Shown: positions 1 through 64,000, counted from the stretch's first letter. The stretch is 64,000 nt of DNA from Cyanophora paradoxa CCMP329 (GCA_004431415.1 QPMI01000166.1:62001-126000); one strand, 5' to 3'. Notes: generated from the sequence alone by a model not told the origin. A program made the numbers and translations.

Positions 1-3000
1 TCCCAAGGCGAGCTCCCCGCTCTGCGCCGGCCGCGTCAGCCTGACCCTCGCGGCACCGCAGGAAGTGCAACGCGCCCATCGACGCGGAGCCGCAGGGGTG
101 AGGGCACCGATCCGCGTCGCACTGCGCGTGCGCGCCTGACTCGGCGGCAGCTTCATCGCGGTGTTCTCCCACGCGGAGGCGCCACGGATGGTCTTCTTCG
201 GCGGCGACGTCGCAGACCGCTTCGACTTCACGTTGGAGCTGCAGGACGTCGTCGCCGGCGGCGAGCTCTCCGTCAGGCGCTCCACGGACGCCGGCGGCCC
301 CCGCGTCGGCAACTCGCTCCAGATCGCCGTCGCCGGTGCGCGGCGCCCCCGCCGGCCCCCGCGCCCTCCGACCACGCAGGCGCCCACCGCTCCGCGCAGG
401 CGTTCCGGACGAGACGTCGTCCCTGGACTGCGGCTCGTCCGTGCGCCAGCGGAACGGGATCTTCACCTGCAGTGCGCACCCGCCCCGCCTCCAGAAGCGC
501 CGTCGCCGGCGCGGGCCAACACGGCCGCGCAGCCTACTATCCGCGCTTGTGCGGCAAGTCAGTGTCGGTGGCGCTCTCGTCGCTGGTCCTGAGCCCGGAG
601 AACGGCCAGGTGACGCTGACCGCGGAGGGGGAGCTGTCGGACCCGCAGCGCGGCGTCCCCTTCATCTTCTCCCCCGGCAGCGACTCCGGGCCGGCGAGCC
701 TCTCCGTGATGGCTGGCGACGTCGAGACGCGGGCCGAGTTCACTTTCGTGGGTGCGCCCTTGCGCCGGGCCGGCCGGCCGGTTTCTGCCCGCTGAGTGGG
801 CGCGCCCTCGCGCAGCTCGCCCCGCCGCCGCGACGATCGACTGCCGCGGGATGCTGGCCGTGCCGGGCGCGCCGCTCTCCTGCTCGGTCTCCTTCTTCCA
901 GGACGAGGCCAGGACGCAGCCGGTCTACGTCGCCGCCCCGGGCGCCGACGGGCCCCTGCCAGTGGACATCATCGCGAGCGGCGGCTCGCTGGCGGCGTCG
1001 TTCCCCGACGCCTTCCGGAGCGCCAGCTTCCAGTTCACTGGCGCGGTGGAATCGGTCGGCTACTTGATCGAGGTCTACAACGACCAGGGCCAGCTGCTCG
1101 GATCCCTCCAGATCCCCCGCGGCTCGGCGCCGCCCCCGCTGTCCGCCCAGCCCAGCCCGCTCCACTTCGGCGACGTCTTCCGCGGCTTCCCCGCCGTCCG
1201 GGTACGGCCGCGCCCGGCCCCTTGACCCCGATGCGTGGCCTGAAGCCCTGCCCGCGCAGTCGCTGAACGTGACCAACACGGGCTCATCGGTCGCGACGTA
1301 CAACCTCACCATCAGCTGGGCCGTGGTCGTCCCGTACGGCGCGGTCTCCGTCGAGTTCAACCCCAAGAGCATCACCCTCGGCCCCTCCGATCAGATCGAG
1401 GTCTCCGTCGTCCTCGTCGCCTTGGAAGGCACCCCCGCTGAGCCCTTCTCGCTACTCGCGTCCGTCTACGCGATGCCCCTCGACGGGATGAGCCCGCTGT
1501 TCGTCTCCTCCATAGACGCGACCCTGCGGCAGGCTGTGTCTCTGCGGGACCCGCGCGCCATCGAGACGGCCATCTTCCGTCCCGTCGCCCTCACCGCCCA
1601 GATCGGTCGCCTGCACAACGAGCTGCCGAACCCCCTCGAGCTCGACGTCGCCGGCCTGCCTCCGGGCGTCAGCGTGAACCCGCCGCCGCCGGCGACCCTC
1701 GCAGCCGGCGCCTCCTGGGACGTCAACATCACTTTCGACTCGTCGGCGATGCTCCAGGCAGGCCGCCCTGACAGCAAGCCCCTCGTCTACGTGCGCGGCT
1801 ACCAGGGCGACCCTCGCCGTGTCCTCTTCTTGTTCAATGTCTCGTCCATCAACGTCGAGCCGCGCACGCCCGCCGTGGAGCCGACGTACAACGACCTGCG
1901 CTTCATCTTCTCTAACGTGAATGCGACCAGCAAGATCTTCAACATTCGTGGCAACTTCCCCGCGTTCCCTCCAGTGGATCCCTCAAGCCAGCCGCTTGCC
2001 TTCTGGGCTCGCGATGTGCCACCCGGGATCAGCTTCAAGCCAGCTTCGGGCGATTTGCACCCCGGAGCTCCGCAGCCGCTGAATGTAACCATCGATCACA
2101 CGCACTTCAGCGCCAAAAGGGCGTACGAGATCCCCGTTAGCTTCGACGTCGGCGTCAAGAACCGCCCAACGTTCAATACTACGGTGGTGCTGCGCTTCGA
2201 GATGCGCGATCCTGACCAGATCCCGACGGACTGGTGGAAGCCGTGGGAGGGCGCGTCCCGACTGACGGCGGCGGACGCGGACGAGACGTCGGTCGTCTCG
2301 TGCGACAAGGCCGATGCGCTGCAGGCGGACAACGTGCACTGCGAGTTCCGGCCGCGATCGTGCGGGACGCCGTTCGCGGCGGAGGCGGCGGGCTTCGTGG
2401 TGGAGATCACGGACGGGAAGATGACGCGGCAGGTGTTCTTCACGGGCGACGTGCAGGAGGTGTTCGGCTTCTCGTTCGGCGCCGACGCGTTCAGCGGGGC
2501 GGTGGGCGTGCGGGTGCGGCACTCGACGGACGGCAGGCCTGTGGCGCGGACGGAGGTGTTCGTGTCCGGTGCGTGGATGGATGTAGGGTGCTTCGTTCAC
2601 GCAGTCGTTCTGAATTGGGGCTGCAGGGACGCCCGACGAGACGTCAGTTCTTGTGTGCCCCTCTGATTCGGTGCGGGTCGGAGAGAGCATGTCGTGCAGT
2701 GCGCTTCGCCCCACCCTTGCGAATGGCCCCGGACTGAGATGGCCGCGCAGCGCTTTCGACGCGCTCTTGCGGGCGCCCAGTTCCTAGCTCGGTGGACGCT
2801 CTGGTGGCTTTTTCCCTCGGAGGCTCAGCGATCGTATCGGCGAAGGCAGTCCCCTCACGCGACAGCTTTGATATCACCTTCGTGGCGGGCATGAAGAGCG
2901 TGCTGGGGAGCGTGGAGATCTTCGTGAACGATGTCCCTGTTGCCACGGCGAACATCGCTGTCCTCGGTCCGCGCTTCTTCAGTCGCGATTGTGGCAGCGC

Positions 3001-6000
3001 TCTGACTCCTCGCCGCGCGCAGACACTCCCGACGCGACATCGAATATCACCTGCGAACGAACGACTGTGCTGACGTATGGCAGCGTCACTTGTTCGGTGG
3101 AGCTACGGCGCGCCGGGGAGCCGGCGTTCGTCGCGGCCGGCTCGTGCAGCGTGGAGTGGCTGGCGGCAGTGTGAGCATGAGCACGCCGGCGGTGTGGTCG
3201 CACGGAGACGTGGTCCTCTTTGCGGGCGGCATGGAGCACGTCAGCCGGGCGGCTGTTATGTGCGACGGGGTCCAGAACGAGGTCGTTTTTGTTGACATCG
3301 GTGTCGTGAAGCCGGTGCCGATCATCACTCTTCCGGACGTCCCCGCGGAGGGATTGGTGTTCGATGCGTTCCGAGGCATCGCCATGGACCGGGTGCGTTC
3401 GATTGGCGGGCAGAGCGGATGGCCGCTGCTGAGCGGCGCGTTTGCTGCAGATGGTCACGATTAGAAACGATGGTCTTTCCGCCGTAAACTTCACCCTGGA
3501 CCTGACCAGCCTGACAGCGTTCGCGGACGGTCCGGAAGCCCCGTGGTTCACGGCGGCACCTGTGCAGGGCACCATCGCGCCGGGCGACAGCCAAGCCGTG
3601 CGAACGGATGTCTTTCTCATGGAAAGAGGTCAAACTGACGAATTGCCTCGTGCAGATCAAACTGACACTCTGGACGAGAAACACTTCGCGGCCTGTGGTC
3701 GAGCGGATGACGCAGGAGCTAAGGGTTCTAATTGACATGATTAACATCCCGGGCCGAGCGCTGTATCCGGAGGGGAGCCTGCAAACGACCGTGTTGAGGC
3801 CTCTCGCCAATGTAACGGCGTCGGTACGCCCGGCAGTCGCCGTGGACGGGCCGCTTCGTGCGTTGGGTTTTCGAAACAATTTACAGTGAGCTGCGGCTGA
3901 GTGGTTGGGCGCAGCGATCAACGCGAACATCTTCCGGCCTTTGAATGCGAGCCTCACGGGGGCTAGGCTGGTCAACCACATGCCCGAGAACATCACAGTC
4001 GACATCGAGGGCCTGCCGGCCTGGCTGCGCATTGTGATGCCGCCGCTCAACAAGCTCGTCCCGGGCCCGAACGACATCGTCATGGAGGTGGACAGCATGA
4101 GGCTGCCGGATGTTTGGGGTGTTGGACCGAGCAACGTCAACATCTACAAGCGGGAGGGCCGCGTGCTGTTGTCGACAGTGGCGGCCGGCCAGCTCGTGCA
4201 GGCCCAGGCGCTTGTTCCGGAGGTGACGCCACGCACCGCGAACCTGCGCTTCATCTACACCAACGTGAACGCGACGAACAAGACCCTCGCTGTGGGTGGC
4301 AACTACCCGAGCATGTGGCTCGCTCCTCCGGGAACGAAGCTCGCGTTCCGGGCTCGCCCGACCCCTGCAGGCATTCAACTGGAGCGGACGTCTGGATTGC
4401 TACCGATGGATTTGCTCGTCATGATTGACCACAAGTACTTCCAGAGCGTGGGGCAGCAGACGCGGACTCTCACCTTTGACGTGAACGTGGAGAACCAGCC
4501 TGTCGCCTACAGCTACGTGTCGACTGTGAACATCACGTTCGAGCTGCGGGAGCCGGACCAGATCCCGACGGACTGGTGGAAGCCGTGGGAGGGCGCGTCC
4601 CGACTGACGGCGGCGGACGCGGACGAGACGTCAGTCGTCTCGTGCGACAAGGCCGATGCGCTGCAGGCGGACAACGTGCACTGCGAGTTCCGGCCGCGGT
4701 CGTGCGGGACGCCGTTCGCGGCGGAGGCGGCGGGCTTCGTGGTGGAGATCACGGACGGGAAGATGACGCGGCAGGTGTTCTTCACGGGCGACGTGCAGGA
4801 GGTGTTCGGATTCTCGTTCGGCGCCGACGCGTTCAGCGGGGCGGTGGGCGTGCGGGTGCGGCACTCGACGGACGGCAGGCCTGTGGCGCGGACGGAGGTG
4901 TTCGTGTCCGGTGCGTGGATGGATGTAGGGTGCTTCGTTCACGCAGTCGTTCTGAACTGGGGCTGCAGGGACGCCCGACGAGACGTCAGTTCTTGTGTGC
5001 CCCTCTGATTCGGTGCGGGTCGGAGAGAGCATGTCGTGCAGTGCGCTTTGTCCCACCCTTGCGAATGGCCCCGGACTGAGATGGCCGCGCAGCGCTTTCG
5101 ACGCGCTCTTGCGGGCGCCCAGTTCCTAGCTCGGTGGACGCTCTGGTGGCTGACTCCCTCGGAGGCTCAGCGATCGTGTCGGCGAATGCAGTCCCCTCAC
5201 GCGACAGCTTTGATATCACCTTCGTGGCGGGCATGAAGAGCGTGCTGGGGAGCGTGGAGATCTTCGTGAACGATGTCCCTGTTGCCACGGCGAACATCGC
5301 TGTCCTCGGTCCGCGCTTCTTCAGTCGCGATTGTGGCAGCGCTCTGACTCCTCGCCGCGCGCAGACACTCCCGACGCGACATCGAATATCACCTGCGAAC
5401 GAACGACTGTGCTGACGTATGGCAGCGTCACTTGTTCGGTGGAGCTACGGCGCGCCGGGGAGCCGGCGTTCGTCGCGGCCGGCTCGTGCAGCGTGGAGTG
5501 GCTGGCGGGCAGTGTGAGCATGAGCACGCCGGCGGTGTGGTCGCACGGAGACGTGGTCCTCTTTGCGGGCGGCATGGAGCACGTCAGCCGGGCGGCTGTT
5601 ATGTGCGACGGGGTCCAGAACGAGGTCGTTTTTGTTGACATCGGTGTCGTGAAGCCGGTGCCGATCGTCACTCTTCCGGACGTCCCCGCGGAGGGATTGG
5701 TGTTCGATGCGTTCCGAGGCATCGCCATGGACCGGGTGCGTTCGATTGGCGGGCAGAGCGGATGGCCGCTGCTGAGCGGCGCGTTTGCTGCAGATGGTCA
5801 CGATCAGAAACGATGGTCTTTCCGCCGTAAACTTCACCCTGGACCTGACCAGCCTGACAGCGTTCGCGGACGGTCCGGAAGCCCCGTGGTTCACGGCGGC
5901 ACCTGTGCAGGGCACCATCGCGCCGGGCGACAGCCAAGCCGTGCGAACGGATGTCTTTCTCATGGAAAGAGGTCAAACTGACGAATTGCCTCGTGCAGAT

Positions 6001-9000
6001 CAAACTGACACTCTGGGCGATGAACACTTCGCGGCCTGTGGTCGAGCGGATGACGCAGGAGCTAAGGGTTCTAATTGACATGATTAACATCCCGGGCCGA
6101 GCGCTGTATCCGGAGGGGAGCCTGCAAACGACCGTGTTGAGGCCTCTCGCCAATGTAACGGCGTCGGTACGCCCGGCAGTCGCCGTGGACGGGCCGCTTC
6201 GTGCGTTGGGTTTTCGAAACAATTTACAGTGAGCTGCGGCTGAGTGGTTGGGCGCAGCGATCAACGCGAACATCTTCCGGCCTTTGAATGCGAGCCTCAC
6301 GGGGGCTAGGCTGGTCAACCACATGCCCGAGAACATCACAGTCGACATCGAGGGCCTGCCGGCCTGGCTGCGCATTGTGATGCCGCCGCTCAACAAGCTC
6401 GTCCCGGGCCCGAACGACATCGTCATGGAGGTGTACAGCATGAGGCTGCCGGATGTTTGGGGTGTTGGACCGAGCAATGTCAACATCTACAAGCGGGAGG
6501 GGCGCATGCTGTTGTCGACAGTGGCGGCCGGCCAGCTCGTGCAGGCCCAGGCGCTTGTTCCGGAGGTGACGCCACGCACCGCGAACCTGCGCTTCATCTA
6601 CACCAACGTGAACGCGACGAACAAGACCCTCGCTGTGGGTGGCAACTACCCGAGCATGTGGCTCGCTCCTACGGGAACGAAGCTCGCGTTCCGGGCTCGC
6701 CCGACCCCTGCAGGCATTCAACTGGAGCGGACGTCTGGATTGCTACCGATGGACTTGCTCGTCATGATTGACCACAAGTACTTCCAGAGCGTGGGGCAGC
6801 AGACGCGGACTCTCGCCTTCGACGTGAACGTGGAGAACCAGCCTGTCGCCTACAGCTACGTGTCGACTGTGAACATCACGTTCGAGCTGCGGGAGCCGGA
6901 CCAGATCCCGACGGACTGGTGGAAGCCGTGGGAGGGCGCGTCCCGACTGACGGCGGCGGACGCGGACGAGACGTCGGTCGTCTCGTGCGACAAGGCCGAT
7001 GCGCTGCAGGCGGACAACGTGCACTGCGAGTTCCGGCCGCGGTCGTGCGGGACGCCGTTCGCGGCGGAGGCGGCGGGATTCGTGGTGGAGATCACGGACG
7101 GGAAGATGACGCGGCAGGTGTTCTTCACGGGCGACGTGCAGGAGGTGTTCGGATTCTCGTTCGGCGCCGACGCGTTCAGCGGGGCGGTGGGCGTGCGGGT
7201 GCGGCACTCGACGGACGGCAGGCCTGTGGCGCGGACGGAGGTGTTCGTGTCCGGTGCGTGGATGGATGTAGGGTGCTTCGTTCACGCAGTCGTTCTGAAT
7301 TGGGGCTGCAGGGACGCCCGACGAGACGTCAGTTCTTGTGTGCCCCTCTGATTCGGTGCGGGTCGGAGAGAGCATGTCGTGCAGTGCGCTTCGCCCCACC
7401 CTTGCGAATGGCCCCGGACTGAGATGGCCGCGCAGCGCTTTCGACGCGCTCTTGCGGGCGCCCAGTTCCTAGCTCGGTGGACGCTCTGGTGGCTTTTTCC
7501 CTCGGAGGCTCAGCGATCGTGTCGGCGAATGCAGTCCCCTCACGCGACAGCTTTGATATCACCTTCGTGGCGGGCATGAAGAGCGTGCTGGGGAGCGTGG
7601 AGATCTTCGTGAACGATGTCCCTGTTGCCACGGCGAACATCGCTGTCCTCGGTCCGCGCTTCTTCAGTCGCGATTGTGGCAGCGCTCTGACTCCTCGCCG
7701 CGCGCAGACACTCCCGACGCGACATCGAATATCACCTGCGAACGAACGACTGTGCTGACGTATGGCAGCGTCACTTGTTCGGTGGAGCTACGGCGCGCCG
7801 GGGAGCCGGCGTTCGTCGCGGCCGGCTCGTGCAGCGTGGAGTGGCTGGCGGGCAGTGTGAGCATGAGCACGCCGGCGGTGTGGTCGCACGGAGACGTGGT
7901 CCTCTTTGCGGGCGGCATGGAGCACGTCAGCCGGGCGGCTGTTATGTGCGACGGGGTCCAGAACGAGGTCGTTTTTGTTGACATCGGTGTCGTGAAGCCG
8001 GTGCCGATCGTCACTCTTCCGGACGTCCCCACGGAGGGATTGGTGTTCGATGCGTTCCGAGGCATCGCCATGGACCGGGTGCGTTCGATTGGCGGGCAGA
8101 GCGGATGGCCGCTGCTGAGCGGCGCGTTTGCTGCAGATGGTCACGATCAGAAACGATGGTCTTTCCGCCGTAAACTTTACCCTGGACCTGACCAGCCTGA
8201 CAGCGTTCGCGGACGGTCCGGAAGCCCCGTGGTTCACGGCGGCACCTGTGCAGGGCACCATCGCGCCGGGCGACAGCCAAGCCGTGCGAACGGATGTCTT
8301 TCTCATGGAAAGAGGTCAAACTGACGAATTGCCTCGTGCAGATCAAACTGACACTCTGGGCGATGAACACTTCGCGGCCTGTGGTCGAGCGGATGACGCA
8401 GGAGCTAAGGGTTCTAATTGACATGATTAACATCCCGGGCCGAGCGCTGTATCCGGAGGGGAGCCTGCAAACGACCGTGTTGAGGCCTCTCGCCAATGTA
8501 ACGGCGTCGGTACGCCCGGCAGTCGCCGTGGACGGACCGCTTCGTGCGTTGGGTTTTCGAAACAATTTACAGTGAGCTGCGGCTGAGTGGTTGGGCGCAG
8601 CGATCAACGCGAACATCTTCCGGCCTTTGAATGCGAGCCTCACGGGGGCTAGGCTGGTCAACCACATGCCCGAGAACATCACAGTCGACATCGAGGGCCT
8701 GCCGGCCTGGCTGCGCATTGTGATGCCGCCGCTCAACAAGCTCGTCCCGGGCCCGAACGACATCGTCATGGAGGTGTACAGCATGAGGCTGCCGGATGTT
8801 TGGGGTGTTGGACCGAGCAATGTCAACATCTACAAGCGGGAGGGGCGCATGCTGTTGTCGACAGTGGCGGCCGGCCAGCTCGTGCAGGCCCAGGCGCTTG
8901 TTCCGGAGGTGACGCCACGCACCGCGAACCTGCGCTTCATCTACACCAACGTGAACGCGACGAACAAGACCCTCGCTGTGGGTGGCAACTACCCGAGCAT

Positions 9001-12000
9001 GTGGCTCGCTCCTCCGGGAACGAAGCTCGCGTTCCGGGCTCGCCCGACCCCTGCAGGCATTCAACTGGAGCGGACGTCTGGATTGCTACCGATGGATTTG
9101 CTCGTCATGATTGACCACAAGTACTTCCAGAGCGTGGGGCAGCAGACGCGGACTCTCGCCTTTGACGTGAACGTGGAGAACCAGCCTGTCGCCTTCAGCT
9201 ACGTGTCGACTGTGAACATCACGTTCGAGCTGCGGGAGCCGGACCAGATCCCGACGGACTGGTGGAAGCCGTGGGAGAGCGCGTCCCGACTGACGGCGGC
9301 GGACGCGGACGAGACGTCGGTCGTCTCGTGCGACAAGGCCGATGCGCTGCAGGCGGACAACGTGCACTGCGAGTTCCGGCCGCGGTCGTGCGGGACGCCG
9401 TTCGCGGCGGAGGCGGCGGGCTTCGTGGTGGAGATCACGGACGGGAAGATGACGCGGCAGGTGTTCTTCACGGGCGACGTGCAGGAGGTGTTCGGATTCT
9501 CGTTCGGCGCCGACGCGTTCAGCGGGGCGGTGGGCGTGCGGGTGCGGCACTCGACGGACGGCAGGCCTGTGGCGCGGACGGAGGTGTTCGTGTCCGGTGC
9601 GTGGATGGATGTAGGGTGCTTCGTTCACGCAGTCGTTCTGATTTGGGGCTGCAGGGACGCCCGACGAGACGTCGGTTCTTGGGTGCCCATCTCTTCTCCT
9701 GCCTGTGTACGATTCTGTGGACTGTGGTTCGTTTTTTTAGCCTCGAAGTTTTCTGTCTCTGAGCATAAGTGCGTGATTCAGTGTTCGAGGCGCGGTCGTG
9801 CGGGCGGCCCGTTGAATTGTCGGTGTCGGCACTTACCGTGCTCTCGTCGAGCGGGATGACTGTGTTGGAGAGAACTGCGAGCGGCGCGGTCCGTGTTCGG
9901 TTCACAGCGAGCGGCCACAGCGGCCCTGCGCGCATCGAAGTGCTGGTAGCGGATGCGTCTGTCGCGGCCACGGACATCGGAGTGACCGGTGTGATGAATC
10001 GGAAGACATTTCCGGCGTGTTTCTCATGCGTTGTCCGGCAGATGTCCCTGATCACGCGACCCTGAACTGCGGCGGACGCGATGCGATGCAAACAAACACG
10101 CAGCTCAGTTGCTCCCTCGATCTCCTCAAAAGCGGGCTTCCCGTGCATGTCTCGTCGACGGCGTGCAGCGTGGAGTGGTCGCTGGGCGCAATTAGCATGA
10201 CTTCGGGAGCACTCTGGTCCCGATCCGACGTGGAGTTGCGTGCGGGCCCTCTTGCTGGCATCAGCGCGCCTCAGTTGTTCTGCGAGGGCGCATCGAACCC
10301 GATTCCCCTGTCGCCAATTAATGTTCGGGCTCCTGTTGCACCTGCCCTGGAGAGCGAGTCCCTCGGTTTCAATGCTCGACTTTTCATTGGGGTGCCGCTC
10401 ACTTGGGTGCGTGCTCTGAGTGTGCTGCATAGCTGTTCTTCATGTAACTGTTTTTCGTTTCTTCTTGTAGTCGTTCAATCTCAGGAATATGGACGACTTC
10501 TTCGCGTCGGATTTCGCGATCGAGTCTCGCGTGCCCCTCCTAGATGGCATCAACGTGACGACGATGCTTGCGCCGTCTCACGGATCTCTTTCGCCCTCTG
10601 GAGTGGTCAAGGTGCGCCACAATGAACACTGCAGCGGCATCCGTTGCGGTCGCCTGACGCTGAATCCCTAGGTCAATGTCACGATGCTGGCGACGGGCAG
10701 GAATTTCTCGGCGCACAGTCTTCATTTCGGGATTGTCGCTCAGAGCGCCTTTTCTGGCAATTCGTCAATCACGGCGTCGTTTACCGTCCTTAGCGTCATG
10801 TCCACCGTGGAAGCCGCTGTCCGTCTCGAGCAGGACGGTGCGCCCAGATTTTGCTCGGGGCATTTCCGACCCTGACCTCGCACCGCGGGTGCAGCTCGCA
10901 TTTCTGTTAGCGTGTTCCGGCCCTTCAACGCCACTTTCGAGGACGTGATCGCCCTTGTGAACGCCATGCCCGATGCGCCACTTCCGGCGCTTGACCTGGT
11001 CGGCGTGCCGCACTTCCTCCACGTTGAACAGCGCCCGAGGGCTATGGCGGCACCTGGCTCCGTCAACTTGTCTATGATCTTCGAGACAAGCAAGATTCGT
11101 GATGCCGCCTCCGGGTTTTCGGCAAGCCCAGTCGAGGTGTACCGCCGTGGCGGCCATGGCTTGGAGAACCTCCTGTTTGTCATCCAGGAGCCGATTTTCG
11201 ACGTGAGCGCGATCGACCCCGCCGTTCTGCCCGCAGTAGCGGACCTGCGCTTTATCTACACGAACGTAAACGCGACGAACAAGACGCTCTCGCTCAGCGG
11301 GAGCTACCCCGCGGCAGGGATGCGCCCGTTGTTCCCGTCTGGCACGCAGCTGGAATTCCGGGCTCGCCCTGCACCGGCAGGCGTGCAGCTTCTTCCTTCT
11401 TCGGGCGTCCTGCCGATGGACATCCTTGTTATGATCGACCACAACGTCTTCAAGAACAAGGAGAGGTATACACGCATGCTGACGTTCGACGTCGGAGTGA
11501 CCGGCGAGCCTCTCTCATTTGTTTCGACTGTGAACATCACGTTCGAGCTGCGCGACGAGGACGAGGTGCCGCCGGACTGGTGGAAGCCGTGGGAGGGCGC
11601 GTCCCGCCGGACTGCAGTAGACGCGGACGAGACGTCGGTCGTCTCGTGCGACAAGGCCGATGCGCTGCAGGCGGACAACGTGCACTGCGAGTTCCGGCCG
11701 CGGTCGTGCGCGACGCCGTTCGCGGCGGAGGCGGCGGGCTTCGTGGTGGAGATCACGGACGGGAAGATGACGCGGCAGGTGTTCTTCACGGGCGACGTGC
11801 AGGAGGTGTTCGACTTCTCGTTCGGCGCCGACGCGTTCAGCGGGGCGGTGGGCGTGCGGGTGCGGCACTCGACGGACGGCAGGCCTGTGGCGCGGACGGA
11901 GGTGTTCGTGTCCGGTCCGTTTGCGAACGAGAATTCTTGGTGTCGCCCGCATGCCCTGATGCTCTGAGCAGCGGTTCCGGATGCGACGTCTGCGCTTGTT

Positions 12001-15000
12001 TGCAACTCGCCTTCCATTGCCGTTTCGACCGCCGTTACCTGCAGTGAGTGCTTTTAATTTGTGCTCTGATTGATGTTTGCCGAGCTTGTTCCGCAGCTCT
12101 TGCTGTCCGCTCCTGCGGCTCTCCTGTGCCGGTTTCGTTGAGCGCACTTGGGGTCATCCCATCAGCCGGCGTTGCGAGCGTGTTTGAAACGAGCTCCCCC
12201 GATACGTTCGAGGTTATGTTTGTCGCTGGCGCGGAGAGCGGCTCCGCGAACATCGCGGTTCTCTTTTCCTCCACTCTCATCGCGTCGGCAGACGTCTTCG
12301 TCACTGGTGATTTGCCCGCCCGCCTCGCGCCTAGCGTGCATCTAACGCGTGCTTTTTTTCTGCACAGATATGCCCGACGCGACTTCCTCCCTGGACATTG
12401 ACGCCCCTGCAATGTTCGTTGGCAAGACGATTCCGTTCACCATCACCCTCCGCCGGCAGAGCCGTCCCGCTTACGTGACGGAGGATTGCTTTGTCATTCC
12501 GGTGGGCGGCTCCGCCTCCATCGAGACGCCACCGATCTGGAACCGCGTCGCCGGGAGCTTCACTGCCGGGGCCGACGAGATGGAGGGCAGGCTTAGCGTG
12601 GTGTGCGGCTCCGCAGACATCAACTCGACGGTGGTCTCGATCTGGCGCGAGGACCCCCCGGCGCTGGCTGTCCAACCCGACCGCATCGACTTCGTCGTGT
12701 TCCAACGGTTCGTCGGGAACGCCACGATCCAAGTGACGAATGCGATGGCGGACACGGCTGGCGTTGAGCTCCACGTGGACCGGCCCGCCGACTTGTTCCT
12801 CGGCGTCGTCGACGGCAAAGACGCCGTCATCCCTGGGGATGGAAGCGCTGTAGTCACAATCCAACTGAACACGAACAACGGACCGTCAGGGCCTCTGTAC
12901 GTCCTTCATTCTTTCCAGCTTACACAGCCTTCCGCTTTCTTGACGTTTTGCGCAGTGAGCAGAACTTTACAAGCGAGTCGCTGATCACCGGGAAAACCCG
13001 CGCGAATCGGCGGCCGCCTCAGTACTTCGGCGTGAATCTGACCCGGGTCGCGGTCTCTGTCCGCCAGCCCGGATTCCTCGCTGCTACTCCTTCCAGGGTG
13101 AGCTCGTGGTTGCAACACATTTATGGTTGACTGGTCGCTCACGAGTCTTGTTTTACAGATTGACGTCGCGGCCCTGCGGCCCACGGACGATTCCGAGATC
13201 GTCTCGGTCTTCAACCCTGACGTTCTCGCCTATCCGTTCCAATTCGAGCAGCTCCCGTCCTGGCTCAGCGTCTCGCACCCGAGCGGCGTCATTCAGTCTG
13301 GCGAGACGCTGAACATCACCTTCACCTTCTCGTCGGAGATGGCCTCGCAGGCCCGGAAGCGCCGGCTGCTGGGCGAGCCCGTGAAGAGCGTCTCGTTCGC
13401 AGTCAAAGCGAGGCTCCCCGCGGACGTCGGCATGCACGAGGTCGTCCTCGACATCCCCGTCGACGGTGCCGCGTACACCCCTCAGCTCGAGCTTCCGCCC
13501 TCCGGCACCATCAGCCTCGGGCGGTCCGTTTCTTGCTTTTTTCCTTTGAGAAAGCACTAACGAGCACTCAATTTCTCCCGCAGCTTCCTCCGCCCTCGAG
13601 ACCCATCTGTTTCCGTCGAACTCAAGAATCCGGCGCCAGTGCCGCTGGACGTGAGCTTCACGTACTTCGGCGAGATACCTTGGGTCGTGCCGGAAGCGAC
13701 GGCGGGAAGTATCGCGGCGAACTCGACTGCGGCGTTCGGCTTCAACGTTTCCCTGTCGAACATCGCGGACGACGGCATCGCCTTGGCAGACATGATCTTC
13801 AACGTGTCCTCCCCGTCCAGCGCGGTGACCTTCCCGTCATTCCTCGCTGTGTCCGTGGAGGTCTGGACCCCGAAACTCGTCATCGAGCTCGTCGAGCCGC
13901 TCGCCTTCGCGGACCCCCAAAACAACGCCTTGGTCACCATCAAGGCACTGAAATCCCGCTCGTACAATTTCACCATCTCCGTGAAGTCGCCTCCGACGCA
14001 CAACTTCAAGGAGCAGCTGTATGCCGTCGTGGAGCCCCTGCCGGCGGGCATGTATCGCTACGGAGGCGACCTCTCCGGCAACGTGACCGACTCCGTCTCG
14101 GCCACGATTCCTTTCACGGTGAACGCTGGAGAACTGAGCGTCGGCGTCAATGTGCTCGAAGTGGCCATCGATGTTGGCGAGACCCTGCCGGGGCTCTATC
14201 CCCAGCGTTTCAACGTGACCGTCGACGTGTACGTCCCGGAGGTTCAGATTCTGAACACTGCTGGATTGTCTCAGACCCAGTTCGACATGTACGGTCTCAT
14301 TCCGACATCCCAGACCCTCACCTTCGTTATTGGCAACAACGCCGTGAACGGATTCAGCGATGTCAACTGGGCGATCAACAAGGCCGAGTTCCCCGCTTGG
14401 CTGGAGCTGCAATCTTCTGAGGAACAAGGCAACCTCGCACTGGGATCAAGCACTGGTGTTACTCTGAAGCTGAGCACGGCAGCGCTAGGAGCGGCAAGCG
14501 GGTCTTTCAGTCTGAATGTTATTGTAGAGGGTGGCGCCAAGATTCAGTCGCTGGTCATCGTCCTCAATGCACAGTATCCTCAGCTCACGGTGGACGCCGG
14601 CCAAGCAGTCCAATCTACGCAGACCAACGCGGTCGCAACCCTGCGCCCCGACCCGTGGACGGCAACGCTGACGCTTGCGAACACTGATTATGGCCTTTAT
14701 CCGGAGGCGGTTGCTTTCAGCATGCCTCAGGGGTATGTGCCGTCCTACGTGTCCATCAGCCCGTCGTCCGGCTCGGTGGGAGACTCCCAGTCCTTCGTCA
14801 CTGTCACCCTCGACACGACCTCGCGGGATCTGCCCGAGGGAGACACAACGACGGAAGTAACTCTCGCGATCGGCCCCGCCAGCTTGCCGGGCGTGTATAA
14901 CCGCAACGTGACTTTCACGATTCAGCACGTCGTGCACACGCCGCGGCTTGAAGTCACAAGCGCCCCCGCTCCCTTCGGCCTGTACTTCATGTCCACCGCA

Positions 15001-18000
15001 AGCTTGACTGTGACACTCTTCAACCCTCTCCCCGTTCCGGTTGCGTTCAGCTTTGGCAACGTGTCCGAGGCTGGCTCGGAGCTCGACGGTGTCGTTGCCA
15101 TCGAGTCGAGCGCGGCCTCCAACTTTGTGGCCGCAAGCACCTCGGTGAACTTGACCATAACCGTCCAATCTGCCGCGCTGCCGGCGCCACTTGGGCTCCA
15201 CGTGGTGGGCGCGACTGCGAACGTCCGGGCGCCCGGCTCGGCCAGCCTGTCCCCGGCGCCGTACACGGCGACGCCGGCGCGCGACCAGGTGACGGTGGCG
15301 CTCAACTTTTCCGTGGCGGAGATCATGGTGCAAGGGTCCGCGTCGAGCCTCGTCTTCGAGGTGCTGCGCCCGCAGGTGCTCACTCAGAACTTCACCCTGA
15401 CGAACGTTGCCGACCTCGGCCCCGAGTACCCGCTTCCGGACGTGACCTTCGACGTGGACGCCAGTACTGTGTCGGCGTACGTGCAGATTGCTGCGGACCC
15501 AGCCGGCCCGCTTCGTTCGGGGGCGGCGTCGCAGATCTCGGTGACTTTCGACTCTACTAAGATGGCGACCGATGTCGAGCAGAAGAACGTTACGGTGTGG
15601 TTCTTCAGCTCGGCGGATCAGAGTATCGGAGGGTCGTTCAATGTGCTCCTGGACCTGACGGCGAAGACACCGACGCTGACCGCTCCCAACGTGGACTTCG
15701 GGAACCTGCTTCGCCAGCAGACGCAGTCGAAGGAGCTGGTCCTGACGGAGCCCGGCTACGGCAACGTCAAGTGGCAGGTTAAGCCTGGCACGTTGAACCC
15801 TGCCGCCGGCGTTTCTCTCAGCCAGGAGTCCGGCAACGTTGCAAAGGGTGGGACGTCGACTATCACTGTGACATTTAATACACAACCCGTCAGCGATGGC
15901 CCGGCGTCCGTTTCGGTGTCCATCGAGGTTGGGGGGGAGTTCCTGGACTACGTCCCGGAGCCCATCACTTTCACGGTTTCCGCGGGGGTCTACCCGCCGA
16001 ATCTCGATGTCAAGAATCCGGACCCCCAGTTTGTCCTCTCGTCGCGAAAGAACTACACTTTCATCGCGGAGCTCTCAGCACCGATCAACCCAGACTACTC
16101 CTGGGCGACGCAATACTACGCGGTGCAGGGGCCGTCTCCGAGCGCTCTGATGGTCGTCGGCGGAGACCGTGGAGAAGTCTCGCCGACAACACCCAAGGCC
16201 ACTGTGCACATGAACATGAGCGGAATAGAGATGAAGGCTTCTTCCGGGATTGGAGACCGCACAGCGACGGCAGCTGTGTGGGTCGGGAACAATGCTCAGC
16301 CCGATAACACGTACTCCGAAACTATCTCGGTGGCCGTCACCGTCGTGGACCCTGAGATCTCGCTGTACGAGAGCGCGGGCAGCGAGAACCAGACGAACCT
16401 CGCCAAGGCGGTGTCGGGCTTTATCCCGCTCCCGCAGACCTTTAGCGTCACCCTGAAGAACGACCGCCTGCCCAAGTTCTCGGACATCAACTTCGCGGTC
16501 AAGACTTCCGACGCGAGCTGGCCGGCGTGGCTCAACGTGTCGGTCACAAGCGGAACCCTGGGCCCGGACGGCGGGTCGCAGGATCTCTCGTTCACGGTGC
16601 TGACGGACGTGCTCGGCGAGACGAGCGCGACATACGACGTGCTGATCGAGCTGGAGGAGCACGAGAATGGGGAGGGGACAGCCGTGGCCGTGCAGCAGAA
16701 GATTACCATTACGGCGGAGGCGGTGCTCGCGAAGGTGGACGTGGACGACTCGAACGCGAACCGGGGCACGGAGGTCATCCTTCGGCCGGAGAGCTGGGCC
16801 GCAAACGTGACCCTGACGAACGCGGTCGCGCGCTTTGGGGCGATCGATTACCGTGTGCCCACGAGCGCGCCATCGTACGTGAGCATCAGCCCGGCGGGGT
16901 CGACGATCGCCGGAGCGCCAGTGGTGCTGGATGTTCTTCTGAACACGAGCGACCCGCAGCTGCCAGAGGGGCACCACGTCACGGAGGTGACGTTGGAGAT
17001 CGGCCCGGCGGGCTCCGGCCGGTTCGAGCAGAACACCACATTCCGCATCACGCACGACGTTCGGGCGCCGGCGTTGACCGCGGCGGCGGCGCCGTCGTTC
17101 GGCCTGTACCTGCGCTCGAACGCGTCGAGAACGGTGACGCTGAGCAACCCGCTGCCGGTGCCGGTCGAGTTCGAGTTCGGAGCAACGTCGCAGTCCGGGG
17201 TCGAGCTGAAGCCGGCGAAGCAGCAAGTCCAGGCCGGCGGTACCTTTGATGTCACCCTGGACATTGCGGATTCCGCGGTATTCGGGGTCGGGCTCCACGT
17301 GGTGGGCGCGACTGCGAACGTCCGGGCGGCCGGCTCGGCCAGCCTGTCCCCGGCGCCGTACACGGCGACGCCGGCGCGCGACCAGGTGACGGTGGCGCTC
17401 AACTTTTCCGTGGCGGAGATCATGGTGCAAGGGTCCGCGTCGAGCCTCGTCTTCGAGGTGCTGCGCCCGCAGGTGCTCACTCAGAACTTCACCCTGACGA
17501 ACGTTGCCGACCTCGGCCCGAGTACCCGCTTCCGGACGTGACCTTCGACGTGGACGCCAGTACTGTGTCGGCGTACGTGCAGATCGCTGCGGACCCAGCC
17601 GGCCCGCTTCGTTCGGGGGCGGCGTCGCAGATCTCGGTGACTTTCGACTCTACTAAGATGGCGACCGATGTCGAGCAGAAGAACGTTACGGTGTGGTTCT
17701 TCAGCTCGACCGATCACAGGAGCTTTGGGTCGTTCAATGTGCTCCTGGACCTGACGGCGAAGACACCGACGCTGACCGCTCCCAACGTGGACTTCGGGAA
17801 CCTGCTTCGCCAGCAGACGCAGTCGAAGGAGCTGGTCCTGACGGAGCCCGGCTACGGCAACGTCAAGTGGCAGGTTAAGCCTGGCACGTTGAACCCTGCC
17901 GCCGGCGTTTCTCTCAGCCAGGAGTCCGGCAACGTTGCAAAGGGTGGGACGTCGACTATCACTGTGACATTTAATACACAACCCGTCAGCGATGGCCCGG

Positions 18001-21000
18001 CGTCCGTTTCGGTGTCCATCGAGGTTGGGGGGGAGTTCCTGGACTACGTCCCGGAGCCCATCACTTTCACGGTTTCCGCGGGGGTCTACCCGCCGAATCT
18101 CGATGTCAAGAATCCGGACCCCCAGTTTGTCCTCTCGTCGCGAAAGAACTACACTTTCATCGCGGAGCTCTCAGCACCGATCAACCCAGACTACTCCTGG
18201 GCGACGCAATACTACGCGGTGCAGGGGCCGTCTCCGAGCGCTCTGATGGTCGTCGGCGGAGACCGTGGAGAAGTCTCGCCGACAACACCAAGGCCACTGT
18301 GCACATGAACATGAGCGGAATAGAGATGAAGGCTTCTTCCGGGATTGGAGACCGCACAGCGACGGCAGCTGTGTGGGTCGGGAACAATGCTCAGCCCGAT
18401 AACACGTACTCCGAAACTATCTCGGTGGCCGTCACCGTCGTGGACCCTGAGATCTCGCTGTACGAGAGCGCGGGCAGCGAGAACCAGACGAACCTCGCCA
18501 AGGCGGTGTCGGGCTTTATCCCGCTCCCGCAGACCTTTAGCGTCACCCTGAAGAACGACCGCCTGCCCAAGTTCTCGGACATCAACTTCGCGGTCAAGAC
18601 TTCCGACGCGAGCTGGCCGGCGTGGCTCAACGTGTCGGTCACAAGCGGAACCCTGGGCCCGGACGGCGGGTCGCAGGATCTCTCGTTCACGGTGCTGACG
18701 GACGTGCTCGGCGAGACGAGCGCGACATACGACGTGCTGATCGAGCTGGAGGAGCACGAGAATGGGGAGGGGACAGCCGTGGCCGTGCAGCAGAAGATTA
18801 CCATTACGGCGGAGGCGGTGCTCGCGAAGGTGGACGTGGACGACTCGAACGCGAACCGGGGCACGGAGGTCATCCTTCGGCCGGAGAGCTGGGCCGCAAA
18901 CGTGACCCTGACGAACGCGGTCGCGCGCTTTGGGGCGATCGATTACCGTGTGCCCACGAGCGCGCCATCGTACGTGAGCATCAGCCCGGCGGGGTCGACG
19001 ATCGCCGGAGCGCCAGTGGTGCTGGATGTTCAGCTGAACACGAGCGACCCGCAGCTGCCAGAGGGGCACCACGTCACGGAGGTGACGTTGGAGATCGGCC
19101 CGGCGGGCTCCGGCCGGTTCGAGCAGAACACCACATTCCGCATCACGCACGACGTTCGGGCGCCGGCGTTGACCGCGGCGGCGGCGCCGTCGTTCGGCCT
19201 GTACCTGCGCTCGAACGCGTCGAGAACGGTGACGCTGAGCAACCCGCTGCCGGTGCCGGTCGAGTTCGAGTTCGGAGCAACGTCGCAGTCCGGGGTCGAG
19301 CTGAAGCCGGCGAAGCAGCAAGTCCAGGCCGGCGGTACCTTTGATGTCACCCTGGACATTGCGGATTCCGCGGTATTCGGGGTCGGGCTCCACGTGGTAG
19401 GCGCGACTGCGAACGTCCGGGCGGCCGGCTCGGCCAGCCTGTCCCCGGCGCCGTACACGGCGACGCCGGCGCGCGACCAGGTGACGGTGGCGCTCAACTT
19501 TTCCGTGGCGGAGATCATGGTGCAAGGGTCCGCGTCGAGCCTCGTCTTCGAGGTGCTGCGCCCGCAGGTGCTCACTCAGAACTTCACCCTGACGAACGTT
19601 GCCGACCTCGGCCCCGAGTACCCGCTTCCGGACGTGACCTTCGACGTGGACGCCAGTACTGTGTCGGCGTACGTGCAGATCGCTGCGGACCCAGCCGGCC
19701 CGCTTCGTTCGGGGGCGGCGTCGCAGATCTCGGTGACTTTCGACTCTACTAAGATGGCGACCGATGTCGAGCAGAAGAACGTTACGGTGTGGTTCTTCAG
19801 CTCGACCGATCACAGGAGCTTTGGGTCGTTCAATGTGCTCCTGGACCTGACGGCGAAGACACCGACGCTGACCGCTCCCAACGTGGACTTCGGGAACCTG
19901 CTTCGCCAGCAGACGCAGTCGAAGGAGCTGGTCCTGACGGAGCCCGGCTACGGCAACGTCAAGTGGCAGGTTAAGCCTGGCACGTTGAACCCTGCCGCCG
20001 GCGTTTCTCTCAGCCAGGAGTCCGGCAACGTGGCAAAGGGTGGGACGTCGACTATCACTGTGACATTTAATACACAACCCGTCAGCGATGGCCCGGCGTC
20101 CGTTTCGGTGTCCATCGAGGTTGGGGGGGAGTTCCTGGACTACGTCCCGGAGCCCATCACTTTCACGGTTTCCGCGGGGGTCTACCCGCCGAATCTCGAT
20201 GTCAAGAATCCGGACCCCCAGTTTGTCCTCTCGTCGCGAAAGAACTACACTTTCATCGCGGAGCTCTCAGCACCGATCAACCCAGACTACTCATGGGCGA
20301 CGCAATACTACGCGGTGCAGGGGCCGTCTCCGAGCGCTCTGATGGTCGTCGGCGGAGACCGTGGAGAAGTCTCGCCGACAACACCCAAGGCCACTGTGCA
20401 CATGAACATGAGCGGAATAGAGATGAAGGCTTCTTCCGGGATTGGAGACCGCACAGCGACGGCAGCTGTGTGGGTCGGGAACAATGCTCAGCCCGATAAC
20501 ACGTACTCCGAAACTATCTCGGTGGCCGTCACCGTCGTGGACCCTGAGATCTCGCTGTACGAGAGCGCGGGCAGCGAGAACCAGACGAACCTCGCCAAGG
20601 CGGTGTCGGGCTTTATCCCGCTCCCGCAGACCTTTAGCGTCACCCTGAAGAACGACCGCCTGCCCAAGTTCTCGGACATCAACTTCGCGGTCAAGACTTC
20701 CGACGCGAGCTGGCCGGCGTGGCTCAACGTGTCGGTCACAAGCGGAACCCTGGGCCCGGACGGCGGGTCGCAGGATCTCTCGTTCACGGTGCTGACGGAC
20801 GTGCTCGGCGAGACGAGCGCGACATACGACGTGCTGATCGAGCTGGAGGAGCACGAGAATGGGGAGGGGACAGCCGTGGCCGTGCAGCAGAAGATTACCA
20901 TTACGGCGGAGGCGGTGCTCGCGAAGGTGGACGTGGACGACTCGAACGCGAACCGGGGCACGGAGGTCATCCTTCGGCCGGAGAGCTGGGCCGCAAACGT

Positions 21001-24000
21001 GACCCTGACGAACGCGGTCGCGCGCTTTGGGGCGATCGATTACCGTGTGCCCACGAGCGCGCTATCGTACGTGAGCATCAGCTCGGCGGCGTCGACGATC
21101 GCCGGAGCGCCAGTGGTGCTGGATGTTCAGCTGAACACGAGCGACCCGCAGCTGCCAGAGGGGCACCACGTCACGGAGGTGACGTTGGAGATCGGCCCGG
21201 CGGGCTCCGGCCGGTTCGAGCAGAACACCACATTCCGCATCACGCACGACGTTCGGGCGCCGGCGTTGACCGCGGCGGCGGCGCCGTCGTTCGGCCTGTA
21301 CCTGCGCTCGAACGCGTCGAGAACGGTGACGCTGAGCAACCCGCTGCCGGTGCCGGTCGAGTTCGAGTTCGGAGCAACGTCGCAGTCCGGGGTCGAGCTG
21401 AAGCCGGCGAAGCAGCAAGTCCAGGCCGGCGGTACCTTTGATGTCACCCTGGACATTGCGGATTCCGCGGTATTCGGGGTCGGGCTCCACGTGGTGGGCG
21501 CGACTGCGAACGTCCGGGCGGCCGGCTCGGCCAGCCTGTCCCCGGCGCCGTACACGGCGACGCCGGCGCGCGACCAGGTGACGGTGGCGCTCAACTTTTC
21601 CGTGGCGGAGATCATGGTGCAAGGGTCCGCGTCGAGCCTCGTCTTCGAGGTGCTGCGCCCGCAGGTGCTCACTCAGAACTTCACCCTGACGAACGTTGCC
21701 GACCTCGGCCCCGAGTACCCGCTTCCGGACGTGACCTTCGACGTGGACGCCAGTACTGTGTCGGCGTACGTGCAGATCGCTGCGGACCCAGCCGGCCCGC
21801 TTCGTTCGGGGGCGGCGTCGCAGATCTCGATGACTTTCGACTCTACTAAGATGGCGACCGATGTCGAGCAGAAGAACGTTACGGTGTGGTTCTTCAGCTC
21901 GACCGATCACAGGAGCTTTGGGTCGTTCAATGTGCTCCTGGACCTGACGGCGAAGACACCGACGCTGACCGCTCCCAACGTGGACTTCGGGAACCTGCTT
22001 CGCCAGCAGACGCAGTCGAAGGAGCTGGTCCTGACGGAGCCCGGCTACGGCAACGTCAAGTGGCAGGTTAAGCCTGGCACGTTGAACCCTGCCGCCGGCG
22101 TTTCTCTCAGCCAGGAGTCCGGCAACGTGGCAAAGGGTGGGACGTCGACTATCACTGTGACATTTAATACACAACCCGTCAGCGATGGCCCGGCGTCCGT
22201 TTCGGTGTCCATCGAGGTTGGGGGGGAGTTCCTGGACTACGTCCCGGAGCCCATCACTTTCACGGTTTCCGCGGGGGTCTACCCGCCGAATCTCGATGTC
22301 AAGAATCCGGACCCCCAGTTTGTCCTCTCGTCGCGAAAGAACTACACTTTCATCGCGGAGCTCTCAGCACCGTTCAACCCAGACTACTCCTGGGCGACGC
22401 AATACTACGCGGTGCAGGGGCCGTCTCCGAGCGCTCTGATGGTCGTCGGCGGAGACCGTGGAGAAGTCTCGCCGACAACACCCAAGGCCACTGTGCACAT
22501 GAACATGAGCGGAATAGAGATGAAGGCTTCTTCCGGGATTGGAGACCGCACAGCGACGGCAGCTGTGTGGGTCGGGAACAATGCTCAGCCCGATAACACG
22601 TACTCCGAAACTATCTCGGTGGCCGTCACCGTCGTGGACCCTGAGATCTCGCTGTACGAGAGCGCGGGCAGCGAGAACCAGACGAACCTCGCCAAGGCGG
22701 TGTCGGGCTTTATCCCGCTCCCGCAGACCTTTAGCGTCACCCTGAAGAACGACCGCCTGCCCAAGTTCTCGGACATCAACTTCGCGGTCAAGACTTCCGA
22801 CGCGAGCTGGCCGGCGTGGCTCAACGTGTCGGTCACAAGCGGAACCCTGGGCCCGGACGGCGGGTCGCAGGATCTCTCGTTCACGGTGCTGATGGACGTG
22901 CTCGGCGAGACGAGCGCGACATACGACGTGCTGATCGAGCTGGAGGAGCACGAGAATGGGGAGGGGACAGCCGTGGCCGTGCAGCAGAAGATTACCATTA
23001 CGGCGGAGGCGGTGCTCGCGAAGGTGGACGTGGACGACTCGAACGCGAACCGGGGCACGGAGGTCGTTCTGCGGCCGGAGAGCTGGGCCGCAAACGTGAC
23101 CCTGACGAACGCGGTCGCGCGCTTTGGGGCGATCGATTACCGTGTGCCCACGAGCGTGCCATCGTACGTGAGCATCAGCCCGGCGGCGTCAACGATCGCC
23201 GGAGCGCCAGTGGTGCTGGATGTTCAGCTGAACACGAGCGACCCGCAGCTGCCAGAGGGGCACCACGTCACGGAGGTGACGCTGGAGATCGGCCCGGCGG
23301 GCTCCGGCCGGTTCGAGCAGAACACCACATTCCGCATCACGCACGACGTGCGGGTGCCAGCGTTGACCGCGGCGGCGGCGCCATCGTTCGGCCTGTACCT
23401 GCGCTCGAACGCGTCGAGAACGGTGACGCTGAGCAACCCGCTGCCGGTGCCGGTCGAGTTCGAGTTCGGAGCAACGTCGCAGTCCGGGGTCGAGCTGAAT
23501 CCGGCGAAGCAGCAAGTCCAGGCCGGCGGTACCTTTGATGTCACCCTGGACATTGCGGATTCCGCGGTATTCGGGGTCGGGCTCCACGTGGTGGGCGTGA
23601 CTGCGAACGTCCGGGCGGCCGGCTCGGCTAGCCTGTCCCCGGCGCCGTACACGGCGATGCCGGCGCGCGACCAGGTGACGGTGGCGCTCAACTTCACGAT
23701 CACAGACATCCTGGTCGAGGCTTCGCTCCAGGAGGTCAACATGTCAGCCTTCCGTCCCCAGCAGAAGCTCGCCTTGGTGAACCTTACGAATGTGCGGGAT
23801 CTCGGCGCCGACTACCCGCTTCCGGACGTTGCGTTCAGCGTTGATTTCTCGGCCTTCAACCCCTTCCTCGAGGTCGCACCGGTGTCTGGCCGTCTTTCAT
23901 CTGGCGCTTTCCAGCAGCTAGACGTCAAGTTCAACTCTACGGCTATGAGTGTCGATGACTTCACAAACAACGTTGTCGTCTCTTACTCGAGTGCAACGAG

Positions 24001-27000
24001 CTCGGGCAGCATTGTCTTGCCTGTCAATCTGCGCGCCCGCACGCCGACGCTCGTCATCGGCAACGCGTCGCGGGGCAGCATTCTGAAGCCGCGTATCGAC
24101 AGCTTCACCGTCGATTTCACGGAGCCGGGTGTTGCCGCCGTCAAGTGGAACCTTGTCCGGGCGAACAGGGGCCTTTCAATGGAGCCCTCGTCGCAGGCAG
24201 TGCTGGGGCAGGGTGCGACGCAGGCGGTGAGCTTCAACCTCTCGTCCGCTGAGCTCGACGACGGCCTGGCGGAGATCGCGGTGGAGGTCGAGATCGGCCC
24301 CGATGACAGCGACTACGTCAGCAGCCGCACCTTCTTCGTCCTCGCAGATCTCCACACCCCGCGCCTCGACGTCCCCGCGCCCTTCGAGAAGCACGCACTC
24401 TTCTCCCAGAACTGGACGCTGTCATTCGTCGTTGGCAATCCGTTCACTTTCGCCGATCTGTCCTTCGCATTCGGGCGCGACTCGAATAACTCCGTGCGCG
24501 TCGAGCCGCACCTGGGCCAGCTCCACCGTGGCAGCAATACTACCATCAACGCCTGGATTGACACGGTTCGTTCTGTAAATCGTCTGTTGCACATTGCCGC
24601 CCGTGCTAACGAGCAATCAGAGCCTTCTCACTGCCGATGCGCCGAACTCCATCAGTATTCCGGTTTCCTCTGGCGAGCTCGAGCCGCTGCCCCAGTACTC
24701 GCAGCTGATCAACATGACTATCGTCACGCACACGCCGAGCATCACGCTGAGCAGCACGTCCGTTACGCTGCAAGCCCTTCGCCCGGATACCGCGTCTGCA
24801 ACCATTACAATTACCAATCCGTTTGACTTCACGGCTATCGACGCGAGTATCGACAATACCGGATTCCCGCCTTGCATCAGCGTCTCTCAGACGACTTTCA
24901 GCTTGGACCGGTGCGCATGCGTTGTGGCTTGCTGCGCATATCTCCGCTGATTTACCGCTTGCAGAAGCGGCTCGGCTGCATTCGTCGTGACCTTCGATTC
25001 CAACAACCTTAGCGACCGCGACATTGATTCGCTCACGATCGACATCTTGGTTGAGAACTCCGGTTCGTGGCATATCTTTCAAATAGAATCCCTTGGCCTA
25101 ACTTTGTCGCCAGTCACTGTTCGCTTGGTTGTGAACTACGAGGCTCGCACCGCTGTTCTCACGGGATCGCTAACCTCGTTCACGTTCCAAGCGCTGCAGC
25201 CGCAGCAGAAGACGACCCAGCTGCAGCTGTCGAACGCAATCACATTCGCGGCCATTTCCTATGATTCCAGTGGCCTTCCAGCGTGGCTTTCTGTTTCACC
25301 CGCATCTGGAGCTGTCGCTGCAAACAGCTCCACCACTGTAGACGTGACTTTCGTGTCCGACCAGTACGACCGCATCGGGGAGGCTTCTCTGAGTGAGGGT
25401 CGTCAGTTCTCGCTCATTCTCTCGGGCGGAGCCGCGGCCAACGGCTCGTTTGTCTTAAGCGTCCAAGCGCAAGTCCTGAACGCGGCGGTCGATTTTACAA
25501 ACGCACCACTGACTCCCATTGTCACTCGGCCCCTGTCTTCCGTTCAGGACAGCATTTCGCTTTCAAGTGCGCTTCTAATTTCGCTAATTACGCTGTCTTT
25601 TTTTCGCTGACCCCGGTACAGACCCCTTCGATTTCTCGGGTGTTCAAGTCACGTTCGTGAGGGCAGACTTCCCGAGTTGGATCGCCCTCACCAGTGGATC
25701 GGCGACCGTATCGCTGGCCGCCTCTGGATCGACAACCGTTGGCATCTCGTTCAACGCGACAGCCGCCTCTGGCATCCCAGCCAACGACGACGCGATCACC
25801 GTGTCGCTGCCCGCTTACGTTGTTCCCGACGGCGTGAATGGCCTCGGTCGCCGGAACGTAAGCGTTACAATTATGCCCATCCTCCGCACACCAAGGGCTA
25901 CATTCGACAAGTCATCCATTTCGCTCTCTGCGATCGGGACCACGACTGCACCCGAGAGCATCACGCTCACAAACCCCACCGGTGGGATTTGCTCCTTGAT
26001 ACTTAGGCACTTTAATTGATCTTCTTTTCTGCAGATTTCCCTGTCACTTGGTCTATTGTCACCGGCAAATCTTACCTGTCGGCGTCTGTGGCCAGTGGCA
26101 CCATCGCGCCTGGTGACACAAACACAACCGCCATCACTTTCGATCCAACGAAGCTCAGCGGCAACTCCGCCACCGGCGCAATAAGCTTCTACTTCAGTGG
26201 CGTGGGCACTGTCTGCGACGCGTCCTCGGCCTGCCTCTCGCAGACTGTCGACTTCACCGTGACCAGTGCCAAGACTGTGCTCACCATGTCGCCCATGCAG
26301 CCAACGATCACCGCAATCAAGCCGGCGACCAACGTGTCCATCGTCGTCAACATCACCAACCCTGAGCCTCTTGCTCTCAACTACGCCTTCGACGCGGCTG
26401 TGCTCCCGTCGTACGTCGTACTCGACCCGCCGGTTGGGGTTGTACCGGCGATGACTACCGTGCCTCTGACTATCTGGGTGAACCCGTCCGACCCGACGGC
26501 GGCGTCTGGCTCGCTTGGCCCAAGCACCACACCGCACTTGCTCCGGGGCACCATTGAGGGCTCTGCCTGGAACGCGTCGAACATCCTCACCCTCGGCATC
26601 TTCATCGTGACGCCCGCCCTGACACCGTCTCCGGCCGCGGCAACCATTCAGGGTTTCCGCCCCAACATTGTGAATGGATCCATCACGCTCACAAACCCGT
26701 CTGCCGTGCTTCCGATGTTCTTCAACTTCAACAGCCTCCCGTCGTACATTCGCGTCTTCCCGGCGTCTGGCACCATTGCAAAGTCTGGGAGCCGTGCTGT
26801 CACCGTTTCGCTTGTCACGGCCGACATGTCGAGCGATAATGCTGACGACACCATCGTCGCTAGTGTCCTCGCCATCGAGAATGACGTTCCGGTGGAGCCC
26901 GGCCTCTCTTTCTCTTTCAACGTCACGTCGATCACCGGTGCGGTACTGTCACTCCGGGCTTCTTCCTATAATTTGAACTCACACGCTCCGTTTGCAGGCA

Positions 27001-30000
27001 CGCGCCGCCTGGCGTTTGACAGGCTCAGCAACTTCTCCACGATTGCTGGCTCGATTGACAAGTTGACCTTCAGCGTAAGGAACCCACTGCTTCTTCCAGT
27101 CTCGTGGAACTTCAACAAGCTCCTTTACGGCAACAATAACGAGCTCTCGTTTGCGTACGCATCCGGCGTCACGGCACCGATTACGCTCCAGCCCGGCGCT
27201 TCGGTCAATGTCACCGCCACCATCGATGCCTCCCAGCTGTCAGAGAGCCAGCTTCAATACGAGTACTTTATCTCAGGCGACGTCTCCGGCGCTCCGTTCG
27301 GCCTGACGCTTGTCGTTTCGCTCCGTGTTGCGCGCCTGGAGACGTCTCCATCTACGCAGAACATTACAGTTGTCGCGCCGAGGTCTGCAGAGGGCTGGTT
27401 CGTGCTTAACAATACTGTCGACTTCGCAATCCCGTACAAGCTCGCAACCCCCTCGTTCATCTCCTTCTCTGTGTCCTCTGGCACCCTCCAGGCCTTCGAG
27501 TCGGCCAACATTACATTTTCGATCAAGACGGGCAAGCCTGGTGCTGCGGACGTCATCTCTAGCAGCACGCTATACTCCATCACGGGCACCTACGGCCCCG
27601 CGGACAACTACCGGTTCAGTGTGGCGGTCGACCTTGTTATCCGTGCGCCCGTCACGTTTATACTGCATTCATTTTGCTTTGCTGATTGCTCTATTATCAA
27701 GGCAATCCTCGTGCCTTCATCAACGATGCCGAGACGGGCTCTGTTTTGCTCTTCTAGTGCGCTTGTCTTTCTTTGAGGAGCTGTTGAACAGCGTTTGACT
27801 TTATCTCGCCCCGCAGCGCCCTTCGCCCCGACAACGCGACTGGTTCGGCACTCATGCGCTTGGTGGACACGGACAAGTTTTCCTTCAGCACGAGCGAGTC
27901 TGCTGCGAAGTGGCTTGTGGTTGATCCGATGTCTGGTGCGCCGAACGCGCGGCCGCTCGACGAGCCAGTTGTTGAACGTTTTCTGCGCAGGCACGGCTTC
28001 CGGGACCACGGCTGTCAACTTCACGGTCATTACGGAGAACCTGTTCGCGAACACCACCGCCCTCAGCGTGTACCCGGTCGAAACCGTCGGGCTCGCCGCC
28101 GATGGTGCGGCTCTGTCACGGCTGCCCTGCCCTATCCTAATGACGCTCTTGCGAGCAGAGAACACTGGCTTCAACTGCATCGTGAAGGTCATCGCCTCAA
28201 CTGCACGCGTCCAGGCGACGCCCTCGAGCCTTGCGATCGACACTCTGAGGGCCTCAAGAAACTCGCGCAGCTGGAAGACAGTCACCATCCGTAACCCAGT
28301 CGACGGGTGAGCAGGGGGTCATTAGACTCGCTTTGTCACCTCGTCATCACTCGCGCTTTTTGCATCGCAGCTTCACGCTGGTCGTCACGCCCTCCAACGG
28401 GGGATTGAGCTGGCTGACGCTATCGCTGCCCGGTGGCGCATCGAGCATCGACCTCGAGCCGGCGGCGAGTGTTACGCTGAACGTCACAATCGACGGCGAC
28501 TCGGCACTCTCCAACCCCTTGTCGCCCGATTCGCCCACTGTTGTTCAGGTTAGCGGCACTCTCCGCAACAAGGCTGGCGTCAGTGAGACCACTGTCACTC
28601 TTTTCACGCTCACTGCTACTGGTGCGAACTTTTGCTCTGTGTGGCTCTCGCTGTGTTGTTCCTGACGCATACACAGCTTTCACTCCCAACATTACCGCTG
28701 ACGAGTCTGCTCTGTCGCTTTACGTCGCGAAGTCTCAGCAGCTTATGTCAGTGTCGGTCGCCCTCAAGAGCACCGTCAGCATCCCTCAGCTCTACACGTT
28801 TGATACTTCGAATCTGCCCACGGGTGTTACGGTCGCGAGCGGCGCGACCGGATCCGTCAGCAAGACAGCGGATGCTGCACTTGTCCTTTCGCTGAGGACC
28901 GACGGCGCCGGCAGCATCAGTTCTCCTCTTAATACGCAACTGACGGGAACCGTGGAAGGGCGTGCTTTCACGTTCGCTCTCTCTGTCACTGCCGTGGATG
29001 CGCGGGTCGACTTCTCGCCGAAGCCAGCCATTGTGCCGGTCACGAAGCCCACAAACAGTTCTGCAGTGCCGATCACCATCACCAAGTGCGCCGTCTGATC
29101 TCTCGATCGATCCGTGTGATCTTGATCTAACTTTTGCAATCGTGCAGCCCCCTTGCGGTTCCGCTGGAGTGGAACATCGTTGACGTGCCGGCGTGGATCT
29201 CATTCGCGCCTTCGTCCGGATCTCTCACGGCGGGGTCGAGCTCCACCACATCAGTTACCATCCTGCAGTCCACTCTTGAAGTGCGCTCTTACAGCTACAA
29301 CGTGGGATTCACCGTTCAGAAGCCTGGCGATGCGTCAAGTGCGTTTGTATCACCGCTCATTGTGCATGTTGCTTTCATCTGACGCATTTCTTTTCATTTC
29401 AGCCGTCAAGACCGTCACCCTGAACGTCACCGCCATCGTCGATGGAGCGATCATTGGCGTCTTCGCTGACCCGGTCACCGTTCAGGTGCTTCCTGTGCTC
29501 TCGCCCCTCATTTCTTTTTCTCTCTGAATGACCACCACTTCATTCAGTATCCGGACTCGGTTTCCTTTGCGGTCACGGTGTTGAATACGGGGACGCGCGC
29601 GTCCTCAGCCGGCACCCTCTCGTTCAGTCCCGCCACCGCGTTGGTCCTGGACAAGCCGGAAGGAGCCAAAGACGGGTCTATCCCTATTCCTGGCATCGAA
29701 GTGGGAGGTACGCACACGCCTACGACTTTATAGCGAAAGCCCCGTGCGAGCGACCCAACTGGTGTTTTCGCAGTGCCGACGACGTTCAACTTCACTCTGA
29801 AGTCGGACATGCTTTCATCTTTCAGCGTGTCGACCTTGTCTCTTTCGCTCAGTTTCACTGTGTACCCGCCAACACTGCAGAAGAGCATTGGTCTGTCCGT
29901 TCTGAACCCGATCGCGGTGCCGGCGTCCGCCACCATCTCGGAGACCATGCTATGGTGAGCACTGCCTCAAACAATGCAATTGCGTGTGTGTATTAACCAC

Positions 30001-33000
30001 AAATCCAGGCCGGCAACACAATCGAGAACCGTGACAATCCAGAACACCGTGCGCCAATCGCATTTAACGGCATTGTCTAGTCCCTTACGCCCGTGCTTCC
30101 CAGGGCAACGGACGTCTCGATCTCACAATGCCAGCAAGCACGCCCTCTTGGCTTTCGGTCTCTCCCTCGTCGTCGGCGTCCGTCGCCGCCGGGGCATCGA
30201 CCGTTGTGACGATATCCATGGACACAAACACGATGGGTGGTGCGAGCGACTAGCGCCCTCTTACGTACCTTCTCTCATCTCATCTTGCGTGACAGCCGCG
30301 ACGAGCGCTGGTGGAGTCGTCAATTTCCCGGTCGTAATTGTCACGAACGCGTATCTCGTGGCCGGCACTCTGCAACAGCAGTCGATCACCATCGATGTGA
30401 CTGTTACCTGGAGCCAGCCTATTCTGGGCACCCCGTCGCTTTCATCCAACCCGCTGCGGGCACGTGCTTTGCTTCTCTTTTTAAGTACTCCGCTTACGAA
30501 AAGTTCTTTCAGGCCGCGTACGGCTCGGTGGTCACGGGCACGCTTTCGTTCAGCAACCTGGGCGGTGCGCCCCTCGCGTGGAGCATCACAGGCATTCCGT
30601 CGTGGGCCTCCTTGGCCTCGTCCAGCGGCACGCTCGCGGCCTCCGGGGCAGCGTCGCTGACGATCACCCTCGACTCAAATTCCGCGCCCTCTTCGGCCGT
30701 GGGTTCCGCTGTCAGCGCTGTTCTGACGATCGACGGGAACGGTCGCGACGTGCATGATCAGGTGCCTCTTGTCGCTCTGAGCTCTTTGGGGTTGTTCACT
30801 CATCTGGACGCAGACTCTGACCGTGACATTCGTGGTCGAGGCTCCGCTCATGGCGCTCGTGCCCACGAAGATGTCTCTGTTCGCGTACCGCACTAGTACG
30901 GCCCCGACGGTCAGCTACACGGTCAAGAACGTGGGCAACGCGCCCTTGACCAAGCTCCGGTGCGGATCCAAGTGATTTTCCGCCGTGCGCTTGGTGCAGC
31001 GTTTGACTCCAGTATCTCCCACAGCTACGGCCTGGACGATGCGAGCTTCTCGGAATACGACACCAACACGCCCTGGCTGCCGCCCGGCCTCTTGTCCGCC
31101 ATTTTTTATGTCCTTTTCGAACGCTCGTGCGCTGACGATAGACGAGCAGCGAATCGTTCGCCAACTCTACCGGCCTCGATCTCTGCAGCAGCAGCACTGT
31201 GTGTGAGCGGACTTTCTCGGGCTCCGTCAAGCTCGAAAAGTACGCGCGCGCCGTGGGACCTCCGTTACGGCTCGCGACGCTTACCCTTCAACAGGGCCGA
31301 GCCGACGAACTTGCGGACCTTCTGGTTCGCGTCTAACGACCCCATCACTCCGCGGCGGAACATCACCATCGACCTGCGGGTTGAAGACTGCGAGCCAGGC
31401 TTTGTGCTCGACTGGTGTAGTGCGCCTTGTCCCGCTTGCACTCGCGCGCATTTTCGGTCCCTCATAATAACGCGATGCAGGCACGTGTGTCCTGCCTACG
31501 GATCTGTCGGCGAACCAGAGCTGCGTCATCAAGCATTACTCGGGCACTCCCATGGCTCAGATCGTCACGTCGAGCATGAGCATCCCGGCCACTGGCAAGT
31601 GGACGTTCACCGTGAAGCGCAACTCCGTGCGCAACTCGCTCGGCGTCAACTCGGCGGGCCAGGACGAGTTCACCCACTACGACGTCGCCCGCCTGTGCGT
31701 TGAAGTTCCCGTCTTCGACAAACACGCCAGACCTGATTCGATTTGCGCAGCACATTCGACGGGACGTCAACACAGATGGTGCTGCTGAATGTGGACCGCA
31801 CGGATAACTTTATTCTGAAGGATGGCCGCGGCACGGTCATCGGATCTTCGGCAGCTTCTTACGATGCCGTCTTTGAGGTCACGATTCCTGCTGCGAATGC
31901 CTCGAGCATCTCCCGCTCCTCGACGTACGCCGTCGTCCGCCGCATTCCGGAGGGCACGACCATCCGGTGCCGCACCGAGGGCAACGAGTACGTTGTGGAC
32001 GCTTGCGGCCTATGCCTCAAGGCGGACTCGCCGCTCATCAACAAGACCTGTGCAGTGCGTGTCGGCCTGGATCGGACTTGTTTTCCAGACTTACCGTTCC
32101 CTGCAGGATTGCGCAGGCGTGCCGAACGGAAAGTCGACCTACGATCTCTGCGGCAGATGTTGTACGTTTCTCTGCTTTTCAGGGGGCGTTGCCGGCTTTG
32201 TGTTAACGTTCCACCGTGCAGACCTTCCGGCGGAAGGCTGCCGCAAGCAAACTGGCGTTAACCTCTTCTCACTCGCGGCCTGCAACGGAAAGCGCCTCGA
32301 CGGGCCTACCGGGGCGGAGCTTGCCGCAGTCTGTGTGGACTGCCGTGGTCTCTACCACGGTGACTTCGCCGCGGATGCTTGGGAACCCAAGGTCCTGGAT
32401 GCTTGTAACGTTTGCGGCGGTATGTGACATCCCACACTGCGATGAGCAAAGTTTGGTTGCTGAAACACCACCGCAGGCACGGGCTCATCGTGCAAGGGCT
32501 GCGACAACGTGCCCTACCCTCCTCCAGCGGATCGAAAGATATTCGACGTCTGCGGTTAGTCTCTTTTTTTCGAAATTCATTGCGCTTAACCGTTTCGCTA
32601 ATGGAGCCTTTCGTAACAGGGCAGTGCCTGTTCCCTGGGCAAGATAATGCAACATTCTCCGAGGCGTGCAAACCAACCGTGACTGACTTGACCCCACAGG
32701 CGGCACGCAGGGTAAGTATGTATTATCTCCCACACGATCTCGATTCTTAGAGTATCGCAGGGCCTGACGACTATTACTCTCACGGGCACCAACTTCCGGT
32801 CGTCTAGCACGAATGTCGTTGTATCAAACGACGCACGGCTCGTGTTCAGGCCCAGGAGCGGCGCCGGTGTCGCGATCACCATGTCGGCCACCATTTTCAG
32901 TGACACCGTAATCACAAGCACGATCCCTGCCACCGCGCCATTCGGCATTTACAGCGTTGAGCTGGTGCTCCTGCGCTCTGGCACGAACACCGCGGGCGGC

Positions 33001-36000
33001 TACTCGAGCTCGAAGACGTACAATGTTGACGCGCCGAAATCCCTCGTCGTAATATGTGCGGCGCTAGTTTCGATGTCTTGGTACGCGCAAGGCTTCGGCT
33101 AATGCTCGTTCGCAGCGAGCACGCCGCAGCGTGTCGTGAGGATGCTCAGCGGCTGGACTCGCGACTCGACGGCGACCTCCGCAGTGGTCTCCATGCAGCT
33201 CTCCCCCGGCCTCGACGCTCCGGAGTTCGAGAACCTGCGGAACCAGAGTCTGAACATCTGCGTTCGCTTCTTCCCGCCATCGGGGTCCAACTTCGTTACG
33301 GCTACCGTGCCTTACACGAACACGCCGACCGGCTCCAACTCGGCGCTCAGCCAGTCCTCCGCCTCCTCAACATACAACCTGCTCACCGTCGCCAACCTCG
33401 GCGCCCTGTCCGTCCCGGATGGCAGTGTGGATCTTCCTTACCGAGTGGAGGTTTCGCGCAACTGCTTCGACTACCCCACCAACGGCGCCTGTCCGAAGAC
33501 AGCTTGCTGGACCGGCGGCGACTGCAATTGTCTGCACGCATTCAATTCGCCCACCATATCTTCAATCAGGCCGGCAGTCATCGCGAAGAGCAGCATCGCC
33601 AGGACCCCATCCGCTGCGATCATCACAATCACTGGCCAGAACTTCCTGGCTCGCGCCACGTCCTGTCGCGTTCGTGACGGCAGCGGCAACGAGGTGGTTG
33701 GTGTTGCAGCGTTGGTTGAAGACGCGTCGACCGACATGACGTGCACGCTGCCCACCGCTGCCAGCACACCGCTCTCTGGTGCCATCACTGTCGAGGTCAC
33801 GTCGCTGGTGAGTGCTGTGGTTTTCTACTGTTAGAAATACACATCTTATAGCTCTTTTAGACTCCAGCGACGGGTTCGGGCAATGCCTGGGACGGCGCTG
33901 TGGCGGCGGCGAACAAGTCCTGCGTCTACGGTGAGTTTGCTTTGTACTCCATTGTACTCGCTAGCACGCAATGCTTAGTACTTCTCCAGAATCGCCTTCT
34001 CTCGCTTCGCTGTCCCCGGTCCTTGGTGGCACCGGCGCCGGCACCCCGATCACGATTGCAATGAACTCTGCGGTGTTCTCTGCATGCGATGCGGTCCGTC
34101 CGATCAATTCTCTGTCCGTTTCCCTAGTTGACTGCGTGCAAGCAGGACCCAGTGGCCACGTGCGTGTTCAAGTACGGCATGGTCGCTCGGGCTACGGTTG
34201 CTACGGTTGCTAAGGGTGACACCGGCGTCCACTGCGCGTCCGCCGCTATGTTCGGCTCCAGCACGAGCCCGGCGGTCTCGCTCCGCTTCGCCGACGGAAT
34301 GGAATCGACCAACTCGCTGAACTACACCCACTACTCGATCTCGTCGATCAGCCTGTCGCCGCCCGCAGCTTCCGCCGGCAAGCAAAACGTCCACGTCGCT
34401 ATGACGATTACCGGTGCCAGTTTCGAATCTCTGGCGAGCCCCGCGTGCCGCCTCGTAAACAACACGGCTGCGATGGGCGAGACGGCTATTCTCGGCACTG
34501 TTTCCGGCAGCGGCTCATCCTTCACATGCTCTTTCGGCGACGTTGCCATGCCTCCAACGCCGGGCTCGTACCGCGTTCGCTTTGCTCCCAACGGCAACAT
34601 AGATCTCGCGACTGATCGCGTCGGCACTCCGTTCACCGTCTTCCGTATGCACTGGTCCCTGTCTCACCCCGGTTTTCCTTCTGACGGATTTCCGCAGCTG
34701 CTCCGAGCGGGCTCTCCGTCTCTCCACGTGCGGCCACCAGATCCTCGAACGTCCCGATCACAATTACTGGCAGCAACCTCGAATCCACGGCCTGTCTCTT
34801 CGAGGGCAAGGTCACTGGCTCCAACGCGACCTCGGCTGCCGTCGCAGGTTCTTCGTCTGCATCGCAGCTCGTTTGCAACCTGCCTGCGAGCCTGCCCGAT
34901 GGCGCCTACAAACTTTCCGTTCGAGTGCGCTTCGTCTAAGCTGAGGCGTTCCACGGAGAGCTGATTGCCGCTGCAGGCCTACGGGTCGGAGTCGTTCGAC
35001 ACGGGCATTGTGTTTGTCGTCGTTCCGACCTACGTCACGAGCGGCCTCAACGCCACCGCGTGGACTGTGTCATCGCCGCTCGCGGCAACCTCGGTCCGAG
35101 ACGTTAGCATCGACGATGACTTGCTTGGTGGTAACGGCATCCGCCTCACCATCAACAACTACGCTGCCAACACCGCGAGGTCGTTCTACAAGGTCTGTCT
35201 GGATTTCTTGGTGCTGCTTCGAAGTGCTCACTAAGTTTGCAACTTCGCTGTGCAGACCTCCGCGATGAGCTGCCGTGTCACTGTCACGCGCTGGGATGAC
35301 GCCACGAAGGCGTTCAAGTCAGAGGACCCTGTCTACGGCACTCTTGACGCCCTCGTCGGCACTGCGGTCGTTGGCGACTCAGTGGAGGCAATCAAGTGCT
35401 TCAACCTCGGGAGTCTGAAGACTGGCGCCGCGATTCTGGGCGTTAGCTTCGATGGCTCCAACTGGATCACCTTCACTCGCAATACGGGCTCCTGGCAGAG
35501 CACTCGCCCGCGCACTATTGCACTGATCCTACCAACCGGTTTCAACGCCTACTCGTGTAAGTGTTCTTTGAAGCACACTGCGAGCGGATCTCATTCGTTC
35601 CTGCAGCGGGTGTTGCTCCGTTCATCTCTCAGATTGATCCTCCCGCTGGCATTGCAAAGTCCGAGAGCACAATCACGATTTACGGCAACAACTTCTACGG
35701 TTCCGCCACTGTTTGCATGTATGGCACAACAGAAAGCGTAGACACTGTCTACAACACGCGGTCGGCCACTTACGTCAACCCGTCCGTTGTGACATGCACT
35801 GTGCGTCGGCATTCTGTGTGTAACGGTATGCTCTAACAAATCGCTTTCCTCCAGCGGCCCACGGACTCTGCTTCGGGCTCCACGATTGCCAGGACAACTG
35901 TCTTCATCCGCAATACCGCCGCAACCGCGCCCTCGGCCTCTTCAACGTTCATCTTCTGTGCGTGACGCTTTCTGAAGCCACTCTCTCGTTGGCACTTCTA

Positions 36001-39000
36001 AACAGGGTCGGCAGCGGCCACGTCGGCATCTCTCTGCACGGCCTCCGGCACTGGCAGTGGTGGCGCCGGGAACAACGTGGACGCCAGCAGCACAAATCTT
36101 CTGTCGGTCAGGATTGCGGCGATTACGAGCCTGGGCGCGGTGCGTCCACTGTCCTCGTATATCGCTCGCTTTCAGCCGACGTCGGGCTGGCTGCAGAACA
36201 CTGCTGGTGGCGATGTCTTTGTTCTTTCTATCACGAACAGCGATGGCGACGAGGTGGTTTCTACCCGCAGCTCTGCCAGTGACACGGCGGGGATCTCGAA
36301 CGCCGCATACACGGTTCGCATGAAACTGCATGCATTCCCGTATTTTGCAGCTCACGCAGATCCCGCGCAGATCACGAAGTCCAGCTACAGCGAGCCAACG
36401 GGAACCTTCAACATCCGCGTTACGTTCGGCGGCGAAGCCATCTCGGGCTATCCTCGCACGATTGTTGTTAACCCGCGTCCGCTCGCGCCGGCATCGACCC
36501 TTGCCACAGCCAGCGACACAAACGCGGACTCGATCGCCACGGTCTGGGTTCAGATGCGCGACGACCTGCTGAACGCGTGCCCTCCGGACGAGACGAAGCT
36601 CCCCGCCGTCGCTTTCACCCACGACGATGGCGCCACGGCAGCGACGGCAACCTGCAGCCACACGACCAAGGGGCTGTACAACTGCACTGCCAGCCTCACC
36701 AAGTCGGGCTCGTGGAACGTCACAACCACTGTGAGCGGTACCAGGGTGGCGACTGTTGGCTCCCCCATCAACGTCGCACCCGGCGCACCTGTAGCCAGCA
36801 GCCTCAAGTCTGTCGTTTTCGGCACGAACAACGTCAATGGCGAGGCCAAGGAGTGGAAGGCGGGCAACCTGCGGCTGGTCGCTGGAACGGATGTGCCGAG
36901 CGTGCGCGCCGCCATCGATGACAGGCACGGCAACCCGGTAAAGACTGCGTCCTTGTACGCGACCTTCGGCGTTGGCGAGCACCTCATGACGTTCTCGGAT
37001 TCGCTTGGCGTGTACGCCGTCGACATGCCCGTCCCCGAAGTAACCGGCCCCTACATCTCGACCGTGTTCCTCCGCCTGGGTGGCGCCAGTTCCTTCGGTG
37101 ACGAGGCCACGACTCGCAGCTCGTTCACGGTCGTCGCCGCTACTCTCGACCTGACGAAGACGACCGTCGCATATGATTCCGCTTTCACTATTGGCGGGAC
37201 CGCGTCCACGCGGACCTTCCAGATCACCGCTGGCGAGACGAGCACCATCCGCGTGACTGCGCGCGATCGCTTCGGCAACCTGCGCGAAGGCTCGTCTCTC
37301 AGCGACGCCATCACCTCGGACGAAGGCCTCGTTCCTATTTCTATTGAGCGCGATGGCGCGGGATCTGCCGTCTACATGTAAGTTCGATTCATAGTACATT
37401 GGTATGTGTTAGGTCGCTCACGCTCTTGCGCAGCATTCGCTACCGCCGAACCATCCAGCGCGTCCTCACCGGCGGGCACTGGATCAAGGCGAACGGCGAG
37501 TACCTCATATTCGACGGCGCAGCTCCGTATCCCTTCGATCTGGCCATCGTGGCCAATGTCCCGAGCGCCGCTGGCGTGCAAGTCGTGGACAGCAATGGAA
37601 CCATCACTCAAGCTCCACTCAACGCCCAGCTTGCGAGTGCCCGTGCCGGCGACCATGTGTCCTTCGACATTCGAGTACGGCGTTTGCTGTTGCGCATCGT
37701 TACATGACCCGCTTGACACCTTCCCTGCAGATCCGGGACGCGTTCAACAACTCGCGCGCGTTGCGGGCAGGAGAGACACTCTCGGTGACCGCCGCGCCCG
37801 AGGGCACGATGCAGCCGGCGACCACCGAGGTCCTTGCCGCGTCGATCACGTCGCTGAGCACCAGCAGCTCCACAGCCCACGTGTTGAGGGCCAGCTTCCG
37901 GCCGCTGTCCTACGGGTGAGCCGAGCGCTTCACGGCTCACTGCGGCTGTGCTCACCTTCGTTCGCAGGGCGTACCGCATTTCGGCCACCGTCTCGGGCAC
38001 CCCGGCCGGTGTTCCCATCACCATCCTCGGCTCGAGTGCCCTCGCCGCTCCCATCACTGCCGGTGCGCCCCTCGGAGGGACTCTGCGCTCGTTCGTTCCT
38101 TACGTTCATCAGTGCCCGCGCCGGCGATCCTCTCCGCCATGTTCAACGAGATCGGCACGGAAATCTTTGTCGTGTTCGACAGGACCACCAACAAGCCTGT
38201 CGGCAGCACGACCGGCGCCGGCGCCGAGATGTGCAAGTTCCTCTTTTCCGCCGCGACGGTGTGCCAAGGGTGTTTGTGGTCTTCTTCTTTGGGTATTCAT
38301 CGTGCCCTGTAGGTGGCGACATTCGGGAGCAACCCCAGCTGCTTCTGGACGTCCTTCGCTCAGGTCTCTGTCATCCTCTTCGGCGACGCCACTGTCACTT
38401 TGGGGAGCACTCTCACAACGAATGCTGGCATTGATCTTCGTGTCACCGCGCTCAATTCCGAGCCGTGCGTTGCTGCTTGGTGGCGCTTTTGTTTCTCAAG
38501 TTCATGCGGAACGCACAGTGCGGGCGTTCTCACCGCCGATGTCAAGGCGCCGCTGGCGCCCGCGGCCCCGAGTGTCACGCTTGCGATCCCGTCCGTCGTG
38601 GCCCGCTGCGATGACATCAAGGTCTTTATTCACTGTTCAGTACTGTAAGCGAGTCGGTCCACTTACGTCTTGCGCAGCTGGAGGCGTCTGTGTCGGGGTC
38701 CCGGCTGACGTAGTGCGTGCATGTACCATTTTTTTCCCTTCCTCCGCGCTCTGACCGCGCTCTCTCCGTGCGACCAGCACCTGGTTGAGCGCCGATGCCT
38801 CGTTGAAGCCGTTCATGGTCTCCGGCACAGAATCCTCGTTCCAGTCGATCACCATCCCCGGCGGCAAACTCAATGCAGTGCGCGTTGCTCTTATCGCTCA
38901 TCGCTTGTCCCTCGGCCTCACTGTCGCTGCAGAGCACAAGCTATCCGTTCACGTTCATCGCGACTACGTTCCTCGGCGGCTCGACCACCAGGACCGGATC

Positions 39001-42000
39001 GGTGACCCTCGTCGCCCCTCCAACAGCTGACAATCTTAGCACTGACTCGCCCCGCCTTGTCCGCAGTTCTTCGTCGACGCGGGCTCACCGCCGCGCGTGT
39101 GGATCGAGACCGTGGCCACGGATCCGCTCAAGCGCTCCAAGGCGCTCAGCGGCAGCAAATCGGACCTCACCTTCTCCATCGCGGGCCGGGCCAGCCTCTC
39201 CGCTTGCGACACATCGACCGCCGAACTGAACTTCCAGTGGAGCAGTGCGTCTCGTAATGATTGGCATCCGTGGTGCCGCTCACGATCTCGGGCAGTTATG
39301 AACCCGACGACCTTCTCGGCAACCGCGCCCAAGGACTACACTTACACCGACGCTCTTATTTACGACGGCGTTACGCTCCAGGACTTGAACGTGACGACGT
39401 CGCAGAAGGAGCTGGTTCTTCCAATCCTAGCGCTCAAGCCAAGCAGCATCTATCGGTTCCAGCTCATGGTGGCGATCGATGTGCGTACACATGTGCGCTT
39501 TTGGTGCAGATCTGTCGTTTTGACTGTGCGCAGGTCCGCAACGCGACGGCTTTCATCGACATCACCGTCGCCCCGGGCGACGTCTCGGTCAGCCTGTCGA
39601 CGGGCGGTGCGCACCGTTGCTCGCTCGCTGTTGCCGCAAGGGCGCCGCTGACGAACTCGCCGCAGCGGCGGTGGGGTCGTCCACGTTCTCGCCCCTCGCC
39701 GTGAGCGCGACGCCCTTCTACGCGGACGACGCCTCCTCGGGCAACGGCTTCTTCGGCGACCTCACGCGGGCCGTGCCCACGTACGGCTACGAGTGGGACT
39801 GCTCGATGACGCTCGCGAGCGACGGGTCGCCCAAGAAGTGCGGCAACTACTCGGTGCGCCCCGCCGCCTTTGTCTCCCGCCTGCGCCCCGCTGATGCCGC
39901 TGCGCAGGAGGGCACCTTCCTCCAGGCGCAGTTCGTCAACCAGCCGCGATTCGACTTCCCCGCGAAGTACTTCAGCGAGCTCACCGAAGTGTCGCTGGCG
40001 GTCACGGTCACCTACCCGAACGGCCTCACGGCCGTCCAGACGTCGTCGATCTCCTTCAAGCCGCTGATCATCGTGCGTGCCGGTTGCTTGCGTGCGGCGC
40101 GGCGCGCCCCTGAGAGCCTCGCAGCCGGTCGTCTCCATCGAGCCGCTGGTCAAGGGCCCCGTGGACGAGCAGATCTACGTCTCTGCGCAGGCGAGCTACG
40201 CCGGCTACACGGACATCTGCTACCTGTGGAGCGGTCCGCCCTCCCTCCGGCTCTCCTGCGTTGGCGGGGCTGACGTGCCCGCAGTCACGGAGGACGGCGA
40301 GGCGATCTCCGACGCCGTTCTGGAGTCAATCGTCGACGGAGCGACCTCGGGCCTCAACAAGGCGACCCTCGTCTTCAAGGCCAACTCCAGCAACCGCCAG
40401 GCCGGCGACCAGTTCCTCGTCAAGGTCACCGTCTTCGCCCCGACGACGGATGCGGACGGCAACCTCACGTGCAGCGCGACTCCGAATGCTGACACGAGCA
40501 AGTGCGCTCGAATTAGAAGCAGTGCCCCGCCTGTCGCGCCCCTTACCGGCTTGCGCAGCTCTGCCACGGGCACCGTGGTCACGTTCGGCGCCCCGAAGGG
40601 CTGCAACCTCGTGGTGCATCCCACCTCGGGCGTCGAGAAGCTCACGACCTTCTCGCTCTCCGTGGAGAGCTGCTACCTCAGGGGCGACTCGAACCTCAAG
40701 TACGAGTTCATGTACATCTTCGGCACGGCGACCGAGGGCCAGGTCCCGGCCTCACTGCAGGCCGCGCGCTCCGCCACCCGCCTCAACACCAAGCTGCCCG
40801 GCGGCGCCCAGGCCGACGCTGACACCGACGTCCTCACCATCATCGCCGTCGTGCACGACAGCCTGGGCGGCAAGACCGTCGTTGGGCGTGCCAACGTCAC
40901 CGTCAGGCCGCAGTCTGTCCATGTGCGTCGCGGCGTGTTGTGTGGGTGGTGCTGCCTTCCTCTGACAGGCTTTGAACAGCTCACGGAGCGGCGCCTGGCG
41001 TACGACGCGGCGGCCTTCGCGATGCAGCTCTACAACGAGTCGGAAGTGGCCCTCGCGAAGCGCAACAAGTGAGCTCGACCGCCGAGAGCGCGGCGACGGT
41101 GACCCGGGACTGACGGCCGCGCGCAGGGACTGCCCGTCGCTCATGACCCTCCTCCAGCAGATCGGCTCCGTCCTGAACGCGGGTGCCGCCCGAGCCTGCG
41201 CCCCCTGCGTCCAACGTATTATGGGGACTCACGTCGCGCGACGCGCAGCCGACTTCGCGGAGCAGCGCATCACGGACATCCGGACGGCGGCCCTTGAGGA
41301 CTGCGAGCCGTGCAACGGCGGCAGGTGCCTCGGCCGCTCCGGCAAGTACCGCTGCGAGTGCCCCGAGACCGGCTTCGGCCCGACGTGCAGCAAGAGTGCG
41401 GCCCGCGTCTGTGCGCTTCTTCCCAGCGCTTTCTGACGGAGCTTGCACAGCCGCCGACGACACAAGGGCCGCCTACACCCTCATCGCCGGGCTGCGCGAC
41501 ATGTACCTGGCCGACGTGATGGAGTGCCTGAAGAGCAACATGCAGTGCAACAAGAACACAGCCGCGCAGGTCGCCAGCACCGCCTACGTCCTCACGCGCG
41601 TCCCGGAGTCGACCTCGAACAAGGGCCGCGCCACCCTCAAGGAGATCATGGACTTGACCGCCGCGTGCTCGGCGGCGGCGGACGGCAAGGCGGACGACAA
41701 GACGGCGGCGTCGGCGAACGCCGCCGCGCAGGCCAGCAACCTGGGCGGCTCGAGCTCCAAGAGGCGCAGCCTGCTGCAGACGGACCCCGCCGCGAAGGAG
41801 GAGGCGGACGCCTCGACGCGCCGCAAGGCCTTCGCCAACTCTCTCACGAACCTCGCCTGCTCGCGCACCGCCAACTCCATCACCCCGACGACCCTCGCCG
41901 CCAACGGCAACACCTTCTCGCTCTCGGGCGCGACGACGGCGTTCGGGCGCGAGTGCCAGCTGGACGTGAGCCCCGGCGTCTCGGTGACGGTGCCGGGCTC

Positions 42001-45000
42001 GACGGCCAAGGTCGAGATCCCGTCGGCGAGCGCGGCCGCCTTCGAGGCGGGCCAGGTATACGCCCTCCAGGTCGCCCTCTACTCCGGCTGCACGGACACC
42101 GCCTGCAACTACCCGACCGTCCTCACCACCGCGACGGCCGGGTCCGCCTCGCGGCGCGCGTGCCGCCCCTCCGCCCCTCACGGTCGCGCGCGCGCGCAGG
42201 GCGGCGAGCAAGTTCGCGAGCGAGAACGTGCGCTCGTACGTGCTGGTCGAGGCGGTGAAGACGGCGGGCGGCGCCTACTCGACCGCCGACCCGATGGGGG
42301 TCTTCCAGCCGGCCAGCGGCCTCTCCTACACCGTCACCCTCCCCGTCAACATCGACGCGGACCGCAAGTACCCGCCGGCGGGCACATGCTACCAGACCGT
42401 CGAGATGACGGACCAGCAGTGGGCCCTCGCCGGCGCCACCGCCGACGCGAGCGCCGCGACGCTCGCCTACGACGCGGCGACCGCCAAGTGGACCGCCACC
42501 TGCACCGTCACCAAGGCGAGCCGAGCTTCCGAGCTCGAAGCCTCTGCCGCGCCCGACCTGCGCCGAGCTGACCGCCGCTCCCCGCAGCTCGGCGTCACGG
42601 CCGTCAAGATCAGCAACAGGGCCCTGCCGACGGTGACGGCGATCTCGCCGGCCGGCTGCGGCAGCTCCTCAGCCTGCACGGTCACGGTCCGCCCTCGCGC
42701 CGGTGGCTTGCTCCGGCCGCCCCTCACGCCGGACAGGTTGACGGCACGAACTTCTTCGCGGTCCCGGTCACCGTTGGCGGCATGTCGTACCCCGCCGCCG
42801 GGCAGGAGTCGGCCCTCCCGCTCTCCTGCCGCTTCCGGGCGGCGAACGGCTTCACCGACTCTGTCGCGACGCGCGTGAGCGACACGCGCCTCACTTGCGC
42901 CGTCCCGGCGGGCCTCGTCAGCGGCACCTACAGCCGTGCGCCCCGCGCCCGCCGCCCGGCCCCCGCCCCCGCTAACGCGCGGCGCAGTGCACGCGACGCT
43001 GCTGGACGGCGAGTCGGCCAGCTCGCAGGAGTTCCTGCGCTACGGGCCCCCGAGCGTCGCGACCGTCGCGCCGGCCGTCGCCGGCACCGGCAAGACAGTC
43101 GTCACCGTCACCGCGACGACGTCGTTCGTCATCCCGGCCGGCGCCTCCGCGCGCTGCCGGTGGAAGAACGCCGCCAACGCCGCCTCGGTGACCGCCGTCG
43201 ACGCGACCGTCAACGCGGCCAAGACGGAGATCCAGTGCCCGACGGCGAGCGTCCCGGCGCCGGGCGTCTACACCCTCGAGTACTCGTTCGACGGCGTCGG
43301 CTTCATCGCCGCCACCGGCGCCGGCGCCGCCGCGCAGGTCTCCATGTTCGCGCACGCCACGGCGACCGTCTCGGCCGTCGCGCCGGCCGACTTCGACCCG
43401 GCCAAGGCCCAGACGCTCGCCGTCAGCCTCTCCGGCTTCGCCATGGTCGACGCCGCCGCCGCCGTCCCGCTCGCCAAGTGCCTCGTCTACTCGTCGGCGG
43501 GCGAGCTCCTGCACCGCCTGCCCGCCGCGAGCGCGACGGCGGCCTCGTTCTCGTGCGACCTGGCGGCGAACACGCTGGCGAACGCGAACGGGCAGTACAC
43601 CGTCCGCCTGGTGCTGGACGGCGTCGAGGCGAACGTCCTCGCCGGCTCCGCCGCCTTCGCCACGACCCCGGCCTCCGACCCCGGCCCCGGCCCCGGCACC
43701 CCGGGCCAGCCGACCCAGCCGCCGGCGCCGACGCAGGCCCCGCAGGCCCGGGCCAGCCGACCCCGGGCCAGCCGACCCCGGCCCCGCAGGCGCCGCAGCC
43801 GACGGAGGAGCCGCTGCCGCCCAACGTCATCGGCCTGGACCTCATCGCGGCCGCCGTCGTGCCCCGCGGCGGCCCCGTCGAGGGCGGCACCGTCGTCACC
43901 CTCTCCTCCGTCGGTCCGCCGCCCTCCCCGCCCGCCCCCGCCCGCCCGCCCGCCGCTGACGCCCGCCGCGCAGCGCTGGGGGCCCTCTCGGACGCGCAGC
44001 TCAGCGAGGTCCGCTGCAAGTTCGCCTCGAGCTCCGCCCCCGTCGCCCGCGCGAACGGCGTGGCGACGTGCACGGCGCCCAAGGCCGACGCGGCCGGCCT
44101 CGTGCGCCTGGCGCTGGAGGGCAGCGCCGCCGGCTACCGGACGACCACCGCGGCGACCTTCCTCTACTACGCGGCGCCCGCCCTCGAGCGCGTCGTGCCG
44201 CGGCGCGTGCCCGTCAACGTGCGGCACCACCTCAGGGCGGTGCCGGCCGCCGGCGGCAGCCTCCCCGTGACCGGCGACGTCGTCCGCGTGCGCGTCGACG
44301 GCGCCGACGTCGCCACCTCCGACGTCGCCGCGTCGGCCTCGGCGGTCGAGCTGCTGAGCCCCGCCGCGAGCGCCGCCAAGGCCGCCGTGCCCGTCGCCGT
44401 CGCCTTCAACGGCCGCGAGTACGTCGTCGCCAAGGAGACCATCGACTACATCGCCGCCCGCAGCTCCGGTGCGCCCCCCCCGCCCGCGCCACCTCCCCCT
44501 CCTCCGCCCCGCCCCCGCCTGACGCGCCGCCGGCAGCGTCGATCACGGTGCGGCTGACGCTCGCGAACATGACGGAGAGCGAGGAGCGGACGCTGGTGGA
44601 CAAGTGGGCGGGCGACGCGGCGACCAAGGAGCAGCTGGTGGACCTCGTCGTGGCGCTGCTCAGGGCGCAGGGCGTGAGCGTGCACCGCTCCCGCGTCCAG
44701 GTCACGCGGGTCGAGTACGGCTCGGTCAAGGTCACCTTCACGCTGCTCGACGGCGCGCCCGACGACCCGACGGGCCTCGGCGAGGCCGGCGCCCTCGCGG
44801 GGCGCGTGCAGGCCGCCTTGGCCGCCGCGCAGGCCGGCGCCCTCGCCGTGCCCCTCCGCGTCGCCGGCCAGCGCCTCGCCTACGACTCCAGCGTCGTCGC
44901 CCGCAAGAAGAGTGCGCCCCCCGCCGATCCCCGCCCCCCGCCCCCGCCCCCCTGCCCCCGCTGACCCGCCCCGCTCGCCGCAGCGGCCTTCAACATGTCG

Positions 45001-45690
45001 CTGACGCTGCCGGCGGAGGCGCTCAAGTCGCGAACCTACGCGGCGTGGGCGCAGGCGTGGACGTACGACGCCGGCGTGCACGTGCAGCTCGCGGCGTGGC
45101 TCGGCCAGGTCGCCGGCGTCGACGCCGCGCGCTTCGAGGTCCTCCGCGCCCTCGAGGGCTCCGTCCTCTTCCTCGTCAACGCCGTCGGCGCCGGCGCCGA
45201 CGCCGAGGGCGCCGAGCTGCTCGCCAAGCTCGAGGCGGCGCTGCGCGACACGAGCAAGAAGCTGCCGGGCGGCGGCCTCACGCTCGGCTCCGTCAACGGC
45301 TTCCTCGACCTCGCCAAGTTCAACGGCCTCGCGCTCCCGGCGCGCACCTCGGGGCTGGTGGAGCCCGGCTCGGTCGTCTCTCCGCCGGCCGCCTCGTCGG
45401 GCTCCTCGGGCCTCTCGGGCGGACAGGTCGCCGGCATCGCCGTCGGCGTCGTCGTCGGCGTCGCCGCCGTCATCGCGATCGCCTTCCTCCTCGTCATCCG
45501 CAGGCGGCGCTCGAGCCACGCCGCCAACATCAGCGGCGGCAGCTACAGGGGCAGCGCCCGCTCGCCCGTCGCCACCATCACCATCGGCGGCCCCGGCCCC
45601 GCCGTGCCGACCGCGTACGCGGTGGACCCGGTCACCGCCCGCCGCCAGGCCGACAACAACGACACATTCACCCAGTTCATCCTCGTGTGA
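1..45690 (+). CDS. Giant multi-exon type-I membrane glycoprotein (BACON/Ig arrays, IPT/TIG, filamin-like Ig, REJ, EGF, GAIN/GPS-like, SEA-like, single TM); 5' end lies outside the window
   Basis: Consecutive + strand ORF fragments join through short GT..CTGAC..AG introns (e.g. 98-150, 24566-24620). I saw no intergenic-like break or internal TM/stop until the TM VAGIAVGVVVGVAAVIAIAFLLVI-RRRR (about 45427-45510) and TGA at 45690. The product is beta-rich, Ser/Thr/Val-rich and has many NxS/T sequons. Not every junction was checked. Confidence 0.8.
2214..9680 (+). repeat. Tandem repeat A: period 2342-2343 bp, three full near-identical copies plus a partial fourth; each unit has 6 introns and encodes about 670 aa
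   Basis: GACCAGATCCCGACGGACTGGTGGAAG recurs at 2214, 4556, 6899 and 9242, with introns almost identical between copies. Diverged paralogous units flank the array (about 150-2210, 9680-11570, 11915-13520). Confidence 0.97.
13584..24565 (+). other. Single exon of about 11 kb in the giant gene
   Basis: Acceptor CCCGCAG ends at 13583 and donor GTTCGT starts at 24566. The frame is open throughout apart from two 1-nt homopolymer deletions (ORFs of 1300, 256 and 2175 aa). Confidence 0.85.
15193..23696 (+). repeat. Tandem repeat B: period 2097 bp (699 aa), four near-identical intronless copies plus about 117 bp
   Basis: GGGCTCCACGTGGT.GGCG.GACTGCGAACG recurs at 15193, 17290, 19385, 21482 and 23579. 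Diverged partial units lie at 13584-15192 and 23697-24565. Confidence 0.97.
24621..31400 (+). other. Array of diverged BACON-like (Ig-fold) domains in the giant gene
   Basis: Recurrent P[AS]W[LI]S[VF]xPxSGx[LV]xxxxSxx[VI]x[VI]TF motifs, e.g. PAWLSVSPASGAVAANSSTTVDVTF, PAWISFAPSSGSLTAGSSSTTSVTI and PSWASLASSSGTLAASGAASLTITLD. Confidence 0.65.
31990..32560 (+). other. Cys-rich DxCGxC / DCAGVPNG repeat region of the giant gene
   Basis: Spliced translation contains VVDACGLC, DCAGVPNGKSTYDLCGRC, CVDCRG and VLDACNVCGG. Confidence 0.7.
32620..35960 (+). other. Tandem IPT/TIG-like domains of the giant gene
   Basis: Motifs PTVTDLTP..ITLTGTNF, PTISSIRP..ITITGQNF, PSLASLSPVLGGTGAGTPITI, MTITGASF, ITITGSNL and PFISQIDPPAG..ITIYGNNF. 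Confidence 0.75.
36330..38060 (+). other. Filamin/invasin-like Ig repeats of the giant gene
   Basis: Motifs VTFGGEAISGYPRTIVVNP, VQMRDDLLN, IDDRHGNPV, VTARDRFGNL and IRDAFNN. Confidence 0.65.
38520..41068 (+). other. REJ (PKD1/receptor for egg jelly) module of the giant gene
   Basis: Motifs YPFTFIATTFLGG, LKPSSIYRFQLMV, YEWDC, PKGCNLVVHPTSGVEKLTTFSLSVESC..LKYEF and IIAVVHDSLGG resemble REJ hallmarks. Confidence 0.7.
41302..41388 (+). other. EGF-like domain of the giant gene
   Basis: CEPCNGGRCLGRSGKYRCECPETGFGPTC has six Cys with CxC..GxxC spacing. Confidence 0.8.
45427..45510 (+). other. Single transmembrane helix and stop-transfer of the giant protein
   Basis: GLSGGQ-VAGIAVGVVVGVAAVIAIAFLLVI-RRRR, followed by a tail of about 60 aa. 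Confidence 0.9.
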
Positions 45691-45920
45691 GGGGCCACGC
45701 GCCCCCCGCGCGCAGCCCGCGGCGGGGGCGCCGCGGCCCTCTGGCCCGGCGCTCCTCTGCCGCGCGGCCTACCGATGCACCGGCTTCCCTTGTAGTTTCC
45801 CCCGATAGCTAAATTTTCCCAATGTCTCTCTTCTTCTTCCCCATTCCTTCATCCCCACCACGCATGCCACGCGCTTGTAACGAATTTAATATCGGAGCAT
45901 GCAAAGACGTTGAAAGGGCC

Positions 45921-45943
45921 GGGGGGGGGGGGGGGGGGGGGGG
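45921..45943 (+). repeat. Poly-G tract downstream of the giant gene
   Basis: Run of about 23 G between convergent genes. Confidence 0.9.
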
Positions 45944-46653
45944 AGGCTTCGGGGCTCCGGTCCGGTCACCGCGGCGCAGCTTCAGGGCCTGCACTGCGGC
46001 AGAGCGTGCACGTGGCTGCGCGCGGGGTCGAGAGGGCGGGAATGTGGGAGTAGGTCTCGACGGGGGACTCGAGTCGGGATAATATTTACTCGTAGACGTG
46101 GCCACGATCAGTGTAGGCCTAGCCGGTAGGGCGGGTGCGGCTCCGTGATCGATATCTGCAGCTGCAGAATCGAACACTGCATCATGGCATCTTGATGACT
46201 TCTGAACCATGAATCTGTAGCCGCTGAGCCTCATACTATGATGAACTTCGAATTGGAATCGCGCGCGATTCGATGATCCGATAACCGATGTCAATCGCGA
46301 GCCTCGGAGGCTGGCACTGGGTGATGAGCCTCGCCGAGTTGGGCGGGGGCCAGGGTCCCCCGCGGCCGCAGCCATGGACTCCGGGAGCCCATCCCAGGCT
46401 TCGCATGCATGCGCATGCGCACCATGCATTTGCCACGTTGCAGCCTCAGGGACTGCCAAGCTGCCCTTTTTCCGAAGTACGGAAGTTCCACGTGCCTCAG
46501 TGTACATGTACAGTTCCGACGGTTCCGGATCAGATCTGGGCCAACCCGTTGATCATGATCATTCATGTGAACTTCGAATTCGGAACGGGTCGATACAGTA
46601 CATGGTTTCCAATATACAGTACATAGTTAGAGGGGGTATCGCGATCGGTGCAT

Positions 46654-49600
46654 TCAGCTGCGGGTGTGCTTGCCGCCGGCCGCGGCGAGGCGCTGGTGGC
46701 AGGCGGCGATGGCCTCGCCCAGGTCCGCGATGCGGCGCTGCCGGGGCGAGAAGTACGCCTGCCGCGACACTCATGATCAGTCGAGCCCTGGCCTCGGCCC
46801 TCGCGGGCGGGGGCGGGGGCGGCACCGGGAAGCGGTCGTAGAGGTCCTTCTTGGCGCGCTCGAGGCACGCGAGGGCCTTGGACCACGCCCCGGCCGTCAT
46901 GTGCGCCATCGCCAGCTGCCCCCCGGGCCCCCTCAGCGCCCCTCCCCGGCCGGCGCCGGCGCGGCGCCGGCGCGCCCCCGGGCGGCACCTGGTAGGTCAT
47001 GTGCCCCTCGATGAAGGGCGCGACGGACTTGGGCAGGAGGCGGAAGCGGCGGACAAGCGAGAGCGCCCACGCCGCCCCCTGCCGCCGCCCCGCCGGCCCC
47101 GCCGTCGGTACACGTGTTAGAAACGGCGAAGAGACTCGCGGCACCTGGGCGTAGTCCTCTGCGGTGAGGACCCTGGCGGCGCGCCCCGGGCGGACCTGGT
47201 GCTTGGAGAGGGAGATCTGCGCGGGGCGAGGCGTCGGGGGCTGCACCCGGCAGAGCCGGCGGGGCGGGGCGGGCGGACGCTGAAGGTGCGCCCGAACCAG
47301 AAGATGTCCATGTGCTGCCGCCCCGCCCCGCCCCGCGGCCATCGTCAGCCGCGCCCCCGCCGGGAGCGGGGCGGGGCGCGGGGCGCGGGGGGGCCCTCGC
47401 TCGCCCCCTCGGAGTGCCGCCGGAGCCGCCGGATGGTCGCCATCATCCGCCGCACGTGCTGCGCGCGCGCGCGCGGGGCGTCGGCGGGGCGGCAGGCGGC
47501 AGGCGAGGGCGGGGGCGGGGCGCGCGGGGCGGGCACCCTGACGAGGCCGGCAAGGTCGGCGACGTGGAAGCTCGTCAGCGCCAGCGTGTGCTCCAGCCGG
47601 TCCCCCGCCGCCCTGCCCCGCCCCGCCCCCGCGTCAGCCCGCCCCGCCCGCCGCCCTGCTCCGCCCCCTTGGATCGCCGTCAGGAGGCGTGCACGTGTGC
47701 AGCGCCCCGTGAGGGGCCGGGGCGGGGCGGGGGCACCGGTACTCGTCGGGGAGGGTCTCCAGGATGCCGACGGCGCGCTTGAGCATCCCCGCCGCCTTCT
47801 GCGCGCTGCCGCGGAAGAGGACGTTGTGCGCTGGAGAGCCCGTGAGGCCGGGGCGCGTGCCGCGCGCGGGGCGGGGGGCGGGGACCGAGGGCGCGGAGGA
47901 CGAGGACCTCGTCGAAGCGGTCCGCGGGGTCCGCCTCCGTGAAGAAGTAGAGCTGCCCCGCCCCGCCCCGCCGCGCCCCGGCGTCGGCGGGGCCCTCCGC
48001 GCGGGGACCGTGGGGGGCGGGACCTTCTGGAGCAGGACCTCGGCCTCCTCGAAGCGCTGCGGGTCCCGCTCTGCGCCCCCGCCCCCGCCCCTGGCGTCGG
48101 GCGGGGGGCGAGGGCGGGCGGGCCGCGCGCGGGCACCGAGGGCCTCGTTGAGGCCGACGAGGACCTCCACCTCGAGCCGCGACGGCGTCGCCCCCGCCCG
48201 GATCACCTGCCCCCGCCCGGCGGCCCCGCCCCTCAGCCGCCCCGCCCGCCCCCACCAGCCCGCCCCTCGCGCGACGACCCCGCCGCGCACCTGGCTCCAC
48301 GCCGTGAAGTCTGCCGACGCGCCGAACAAATGCGGGTCGGCGTCAGCTGCGGGATGCAGCCTCGTGAAAGGGGCGCGCACAGGATTCAAGGGCGGCGTCC
48401 CCTTCGCAGAACTGGCGGCAGCGGTGAGCTCAAGGCGGCATCGGAGAGACAGTCGGCGGCAGGGGCGATGGGGGTTCTTTACAGCCAAGCTACGAGGGCG
48501 GGGCGGGGCGGGGCGGGCGCGCACGATGAGGTGCCCGAGAGCGCGGCGGGCGGTGGCGCGGGCGGCGAGCAGCGGGGCCGCCCCGCGTGCCGCCCGACGG
48601 CCTCCTCGGCCTGCGCCGGCCCGAGCCCGTGAGCGGCGCGGAGCTGCCGGGGGCGGGGCGGGCGGGCGGGCCTTCTCGACGAGGGCGAAGAAGATGGGGC
48701 GGCCGACGGGGAGCAGGTCGTGGGGGATGACGTGCCACTGCGCCCACCCCGCCCCGTCAGGGCGCCCCCGATGCGCCCCCGCGCCCCATCGCTGGGAGGG
48801 CGGGGAAGAGTGTGCCGCTGGCCGCGGGGGCTAGGAGGGCGCACCGGGCCGGTGGCGACGGCGATGCAGTTCCAGCAGTGCCCCGCCATCGCTTCCGCCT
48901 CCTCCCTGCGCCCCGCCCCGCCCGGGTTGCTACCGCAGCCGGCCCGGAGCCTGGCCGGAGGTGGGGCGCCGACGCGCGCGCGCACAGCTGCTGGTAGTAA
49001 TCGGGGTGGACCGACGTGAGGGCGTCGTGCCAGGCGGCGTACACGCCCTCCACCTGCCCCGGAGGCGAGGGCCGGCGTCGGCGGGGCCCAGCCAGGGCGC
49101 GGGAGGGGGTGCGGGCCGGGGTACGCACGAGGTCTGCGCTGCCAGAGAGCCGCAGATCTTCCAGGTACCCCCGGAGGCGCCCGCGGCCCTCCTCGTCGGC
49201 GAAGAGGGGGGTATCGAATATCTCGGGCAGGGAGAGGGCGGCGGCGAGGTCGGCGCAGGCGCGGAGGAGGCGCCGGGGGGCGGCCCAGGAGGCGTCCACG
49301 GGGTGCCGCGCCCCGACCTGCAGAGACTGAGGGAGGGGCGGGGGGGCAGCGGGAGGGCGCGAGGGGCGGACCTCGTGCGCCACTATCTGCAGCGCTGCGG
49401 CCGCCACGGCGACAAACCGGGCGGCCTCGTCGCGCGCAGCGTCGCCGCCGTGCAGGAAGGGCGGCGCCAGCCGCGCGGCCGGCGCCGGGACCCCCGCCGG
49501 CAGCGCGCCGGCAGAGGAGAGTCGCCGCCGCCGCGCCGAGGCGCCGGGCCCCTCGTCGGCGGCCCTGCGCGCCCGTCCGTGAGGCGGATGCGTCGCGGGG

Positions 49601-50786
49601 CGCCGGGGCGGGCTGGGAGCCGCCGGGCACCCCGAAGAGTGCACCGCCGAGGCCGCTTCGTCGAGGGAGTCGGCGGAGGGCGGCCTGCGCGACACCGGCC
49701 GCCCCGCGTGTGGGCCCCCGGCCGGTCCGGGCGCGAGGCGCGGGCGGGGGCAGCTGATCTGCGTGGGCTGGTCGGGGGCGGGGAGCGCGGGCTCGCACCT
49801 GCCGAGGCGCTGGAAGGCCGCCACCAGCGACCCCTCCTCCTCGCCGCCGTGCGCCGCCCCCGCCCCGCGCTCCTCCGCCTGCTGCCCTCCCTGCGCCCCG
49901 CCGCCCCCGGCCCCCGCCGGCCCCGTGAGCGCCCTCTCCTGCGGTCGCAGGCGGCCGCGGGGTGGGCCGGGGCGCACCCCCTCGAGGGCGCGCTTCGCGG
50001 CGGGGTTCGGGCGGCGGGGCGCGGCGCCACGCGCACGACGAGCACCCCGACTGGCCCCGCCGCCCCCTCCCAGTGCTCAGCACGCACGAGCAGCCTGGCG
50101 CCCCGTCGGCGTCACCGCGCGGGGCAGGGCGCGCTCGGGGCCGGCCGCGGCCGGGGCGCCGCACCGGAGCGTCTCGGGCTCCACCGGCGAGCTCGGGTCG
50201 AGGCCGGCGGGGACTGCGTGCACGGCGACGGGCCGATCAGGCGACGCGGGGCACGCACGTCCAGCGGGGCGCACCGATGCAGAAGCGCTCCACCGAGACG
50301 CCCCCGTCGCCCACGCTGAGGCTCAGCTCCGCCCGCGCCACGCCGTACGGCTCGGCCCCGGCCGGCGTCGCGAGCGTGAGGGCCGTGCCGGGCCCTGCGC
50401 GGCTCGCATTGTTGGCTGCGGGCTGTAGACAGCCTCGCGCCGGAGGCGGCCGAAGCGGAGAGGGCGCGCACCGGCGGACTCGATGCGCAACTGCAGAGCG
50501 CCGGCGCGTCGGGCCGCGGGGTCGGGGGCGGAGCCAGGCGGTGGAGGGGCCCAAAGCGATCCCCCCAAGGCGATCTTGTATCGCCGCCCGACGAAGTTGT
50601 AGTCGGCGCCGCTGCCCGCCGGCGCGCGCTCGGCGGGGGGAGGTCGCGGCGGGGCTTGGTTCTGCCCGGCCCGCGACATGAGCACGTGCATAGGGTTACA
50701 ACAGATCTTGAGACAAGGAGAGCGCGCACGCGGGACGTCCGAATAACGGGCCCCTGGTCCTGCAGGATCTCGAGCGCAAGGTCCAT
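46654..50786 (-). CDS. Multi-exon hypothetical protein with helical/TPR-like C-terminal half
   Basis: Minus-strand exons include MDLALEILQDQGPVIRTSR, WHVIPHDLLPVGRPIFFALVEK, RFEEAEVLLQK, AQKAAGMLKRAVGILETLPDEY, AHMTAGAWSKALACLERAKK and the terminal AYFSPRQRRIADLGEAIAACHQRLAAAGGKHTRS*. The start codon is uncertain. Confidence 0.6.
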
Positions 50787-51221
50787 GCCGTTATGAGTTG
50801 TCCGCTCTGTTTCCTTCAAGACTGAAGCCCAACCGCGCCTCCTTGATCCCTCAGAAGAGCATCAACGCCGTCGGACGTTAACTCCTACAGCCGGCAGCGG
50901 CCAATGTTAACCCTACCCTATCTCCCACTCGGTGGCGCGCTGGCAACTGCGTGCGCCATCACTCGACGGTGCACGCTGGCTGCGTTGTTTGATTAAAGCG
51001 AAATCGCAAGCTGCAGCCCGCGGCCCGGAGCGCCTGCGAGCCCAGGATGCGGCGATGCGCTGCTGCTGCGGTGTGCTAATCTGCTTTCTAGCTGACGCCT
51101 CGGCGGCGTGGCGCGGCCCGCGCGGGGCAGAAGAATTTGCAAGTTTTTTTGTTTTTTTGAGGGGGGCTGACGTGCAGCAGGGTACGACTAGTTTGCGACG
51201 AAGCCGGCCGAAGGTTCCAGC

Positions 51222-51530
51222 ATGGCGTCTCGCGCGTTCAAGCGACTCGTGCCCCTGCTCGACCGCGTCGTCGTCGAGAAGGTCACGCCGCCCACGTCCT
51301 CCATCGGCGGCGTCATCATTCCGGACAGCCTGAAGACCAAGCTGAACGAGGCGCGCGTCGTCGCCGTCGGCCCCGGCGCCATCGCCAAGGACGGCGCCCG
51401 CATCCCGATGGGCGTGAAGGAGGGCGACCACGTCCTGCTCCCGGAGTTCGGCGGCACCAAGGTGCAGTTCGAGCAGAAGGAGCTCTACATCTTCCGCGAC
51501 GAGGACATTCTCGGTGTGCTCAAGGAGTAA
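51222..51530 (+). CDS. HSP10: 10 kDa chaperonin (Cpn10/GroES family), mitochondrial-type, intronless CDS
   Basis: MASRAFKRLVPLLDRVVVEK..GGVIIPD..VVAVGPG..VKEGDHVLLPEFGGTKV..FRDEDILG; 102 aa with no transit-peptide extension. Confidence 0.96.
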   Translation: MASRAFKRLVPLLDRVVVEKVTPPTSSIGGVIIPDSLKTKLNEARVVAVGPGAIAKDGARIPMGVKEGDHVLLPEFGGTKVQFEQKELYIFRDEDILGVLKE

Positions 51531-52184
51531 GCGGCGTGATCGTCGGAGGCGTGTCCGGCGAGCCGGTTCGCCGCCTGTGCACGGTCGGGCGGGGCGGCCC
51601 GGCGGCCCGCCTCGTTGGCCGCTCGTGGCGGCGCCGGATGCGCTCTCTCAGCCAGCTGCAGCGGCTACGCGCTCGCTCGAGGGTTCGCATGGCCGGCAGC
51701 GACCCGAGCCGCCGGGCAGGCGTAGGCAGGCAGACAGTTCTTTATCCATTAGTCTCGTAGATCTACTAATTTCAATACGTCCAGATCAGTGTGAGTGAAT
51801 TTACGTGCAGTTCTATCGAGTGCCCGCATCATTGGCCCCGCGAGTGCCTCTAAGCCTGGCCTCCCAAGCTCCCTGCCCCGCCCGTTGACGAGCCGCTGAG
51901 CAGCTGGGCGCGCCTGGCGACGCCCTGGTTGGACGGCAAGGCCCATGCCCGAAGCTTCTAGACCTATAGAGGTCGCGCCGCGCAGAGACCCGAGCTAAGC
52001 CCTGTAAACGTCTACTGCAGCTCATGATCAGCCCCGTGAATTCACGTGAACGAGCTCGTAGGCGATGCGCGGGCAAGCACAAGGGCGGGGGGGGGAGAGA
52101 CCCTAGGAAATTCACGTGAACACCCTATTCGCATCGCATCGGAGATCGTGCAGGAGAAGTATCTAACAACTGGCGGGAGCCGCA

Positions 52185-54639
52185 TCAAATGAGGTCCTCC
52201 TCCTGCCGGGGCTGCTGGGGCGCCGCCGGCTGCGCGGAGGGTGCCGACGGCGGAGGCACGGGGTACCCCTGCGCGGGCCCCTGAGGGTACCCGGACGGCG
52301 GCATCGGCATCCCGATGGCAGATGGCGCGGGGTAGCTGGGCGCAGGCGGGTACTGCCCCGGGTGCGCCGGAGGGTACCCGCCGGGTGGAACAGGGTACCC
52401 GGGCGCCGGGGGGTACACGCCAGGGAACTGAAGGTGCCCTGGCGGCGCCCCCAAGGGAGCTCCGGGGGCGGGGGGATACCCCGGCATCGGTGGCGGAGGA
52501 GGGTACCCGGGAGCGGGAGGATAGCCCGGAGCGGGAGGGGGGTGGGCGCCATAGCTGTACGTGAAGGGGGGCGCGGCTGCGGGCACGGCCCCCGCGGCGG
52601 CGGCCCCCGTGTAGTAGACGGTGCCTGGAGAGCTGCGGCGCGGGGGTTCGTGAGACGGCGGCCCGGTGGGGGGTGCTGGTGCTGGAGGGGGCTGCGACGC
52701 ACGCCATGCGGGTGGCGCGGCGGCGCTGTGCGGCGCGGCAGAGGAGCGCCATCGCCACGCAGGGGAGGGCCGTGAGAAGCGCCCCGAGAATGATGAGCGG
52801 CGTCCCGATCGCCCGTTTCGTTCCCTGCGGCGCGGCGGGTCGGGCGAGGCGGCGGGGGCGGCGGGGCGGTGGCGGGGCGCACAACAGTCATGCCGAAGTC
52901 GAAGGTGCCGCCAGTCAGCTGCGCCGCGACCACCAGCGGGTCGGCCGCCGAGCGCACCTCGACGCGCATCGCGTTGAGCTGCGCGGTCAGCGGCCCCGCC
53001 GCCGCCACCGCCCCGCCGCCGTACGTCTCGGGTCGGGCCCCCCCGTAGCAGCCGCCGCCGACCATGCCCCACTGCCCCGCCACGCCGGGCGCCGCGGGCC
53101 CCGCCACCTGCGCGCAGACCCCGTCCACCGTCTGCCGCGCCGCGCCCCCGCCCGTCAGGGTCGAAGCGCCCGGCCGGCAGGCGCCGCCGCACCCGCGCCG
53201 AGGAGGCGAAGCACGTCGAGGAGCCGTAGTCGTACACGCCGCCTGCGCCCGGCCGCCCGCCCGCCGCTCAGCCCCCCGGCGAACCAGGCCGCGGCAGGGC
53301 GGCGGGGCGGGCCTCTCTGATTGCAGATGTAGTCGCAGCAGGTGGAGGGGCCGCCGGAGCATGAGCCGGGGCCGCCGTAGGGGCGGCTGCAGCTCTGCGT
53401 GGTGCGGCTGCCGCTCCCGCCGCTGCCGCCCGTCTTCGTGTACGTCAGGCTGCTCTCCGCGATCACGTCGAAGCTGCGGCCCCCGCCCTCTCGGCCGCCC
53501 CTCTCGGAGGCGGGGGCCGGGCGGGGCGGCGCGCACGCGACGGGGCGGACGACGAGGGAGCCGGCGGGGCGGTTCGCGAAGGTGATGCTGGCCGTGCACT
53601 CCCCCGGGTTCGAGCACTGGCCCCGCAGCCTGCGCCCCCCCGGCCCCGCCCGCTCGGGCGGCGAGCGAGGGGGCGTGGAGCGGGCCGCACGCCGACGAGA
53701 CGGGGTTCACTGCGACGGCGGGGCGCGCGTTCGGGCCGGAGGGGTCAGGGGCACACGGGGGCGGACCAGGGCGGGGCGCCGCACCCATGACCCCTGAGAC
53801 CGGGAAGACGTTCGCGGGGCTGAGGAGTAGGCGGGCGGTGCGGTACCCCCTCAGGATCGCCGGGTCCCGGTCAGCGGACAGTCGCCTCGCATTCCAGTCC
53901 AGCTGTGGGTGCCGCGCTCGTGCTCGAGCAGGGGGAGGGGGGGCGGACGGGGGAACGACCGCACCGGCTCGTCCAGAGAGAAGCTGCGCTGGCCCGCGGG
54001 CCCCTGCAGGTAGTTCGCTCCCTGCGATGCCGCGGCCGCGAACGCTTCGCGCCCGTACGACTCCCAGCTCTTGACCGCCTGGTTGTAGGTTTGGATGCGC
54101 TGCCCGCGGTCGTCGACCATCGAAGAGGCCCAAAACACTGCCCCTTCCCGTCATACCGACGCAGCACGCAATGCGGGCGGGACGCACCCAGGCCGATGAT
54201 TAGGAGGACAGGGCCGGCGCAAAAGATGCAGCCTGCAGAGACCGTGTCAGCTGCAGCCGCGAGTCCGACGCCGGACCGCGGTGGACCGCAGCGGCGGGCG
54301 GTCGAGATGTTTGCGGCAAGCGGATCTCTGTGGAGGGCGCGCTCGATCGCGTGCTAAATCCAAGGCGGGCGCCCGCCGTTTGGCCACATGCACTCGGAGC
54401 TTCCGGCAGCTAGAGCCTAGCTGAGCAGAGCAGAGCCGTGGTGTTCTGGCAGAGTTTACGTACATATACAGCCGAAGATCCTCCGCCCGACCTGCGCTTA
54501 CATCTCAGTCGGGACCGGTTGAGGATTCGTGTGAGAAATCGAACACCTCTTCTACGAGATCAAAGGGTGACAGAAAGCCACCGCGCCCTGCACCTTTTCC
54601 AGCGCCTCTGCCGGCTCCCTTACCGGCGCCTTTGCCCAT
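52185..54639 (-). CDS. Two-TM membrane protein with a Cys-rich external loop and a Pro/Gly/Tyr-rich cytosolic tail
   Basis: TM1 GCIFCAGPVLLIIGLVFWASS (exon starting at 54232), Cys-rich loop (QSCSRPYGGPGSCSGGPSTCCDYIC), TM2 GTPLIILGALLTALPCVAMALLC, and a PGYPP tail ending QEEDLI* at 52185. The first exon (ATG at 54639) is tentative. Confidence 0.65.
52200..52560 (-). repeat. Coding low-complexity PGYPP repeats
   Basis: PPPAPGYPPAPGYPPPPPMPGYPPAPG..PGVYPPAPGYPVPPGGYPP..PSGYPQGPAQGYPVPPP. Confidence 0.85.
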
Positions 54640-54712
54640 TGCTCCTGCACCAAGAGCCCGGCAGTTACCTATACCCCCAGCAACTCCTGCGTCACGCGCT
54701 CTTCCGGCAGCC

Positions 54713-57372
54713 ATGGCAGCCTTCGCTGTGCCGACCTGCGCAGTACAACAGCACAGGCCAATCTTTGACACCGGCGTGAGTTTGAAGGAGGCGGTCCGGA
54801 CGATCAAGCGGACCGCTTTTCTGAACGGCCCGTCAGCCCGCCGCACGTTCTTCGGAGAGAAGTCGGTCACTCCGTCCAGCTCAAAGCAGGAATGGGGCGT
54901 CCGGAGACGCTTCCTCGTGGCCGCGGACGCCGACGCCCACCACCGCTTCACCCAGTTGGACAACGCCGAGCCCGCGCCGATCCCCGGCGGAGCTGACTCT
55001 GAGATCGTCGTTACTGGGAGCGAGAGTGAGATCGCCGCGCAGCGCAGCAAATTCAATCTTGTGAGCCCCCCCGCTCCCGCCCTTTCTGGCGAACTCGCTC
55101 CGGCCACGCGGACGCGTCCTCGTCCCGTGATTGGTGTTTAGAATAGCACCTAACGCCGTGCCGTGTGCGGGCCGCCGCCAGGGGGCGCGTCCTGAGACAG
55201 CAAACTGACATAGGCCTCCCGCAGTGGCGGTACCGTGTCTTCGCTGGTCTTTGCCTCTCTTACATCGCCTCCTACCTTACCCGGTGAGTGCGGCAAGAGA
55301 TGCGGCCCCGGCGGCGAGACCCTGCCGGATGCGCTCCCAGATCGCCTCTCCGTCCTCTAACCGCAAGTGCCGTCCACAGCGGCTGCTTTACCTATGCCGC
55401 TCCTGTCCTTCGCTCGGAGGCCGGCGTCACGCTGGAGCAGATCGGCGTCAGTGCGTCTAGATAACGCCGAAGCCTCTCGATCGCGGGATGCTCACCCGCT
55501 GCCCGCCCTTGCAGTTTCCAGTGTCTTCCCCGTTGCGCACGGCATCAGCAAGTTTGCCTCGGGCGTCATCGCCGACTCTCTGGATGCCCGCGTACGTTCC
55601 GTCCGGCTCTGCCTCGGACCTGGGAGCCGGCGTCCGCTTATCCAGTGCGTCCTCAGTGGTTCCTTGCTGGCGTCATTGTCCTTTCTGGTCTCCTCAACGG
55701 TGAGCCGCCGTGGCACGTCCCACGTGCCGCCGCTGCTGACTGCCTGGCGCAGTCGCCTTCGCGATCCACCCGAGCGTCTCCTGGATGACGTGAGCCCGCG
55801 GCGTGTCTAAACGGGCTCGTTTTCTCTTCGCTGACGGCCGTTTCTTTCTTCTCCTTCTCTCCGATCAGTTTCGTCTGGGGTGAGCCTGCGGTTGAGCGCG
55901 CAGCGCCCGGCGCGCTTTGACGGGGCTCGCGTAGGCATCACCGGCTGGATTAGCGCTGGATGCGTGCCCGCATCTGCTAAGATGATCACCGCGTGGGTGT
56001 GCCCCGGCGCCCTGGCGGCGCCGGCGACGCCGCGCGCTGAAAGCGCTGACGGCGCTGCAGTACACGAACAAGGAGCGTGGCACCTGGTGGGGCATCTGGA
56101 ACTCGAACGCGTGCGCAGCGCGGGCCGCCCGCCCCCGCCCCCGCGCCGGGACCGGGGCCGACGCCGGGGGGCGGGGGCAGGAACATCGGCGGCTTCATCA
56201 CGGCCCTCGTCGCCGGCACCGTCGCCGCCAAGTTCGGCTGGCGCATGGGCATGCAGATCCCTGGTGCGCCCGCGCCTCCCCGCAGCTCCGGCGGCCCCGC
56301 GCACGCTCTGACCGCCCCGCCAGGCATCATCGGCATCGTCATGGGAGTCCTCTCCTGGATGCTCATCCGCTCGGATCCGGCGCAGGCCGGTGCGCGCCCC
56401 GTCCCCCGCCGCGCCCCCGCCCGAAGGCCCGTGCGGTGGCCGACGGGCGTGACCGGCAGGCCTGCCCTCGGCGGACGCGGTGCTGGGCGTGGCCCGCCCG
56501 GCGACCCCGAAGCCGGCGGCCAAGCAGCAGCCCGTGGCCGCCCCGGGCGCCGCCGCCGCCGCGAGCGCCGAGCCCGTGGAGTCGCAGCGGGACATCTTCG
56601 TGCGCGGGGCGGCCCTCTCTCGCACGCGCGGGGCGGGCGGCCTGACGCGGGGCGGCGGGCAGATCAAGTACGTGATCCTGAACCCGGCGGTGTGGATCCT
56701 GGCGGTGGAGTACCTGCTGCTCTACTTCGTCCGCCAGGGCCTCACCAACTGGTCCCACTTCTTCCTCATGGACACCAAGGGCCTCGACGCCGCCGAGGCC
56801 GCCGCCCGCGTCTCCAGGTCCCTCCCAGTCCCCCCTTCCCATCCCCCTCCTTCCTTTTCCTGAGCGTGCGGGGCGGCGTGCAGCCGGGAGCTGGGCGGGC
56901 TCATCGGCAACCTGGCGTCGGGGGTGATCTCGGACAAGTTCTTCGGGGGCCGCCGCCCGCCCGTCATCGCGGCGTTCCTGGTGGGGATCCTGGGCTCGCT
57001 GGCGGCCTTCGTCAAGTTCTCGGGGATCTCGCGCGGGCTCGACGTGGCGCTCGTGTTCCTGATGGGGATGATGCTGTACGGGCCGCACATGCTCATCGGC
57101 CTCTGCGGCGTCGAGATGGCCCACAAGAAGGCCGCCTCCTCCGCCATCGGCCTCCTCGGCCTCCTCTCCTACCTCGGCGCCGGCGTCGCGGGGGCGCCCC
57201 TCACCATGCTCGTCAAGCAGTACGGCTGGATCTCCTTCTTCCAGGTCCGCCCCTCTCCCCTTCCTTTCCTTCCTTTTGCTGCCACCCGACGCGGCCGGCG
57301 CAGGCGATGGCCGCCTCGTGCGTCGTCGCCCTCCTCGGCCTCATCCCCATCTGGAACCGCAAGGCCCAGTAG
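54713..57372 (+). CDS. uhpC: MFS organophosphate:Pi antiporter, UhpC/GlpT family, with probable plastid transit peptide
   Basis: Spliced product: MAAFAVPT..(about 115-aa extension)..WRYRVFAGLCLSYIASYLTRGCFTYAAP..HGISKFASGVIAD..AKMITAWYTNKERGTWWGIWNSNANIGG..FGWRMGMQIPG..LLYFVRQGLTNW..ELGGLIGNLASGVISDKFFGGRRPP..YGPHMLIGL..EMAHKKAASSAIG..YGW. Confidence 0.9.
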
Positions 57373-57781
57373 GCCGCCCGCGCCCCCCGGCGCCCGCCCG
57401 CCCCGCCCCAGCAAGCACCGTGCACCATTTCATCGCCCGGACCGACCCATTTTCAAGCATTTCAGAGTTTCGTAGTCATCAGCGCAGATGGTCTTGTGGA
57501 CGGGTAGCAGTCAGCCGCGCGGGATTCCCGCCCCTCCCGCGCACTTTCTCTCCATTTCACTCGAGACATTTACCGGGAGCTAGCGTCGTCGTCGCCGTTG
57601 TTCCTTTCACGCCCGTGCGCGCGCCACGCGCGCGCCGGCTCGCGCCCCGCGCAGCCGGCGCAGCGTCCGCGTGCGATGCCGCTATGTAGTCTAGCGTTAA
57701 AAGAGGCAGGTAGTAGTCCGCAGTGTCCGTATCCTATGCGAATCCAAACAAGCTCTAGCTCTAGCCTAGTGAACGGTCGGC

Positions 57782-59627
57782 TCAGGCCTTGGGCGGGGGC
57801 GGCGGGGGCCGGAGCTTGAGGGGCCCGCCGGGCAGGGCGGGCCCGACCTCGAAGGAGATGAGGGCGCGGGAGGGGCTGTAGTCCGTCGCGTCCGGGCGGT
57901 AGCGCGTGTCCATGAAGAAGCTGATGTGCGAGGCCTGCCGCCGTCCCCGCACGCGTCACGGTCAACACTTGTGGCGGAGGCAGAGCTCCAGAGGGGCCGG
58001 GGCGCGGGGACCTGGAGGCCGAGCGCGGACTGCAGGTACGCCACGACCACCGACTCGAAGTAGTGCTGCCCGCGCCCCCGTCGATCAGCGAGGGGGCCGG
58101 GGAGGGGGCGCCCCGGCGCCAGTCACCTGCTCGAAGCCGACCTCGGTGGCGGCGAGCCGCTCGGCCGAGCGGAGCGTGACGGGCTGCGCGCGCCCCCGGC
58201 CTCGGCCTCGGATCGGAGGGAAGCGCCCCCAGGGCCCCTCCCTCCCCTCCACGGACCCGGACGAGGGTAATCTCGAGGGCGGTGGAGGGCCCCTCCGCCG
58301 CCAGCGCCGCCTCGTCCACCCCCTCCGGCCTCCACCGCACCTGTCCCGGCCCGCTCGCCCCGCCCGAGGCTCCAGCACGCCCCGCCGCTCGCACCTCTGC
58401 GGCGCGCATGAAGCCGGCCCCCTGGAAGCGCTCCACGATCGCCGCGACGCCCCCCCGCGCGCTCGCTGCCGGCCCCGGCGGGGCGGCTCAGCCGGGCGGG
58501 GCGGCGGGGGAGCAGAGCTCTCGCGGGGGCGGGGCGCACGGGGGGAGGGGAGGGAGCCGGGGGGGAAGAGGCGCTGGAGGAGGATCTCGCCGACGCGCGC
58601 CGCGAACCGGTCCCGCGCGTCCGCGTCCTGAGCGCCGGGGTCGGGCCGCGCCCCCGCAGCCGCCGGGCCCCTGCCGGGGCGGGGGGGGCTCTGGGGCACC
58701 TGGAGGTAGCGGCAGGCGACCTTCCACTGGACGTAGGAGAGGAAGTCGAAGTAGGCGGGGTCGGCGAGGTCCACCCGCATCCCCGGCCGCTCCTCCGCGT
58801 ACCGCTCGTACCGCGCCTGCGGCGGGCGCGACTCGGTCGGGGGCCTCGGCGGGCTCGGGCGGGGCCGGGGCGCACGGCGCGGGCGTTCCACGTCGCGGCC
58901 TGGAAGTCCTTCCGGGAGACGAGGCCCGTCTCCACCATCGCGTCGTACCCCCTGCGCGCCCGCGATCCGAGGCCCGAACGCAGCGACTCGCGAGAGTGAG
59001 AAGCTGCTCACGCGTTCATGAACGCCACCGCGAAGGGCAGGTCCAGCGGGCCCTCCGCCCCCGGGTCCGGCACCTCTGCGCGCGGCGTCACGAGGCTCGA
59101 AGCGCGCCGGCGCGTCGTAAGGCAGTTTAAAGGCGCGCTGGGAGGCCGCGGAGGCCCCGCGGCCGCATAGCGTCGCCGCGTGTCGCGGCGTGCGGGCGTA
59201 CGTGCGTGTCACGGGGCCGACAGCACGAACCGGGCGGGGCTTCGGGGAGGCCGAAGTTGTCCAAAGCGGTGCCCATTCTCGAGTAGATCTGGCCAACGGC
59301 CTCCTCCGCCTCGCGGAACGAGACCAGCGCCAGGGGACAGACGGACGCGAGGAACTGACGGCGCCCTCGCTCGGCTGAGGGGGCGCGTTGCGCGGACGGA
59401 GATTGCCTTGCGCGCGCATCCTCATCCTGCGGGCGCTGGCCGCCGCCGCCGACGGCCTGGACGAGCGTGAGCTCCCGCGGTGCACGTGCTCGGTGACGGC
59501 AGCCGGGACGTCGGCGGTCCATCGCGGCATTCTTCTCCACCGCCTCCCAGTCGCGTATTAGAGAGCTGCGCTCCAGACGCTGTGCCAAGAATCGGACCGC
59601 GCTGGCCGGGCATGCGACGAACTGCAT
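57782..59627 (-). CDS. Conserved hypothetical protein, probably plastid-targeted
   Basis: Starts MQFVACPASA. Exons include YDAMVETGLVSRKDFQ, RYERYAEERPGMRVDLADPAYFDFLSYVQWKVA and FFMDTRYRPDATDYSP, ending PPPPPKA* at 57782. The DLxDPxYFDFxSxxQ motif resembles an algal/cyanobacterial uncharacterised family (recalled, not searched). Confidence 0.65.
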
Positions 59628-59749
59628 CTTCGCGTCCAAGTTATTTTCACTGGAATGCTCGAATCGCGTGCTACGCTATGCTCGACCGCGGGGCGGGGCG
59701 TGTACCCCTTTGCCGAGCGTATCGACTACCCCTGACGCGCCCCTTCGGA

Positions 59750-59847
59750 CCTGCAGTCACAATCCGCGAGAACTAGGGAGGCTGTTGGTCAGTTCAGGCC
59801 TGCAGTCACAATCCACGAGAACTAGGCAGGCTGTTGGTCAGTTTAGC
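59750..59847. repeat. 49-bp tandem duplication in a divergent intergenic region
   Basis: CCTGCAGTCACAATCC[G/A]CGAGAACTAGG[G/C]AGGCTGTTGGTCAGTT occurs at 59750 and 59799. Confidence 0.92.
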
Positions 59848-59857
59848 GCGGGCGAAT

Positions 59858-60089
59858 ATGGGCAATTGCTTCTCGGGAAAGGAGGAGGAGGAGCCAAAGC
59901 GGCCTGACCACAGCATACAGCCGGGGCGCGTCCTGCGTTCGTCCGCCTCGCCCCATCGCTCACCGCCCCACGCGCAGATCCCGCGAGCTCCTCCAGGCGC
60001 GCCTCGCTTTGGCGAAACAGCAGCAGCGAGAAGCCGCAGAAGCCGCCGCACAAAACGGCGGCAGCGCGGAGTCTAAACCCGCGCAATAG
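59858..60089 (+). CDS. Small protein (about 64 aa) with an N-myristoylation/palmitoylation-type start
   Basis: Exon 1 (59858-59940) begins MGNCFSGKEEEEPKRPD. Putative intron 59941-59977 (GTCCGC..CTCAC..GCAG). Exon 2 reads SRELLQARLALAKQQQREAAEAAAQNGGSAESKPAQ*. Confidence 0.5.
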
Positions 60090-60873
60090 GCGCATACGAT
60101 ATCGTGTCCTTGAGAGTAGTCAGGAATTGAGAGTTCAGCATCAGATTCGTCCCGCCTCGCCGGGGGTCGCGCTATCTAAGCTTCAGGGGGCGTGGTTCCA
60201 GCAAGCTCCTGTCCGTTTCACGTTTCGAGGCGATGGTCCGACCCTCTCACGCCTCTAGCTTAGCGCTAGCTTCGTCTTGGCCTGGTCGCTGGGCGGGAGC
60301 ATGCGCACGAGCTTGCGGAGCTCACTGAGTCAAAGGGGAGAGAGCTAGAGTGGTCGTAGATGTGCCTGCTATGCAAAGCCCGCACGGACTATCTCGGAGG
60401 CAGCATGCATCAGCTGAAAATCGAAACCTTGTGATGCATCCGTGTCGATTCACGTGGCTAGCGGGCGCGGCACGGGCCTGTGCCGGGCCTGGCACTTCAA
60501 AGGCTTCTCAGGGCGCCAGCGCTAGCGTGCAAGAAGCTGGATCTAGAGCCCGATCGCGAGCCACCAAACGCTTAACCACCGGGATTTATGGGCGGACTAA
60601 CGCTTTACAGCTATGTATACAGCCTGGCAGGGGACCCACTGGGCCATGGAGTCATGCAGGCCTGCAGGCTGCAGCTGGCCCAAGCAAGGGAGGGAAATAT
60701 GAAAAGCTCCGTGGTACACACTGGACGCCCAAATACAGATCCTGTCTCGTGCAGAGAGAGTAGAATGCTTAGTGATATGCGAGTACCGCTTAAGAGCCTC
60801 GGGAATGGGCAGTGGCCGCGAGAATAGGCTTTATAGCCGCGTGCAGGTCGAGGCCTCCGGGCCTGGGCCAGCG

Positions 60874-63800
60874 CTACTTCTTGCCGCCCTTGCCGCCGCC
60901 GCGGGAGGTGACGGGCGCGCCGGGCGACTGCGTGCCGGGCCCGCCGAGCTCGCTGGGCCGCCGCTTGCTGCCCGAGGCGTGGTCGGTGGGGGAGGGGAGC
61001 GGGTTCAGCGCCGCCTCCGCTGCGGCGAGCGCGGCGGCGGCCGCCTCCTCCTTGGCGCGCTGCAGCGCCTCCTCGCGCTGCCTCGCGATCGCCTCCCGCT
61101 GCTGCGCCCGGATCGCCTCCAGGCGCCTGCCCGGGCAGGCCGCCGTCAGGGAAGAGAGTGAGGGGGCGGGGCGGGACGGGGCTGGCGGACCGGGCGTGCT
61201 CCTCGCGGTCCTGCGCCTCCCGCTCGCGCTCCTCGACCTCGCTCGCCAGCCGCCCGCGCCGCCGCCCCGACGCCCGCGCCGCCAGCGCCGGCGACACCGC
61301 CAGGAACATCGGCGCCGCCCCGGCGCCGCCCCGCGGGGGCGAGCCCGGCGCGCCCCGTGCACGCTGTAGTAGGAGCCCGGGGCGGGGGTCTCGGGGGGAG
61401 GAAGCTCGAGTTGAACGAGGCGGGGCCCGGGGAGGGGAGCGCCCCGGCGCCGGGCCCCGCGCCAGCGCCGAGTAGGGCCGGCCCAGCGGCGAGGTCGCCC
61501 GCGGCGGAGGGGGTACGCCAGGTCCTCGGGAGGGCCCCGGGGCCGGCGCCGGCGCTCGAGCGCGCCGCCGCCGCGCGCGCCGCCTCCCCGCCCGCCAGTG
61601 CTCCTCCGCCGCCGCCGCCCGCTGCGCCGCGAGGAGAGGTGAGAAGGGGGGGGGGGGGGGGCAGAGGGGGGTACGGCGGGCCTTCTCCTCGAGCTGTTCG
61701 GCGACGCGGAGGGAGCGGAGGAGGCCGACGAGGCGGGTGGCCTTGGAGGCGAGGGGCGTCTCCCGCGCCTCCGAGAGCAGCGCCTGCGCGACGGGCAGCG
61801 CCGCGGGGGCCGTCGCCGGCCGCGCGCTCGCGTGCTGCGCCATCGCCTGCAGGAAGGTCGCCGCGGGGCTCGCGGGGCGGGGCGGGCCCATCGCCGCCGC
61901 CGCCGCCCCGCCGGAGCCGGCGGCCCAGAGCGAGGCGGTGGAGGCCGCGTTGAGGTTCGTCGTGCTCGAGAGGCGCCGCACGCCGCCGCCCTCCTCGAGC
62001 TCCTCGTCCACCCCGGGGAGGGCGCGCGGGGCCCGCCGGCGCGGGGCCCGCCGGCGCGGGAGGCGGCGGCGGCGGCGGGGGCCTTGGCGAAGGCGTTGAC
62101 GGCGGCGAGCTTGGTGAAGCTGTTCTGGCGGGAGCGGTTGGAGGAGGACTTGTCCGGCTGCAGGCCCCCGAGGCCCTTCTTCACCGAGCTCGCCGGCGAG
62201 GGCGACGCCGGCGCCAGCCGCTGCTGCGACCCCGAGCCTGCCCCGCCCTCAGCGCGGCCGGGCGGGCCGGGGCGGGGCGGGGCGGCGGAGCAGGGGGCGG
62301 ACCCTTGAGGAGGGCTTCGGGCCCGGAGGGGACGGCGAGGAGGGCGCCGGGGCCCTCGGAGGGCACCACGGAGCTCCCCACGAAGCCGATCGCCCGCTTC
62401 TCCACCTGCCCCCCCGCCCGGCCGTCAGCGCGCCCTCCCGCACAAGGCGACCGGCGCTCGGGCGCGCCTCGCGGACGGAGAGGGCGACGAGGTGCATCCA
62501 CTCGTCCGCCCGCTTGGCTGCCCCGCCCCCGCCCGTGAGCCGGGGCGCCGAGCGAGGGCGGGCGGGCGGAGGAGGGCGGGGGCACCGAGGGTGAAGACGG
62601 AGGCCGGGGTCGTGGAGCGGCCGCTCGCGAGCGCCCGCGCCTCCTCGATCACCTGCGACATCGAGCTCTGCGGCGCCGCGTCACGGGCACGGCGGGGCGC
62701 GGGAGGGGGCGGGGCGGGGCGTGGCGCGCGTGGAGGTGGGCGGCGATGTCGCCGAGGCGGCCGAGGACGGCGTCCGACTGCGCCGCCGAGCGCCGCGCCG
62801 CCTCCGCCTCGGCGCGCGCCGCCTCGGCCGCCCTGCGCGCCTGCTCGGCCGCCTGGTGCGCCGCCTTGACCTCCCGCTCCGCCCGCGTCGCATCCTCCGC
62901 CGCCCGCTCCGCCTGCCGCTCCGCCGCTGCCCTCTGCCCCGCCGCCCCCGCAGGCCCTCGTCCCGCTGCGCGATCACCCCCTGCGCGCGCGCACGCCCGC
63001 CGCCCCGCGTCGCCTCGGCGCGGCTCGTGGCGTGGGGCCGGGGGGCGGGGCGGGGCACCTCGTAGTGGGCGGCGAGCTGGTCGCGCTGCCGCTTCTCGCC
63101 CTCGGCCTGCGCCCGCACCCGCGCCTCGAAGTCCGCCTGCACGTCCTGCGCCCCCGCCTCGCCCCCGCGCCCCCGCCCCGCACGCGCCCCGGGCCGGCGG
63201 GGCGGACCTGGAGGCGGAGGCGGATGTCCGCCTCGAACTTGCGGCGCGCCTGCTCCGTCTTCGCGAGCTCCTCGGAGAGGGCCTTCTGGCGCCCCCGCCA
63301 CACCCCGATCTTCTTGTCGAGCAGCAGCCGCGCCCGCTGCCGCTCCGCGTCGTTCGGCGCCATGTTGATGATCAGGTCCTCGGCCCACCCGACGATCTCC
63401 TCCATCTGGCGCCCCTGGCCCGCCACCGTCCCCTCCATCCCCGCGATCCGCGCGTTCGCCTCCGCCAGCGCCCTGCGCCCCGCCCGCGTGGGCCCTCCGC
63501 CGCCCGCTCGCCCCGGCTCGCCCGGCGGGGGCGGGCAGGGGGCGGACCAGGTGAGCTCGTCGCGCTTGCGCTCGGCGTCGCGGGCCTGCTGCTCGATGGC
63601 CTTGAGGGCCTCGACGTCGCCCTTGAGGCTCGCCGCCTCCCGCGCCGCCAGCGAGTGCGCCTCCCGCGTCCGCCGTGCGCCTCCTGCTCCGCCCGCAGCT
63701 GCCCCCGCGCCGCCGCCGCCTCGTCCTTCAGCCCCGCGATCCGCGCCTCCCGCTCCCCGCCCGCCGCGATGACCCGCTCGTGCGCCCGCTGCCGCATCTC

Positions 63801-64000
63801 GTCCACCGCCGCCGCCTTCGCCAGCGCCGCCACCGTGCGCTCCGCCAGTCCCGCATCGCCCCTTGAACTCGTCGTACCGCCGCCGCTCTGCCCCCGGCGG
63901 CTCGCGCGCGGGCGGGGAGCGGGGCGGGGGCGGGGCGGGGGCGGACCGGCGGCGGCGAGGGCGGCGCGCTCGCCGATGGTGTACTCGACGGCCTCGCAGA
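60874..64000 (-). CDS. Multi-exon coiled-coil/low-complexity protein; 5' end lies outside the window
   Basis: Exons include RQMEEIVGWAEDLIINMAPNDAERQRARLLLDKKIGVWRGRQKALSEELAKTEQARRKFEADIRLRLQ, DVQADFEARVRAQAEGEKRQRDQLAAHYE and RLEAIRAQQREAIARQREEALQRAKEE, ending GGGKGGKK* at 60874. Confidence 0.65.

Follow-up and report, generated by a model that had tools for sequence, protein, structure and literature searches.

Single-pass REJ receptors of the suREJ1 type combine an extracellular REJ module and an EGF module with one transmembrane segment and a short cytoplasmic tail. The modules of suREJ1 and its cloned cDNA of 5,596 bp have been described (PMC2120838). A single transmembrane segment has been reported for suREJ1 (PMC10855541), and REJ proteins are known from algae, for example Ectocarpus Esi0130_0068 (PMC4700764). 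The Cyanophora paradoxa protein described here shares this arrangement, but ~100 Ig/IPT domains precede its REJ module, IPT-like and SEA-like modules follow it, and REJ is recognisable in its last third only. It is also about nine times longer than suREJ1, which is reportedly ~1,450 residues in length. A C-type lectin domain (Lectin_C) had no Pfam match in the exons scanned, which were all but the smallest.

The polycystin-1 (PKD1) family also carries a REJ module, and a sequence-only reading of this locus had called its product polycystin-like. That likeness comes down to REJ and is not upheld. The protein has one transmembrane helix rather than eleven, with the stop codon 62 residues further on. 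It lacks a recognisable GAIN/GPS region and an 11-TM/PLAT/channel-like part, and searches of the giant protein for PLAT, PKD repeats and a channel-like transmembrane region found none. Although REJ is present, membership of the PKD1/PKDREJ group was therefore rejected on the single helix and the lack of a GAIN/GPS match.

Transmembrane mucins (MUC1, MUC16) are likewise giant single-pass glycoproteins with one or more SEA modules by the membrane and a short tail. The resemblance extends to G-S-V at the hairpin of the SEA-like module, and MUC16 SEA is among the best structural matches. However, folded Ig-like domains form the stalk of the C. paradoxa protein in place of Pro/Thr/Ser-rich mucin repeats, with one P/T/Q linker of ~50 aa, and the Pfam SEA family is unmatched. 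Fibrocystin (PKHD1) and PKHD1L1, which occur on cilia or stereocilia, also combine IPT/TIG arrays with a single membrane pass, a very large size and a short cytoplasmic tail. The protein examined here differs from them in carrying REJ and SEA-like modules and in being about three times longer, and no G8 or PbH1 (parallel beta-helix) match was found by Pfam in the exons scanned. Chlamydomonas Mstax offers a further parallel: this single giant protein is membrane-anchored, runs the length of a surface filament of several hundred nm and has a polycystin-family link. Mstax consists of hydroxyproline-rich repeats, lectin domains and a PKD2-like multi-pass region, whereas Ig-like arrays and one helix characterise the present protein. 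Finally, long arrays of HYDIN_VesB_CFA65-like_Ig, ASH, Ig_CFAP65 and BACON_2 domains are shared with HYDIN, CFAP65 and CFAP47 and with bacterial BACON or giant Ig-repeat adhesins. The former are cytoplasmic, axonemal proteins without a transmembrane anchor, whereas a C-terminal helix is present here; the latter differ in their mode of anchoring and are not encoded by spliced eukaryotic genes.

Gene structure and transcription

The window, a 64,000-nucleotide stretch of C. paradoxa CCMP329 DNA (GCA_004431415.1 QPMI01000166.1:62001-126000), was analysed with a gene model built by splice-aware dynamic programming and trained on the window itself. On the + strand, this model follows a single open frame across 1-45690, from base 1 to a TGA at 45688-45690. 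Third-codon-position GC periodicity is unbroken on the same strand from 1 to 45690 and ends at ~45,700. The raw model comprises 112 exons; of its 111 introns, all but one (110) are 46-72 nt long (median 57). The gene is put at ~108 introns, mostly of the form GTGCG...GCAG. Coding length in the window is ~13,170 codons (39.5 kb of coding sequence), with an uncertainty of ~100 aa because a few in-frame stop-free introns are indistinguishable from exon by sequence alone. The 5′ end is open, which places the N-terminus and the signal peptide upstream of the window. Cyanophora genes have many short introns, and curation of gene models is said to be needed (PMC6704402). The features are as follows.

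1-13523, +: 5′ exons, open at the window edge (gene model and repeats)
3164, +: 1-nt deletion, G run GGG to GG relative to sister cassettes (repeat comparison)
13584-24565, +: giant exon, 10,982 nt, ~3,660 codons (model, repeats, Pfam; 3′ end within the 18.2-kb RNA contig)
17516, +: 1-nt deletion, C run CCCC to CCC, frame 1 to 3 (repeat comparison)
18287, +: 1-nt deletion, C run CCC to CC, frame 3 to 2 (repeat comparison)
24621-31093, +: ~24 short exons encoding PapD/ASH/BACON-type Ig-like domains (Pfam, translations)
31150-32711, +: Cys-rich region with repeated D-x-C-G-x-C motifs (translations)
32761-35800, +: IPT/TIG array, at least 5 domains (Pfam TIG)
35855-38062, +: Ig-like domains of invasin/filamin/Big_1 type (Pfam matches, all under cut-off)
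38113-40922, +: REJ module (Pfam recognises the last third alone, 40560-40922)
41249-41395, +: EGF-like module CEPCNGGRCLGRSGKYRCECPETGFGPTC (six-Cys pattern)
41451-42686, +: helical-then-beta region, earlier called GAIN/GPS-like, containing the GC-AG intron 42516-42587
42588-44468, +: about three IPT-like domains and a Pro/Thr/Gln-rich linker of ~50 aa (sequence pattern)
43746, +: C missing in the window and present in RNA contigs of three runs; the exon reads through with the C (RNA)
44537-44911, +: SEA-like module 1, Y-G-S-V-K-V at the beta2-beta3 hairpin (AF2, structural matches)
44984-45330, +: SEA-like module 2, E-G-S-V-L-F (pattern)
45427-45498, +: single transmembrane helix AGIAVGVVVGVAAVIAIAFLLVI, then RRRR (hydropathy)
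45499-45690, +: cytoplasmic tail of 62 aa and TGA stop at 45688-45690 (translation)
45691-45908, +: 3′ UTR (RNA contig ends, loss of periodicity)

The model was compared with public RNA contigs from three studies, in which runs X1, X4 and X8 are spliced; run X12 yields unspliced colinear contigs, which are DNA. Between 39950 and 45949, 13 of 14 predicted introns correspond to exact GT..AG joints in RNA. RNA also reveals one extra in-frame GC-AG intron, at 42516-42587, that is absent from the model. The predicted ‘intron’ 43635-43756 is an artefact of the C missing after 43746, as evident by the continuity of exon 42988-43913 in RNA with this extra C; RNA thus shows the break at 43746 to be an assembly error. 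With these corrections, the exon sum for 39950-45896 is 5,120 nt, identical to that of the X4 contig (13064..18183) across the same span.

This X4 contig, 18,183 nt long, starts at ~23,548 by exon sums, at the border of near-identical repeats. The X12 DNA contig likewise breaks there (~23,665), and the start of the X4 contig is therefore an assembly break rather than a transcription start. Because the contig reaches back to ~23.5 kb, a single transcript takes in the 11-kb giant exon together with every 3′ exon. The 3′ stretch is covered by one RNA contig of 18.2 kb and one of 15.2 kb, which come from two studies, and by shorter spliced contigs from the third. The 18.2-kb contig enters the giant exon; the 3′ 18 kb of the mRNA is transcribed and spliced. 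The locus is confirmed as one real, transcribed gene, with RNA continuity from ~23.5 kb onward. Upstream of that point the model is based on coding periodicity, on introns of the same type and on the homology of the domains. These results bear out the earlier proposal of a single gene that encodes more than 12,000 aa and has numerous short introns, for which RNA junction mapping had been suggested as a check. In the 3′ UTR, TGTAA occurs at 45876-45880, and RNA contigs stop at 45896 (X4) and 45908 (X1). A run of 24 G nucleotides is located at 45922-45945, just beyond the contig ends.

The gene contains two tandem arrays. A 2343-bp cassette with six introns is present five times at 2196-11841, and copies 1-3 are 98.8-99.4% identical, introns included. 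Within the single exon 13584-24565, a 2097-bp unit occurs four times (98.7-99.7% identical) with degenerate copies at the ends. This exon thus encodes four near-identical 699-aa units, each with about six Ig-like domains, and diverged copies on both sides; its frame is interrupted by two 1-nt homopolymer deletions. The three breaks other than 43746 are of the same kind, a homopolymer loss of one nucleotide. All four would be homopolymer errors of long-read assembly, for 43746 by direct comparison with RNA and for the others by extension. The Cyanophora assembly uses PacBio sequence to fill regions where Illumina reads did not map, and its GC content is 67.6% (PMC6704402).

Modules of the ectodomain

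In the 5′ exons, Cys-containing modules of ~95 aa (TPDxTS..C....C / R.CG.P) alternate with HYDIN-type Ig-like domains that score 23.8-24 bits for HYDIN_VesB_CFA65-like_Ig, slightly below the 25.5 cut-off. Exon 1260-2567 weakly resembles the giant-exon unit by self-comparison (E 5e-4). Pfam matches are stronger within the giant exon (HYDIN_VesB_CFA65-like_Ig 63.4 bits, BACON_2 57, ASH 53.8, Ig_CFAP65_4th 47.1). Matches continue through 24621-31093, with Ig_CFAP65_4th at 54.2 bits, Motile_Sperm at 25.9 and, in 24966-25565, BACON_2 at 31.3. Self-comparison gives a domain period of ~115-120 aa, which makes the ~100 Ig-like folds anticipated by the sequence-only reading a reasonable estimate, and the Ig/BACON arrays it described are well matched by these families.

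The other modules named in that reading fared unevenly. Its Cys-Ig modules and Cys repeats are visible as sequence patterns (DxCGxC and others), but these are weak, and no Pfam family matched the Cys-rich region 31150-32711. The IPT domains are supported in the upstream array, where TIG reaches 21.2, 29.6 and 27.6 bits in exons 33580-33807, 34700-34924 and 35609-35800 (cut-off 20.9) and 15.5 bits in 32761-33054. Downstream, at 42588-44468, they are recognised by pattern, with TIG at just 13 bits, and the linker is encoded near 43650-43800. The filamin-like Ig domains at 35855-38062 have matches that all fall under cut-off (Invasin_D3 22 bits, Filamin 18, Ig_GEX2_N 17) and are weak. The EGF-like module shows the six-Cys pattern in translation but scores weakly, at 18.1 bits for hEGF and 17.0 for EGF (cut-off 21.5).

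REJ stands on firmer ground, so that both domains for which HMM support had been sought, REJ and IPT, exceed their Pfam cut-offs. The REJ profile PF02010 matches exon 40560-40922 at 39.2 bits and 40125-41066 at 41.7 bits (E 7e-11; cut-off 25), covering profile positions 303-417 of 452. The surrounding introns 40073-40124, 40234-40284, 40502-40558 and 40923-40979 are confirmed by RNA, and those upstream of 39950 come from the model. The module lies ~1,400 residues from the membrane.

The proposed GAIN/GPS-like identity of 41451-42686 was not sustained. A C..W..W..C pattern occurs here, downstream of REJ, and the candidate GPS strand, ~950 residues from the transmembrane helix, reads ...WTATCTVTK|LGVTAVKI, with K-L-G at the would-be cleavage position versus H-L-T/S. 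No GPS or GAIN match was obtained with Pfam at E up to 10, the region has no match among PDB sequences or in the ESM Atlas, and a phmmer search of 1.84 billion representatives returned no real hit. An AF2 model of the 229-aa exon has a helical N-terminal half and a pLDDT of 45, too poor to judge the fold. The segment is best explained as an unclassified alpha+beta region.

Membrane-proximal modules and topology

SEA-like module 1 yields a single-sequence AF2 model (pLDDT 73) with beta-alpha-beta-beta-alpha-beta topology, in which the beta2-beta3 turn, linking strands 53-59 and 62-67, falls exactly at G61-S62. In VIA-align, SEA domains take ranks 1, 3, 4, 5, 8 and 10 with middling Z scores of 6.6-8.4 (TMPRSS6 8.4, MUC16 7.5/7.4, Gpr126 7.4, 2e7v 6.6). 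With Foldseek and the ESM Atlas, generic ferredoxin-like (GGDEF) folds rank first, and the Pfam SEA family does not match the module. SEA-like module 2 has no Pfam match and aligns weakly with module 1 (27%), with the two G-S-V motifs in register. Of the two SEA-like modules proposed earlier, one is thus backed by a fold model and the other by pattern only.

Across the 112 exons, mean Kyte-Doolittle hydropathy over 19 residues exceeds 2.2 in the segment 45427-45498 alone, and neither a further hydrophobic anchor nor a signal-like segment emerged. With the RRRR and the 62-residue tail that follow, this agrees with the type I single-pass topology proposed earlier. N-x-S/T sequons number 158, versus 103 expected from composition. 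We read the protein as an ectodomain, rather than as cytoplasmic or axonemal, because of the C-terminal helix with its RRRR stop-transfer, the REJ, EGF, IPT and SEA-like modules and the sequon excess; secretion is likewise probable from domain types, sequons and topology. Gene structure, the named domain families and the single hydrophobic anchor are shown by the analysis.

Mucin SEA domains self-cleave at the motif GSVVV, between G and S. Autoproteolysis at the beta-hairpin and force-dependent dissociation have been described for SEA (PMC10556640). By analogy with transmembrane mucins, the SEA-like modules, with G-S-V at the hairpin, may form a non-covalent, force-sensitive joint adjoining the membrane.

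Alternative interpretations and proposed role

On the whole, it is likely that bases 1-45690 (+) are the 3′ part of a single nuclear gene from a high-GC alga, and that its product is a type I membrane glycoprotein with 13,170 residues or more (~1.35 MDa before glycans). The N-terminal part of its ectodomain would be a chain of ~110 beta-sandwich domains, in the order Cys-containing Ig-like, PapD/ASH/HYDIN/BACON-type Ig, IPT/TIG and invasin/filamin-like Ig. This chain would be followed by REJ, EGF-like, unclassified alpha+beta, IPT-like modules with a Pro-rich hinge, two SEA-like modules, the transmembrane helix and the 62-residue tail.

If the frame breaks were genuine, the gene would be decaying or truncated, its product would end near 17.5 kb, and downstream exons would be transcribed without being translated with it. 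The deletions at 3164, 17516 and 18287 do stand in the assembly, but RNA from three runs lacks the fourth break. Moreover, all four are losses of one nucleotide in G/C runs, typical of long-read error, and they occur where short-read polishing fails, in repeats or in very GC-rich DNA (PMC6704402). Coding periodicity and open frames persist for 28 kb beyond the breaks, and differences between repeat copies are commonest at third codon positions (9 of 18), leaving decay very unlikely. We consider it similarly doubtful, in fact very unlikely, that the span comprises two or more genes, with the 5′ cassette array (1-13.5 kb) separate from the giant-exon gene. RNA continuity is seen from ~23.5 kb onward only, but the modelled exon gaps do not exceed 132 nt, and a 60-nt intron is the better model for the largest; a terminator, promoter or UTRs would thus not fit between the exons. 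The span also lacks an in-frame stop and a second anchor or signal-like segment, the intron type is common to both sides, and the Ig domains are related.

For the function of this single-gene product, an alternative to a general adhesin or coat is a shaft or membrane anchor of a flagellar hair (mastigoneme), a possibility that we rate as unlikely. Cyanophora flagella bear two kinds of mastigoneme, one of them long and narrow (PMC6704402), and in Chlamydomonas the central shaft of a hair with a ~660-nm stem consists of Mstax, which has ~8,000 residues and a PKD2-like transmembrane region (bioRxiv 10.1101/2024.12.24.630281). The length estimated here (~110 domains at 3-4 nm) is within the Mstax range, and the polycystin-family REJ is present, but the sequence resembles neither the Hyp repeats of Mstax type nor Mst1. 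It is very unlikely that the protein is a mechanosensory receptor of the polycystin-1 type, with signalling via GPS cleavage and a partner channel. REJ is present, and C..W..W..C lies downstream, where PKD1 proteins carry GAIN/GPS; however, GPS, GAIN, PLAT, PKD-repeat and channel-like transmembrane matches are all lacking, the candidate triad is K-L-G, and REJ is far from the one transmembrane helix. A mechanosensor role is speculation.

As an adhesive or coat filament, the chain would extend ~0.3-0.5 micrometres beyond the membrane of the cell or the flagellum, and the near-identical 2343-bp and 2097-bp cassettes may be recent duplications that tune filament length. The gene is notable for its size and its domain mix, and it represents a variant among known giant REJ/IPT/SEA single-pass surface proteins rather than a polycystin.

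A single reading frame and its transcript

The sequence-only reading placed one gene for a protein of more than 12,000 amino acids, hidden by short introns, at positions 1-45690, and this is borne out: a single frame of ~13,170 codons spans the region, with its 3′ part joined in RNA. The G+C content of the window ranges from 58% to 80%, and GC3 periodicity on the + strand is nearly unbroken from base 1 to ~45,700, after which it is absent for ~900 nt. Introns read by eye at 24.5-26.2 kb are 50-60 nt long and carry GTGCG-type donors, CTRAY branch sites and CAG acceptors. The gene model came from dynamic programming that combined 3-periodic Markov scores for coding sequence with terms for intron content, matrices for donors and acceptors, and a prior on length; it was trained on GC3-defined frames first and then on its own confident introns. 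This version, based on GC3-defined frames and short introns, superseded models that lacked splice-signal training or allowed long introns, which were rejected because they chose the wrong frame where GC is 70-76% and missed real exons.

The model comprises 112 exons and 111 introns in one frame from 1 to 45687, closed by a TGA stop at 45688-45690; all introns except one are 46-72 nt long (110 of 111; median 57). Base 1 already lies within the open frame, and diverged copies of the cassette modules described below make up the first exons, so the N-terminus must lie upstream of the window. After curation the coding sequence measures ~39,512 nt, give or take ~100 codons, since only RNA can distinguish an intron that is in frame and stop-free from exon. 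Along the gene, G+C falls from 71% at the 5′ edge to 61-65% over the arrays and 58-60% between 24 and 36 kb, then climbs to 69-76% over the final 5 kb, with GC3 above 0.9. The donor consensus is constant despite this variation.

The fraction of the words from 40000-46000 that is present in public sequencing runs is 0.69-0.76 for runs of one organism, versus 0.78-0.86 for two 2012 runs. The published Cyanophora paradoxa data comprise DNA from 2012 and RNA-seq from 2019 (PMC6704402). Four runs were aligned to 39950-45949. Contigs of one (X12) are unspliced and colinear with the window, and therefore represent DNA, whereas those of three others from three studies (X1, X4 and X8) have exact GT..AG joints and therefore represent spliced RNA. 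These confirm 13 of the 14 predicted introns to the base. The remaining prediction, 43635-43756, is false: RNA is unbroken through this stretch and carries one more C, after 43746, with which exon 42988-43913 is stop-free through a Pro/Thr/Gln-rich linker and in the right phase for the next exon. An in-frame, stop-free GC-AG intron of 72 nt (42516-42587) was missed by the model and is spliced out in all three RNA runs. With these corrections, the exons in 39950-45896 sum to 5,120 nt, equal to positions 13064-18183 of the X4 contig. Contig joints that skip 2-3 kb with sides of 21-22 nt were treated as chimeric contig ends and left out.

A TGTAA lies 16-20 nt upstream of the X4 RNA contig end at 45896, in the stretch 45876-45945, and suggests a poly(A) signal of the green-alga-like kind. 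A run of ~24 G follows at 45922-45945, where every contig breaks, that of DNA included.

The X4 and X1 RNA contigs are 18,183 and 15,151 nt long and, by exon sums, start at ~23,548 and ~26,860. The X12 DNA contig starts at ~23,665, at a border of near-identical repeats; since DNA breaks at the same border, the 5′ ends of the RNA contigs are assembly breaks rather than transcription starts. Thus, the giant exon (13584-24565) and all downstream exons form one mRNA. That the region from 1 to ~23.5 kb belongs to the same gene is indicated by the model: the intron type is the same on either side of 23.5 kb, the longest non-exon gap is 132 nt (and is better modeled as a 60-nt intron), no in-frame stop was found in the model, and self-comparison finds related domains on both sides.

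Repeat arrays and frame breaks

A 2343-bp cassette occurs in five copies at 2196-11841, the first three being 98.8-99.4% identical. Mismatches number 3 in 339 intron nucleotides and 12 in 2,004 exon nucleotides. In these three youngest cassettes (2196-9223), introns are as conserved as exons (~99%), and therefore the whole exon-intron cassette was recently duplicated or homogenized. Copy number may differ between strains. Within one long open stretch, a 2097-bp (699-codon) unit is present in four copies that are 98.7-99.7% identical, with diverged flanking copies. Tandem Repeats Finder reported no repeats in the window because the periods exceed 500 nt.

Comparison of repeats and RNA with the window revealed four 1-nt deletions, all in G or C homopolymers, that interrupt the frame of a gene that is intact in other respects.

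Frame breaks in the giant gene
3164, + strand: 1-nt deletion relative to sister repeats, GGG to GG (repeat comparison)
17516, + strand: 1-nt deletion relative to sister repeats, CCCC to CCC (repeat comparison)
18287, + strand: 1-nt deletion relative to sister repeats, CCC to CC (repeat comparison)
43746, + strand: missing C, the same kind of break (C present in RNA)

At 43746 the window sequence is in error. The other three breaks, which the model had crossed by poor-looking 'introns', are very probably assembly errors. Many further homopolymer errors probably split gene models in the repeats and very GC-rich DNA of this assembly, which has 67.6% GC and many short introns, consists of PacBio RSII contigs whose unmapped areas are uncorrected, and has gene models described as needing manual curation (PMC6704402).

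Elsewhere in the window, patches with GC3 of 0.9-1.0 on both strands of 46700-64000 point to additional genes. Raw ORFs of up to 674 aa in this part have no Pfam match, and these genes probably need spliced models too. Scans of the window with Rfam and for tRNAs found none. Minus-strand ORFs opposite the giant exon, such as 18212-20077 (621 aa) and 14485-15885 (466 aa), appear to be by-products of coding sequence rich in GC, similar to the 'bidirectional ORFs' discussed for Cyanophora (PMC6704402).

Domains of the predicted protein

Domain searches covered single exons, as well as genomic stretches (40125-41066 and others) whose introns are in frame and stop-free and so can be read through. 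For domains split by introns, REJ and the GAIN-like region above all, this reduced the power of the test.

Domain matches in the giant gene
Giant exon and 26-27.8 kb, + strand: HYDIN_VesB_CFA65-like_Ig, Pfam 63.4 bits
Giant exon and 26-27.8 kb, and 24966-25565, + strand: BACON_2, Pfam 57.0 bits, and 31.3 bits at 24966-25565
Giant exon and 26-27.8 kb, + strand: ASH, Pfam 53.8 bits
Giant exon and 26-27.8 kb, + strand: Ig_CFAP65_4th, Pfam 54.2 bits
Giant exon and 26-27.8 kb, + strand: Motile_Sperm, Pfam, at cut-off
33.6-35.8 kb (three exons), + strand: IPT/TIG, Pfam 21.2-29.6 bits (cut-off 20.9)
36.4-37.4 kb, + strand: Invasin_D3, Filamin and GEX2-Ig, sub-threshold matches only
40560-40922 and 40125-41066, + strand: REJ, Pfam 39.2 and 41.7 bits (cut-off 25; profile positions 303-417 of 452)
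41251-41394, + strand: EGF, sub-threshold, six-Cys pattern plain

The proposed Ig/BACON arrays, REJ and IPT modules are thus upheld by matches above cut-off. Self-comparison of the 699-aa unit gives a domain period of ~115-120 aa, which makes the proposed figure of about 100 Ig-like folds a fair estimate, and exons at 1.3 and 26 kb show weak similarity to the unit. Other parts of the proposed domain order fared less well: the Cys-containing modules of the cassette array and the DxCGxC repeats (31.1-32.7 kb) matched no Pfam family, and the filamin-like Ig and EGF domains stay sub-threshold, the latter with its cysteine pattern in favor.

A GAIN/GPS-like domain at 41451-42686 is not supported. 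Exons 41453-42139 and 42201-42686 had no match in Pfam (E up to 10), PDB sequences or named Atlas clusters, Atlas returning only pilin-like look-alikes that are probably due to chance. The single-sequence AF2 model of exon 41453-42139 has a pLDDT of 45 and is helical in its first half. The region passes from a helical to a beta part that ends C-x10-W...W-x3-C-T-V-T-K / L-G-V-T-A-V, a pattern we took to resemble a GPS strand; the candidate site is K-L-G, against H-L-T/S in cleavable GPS, and the GC-AG intron lies exactly there. Its retention would add 24 residues at the K-L/G position.

As proposed, the protein ends in one membrane span and a short tail. Across all exons, mean hydropathy rises above 2.2 over just one 19-residue segment (AGIAVGVVVGVAAVIAIAFLLVI, 45427-45498), which is followed by RRRR and 62 residues to the stop. 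Sequons number 158 versus 103 expected, a 1.5-fold excess.

Two SEA-like modules had been proposed next to the membrane, and a fold model supports the first as SEA-like. The AF2 model of the penultimate exon (44539-44910), made without an alignment, is beta-alpha-beta-beta-alpha-beta with a pLDDT of 73. Exhaustive structural comparison places among its top rows TMPRSS6 (Z 8.4; residues 87-209, which we take to be its SEA domain), MUC16 SEA (7.5 and 7.4), Gpr126 (7.4; residues 403-507, presumably its SEA domain), a protease SEA (6.6) and dystroglycan (6.6). Foldseek against PDB and an Atlas shape search returned only generic ferredoxin-like (GGDEF) matches, and Pfam SEA matched neither module. 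In the MUC1 SEA domain the cleavage motif is G/SVVV; module 1 has Y-G-S-V-K-V, with G61-S62 at the modeled beta2-beta3 turn where SEA domains self-cleave. The second module, in the last exon, has E-G-S-V-L-F and aligns weakly with the first, in register. SEA domains cleaved at this hairpin remain non-covalently associated and separate under force (PMC10556640).

A candidate giant surface tether

The protein is not a PKD1-family member, and its proposed polycystin likeness is limited to REJ: it has one TM helix, and PLAT, PKD repeats and GPS were not found. Its features place it in the broader group of single-pass REJ receptors, suREJ1 likewise having one TM (PMC10855541). It shares IPT arrays with fibrocystin, and with transmembrane mucins a SEA-TM-tail end that is SEA-like here. 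We know of no precedent for this domain combination and size.

The 229-aa exon 41453-42139 gave one spurious Ala-rich match by phmmer against 1.84 billion representative proteins. Homologue searches with a 2,080-aa giant-exon piece (18326-24565), the last exon and the REJ stretch returned nothing, a blank that says little because only similar-length proteins are visible to them. The absence of the 229-aa exon, the 2,080-aa piece and the last exon from large protein collections means that the protein may be missing from, or fragmented in, public annotations.

The product is most likely a type I surface glycoprotein of ~1.35 MDa. Its ~110 beta-sandwich domains could extend 0.3-0.5 micrometres out from the membrane. 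The near-identical cassettes would reflect recent duplication or homogenization as in length-variable adhesins, and the membrane-proximal SEA-like pair could act as a joint that is held non-covalently and responds to force, like that of transmembrane mucins. By analogy with suREJ1, the REJ module may bind glycans. A specific version of the surface-protein reading, possible though of low probability, is a role in flagellar hairs: Cyanophora has two kinds of these (PMC6704402), and in Chlamydomonas the shaft of the hair contains Mstax, a giant protein anchored in the membrane (bioRxiv 10.1101/2024.12.24.630281). Somewhat less likely still, the protein may belong to a glaucophyte's own lineage-specific set of half-micrometre single-pass REJ proteins that form or anchor filaments of the surface or flagella, with tandem SEA-like modules beside the membrane that would self-cleave and serve as force sensor or mechanical fuse.

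Provided the model is right, this is among the largest membrane-anchored proteins described, with at least 13,170 residues and an mRNA of ~40 kb. In this assembly, homopolymer errors and introns of 50-70 nt conceal giant genes that public RNA contigs can recover. In a model glaucophyte whose surface or flagellar filaments are unidentified, the protein is a concrete candidate for them, and its unusual natural mix of REJ, IPT, ASH-type Ig and SEA-like modules makes SEA self-cleavage testable outside animals. Should the lineage-specific tether reading be true, the REJ and SEA 'mechanical ectodomain' toolkit, otherwise known from animal polycystins and mucins, would already be present in the giant tethers of an early-branching alga.
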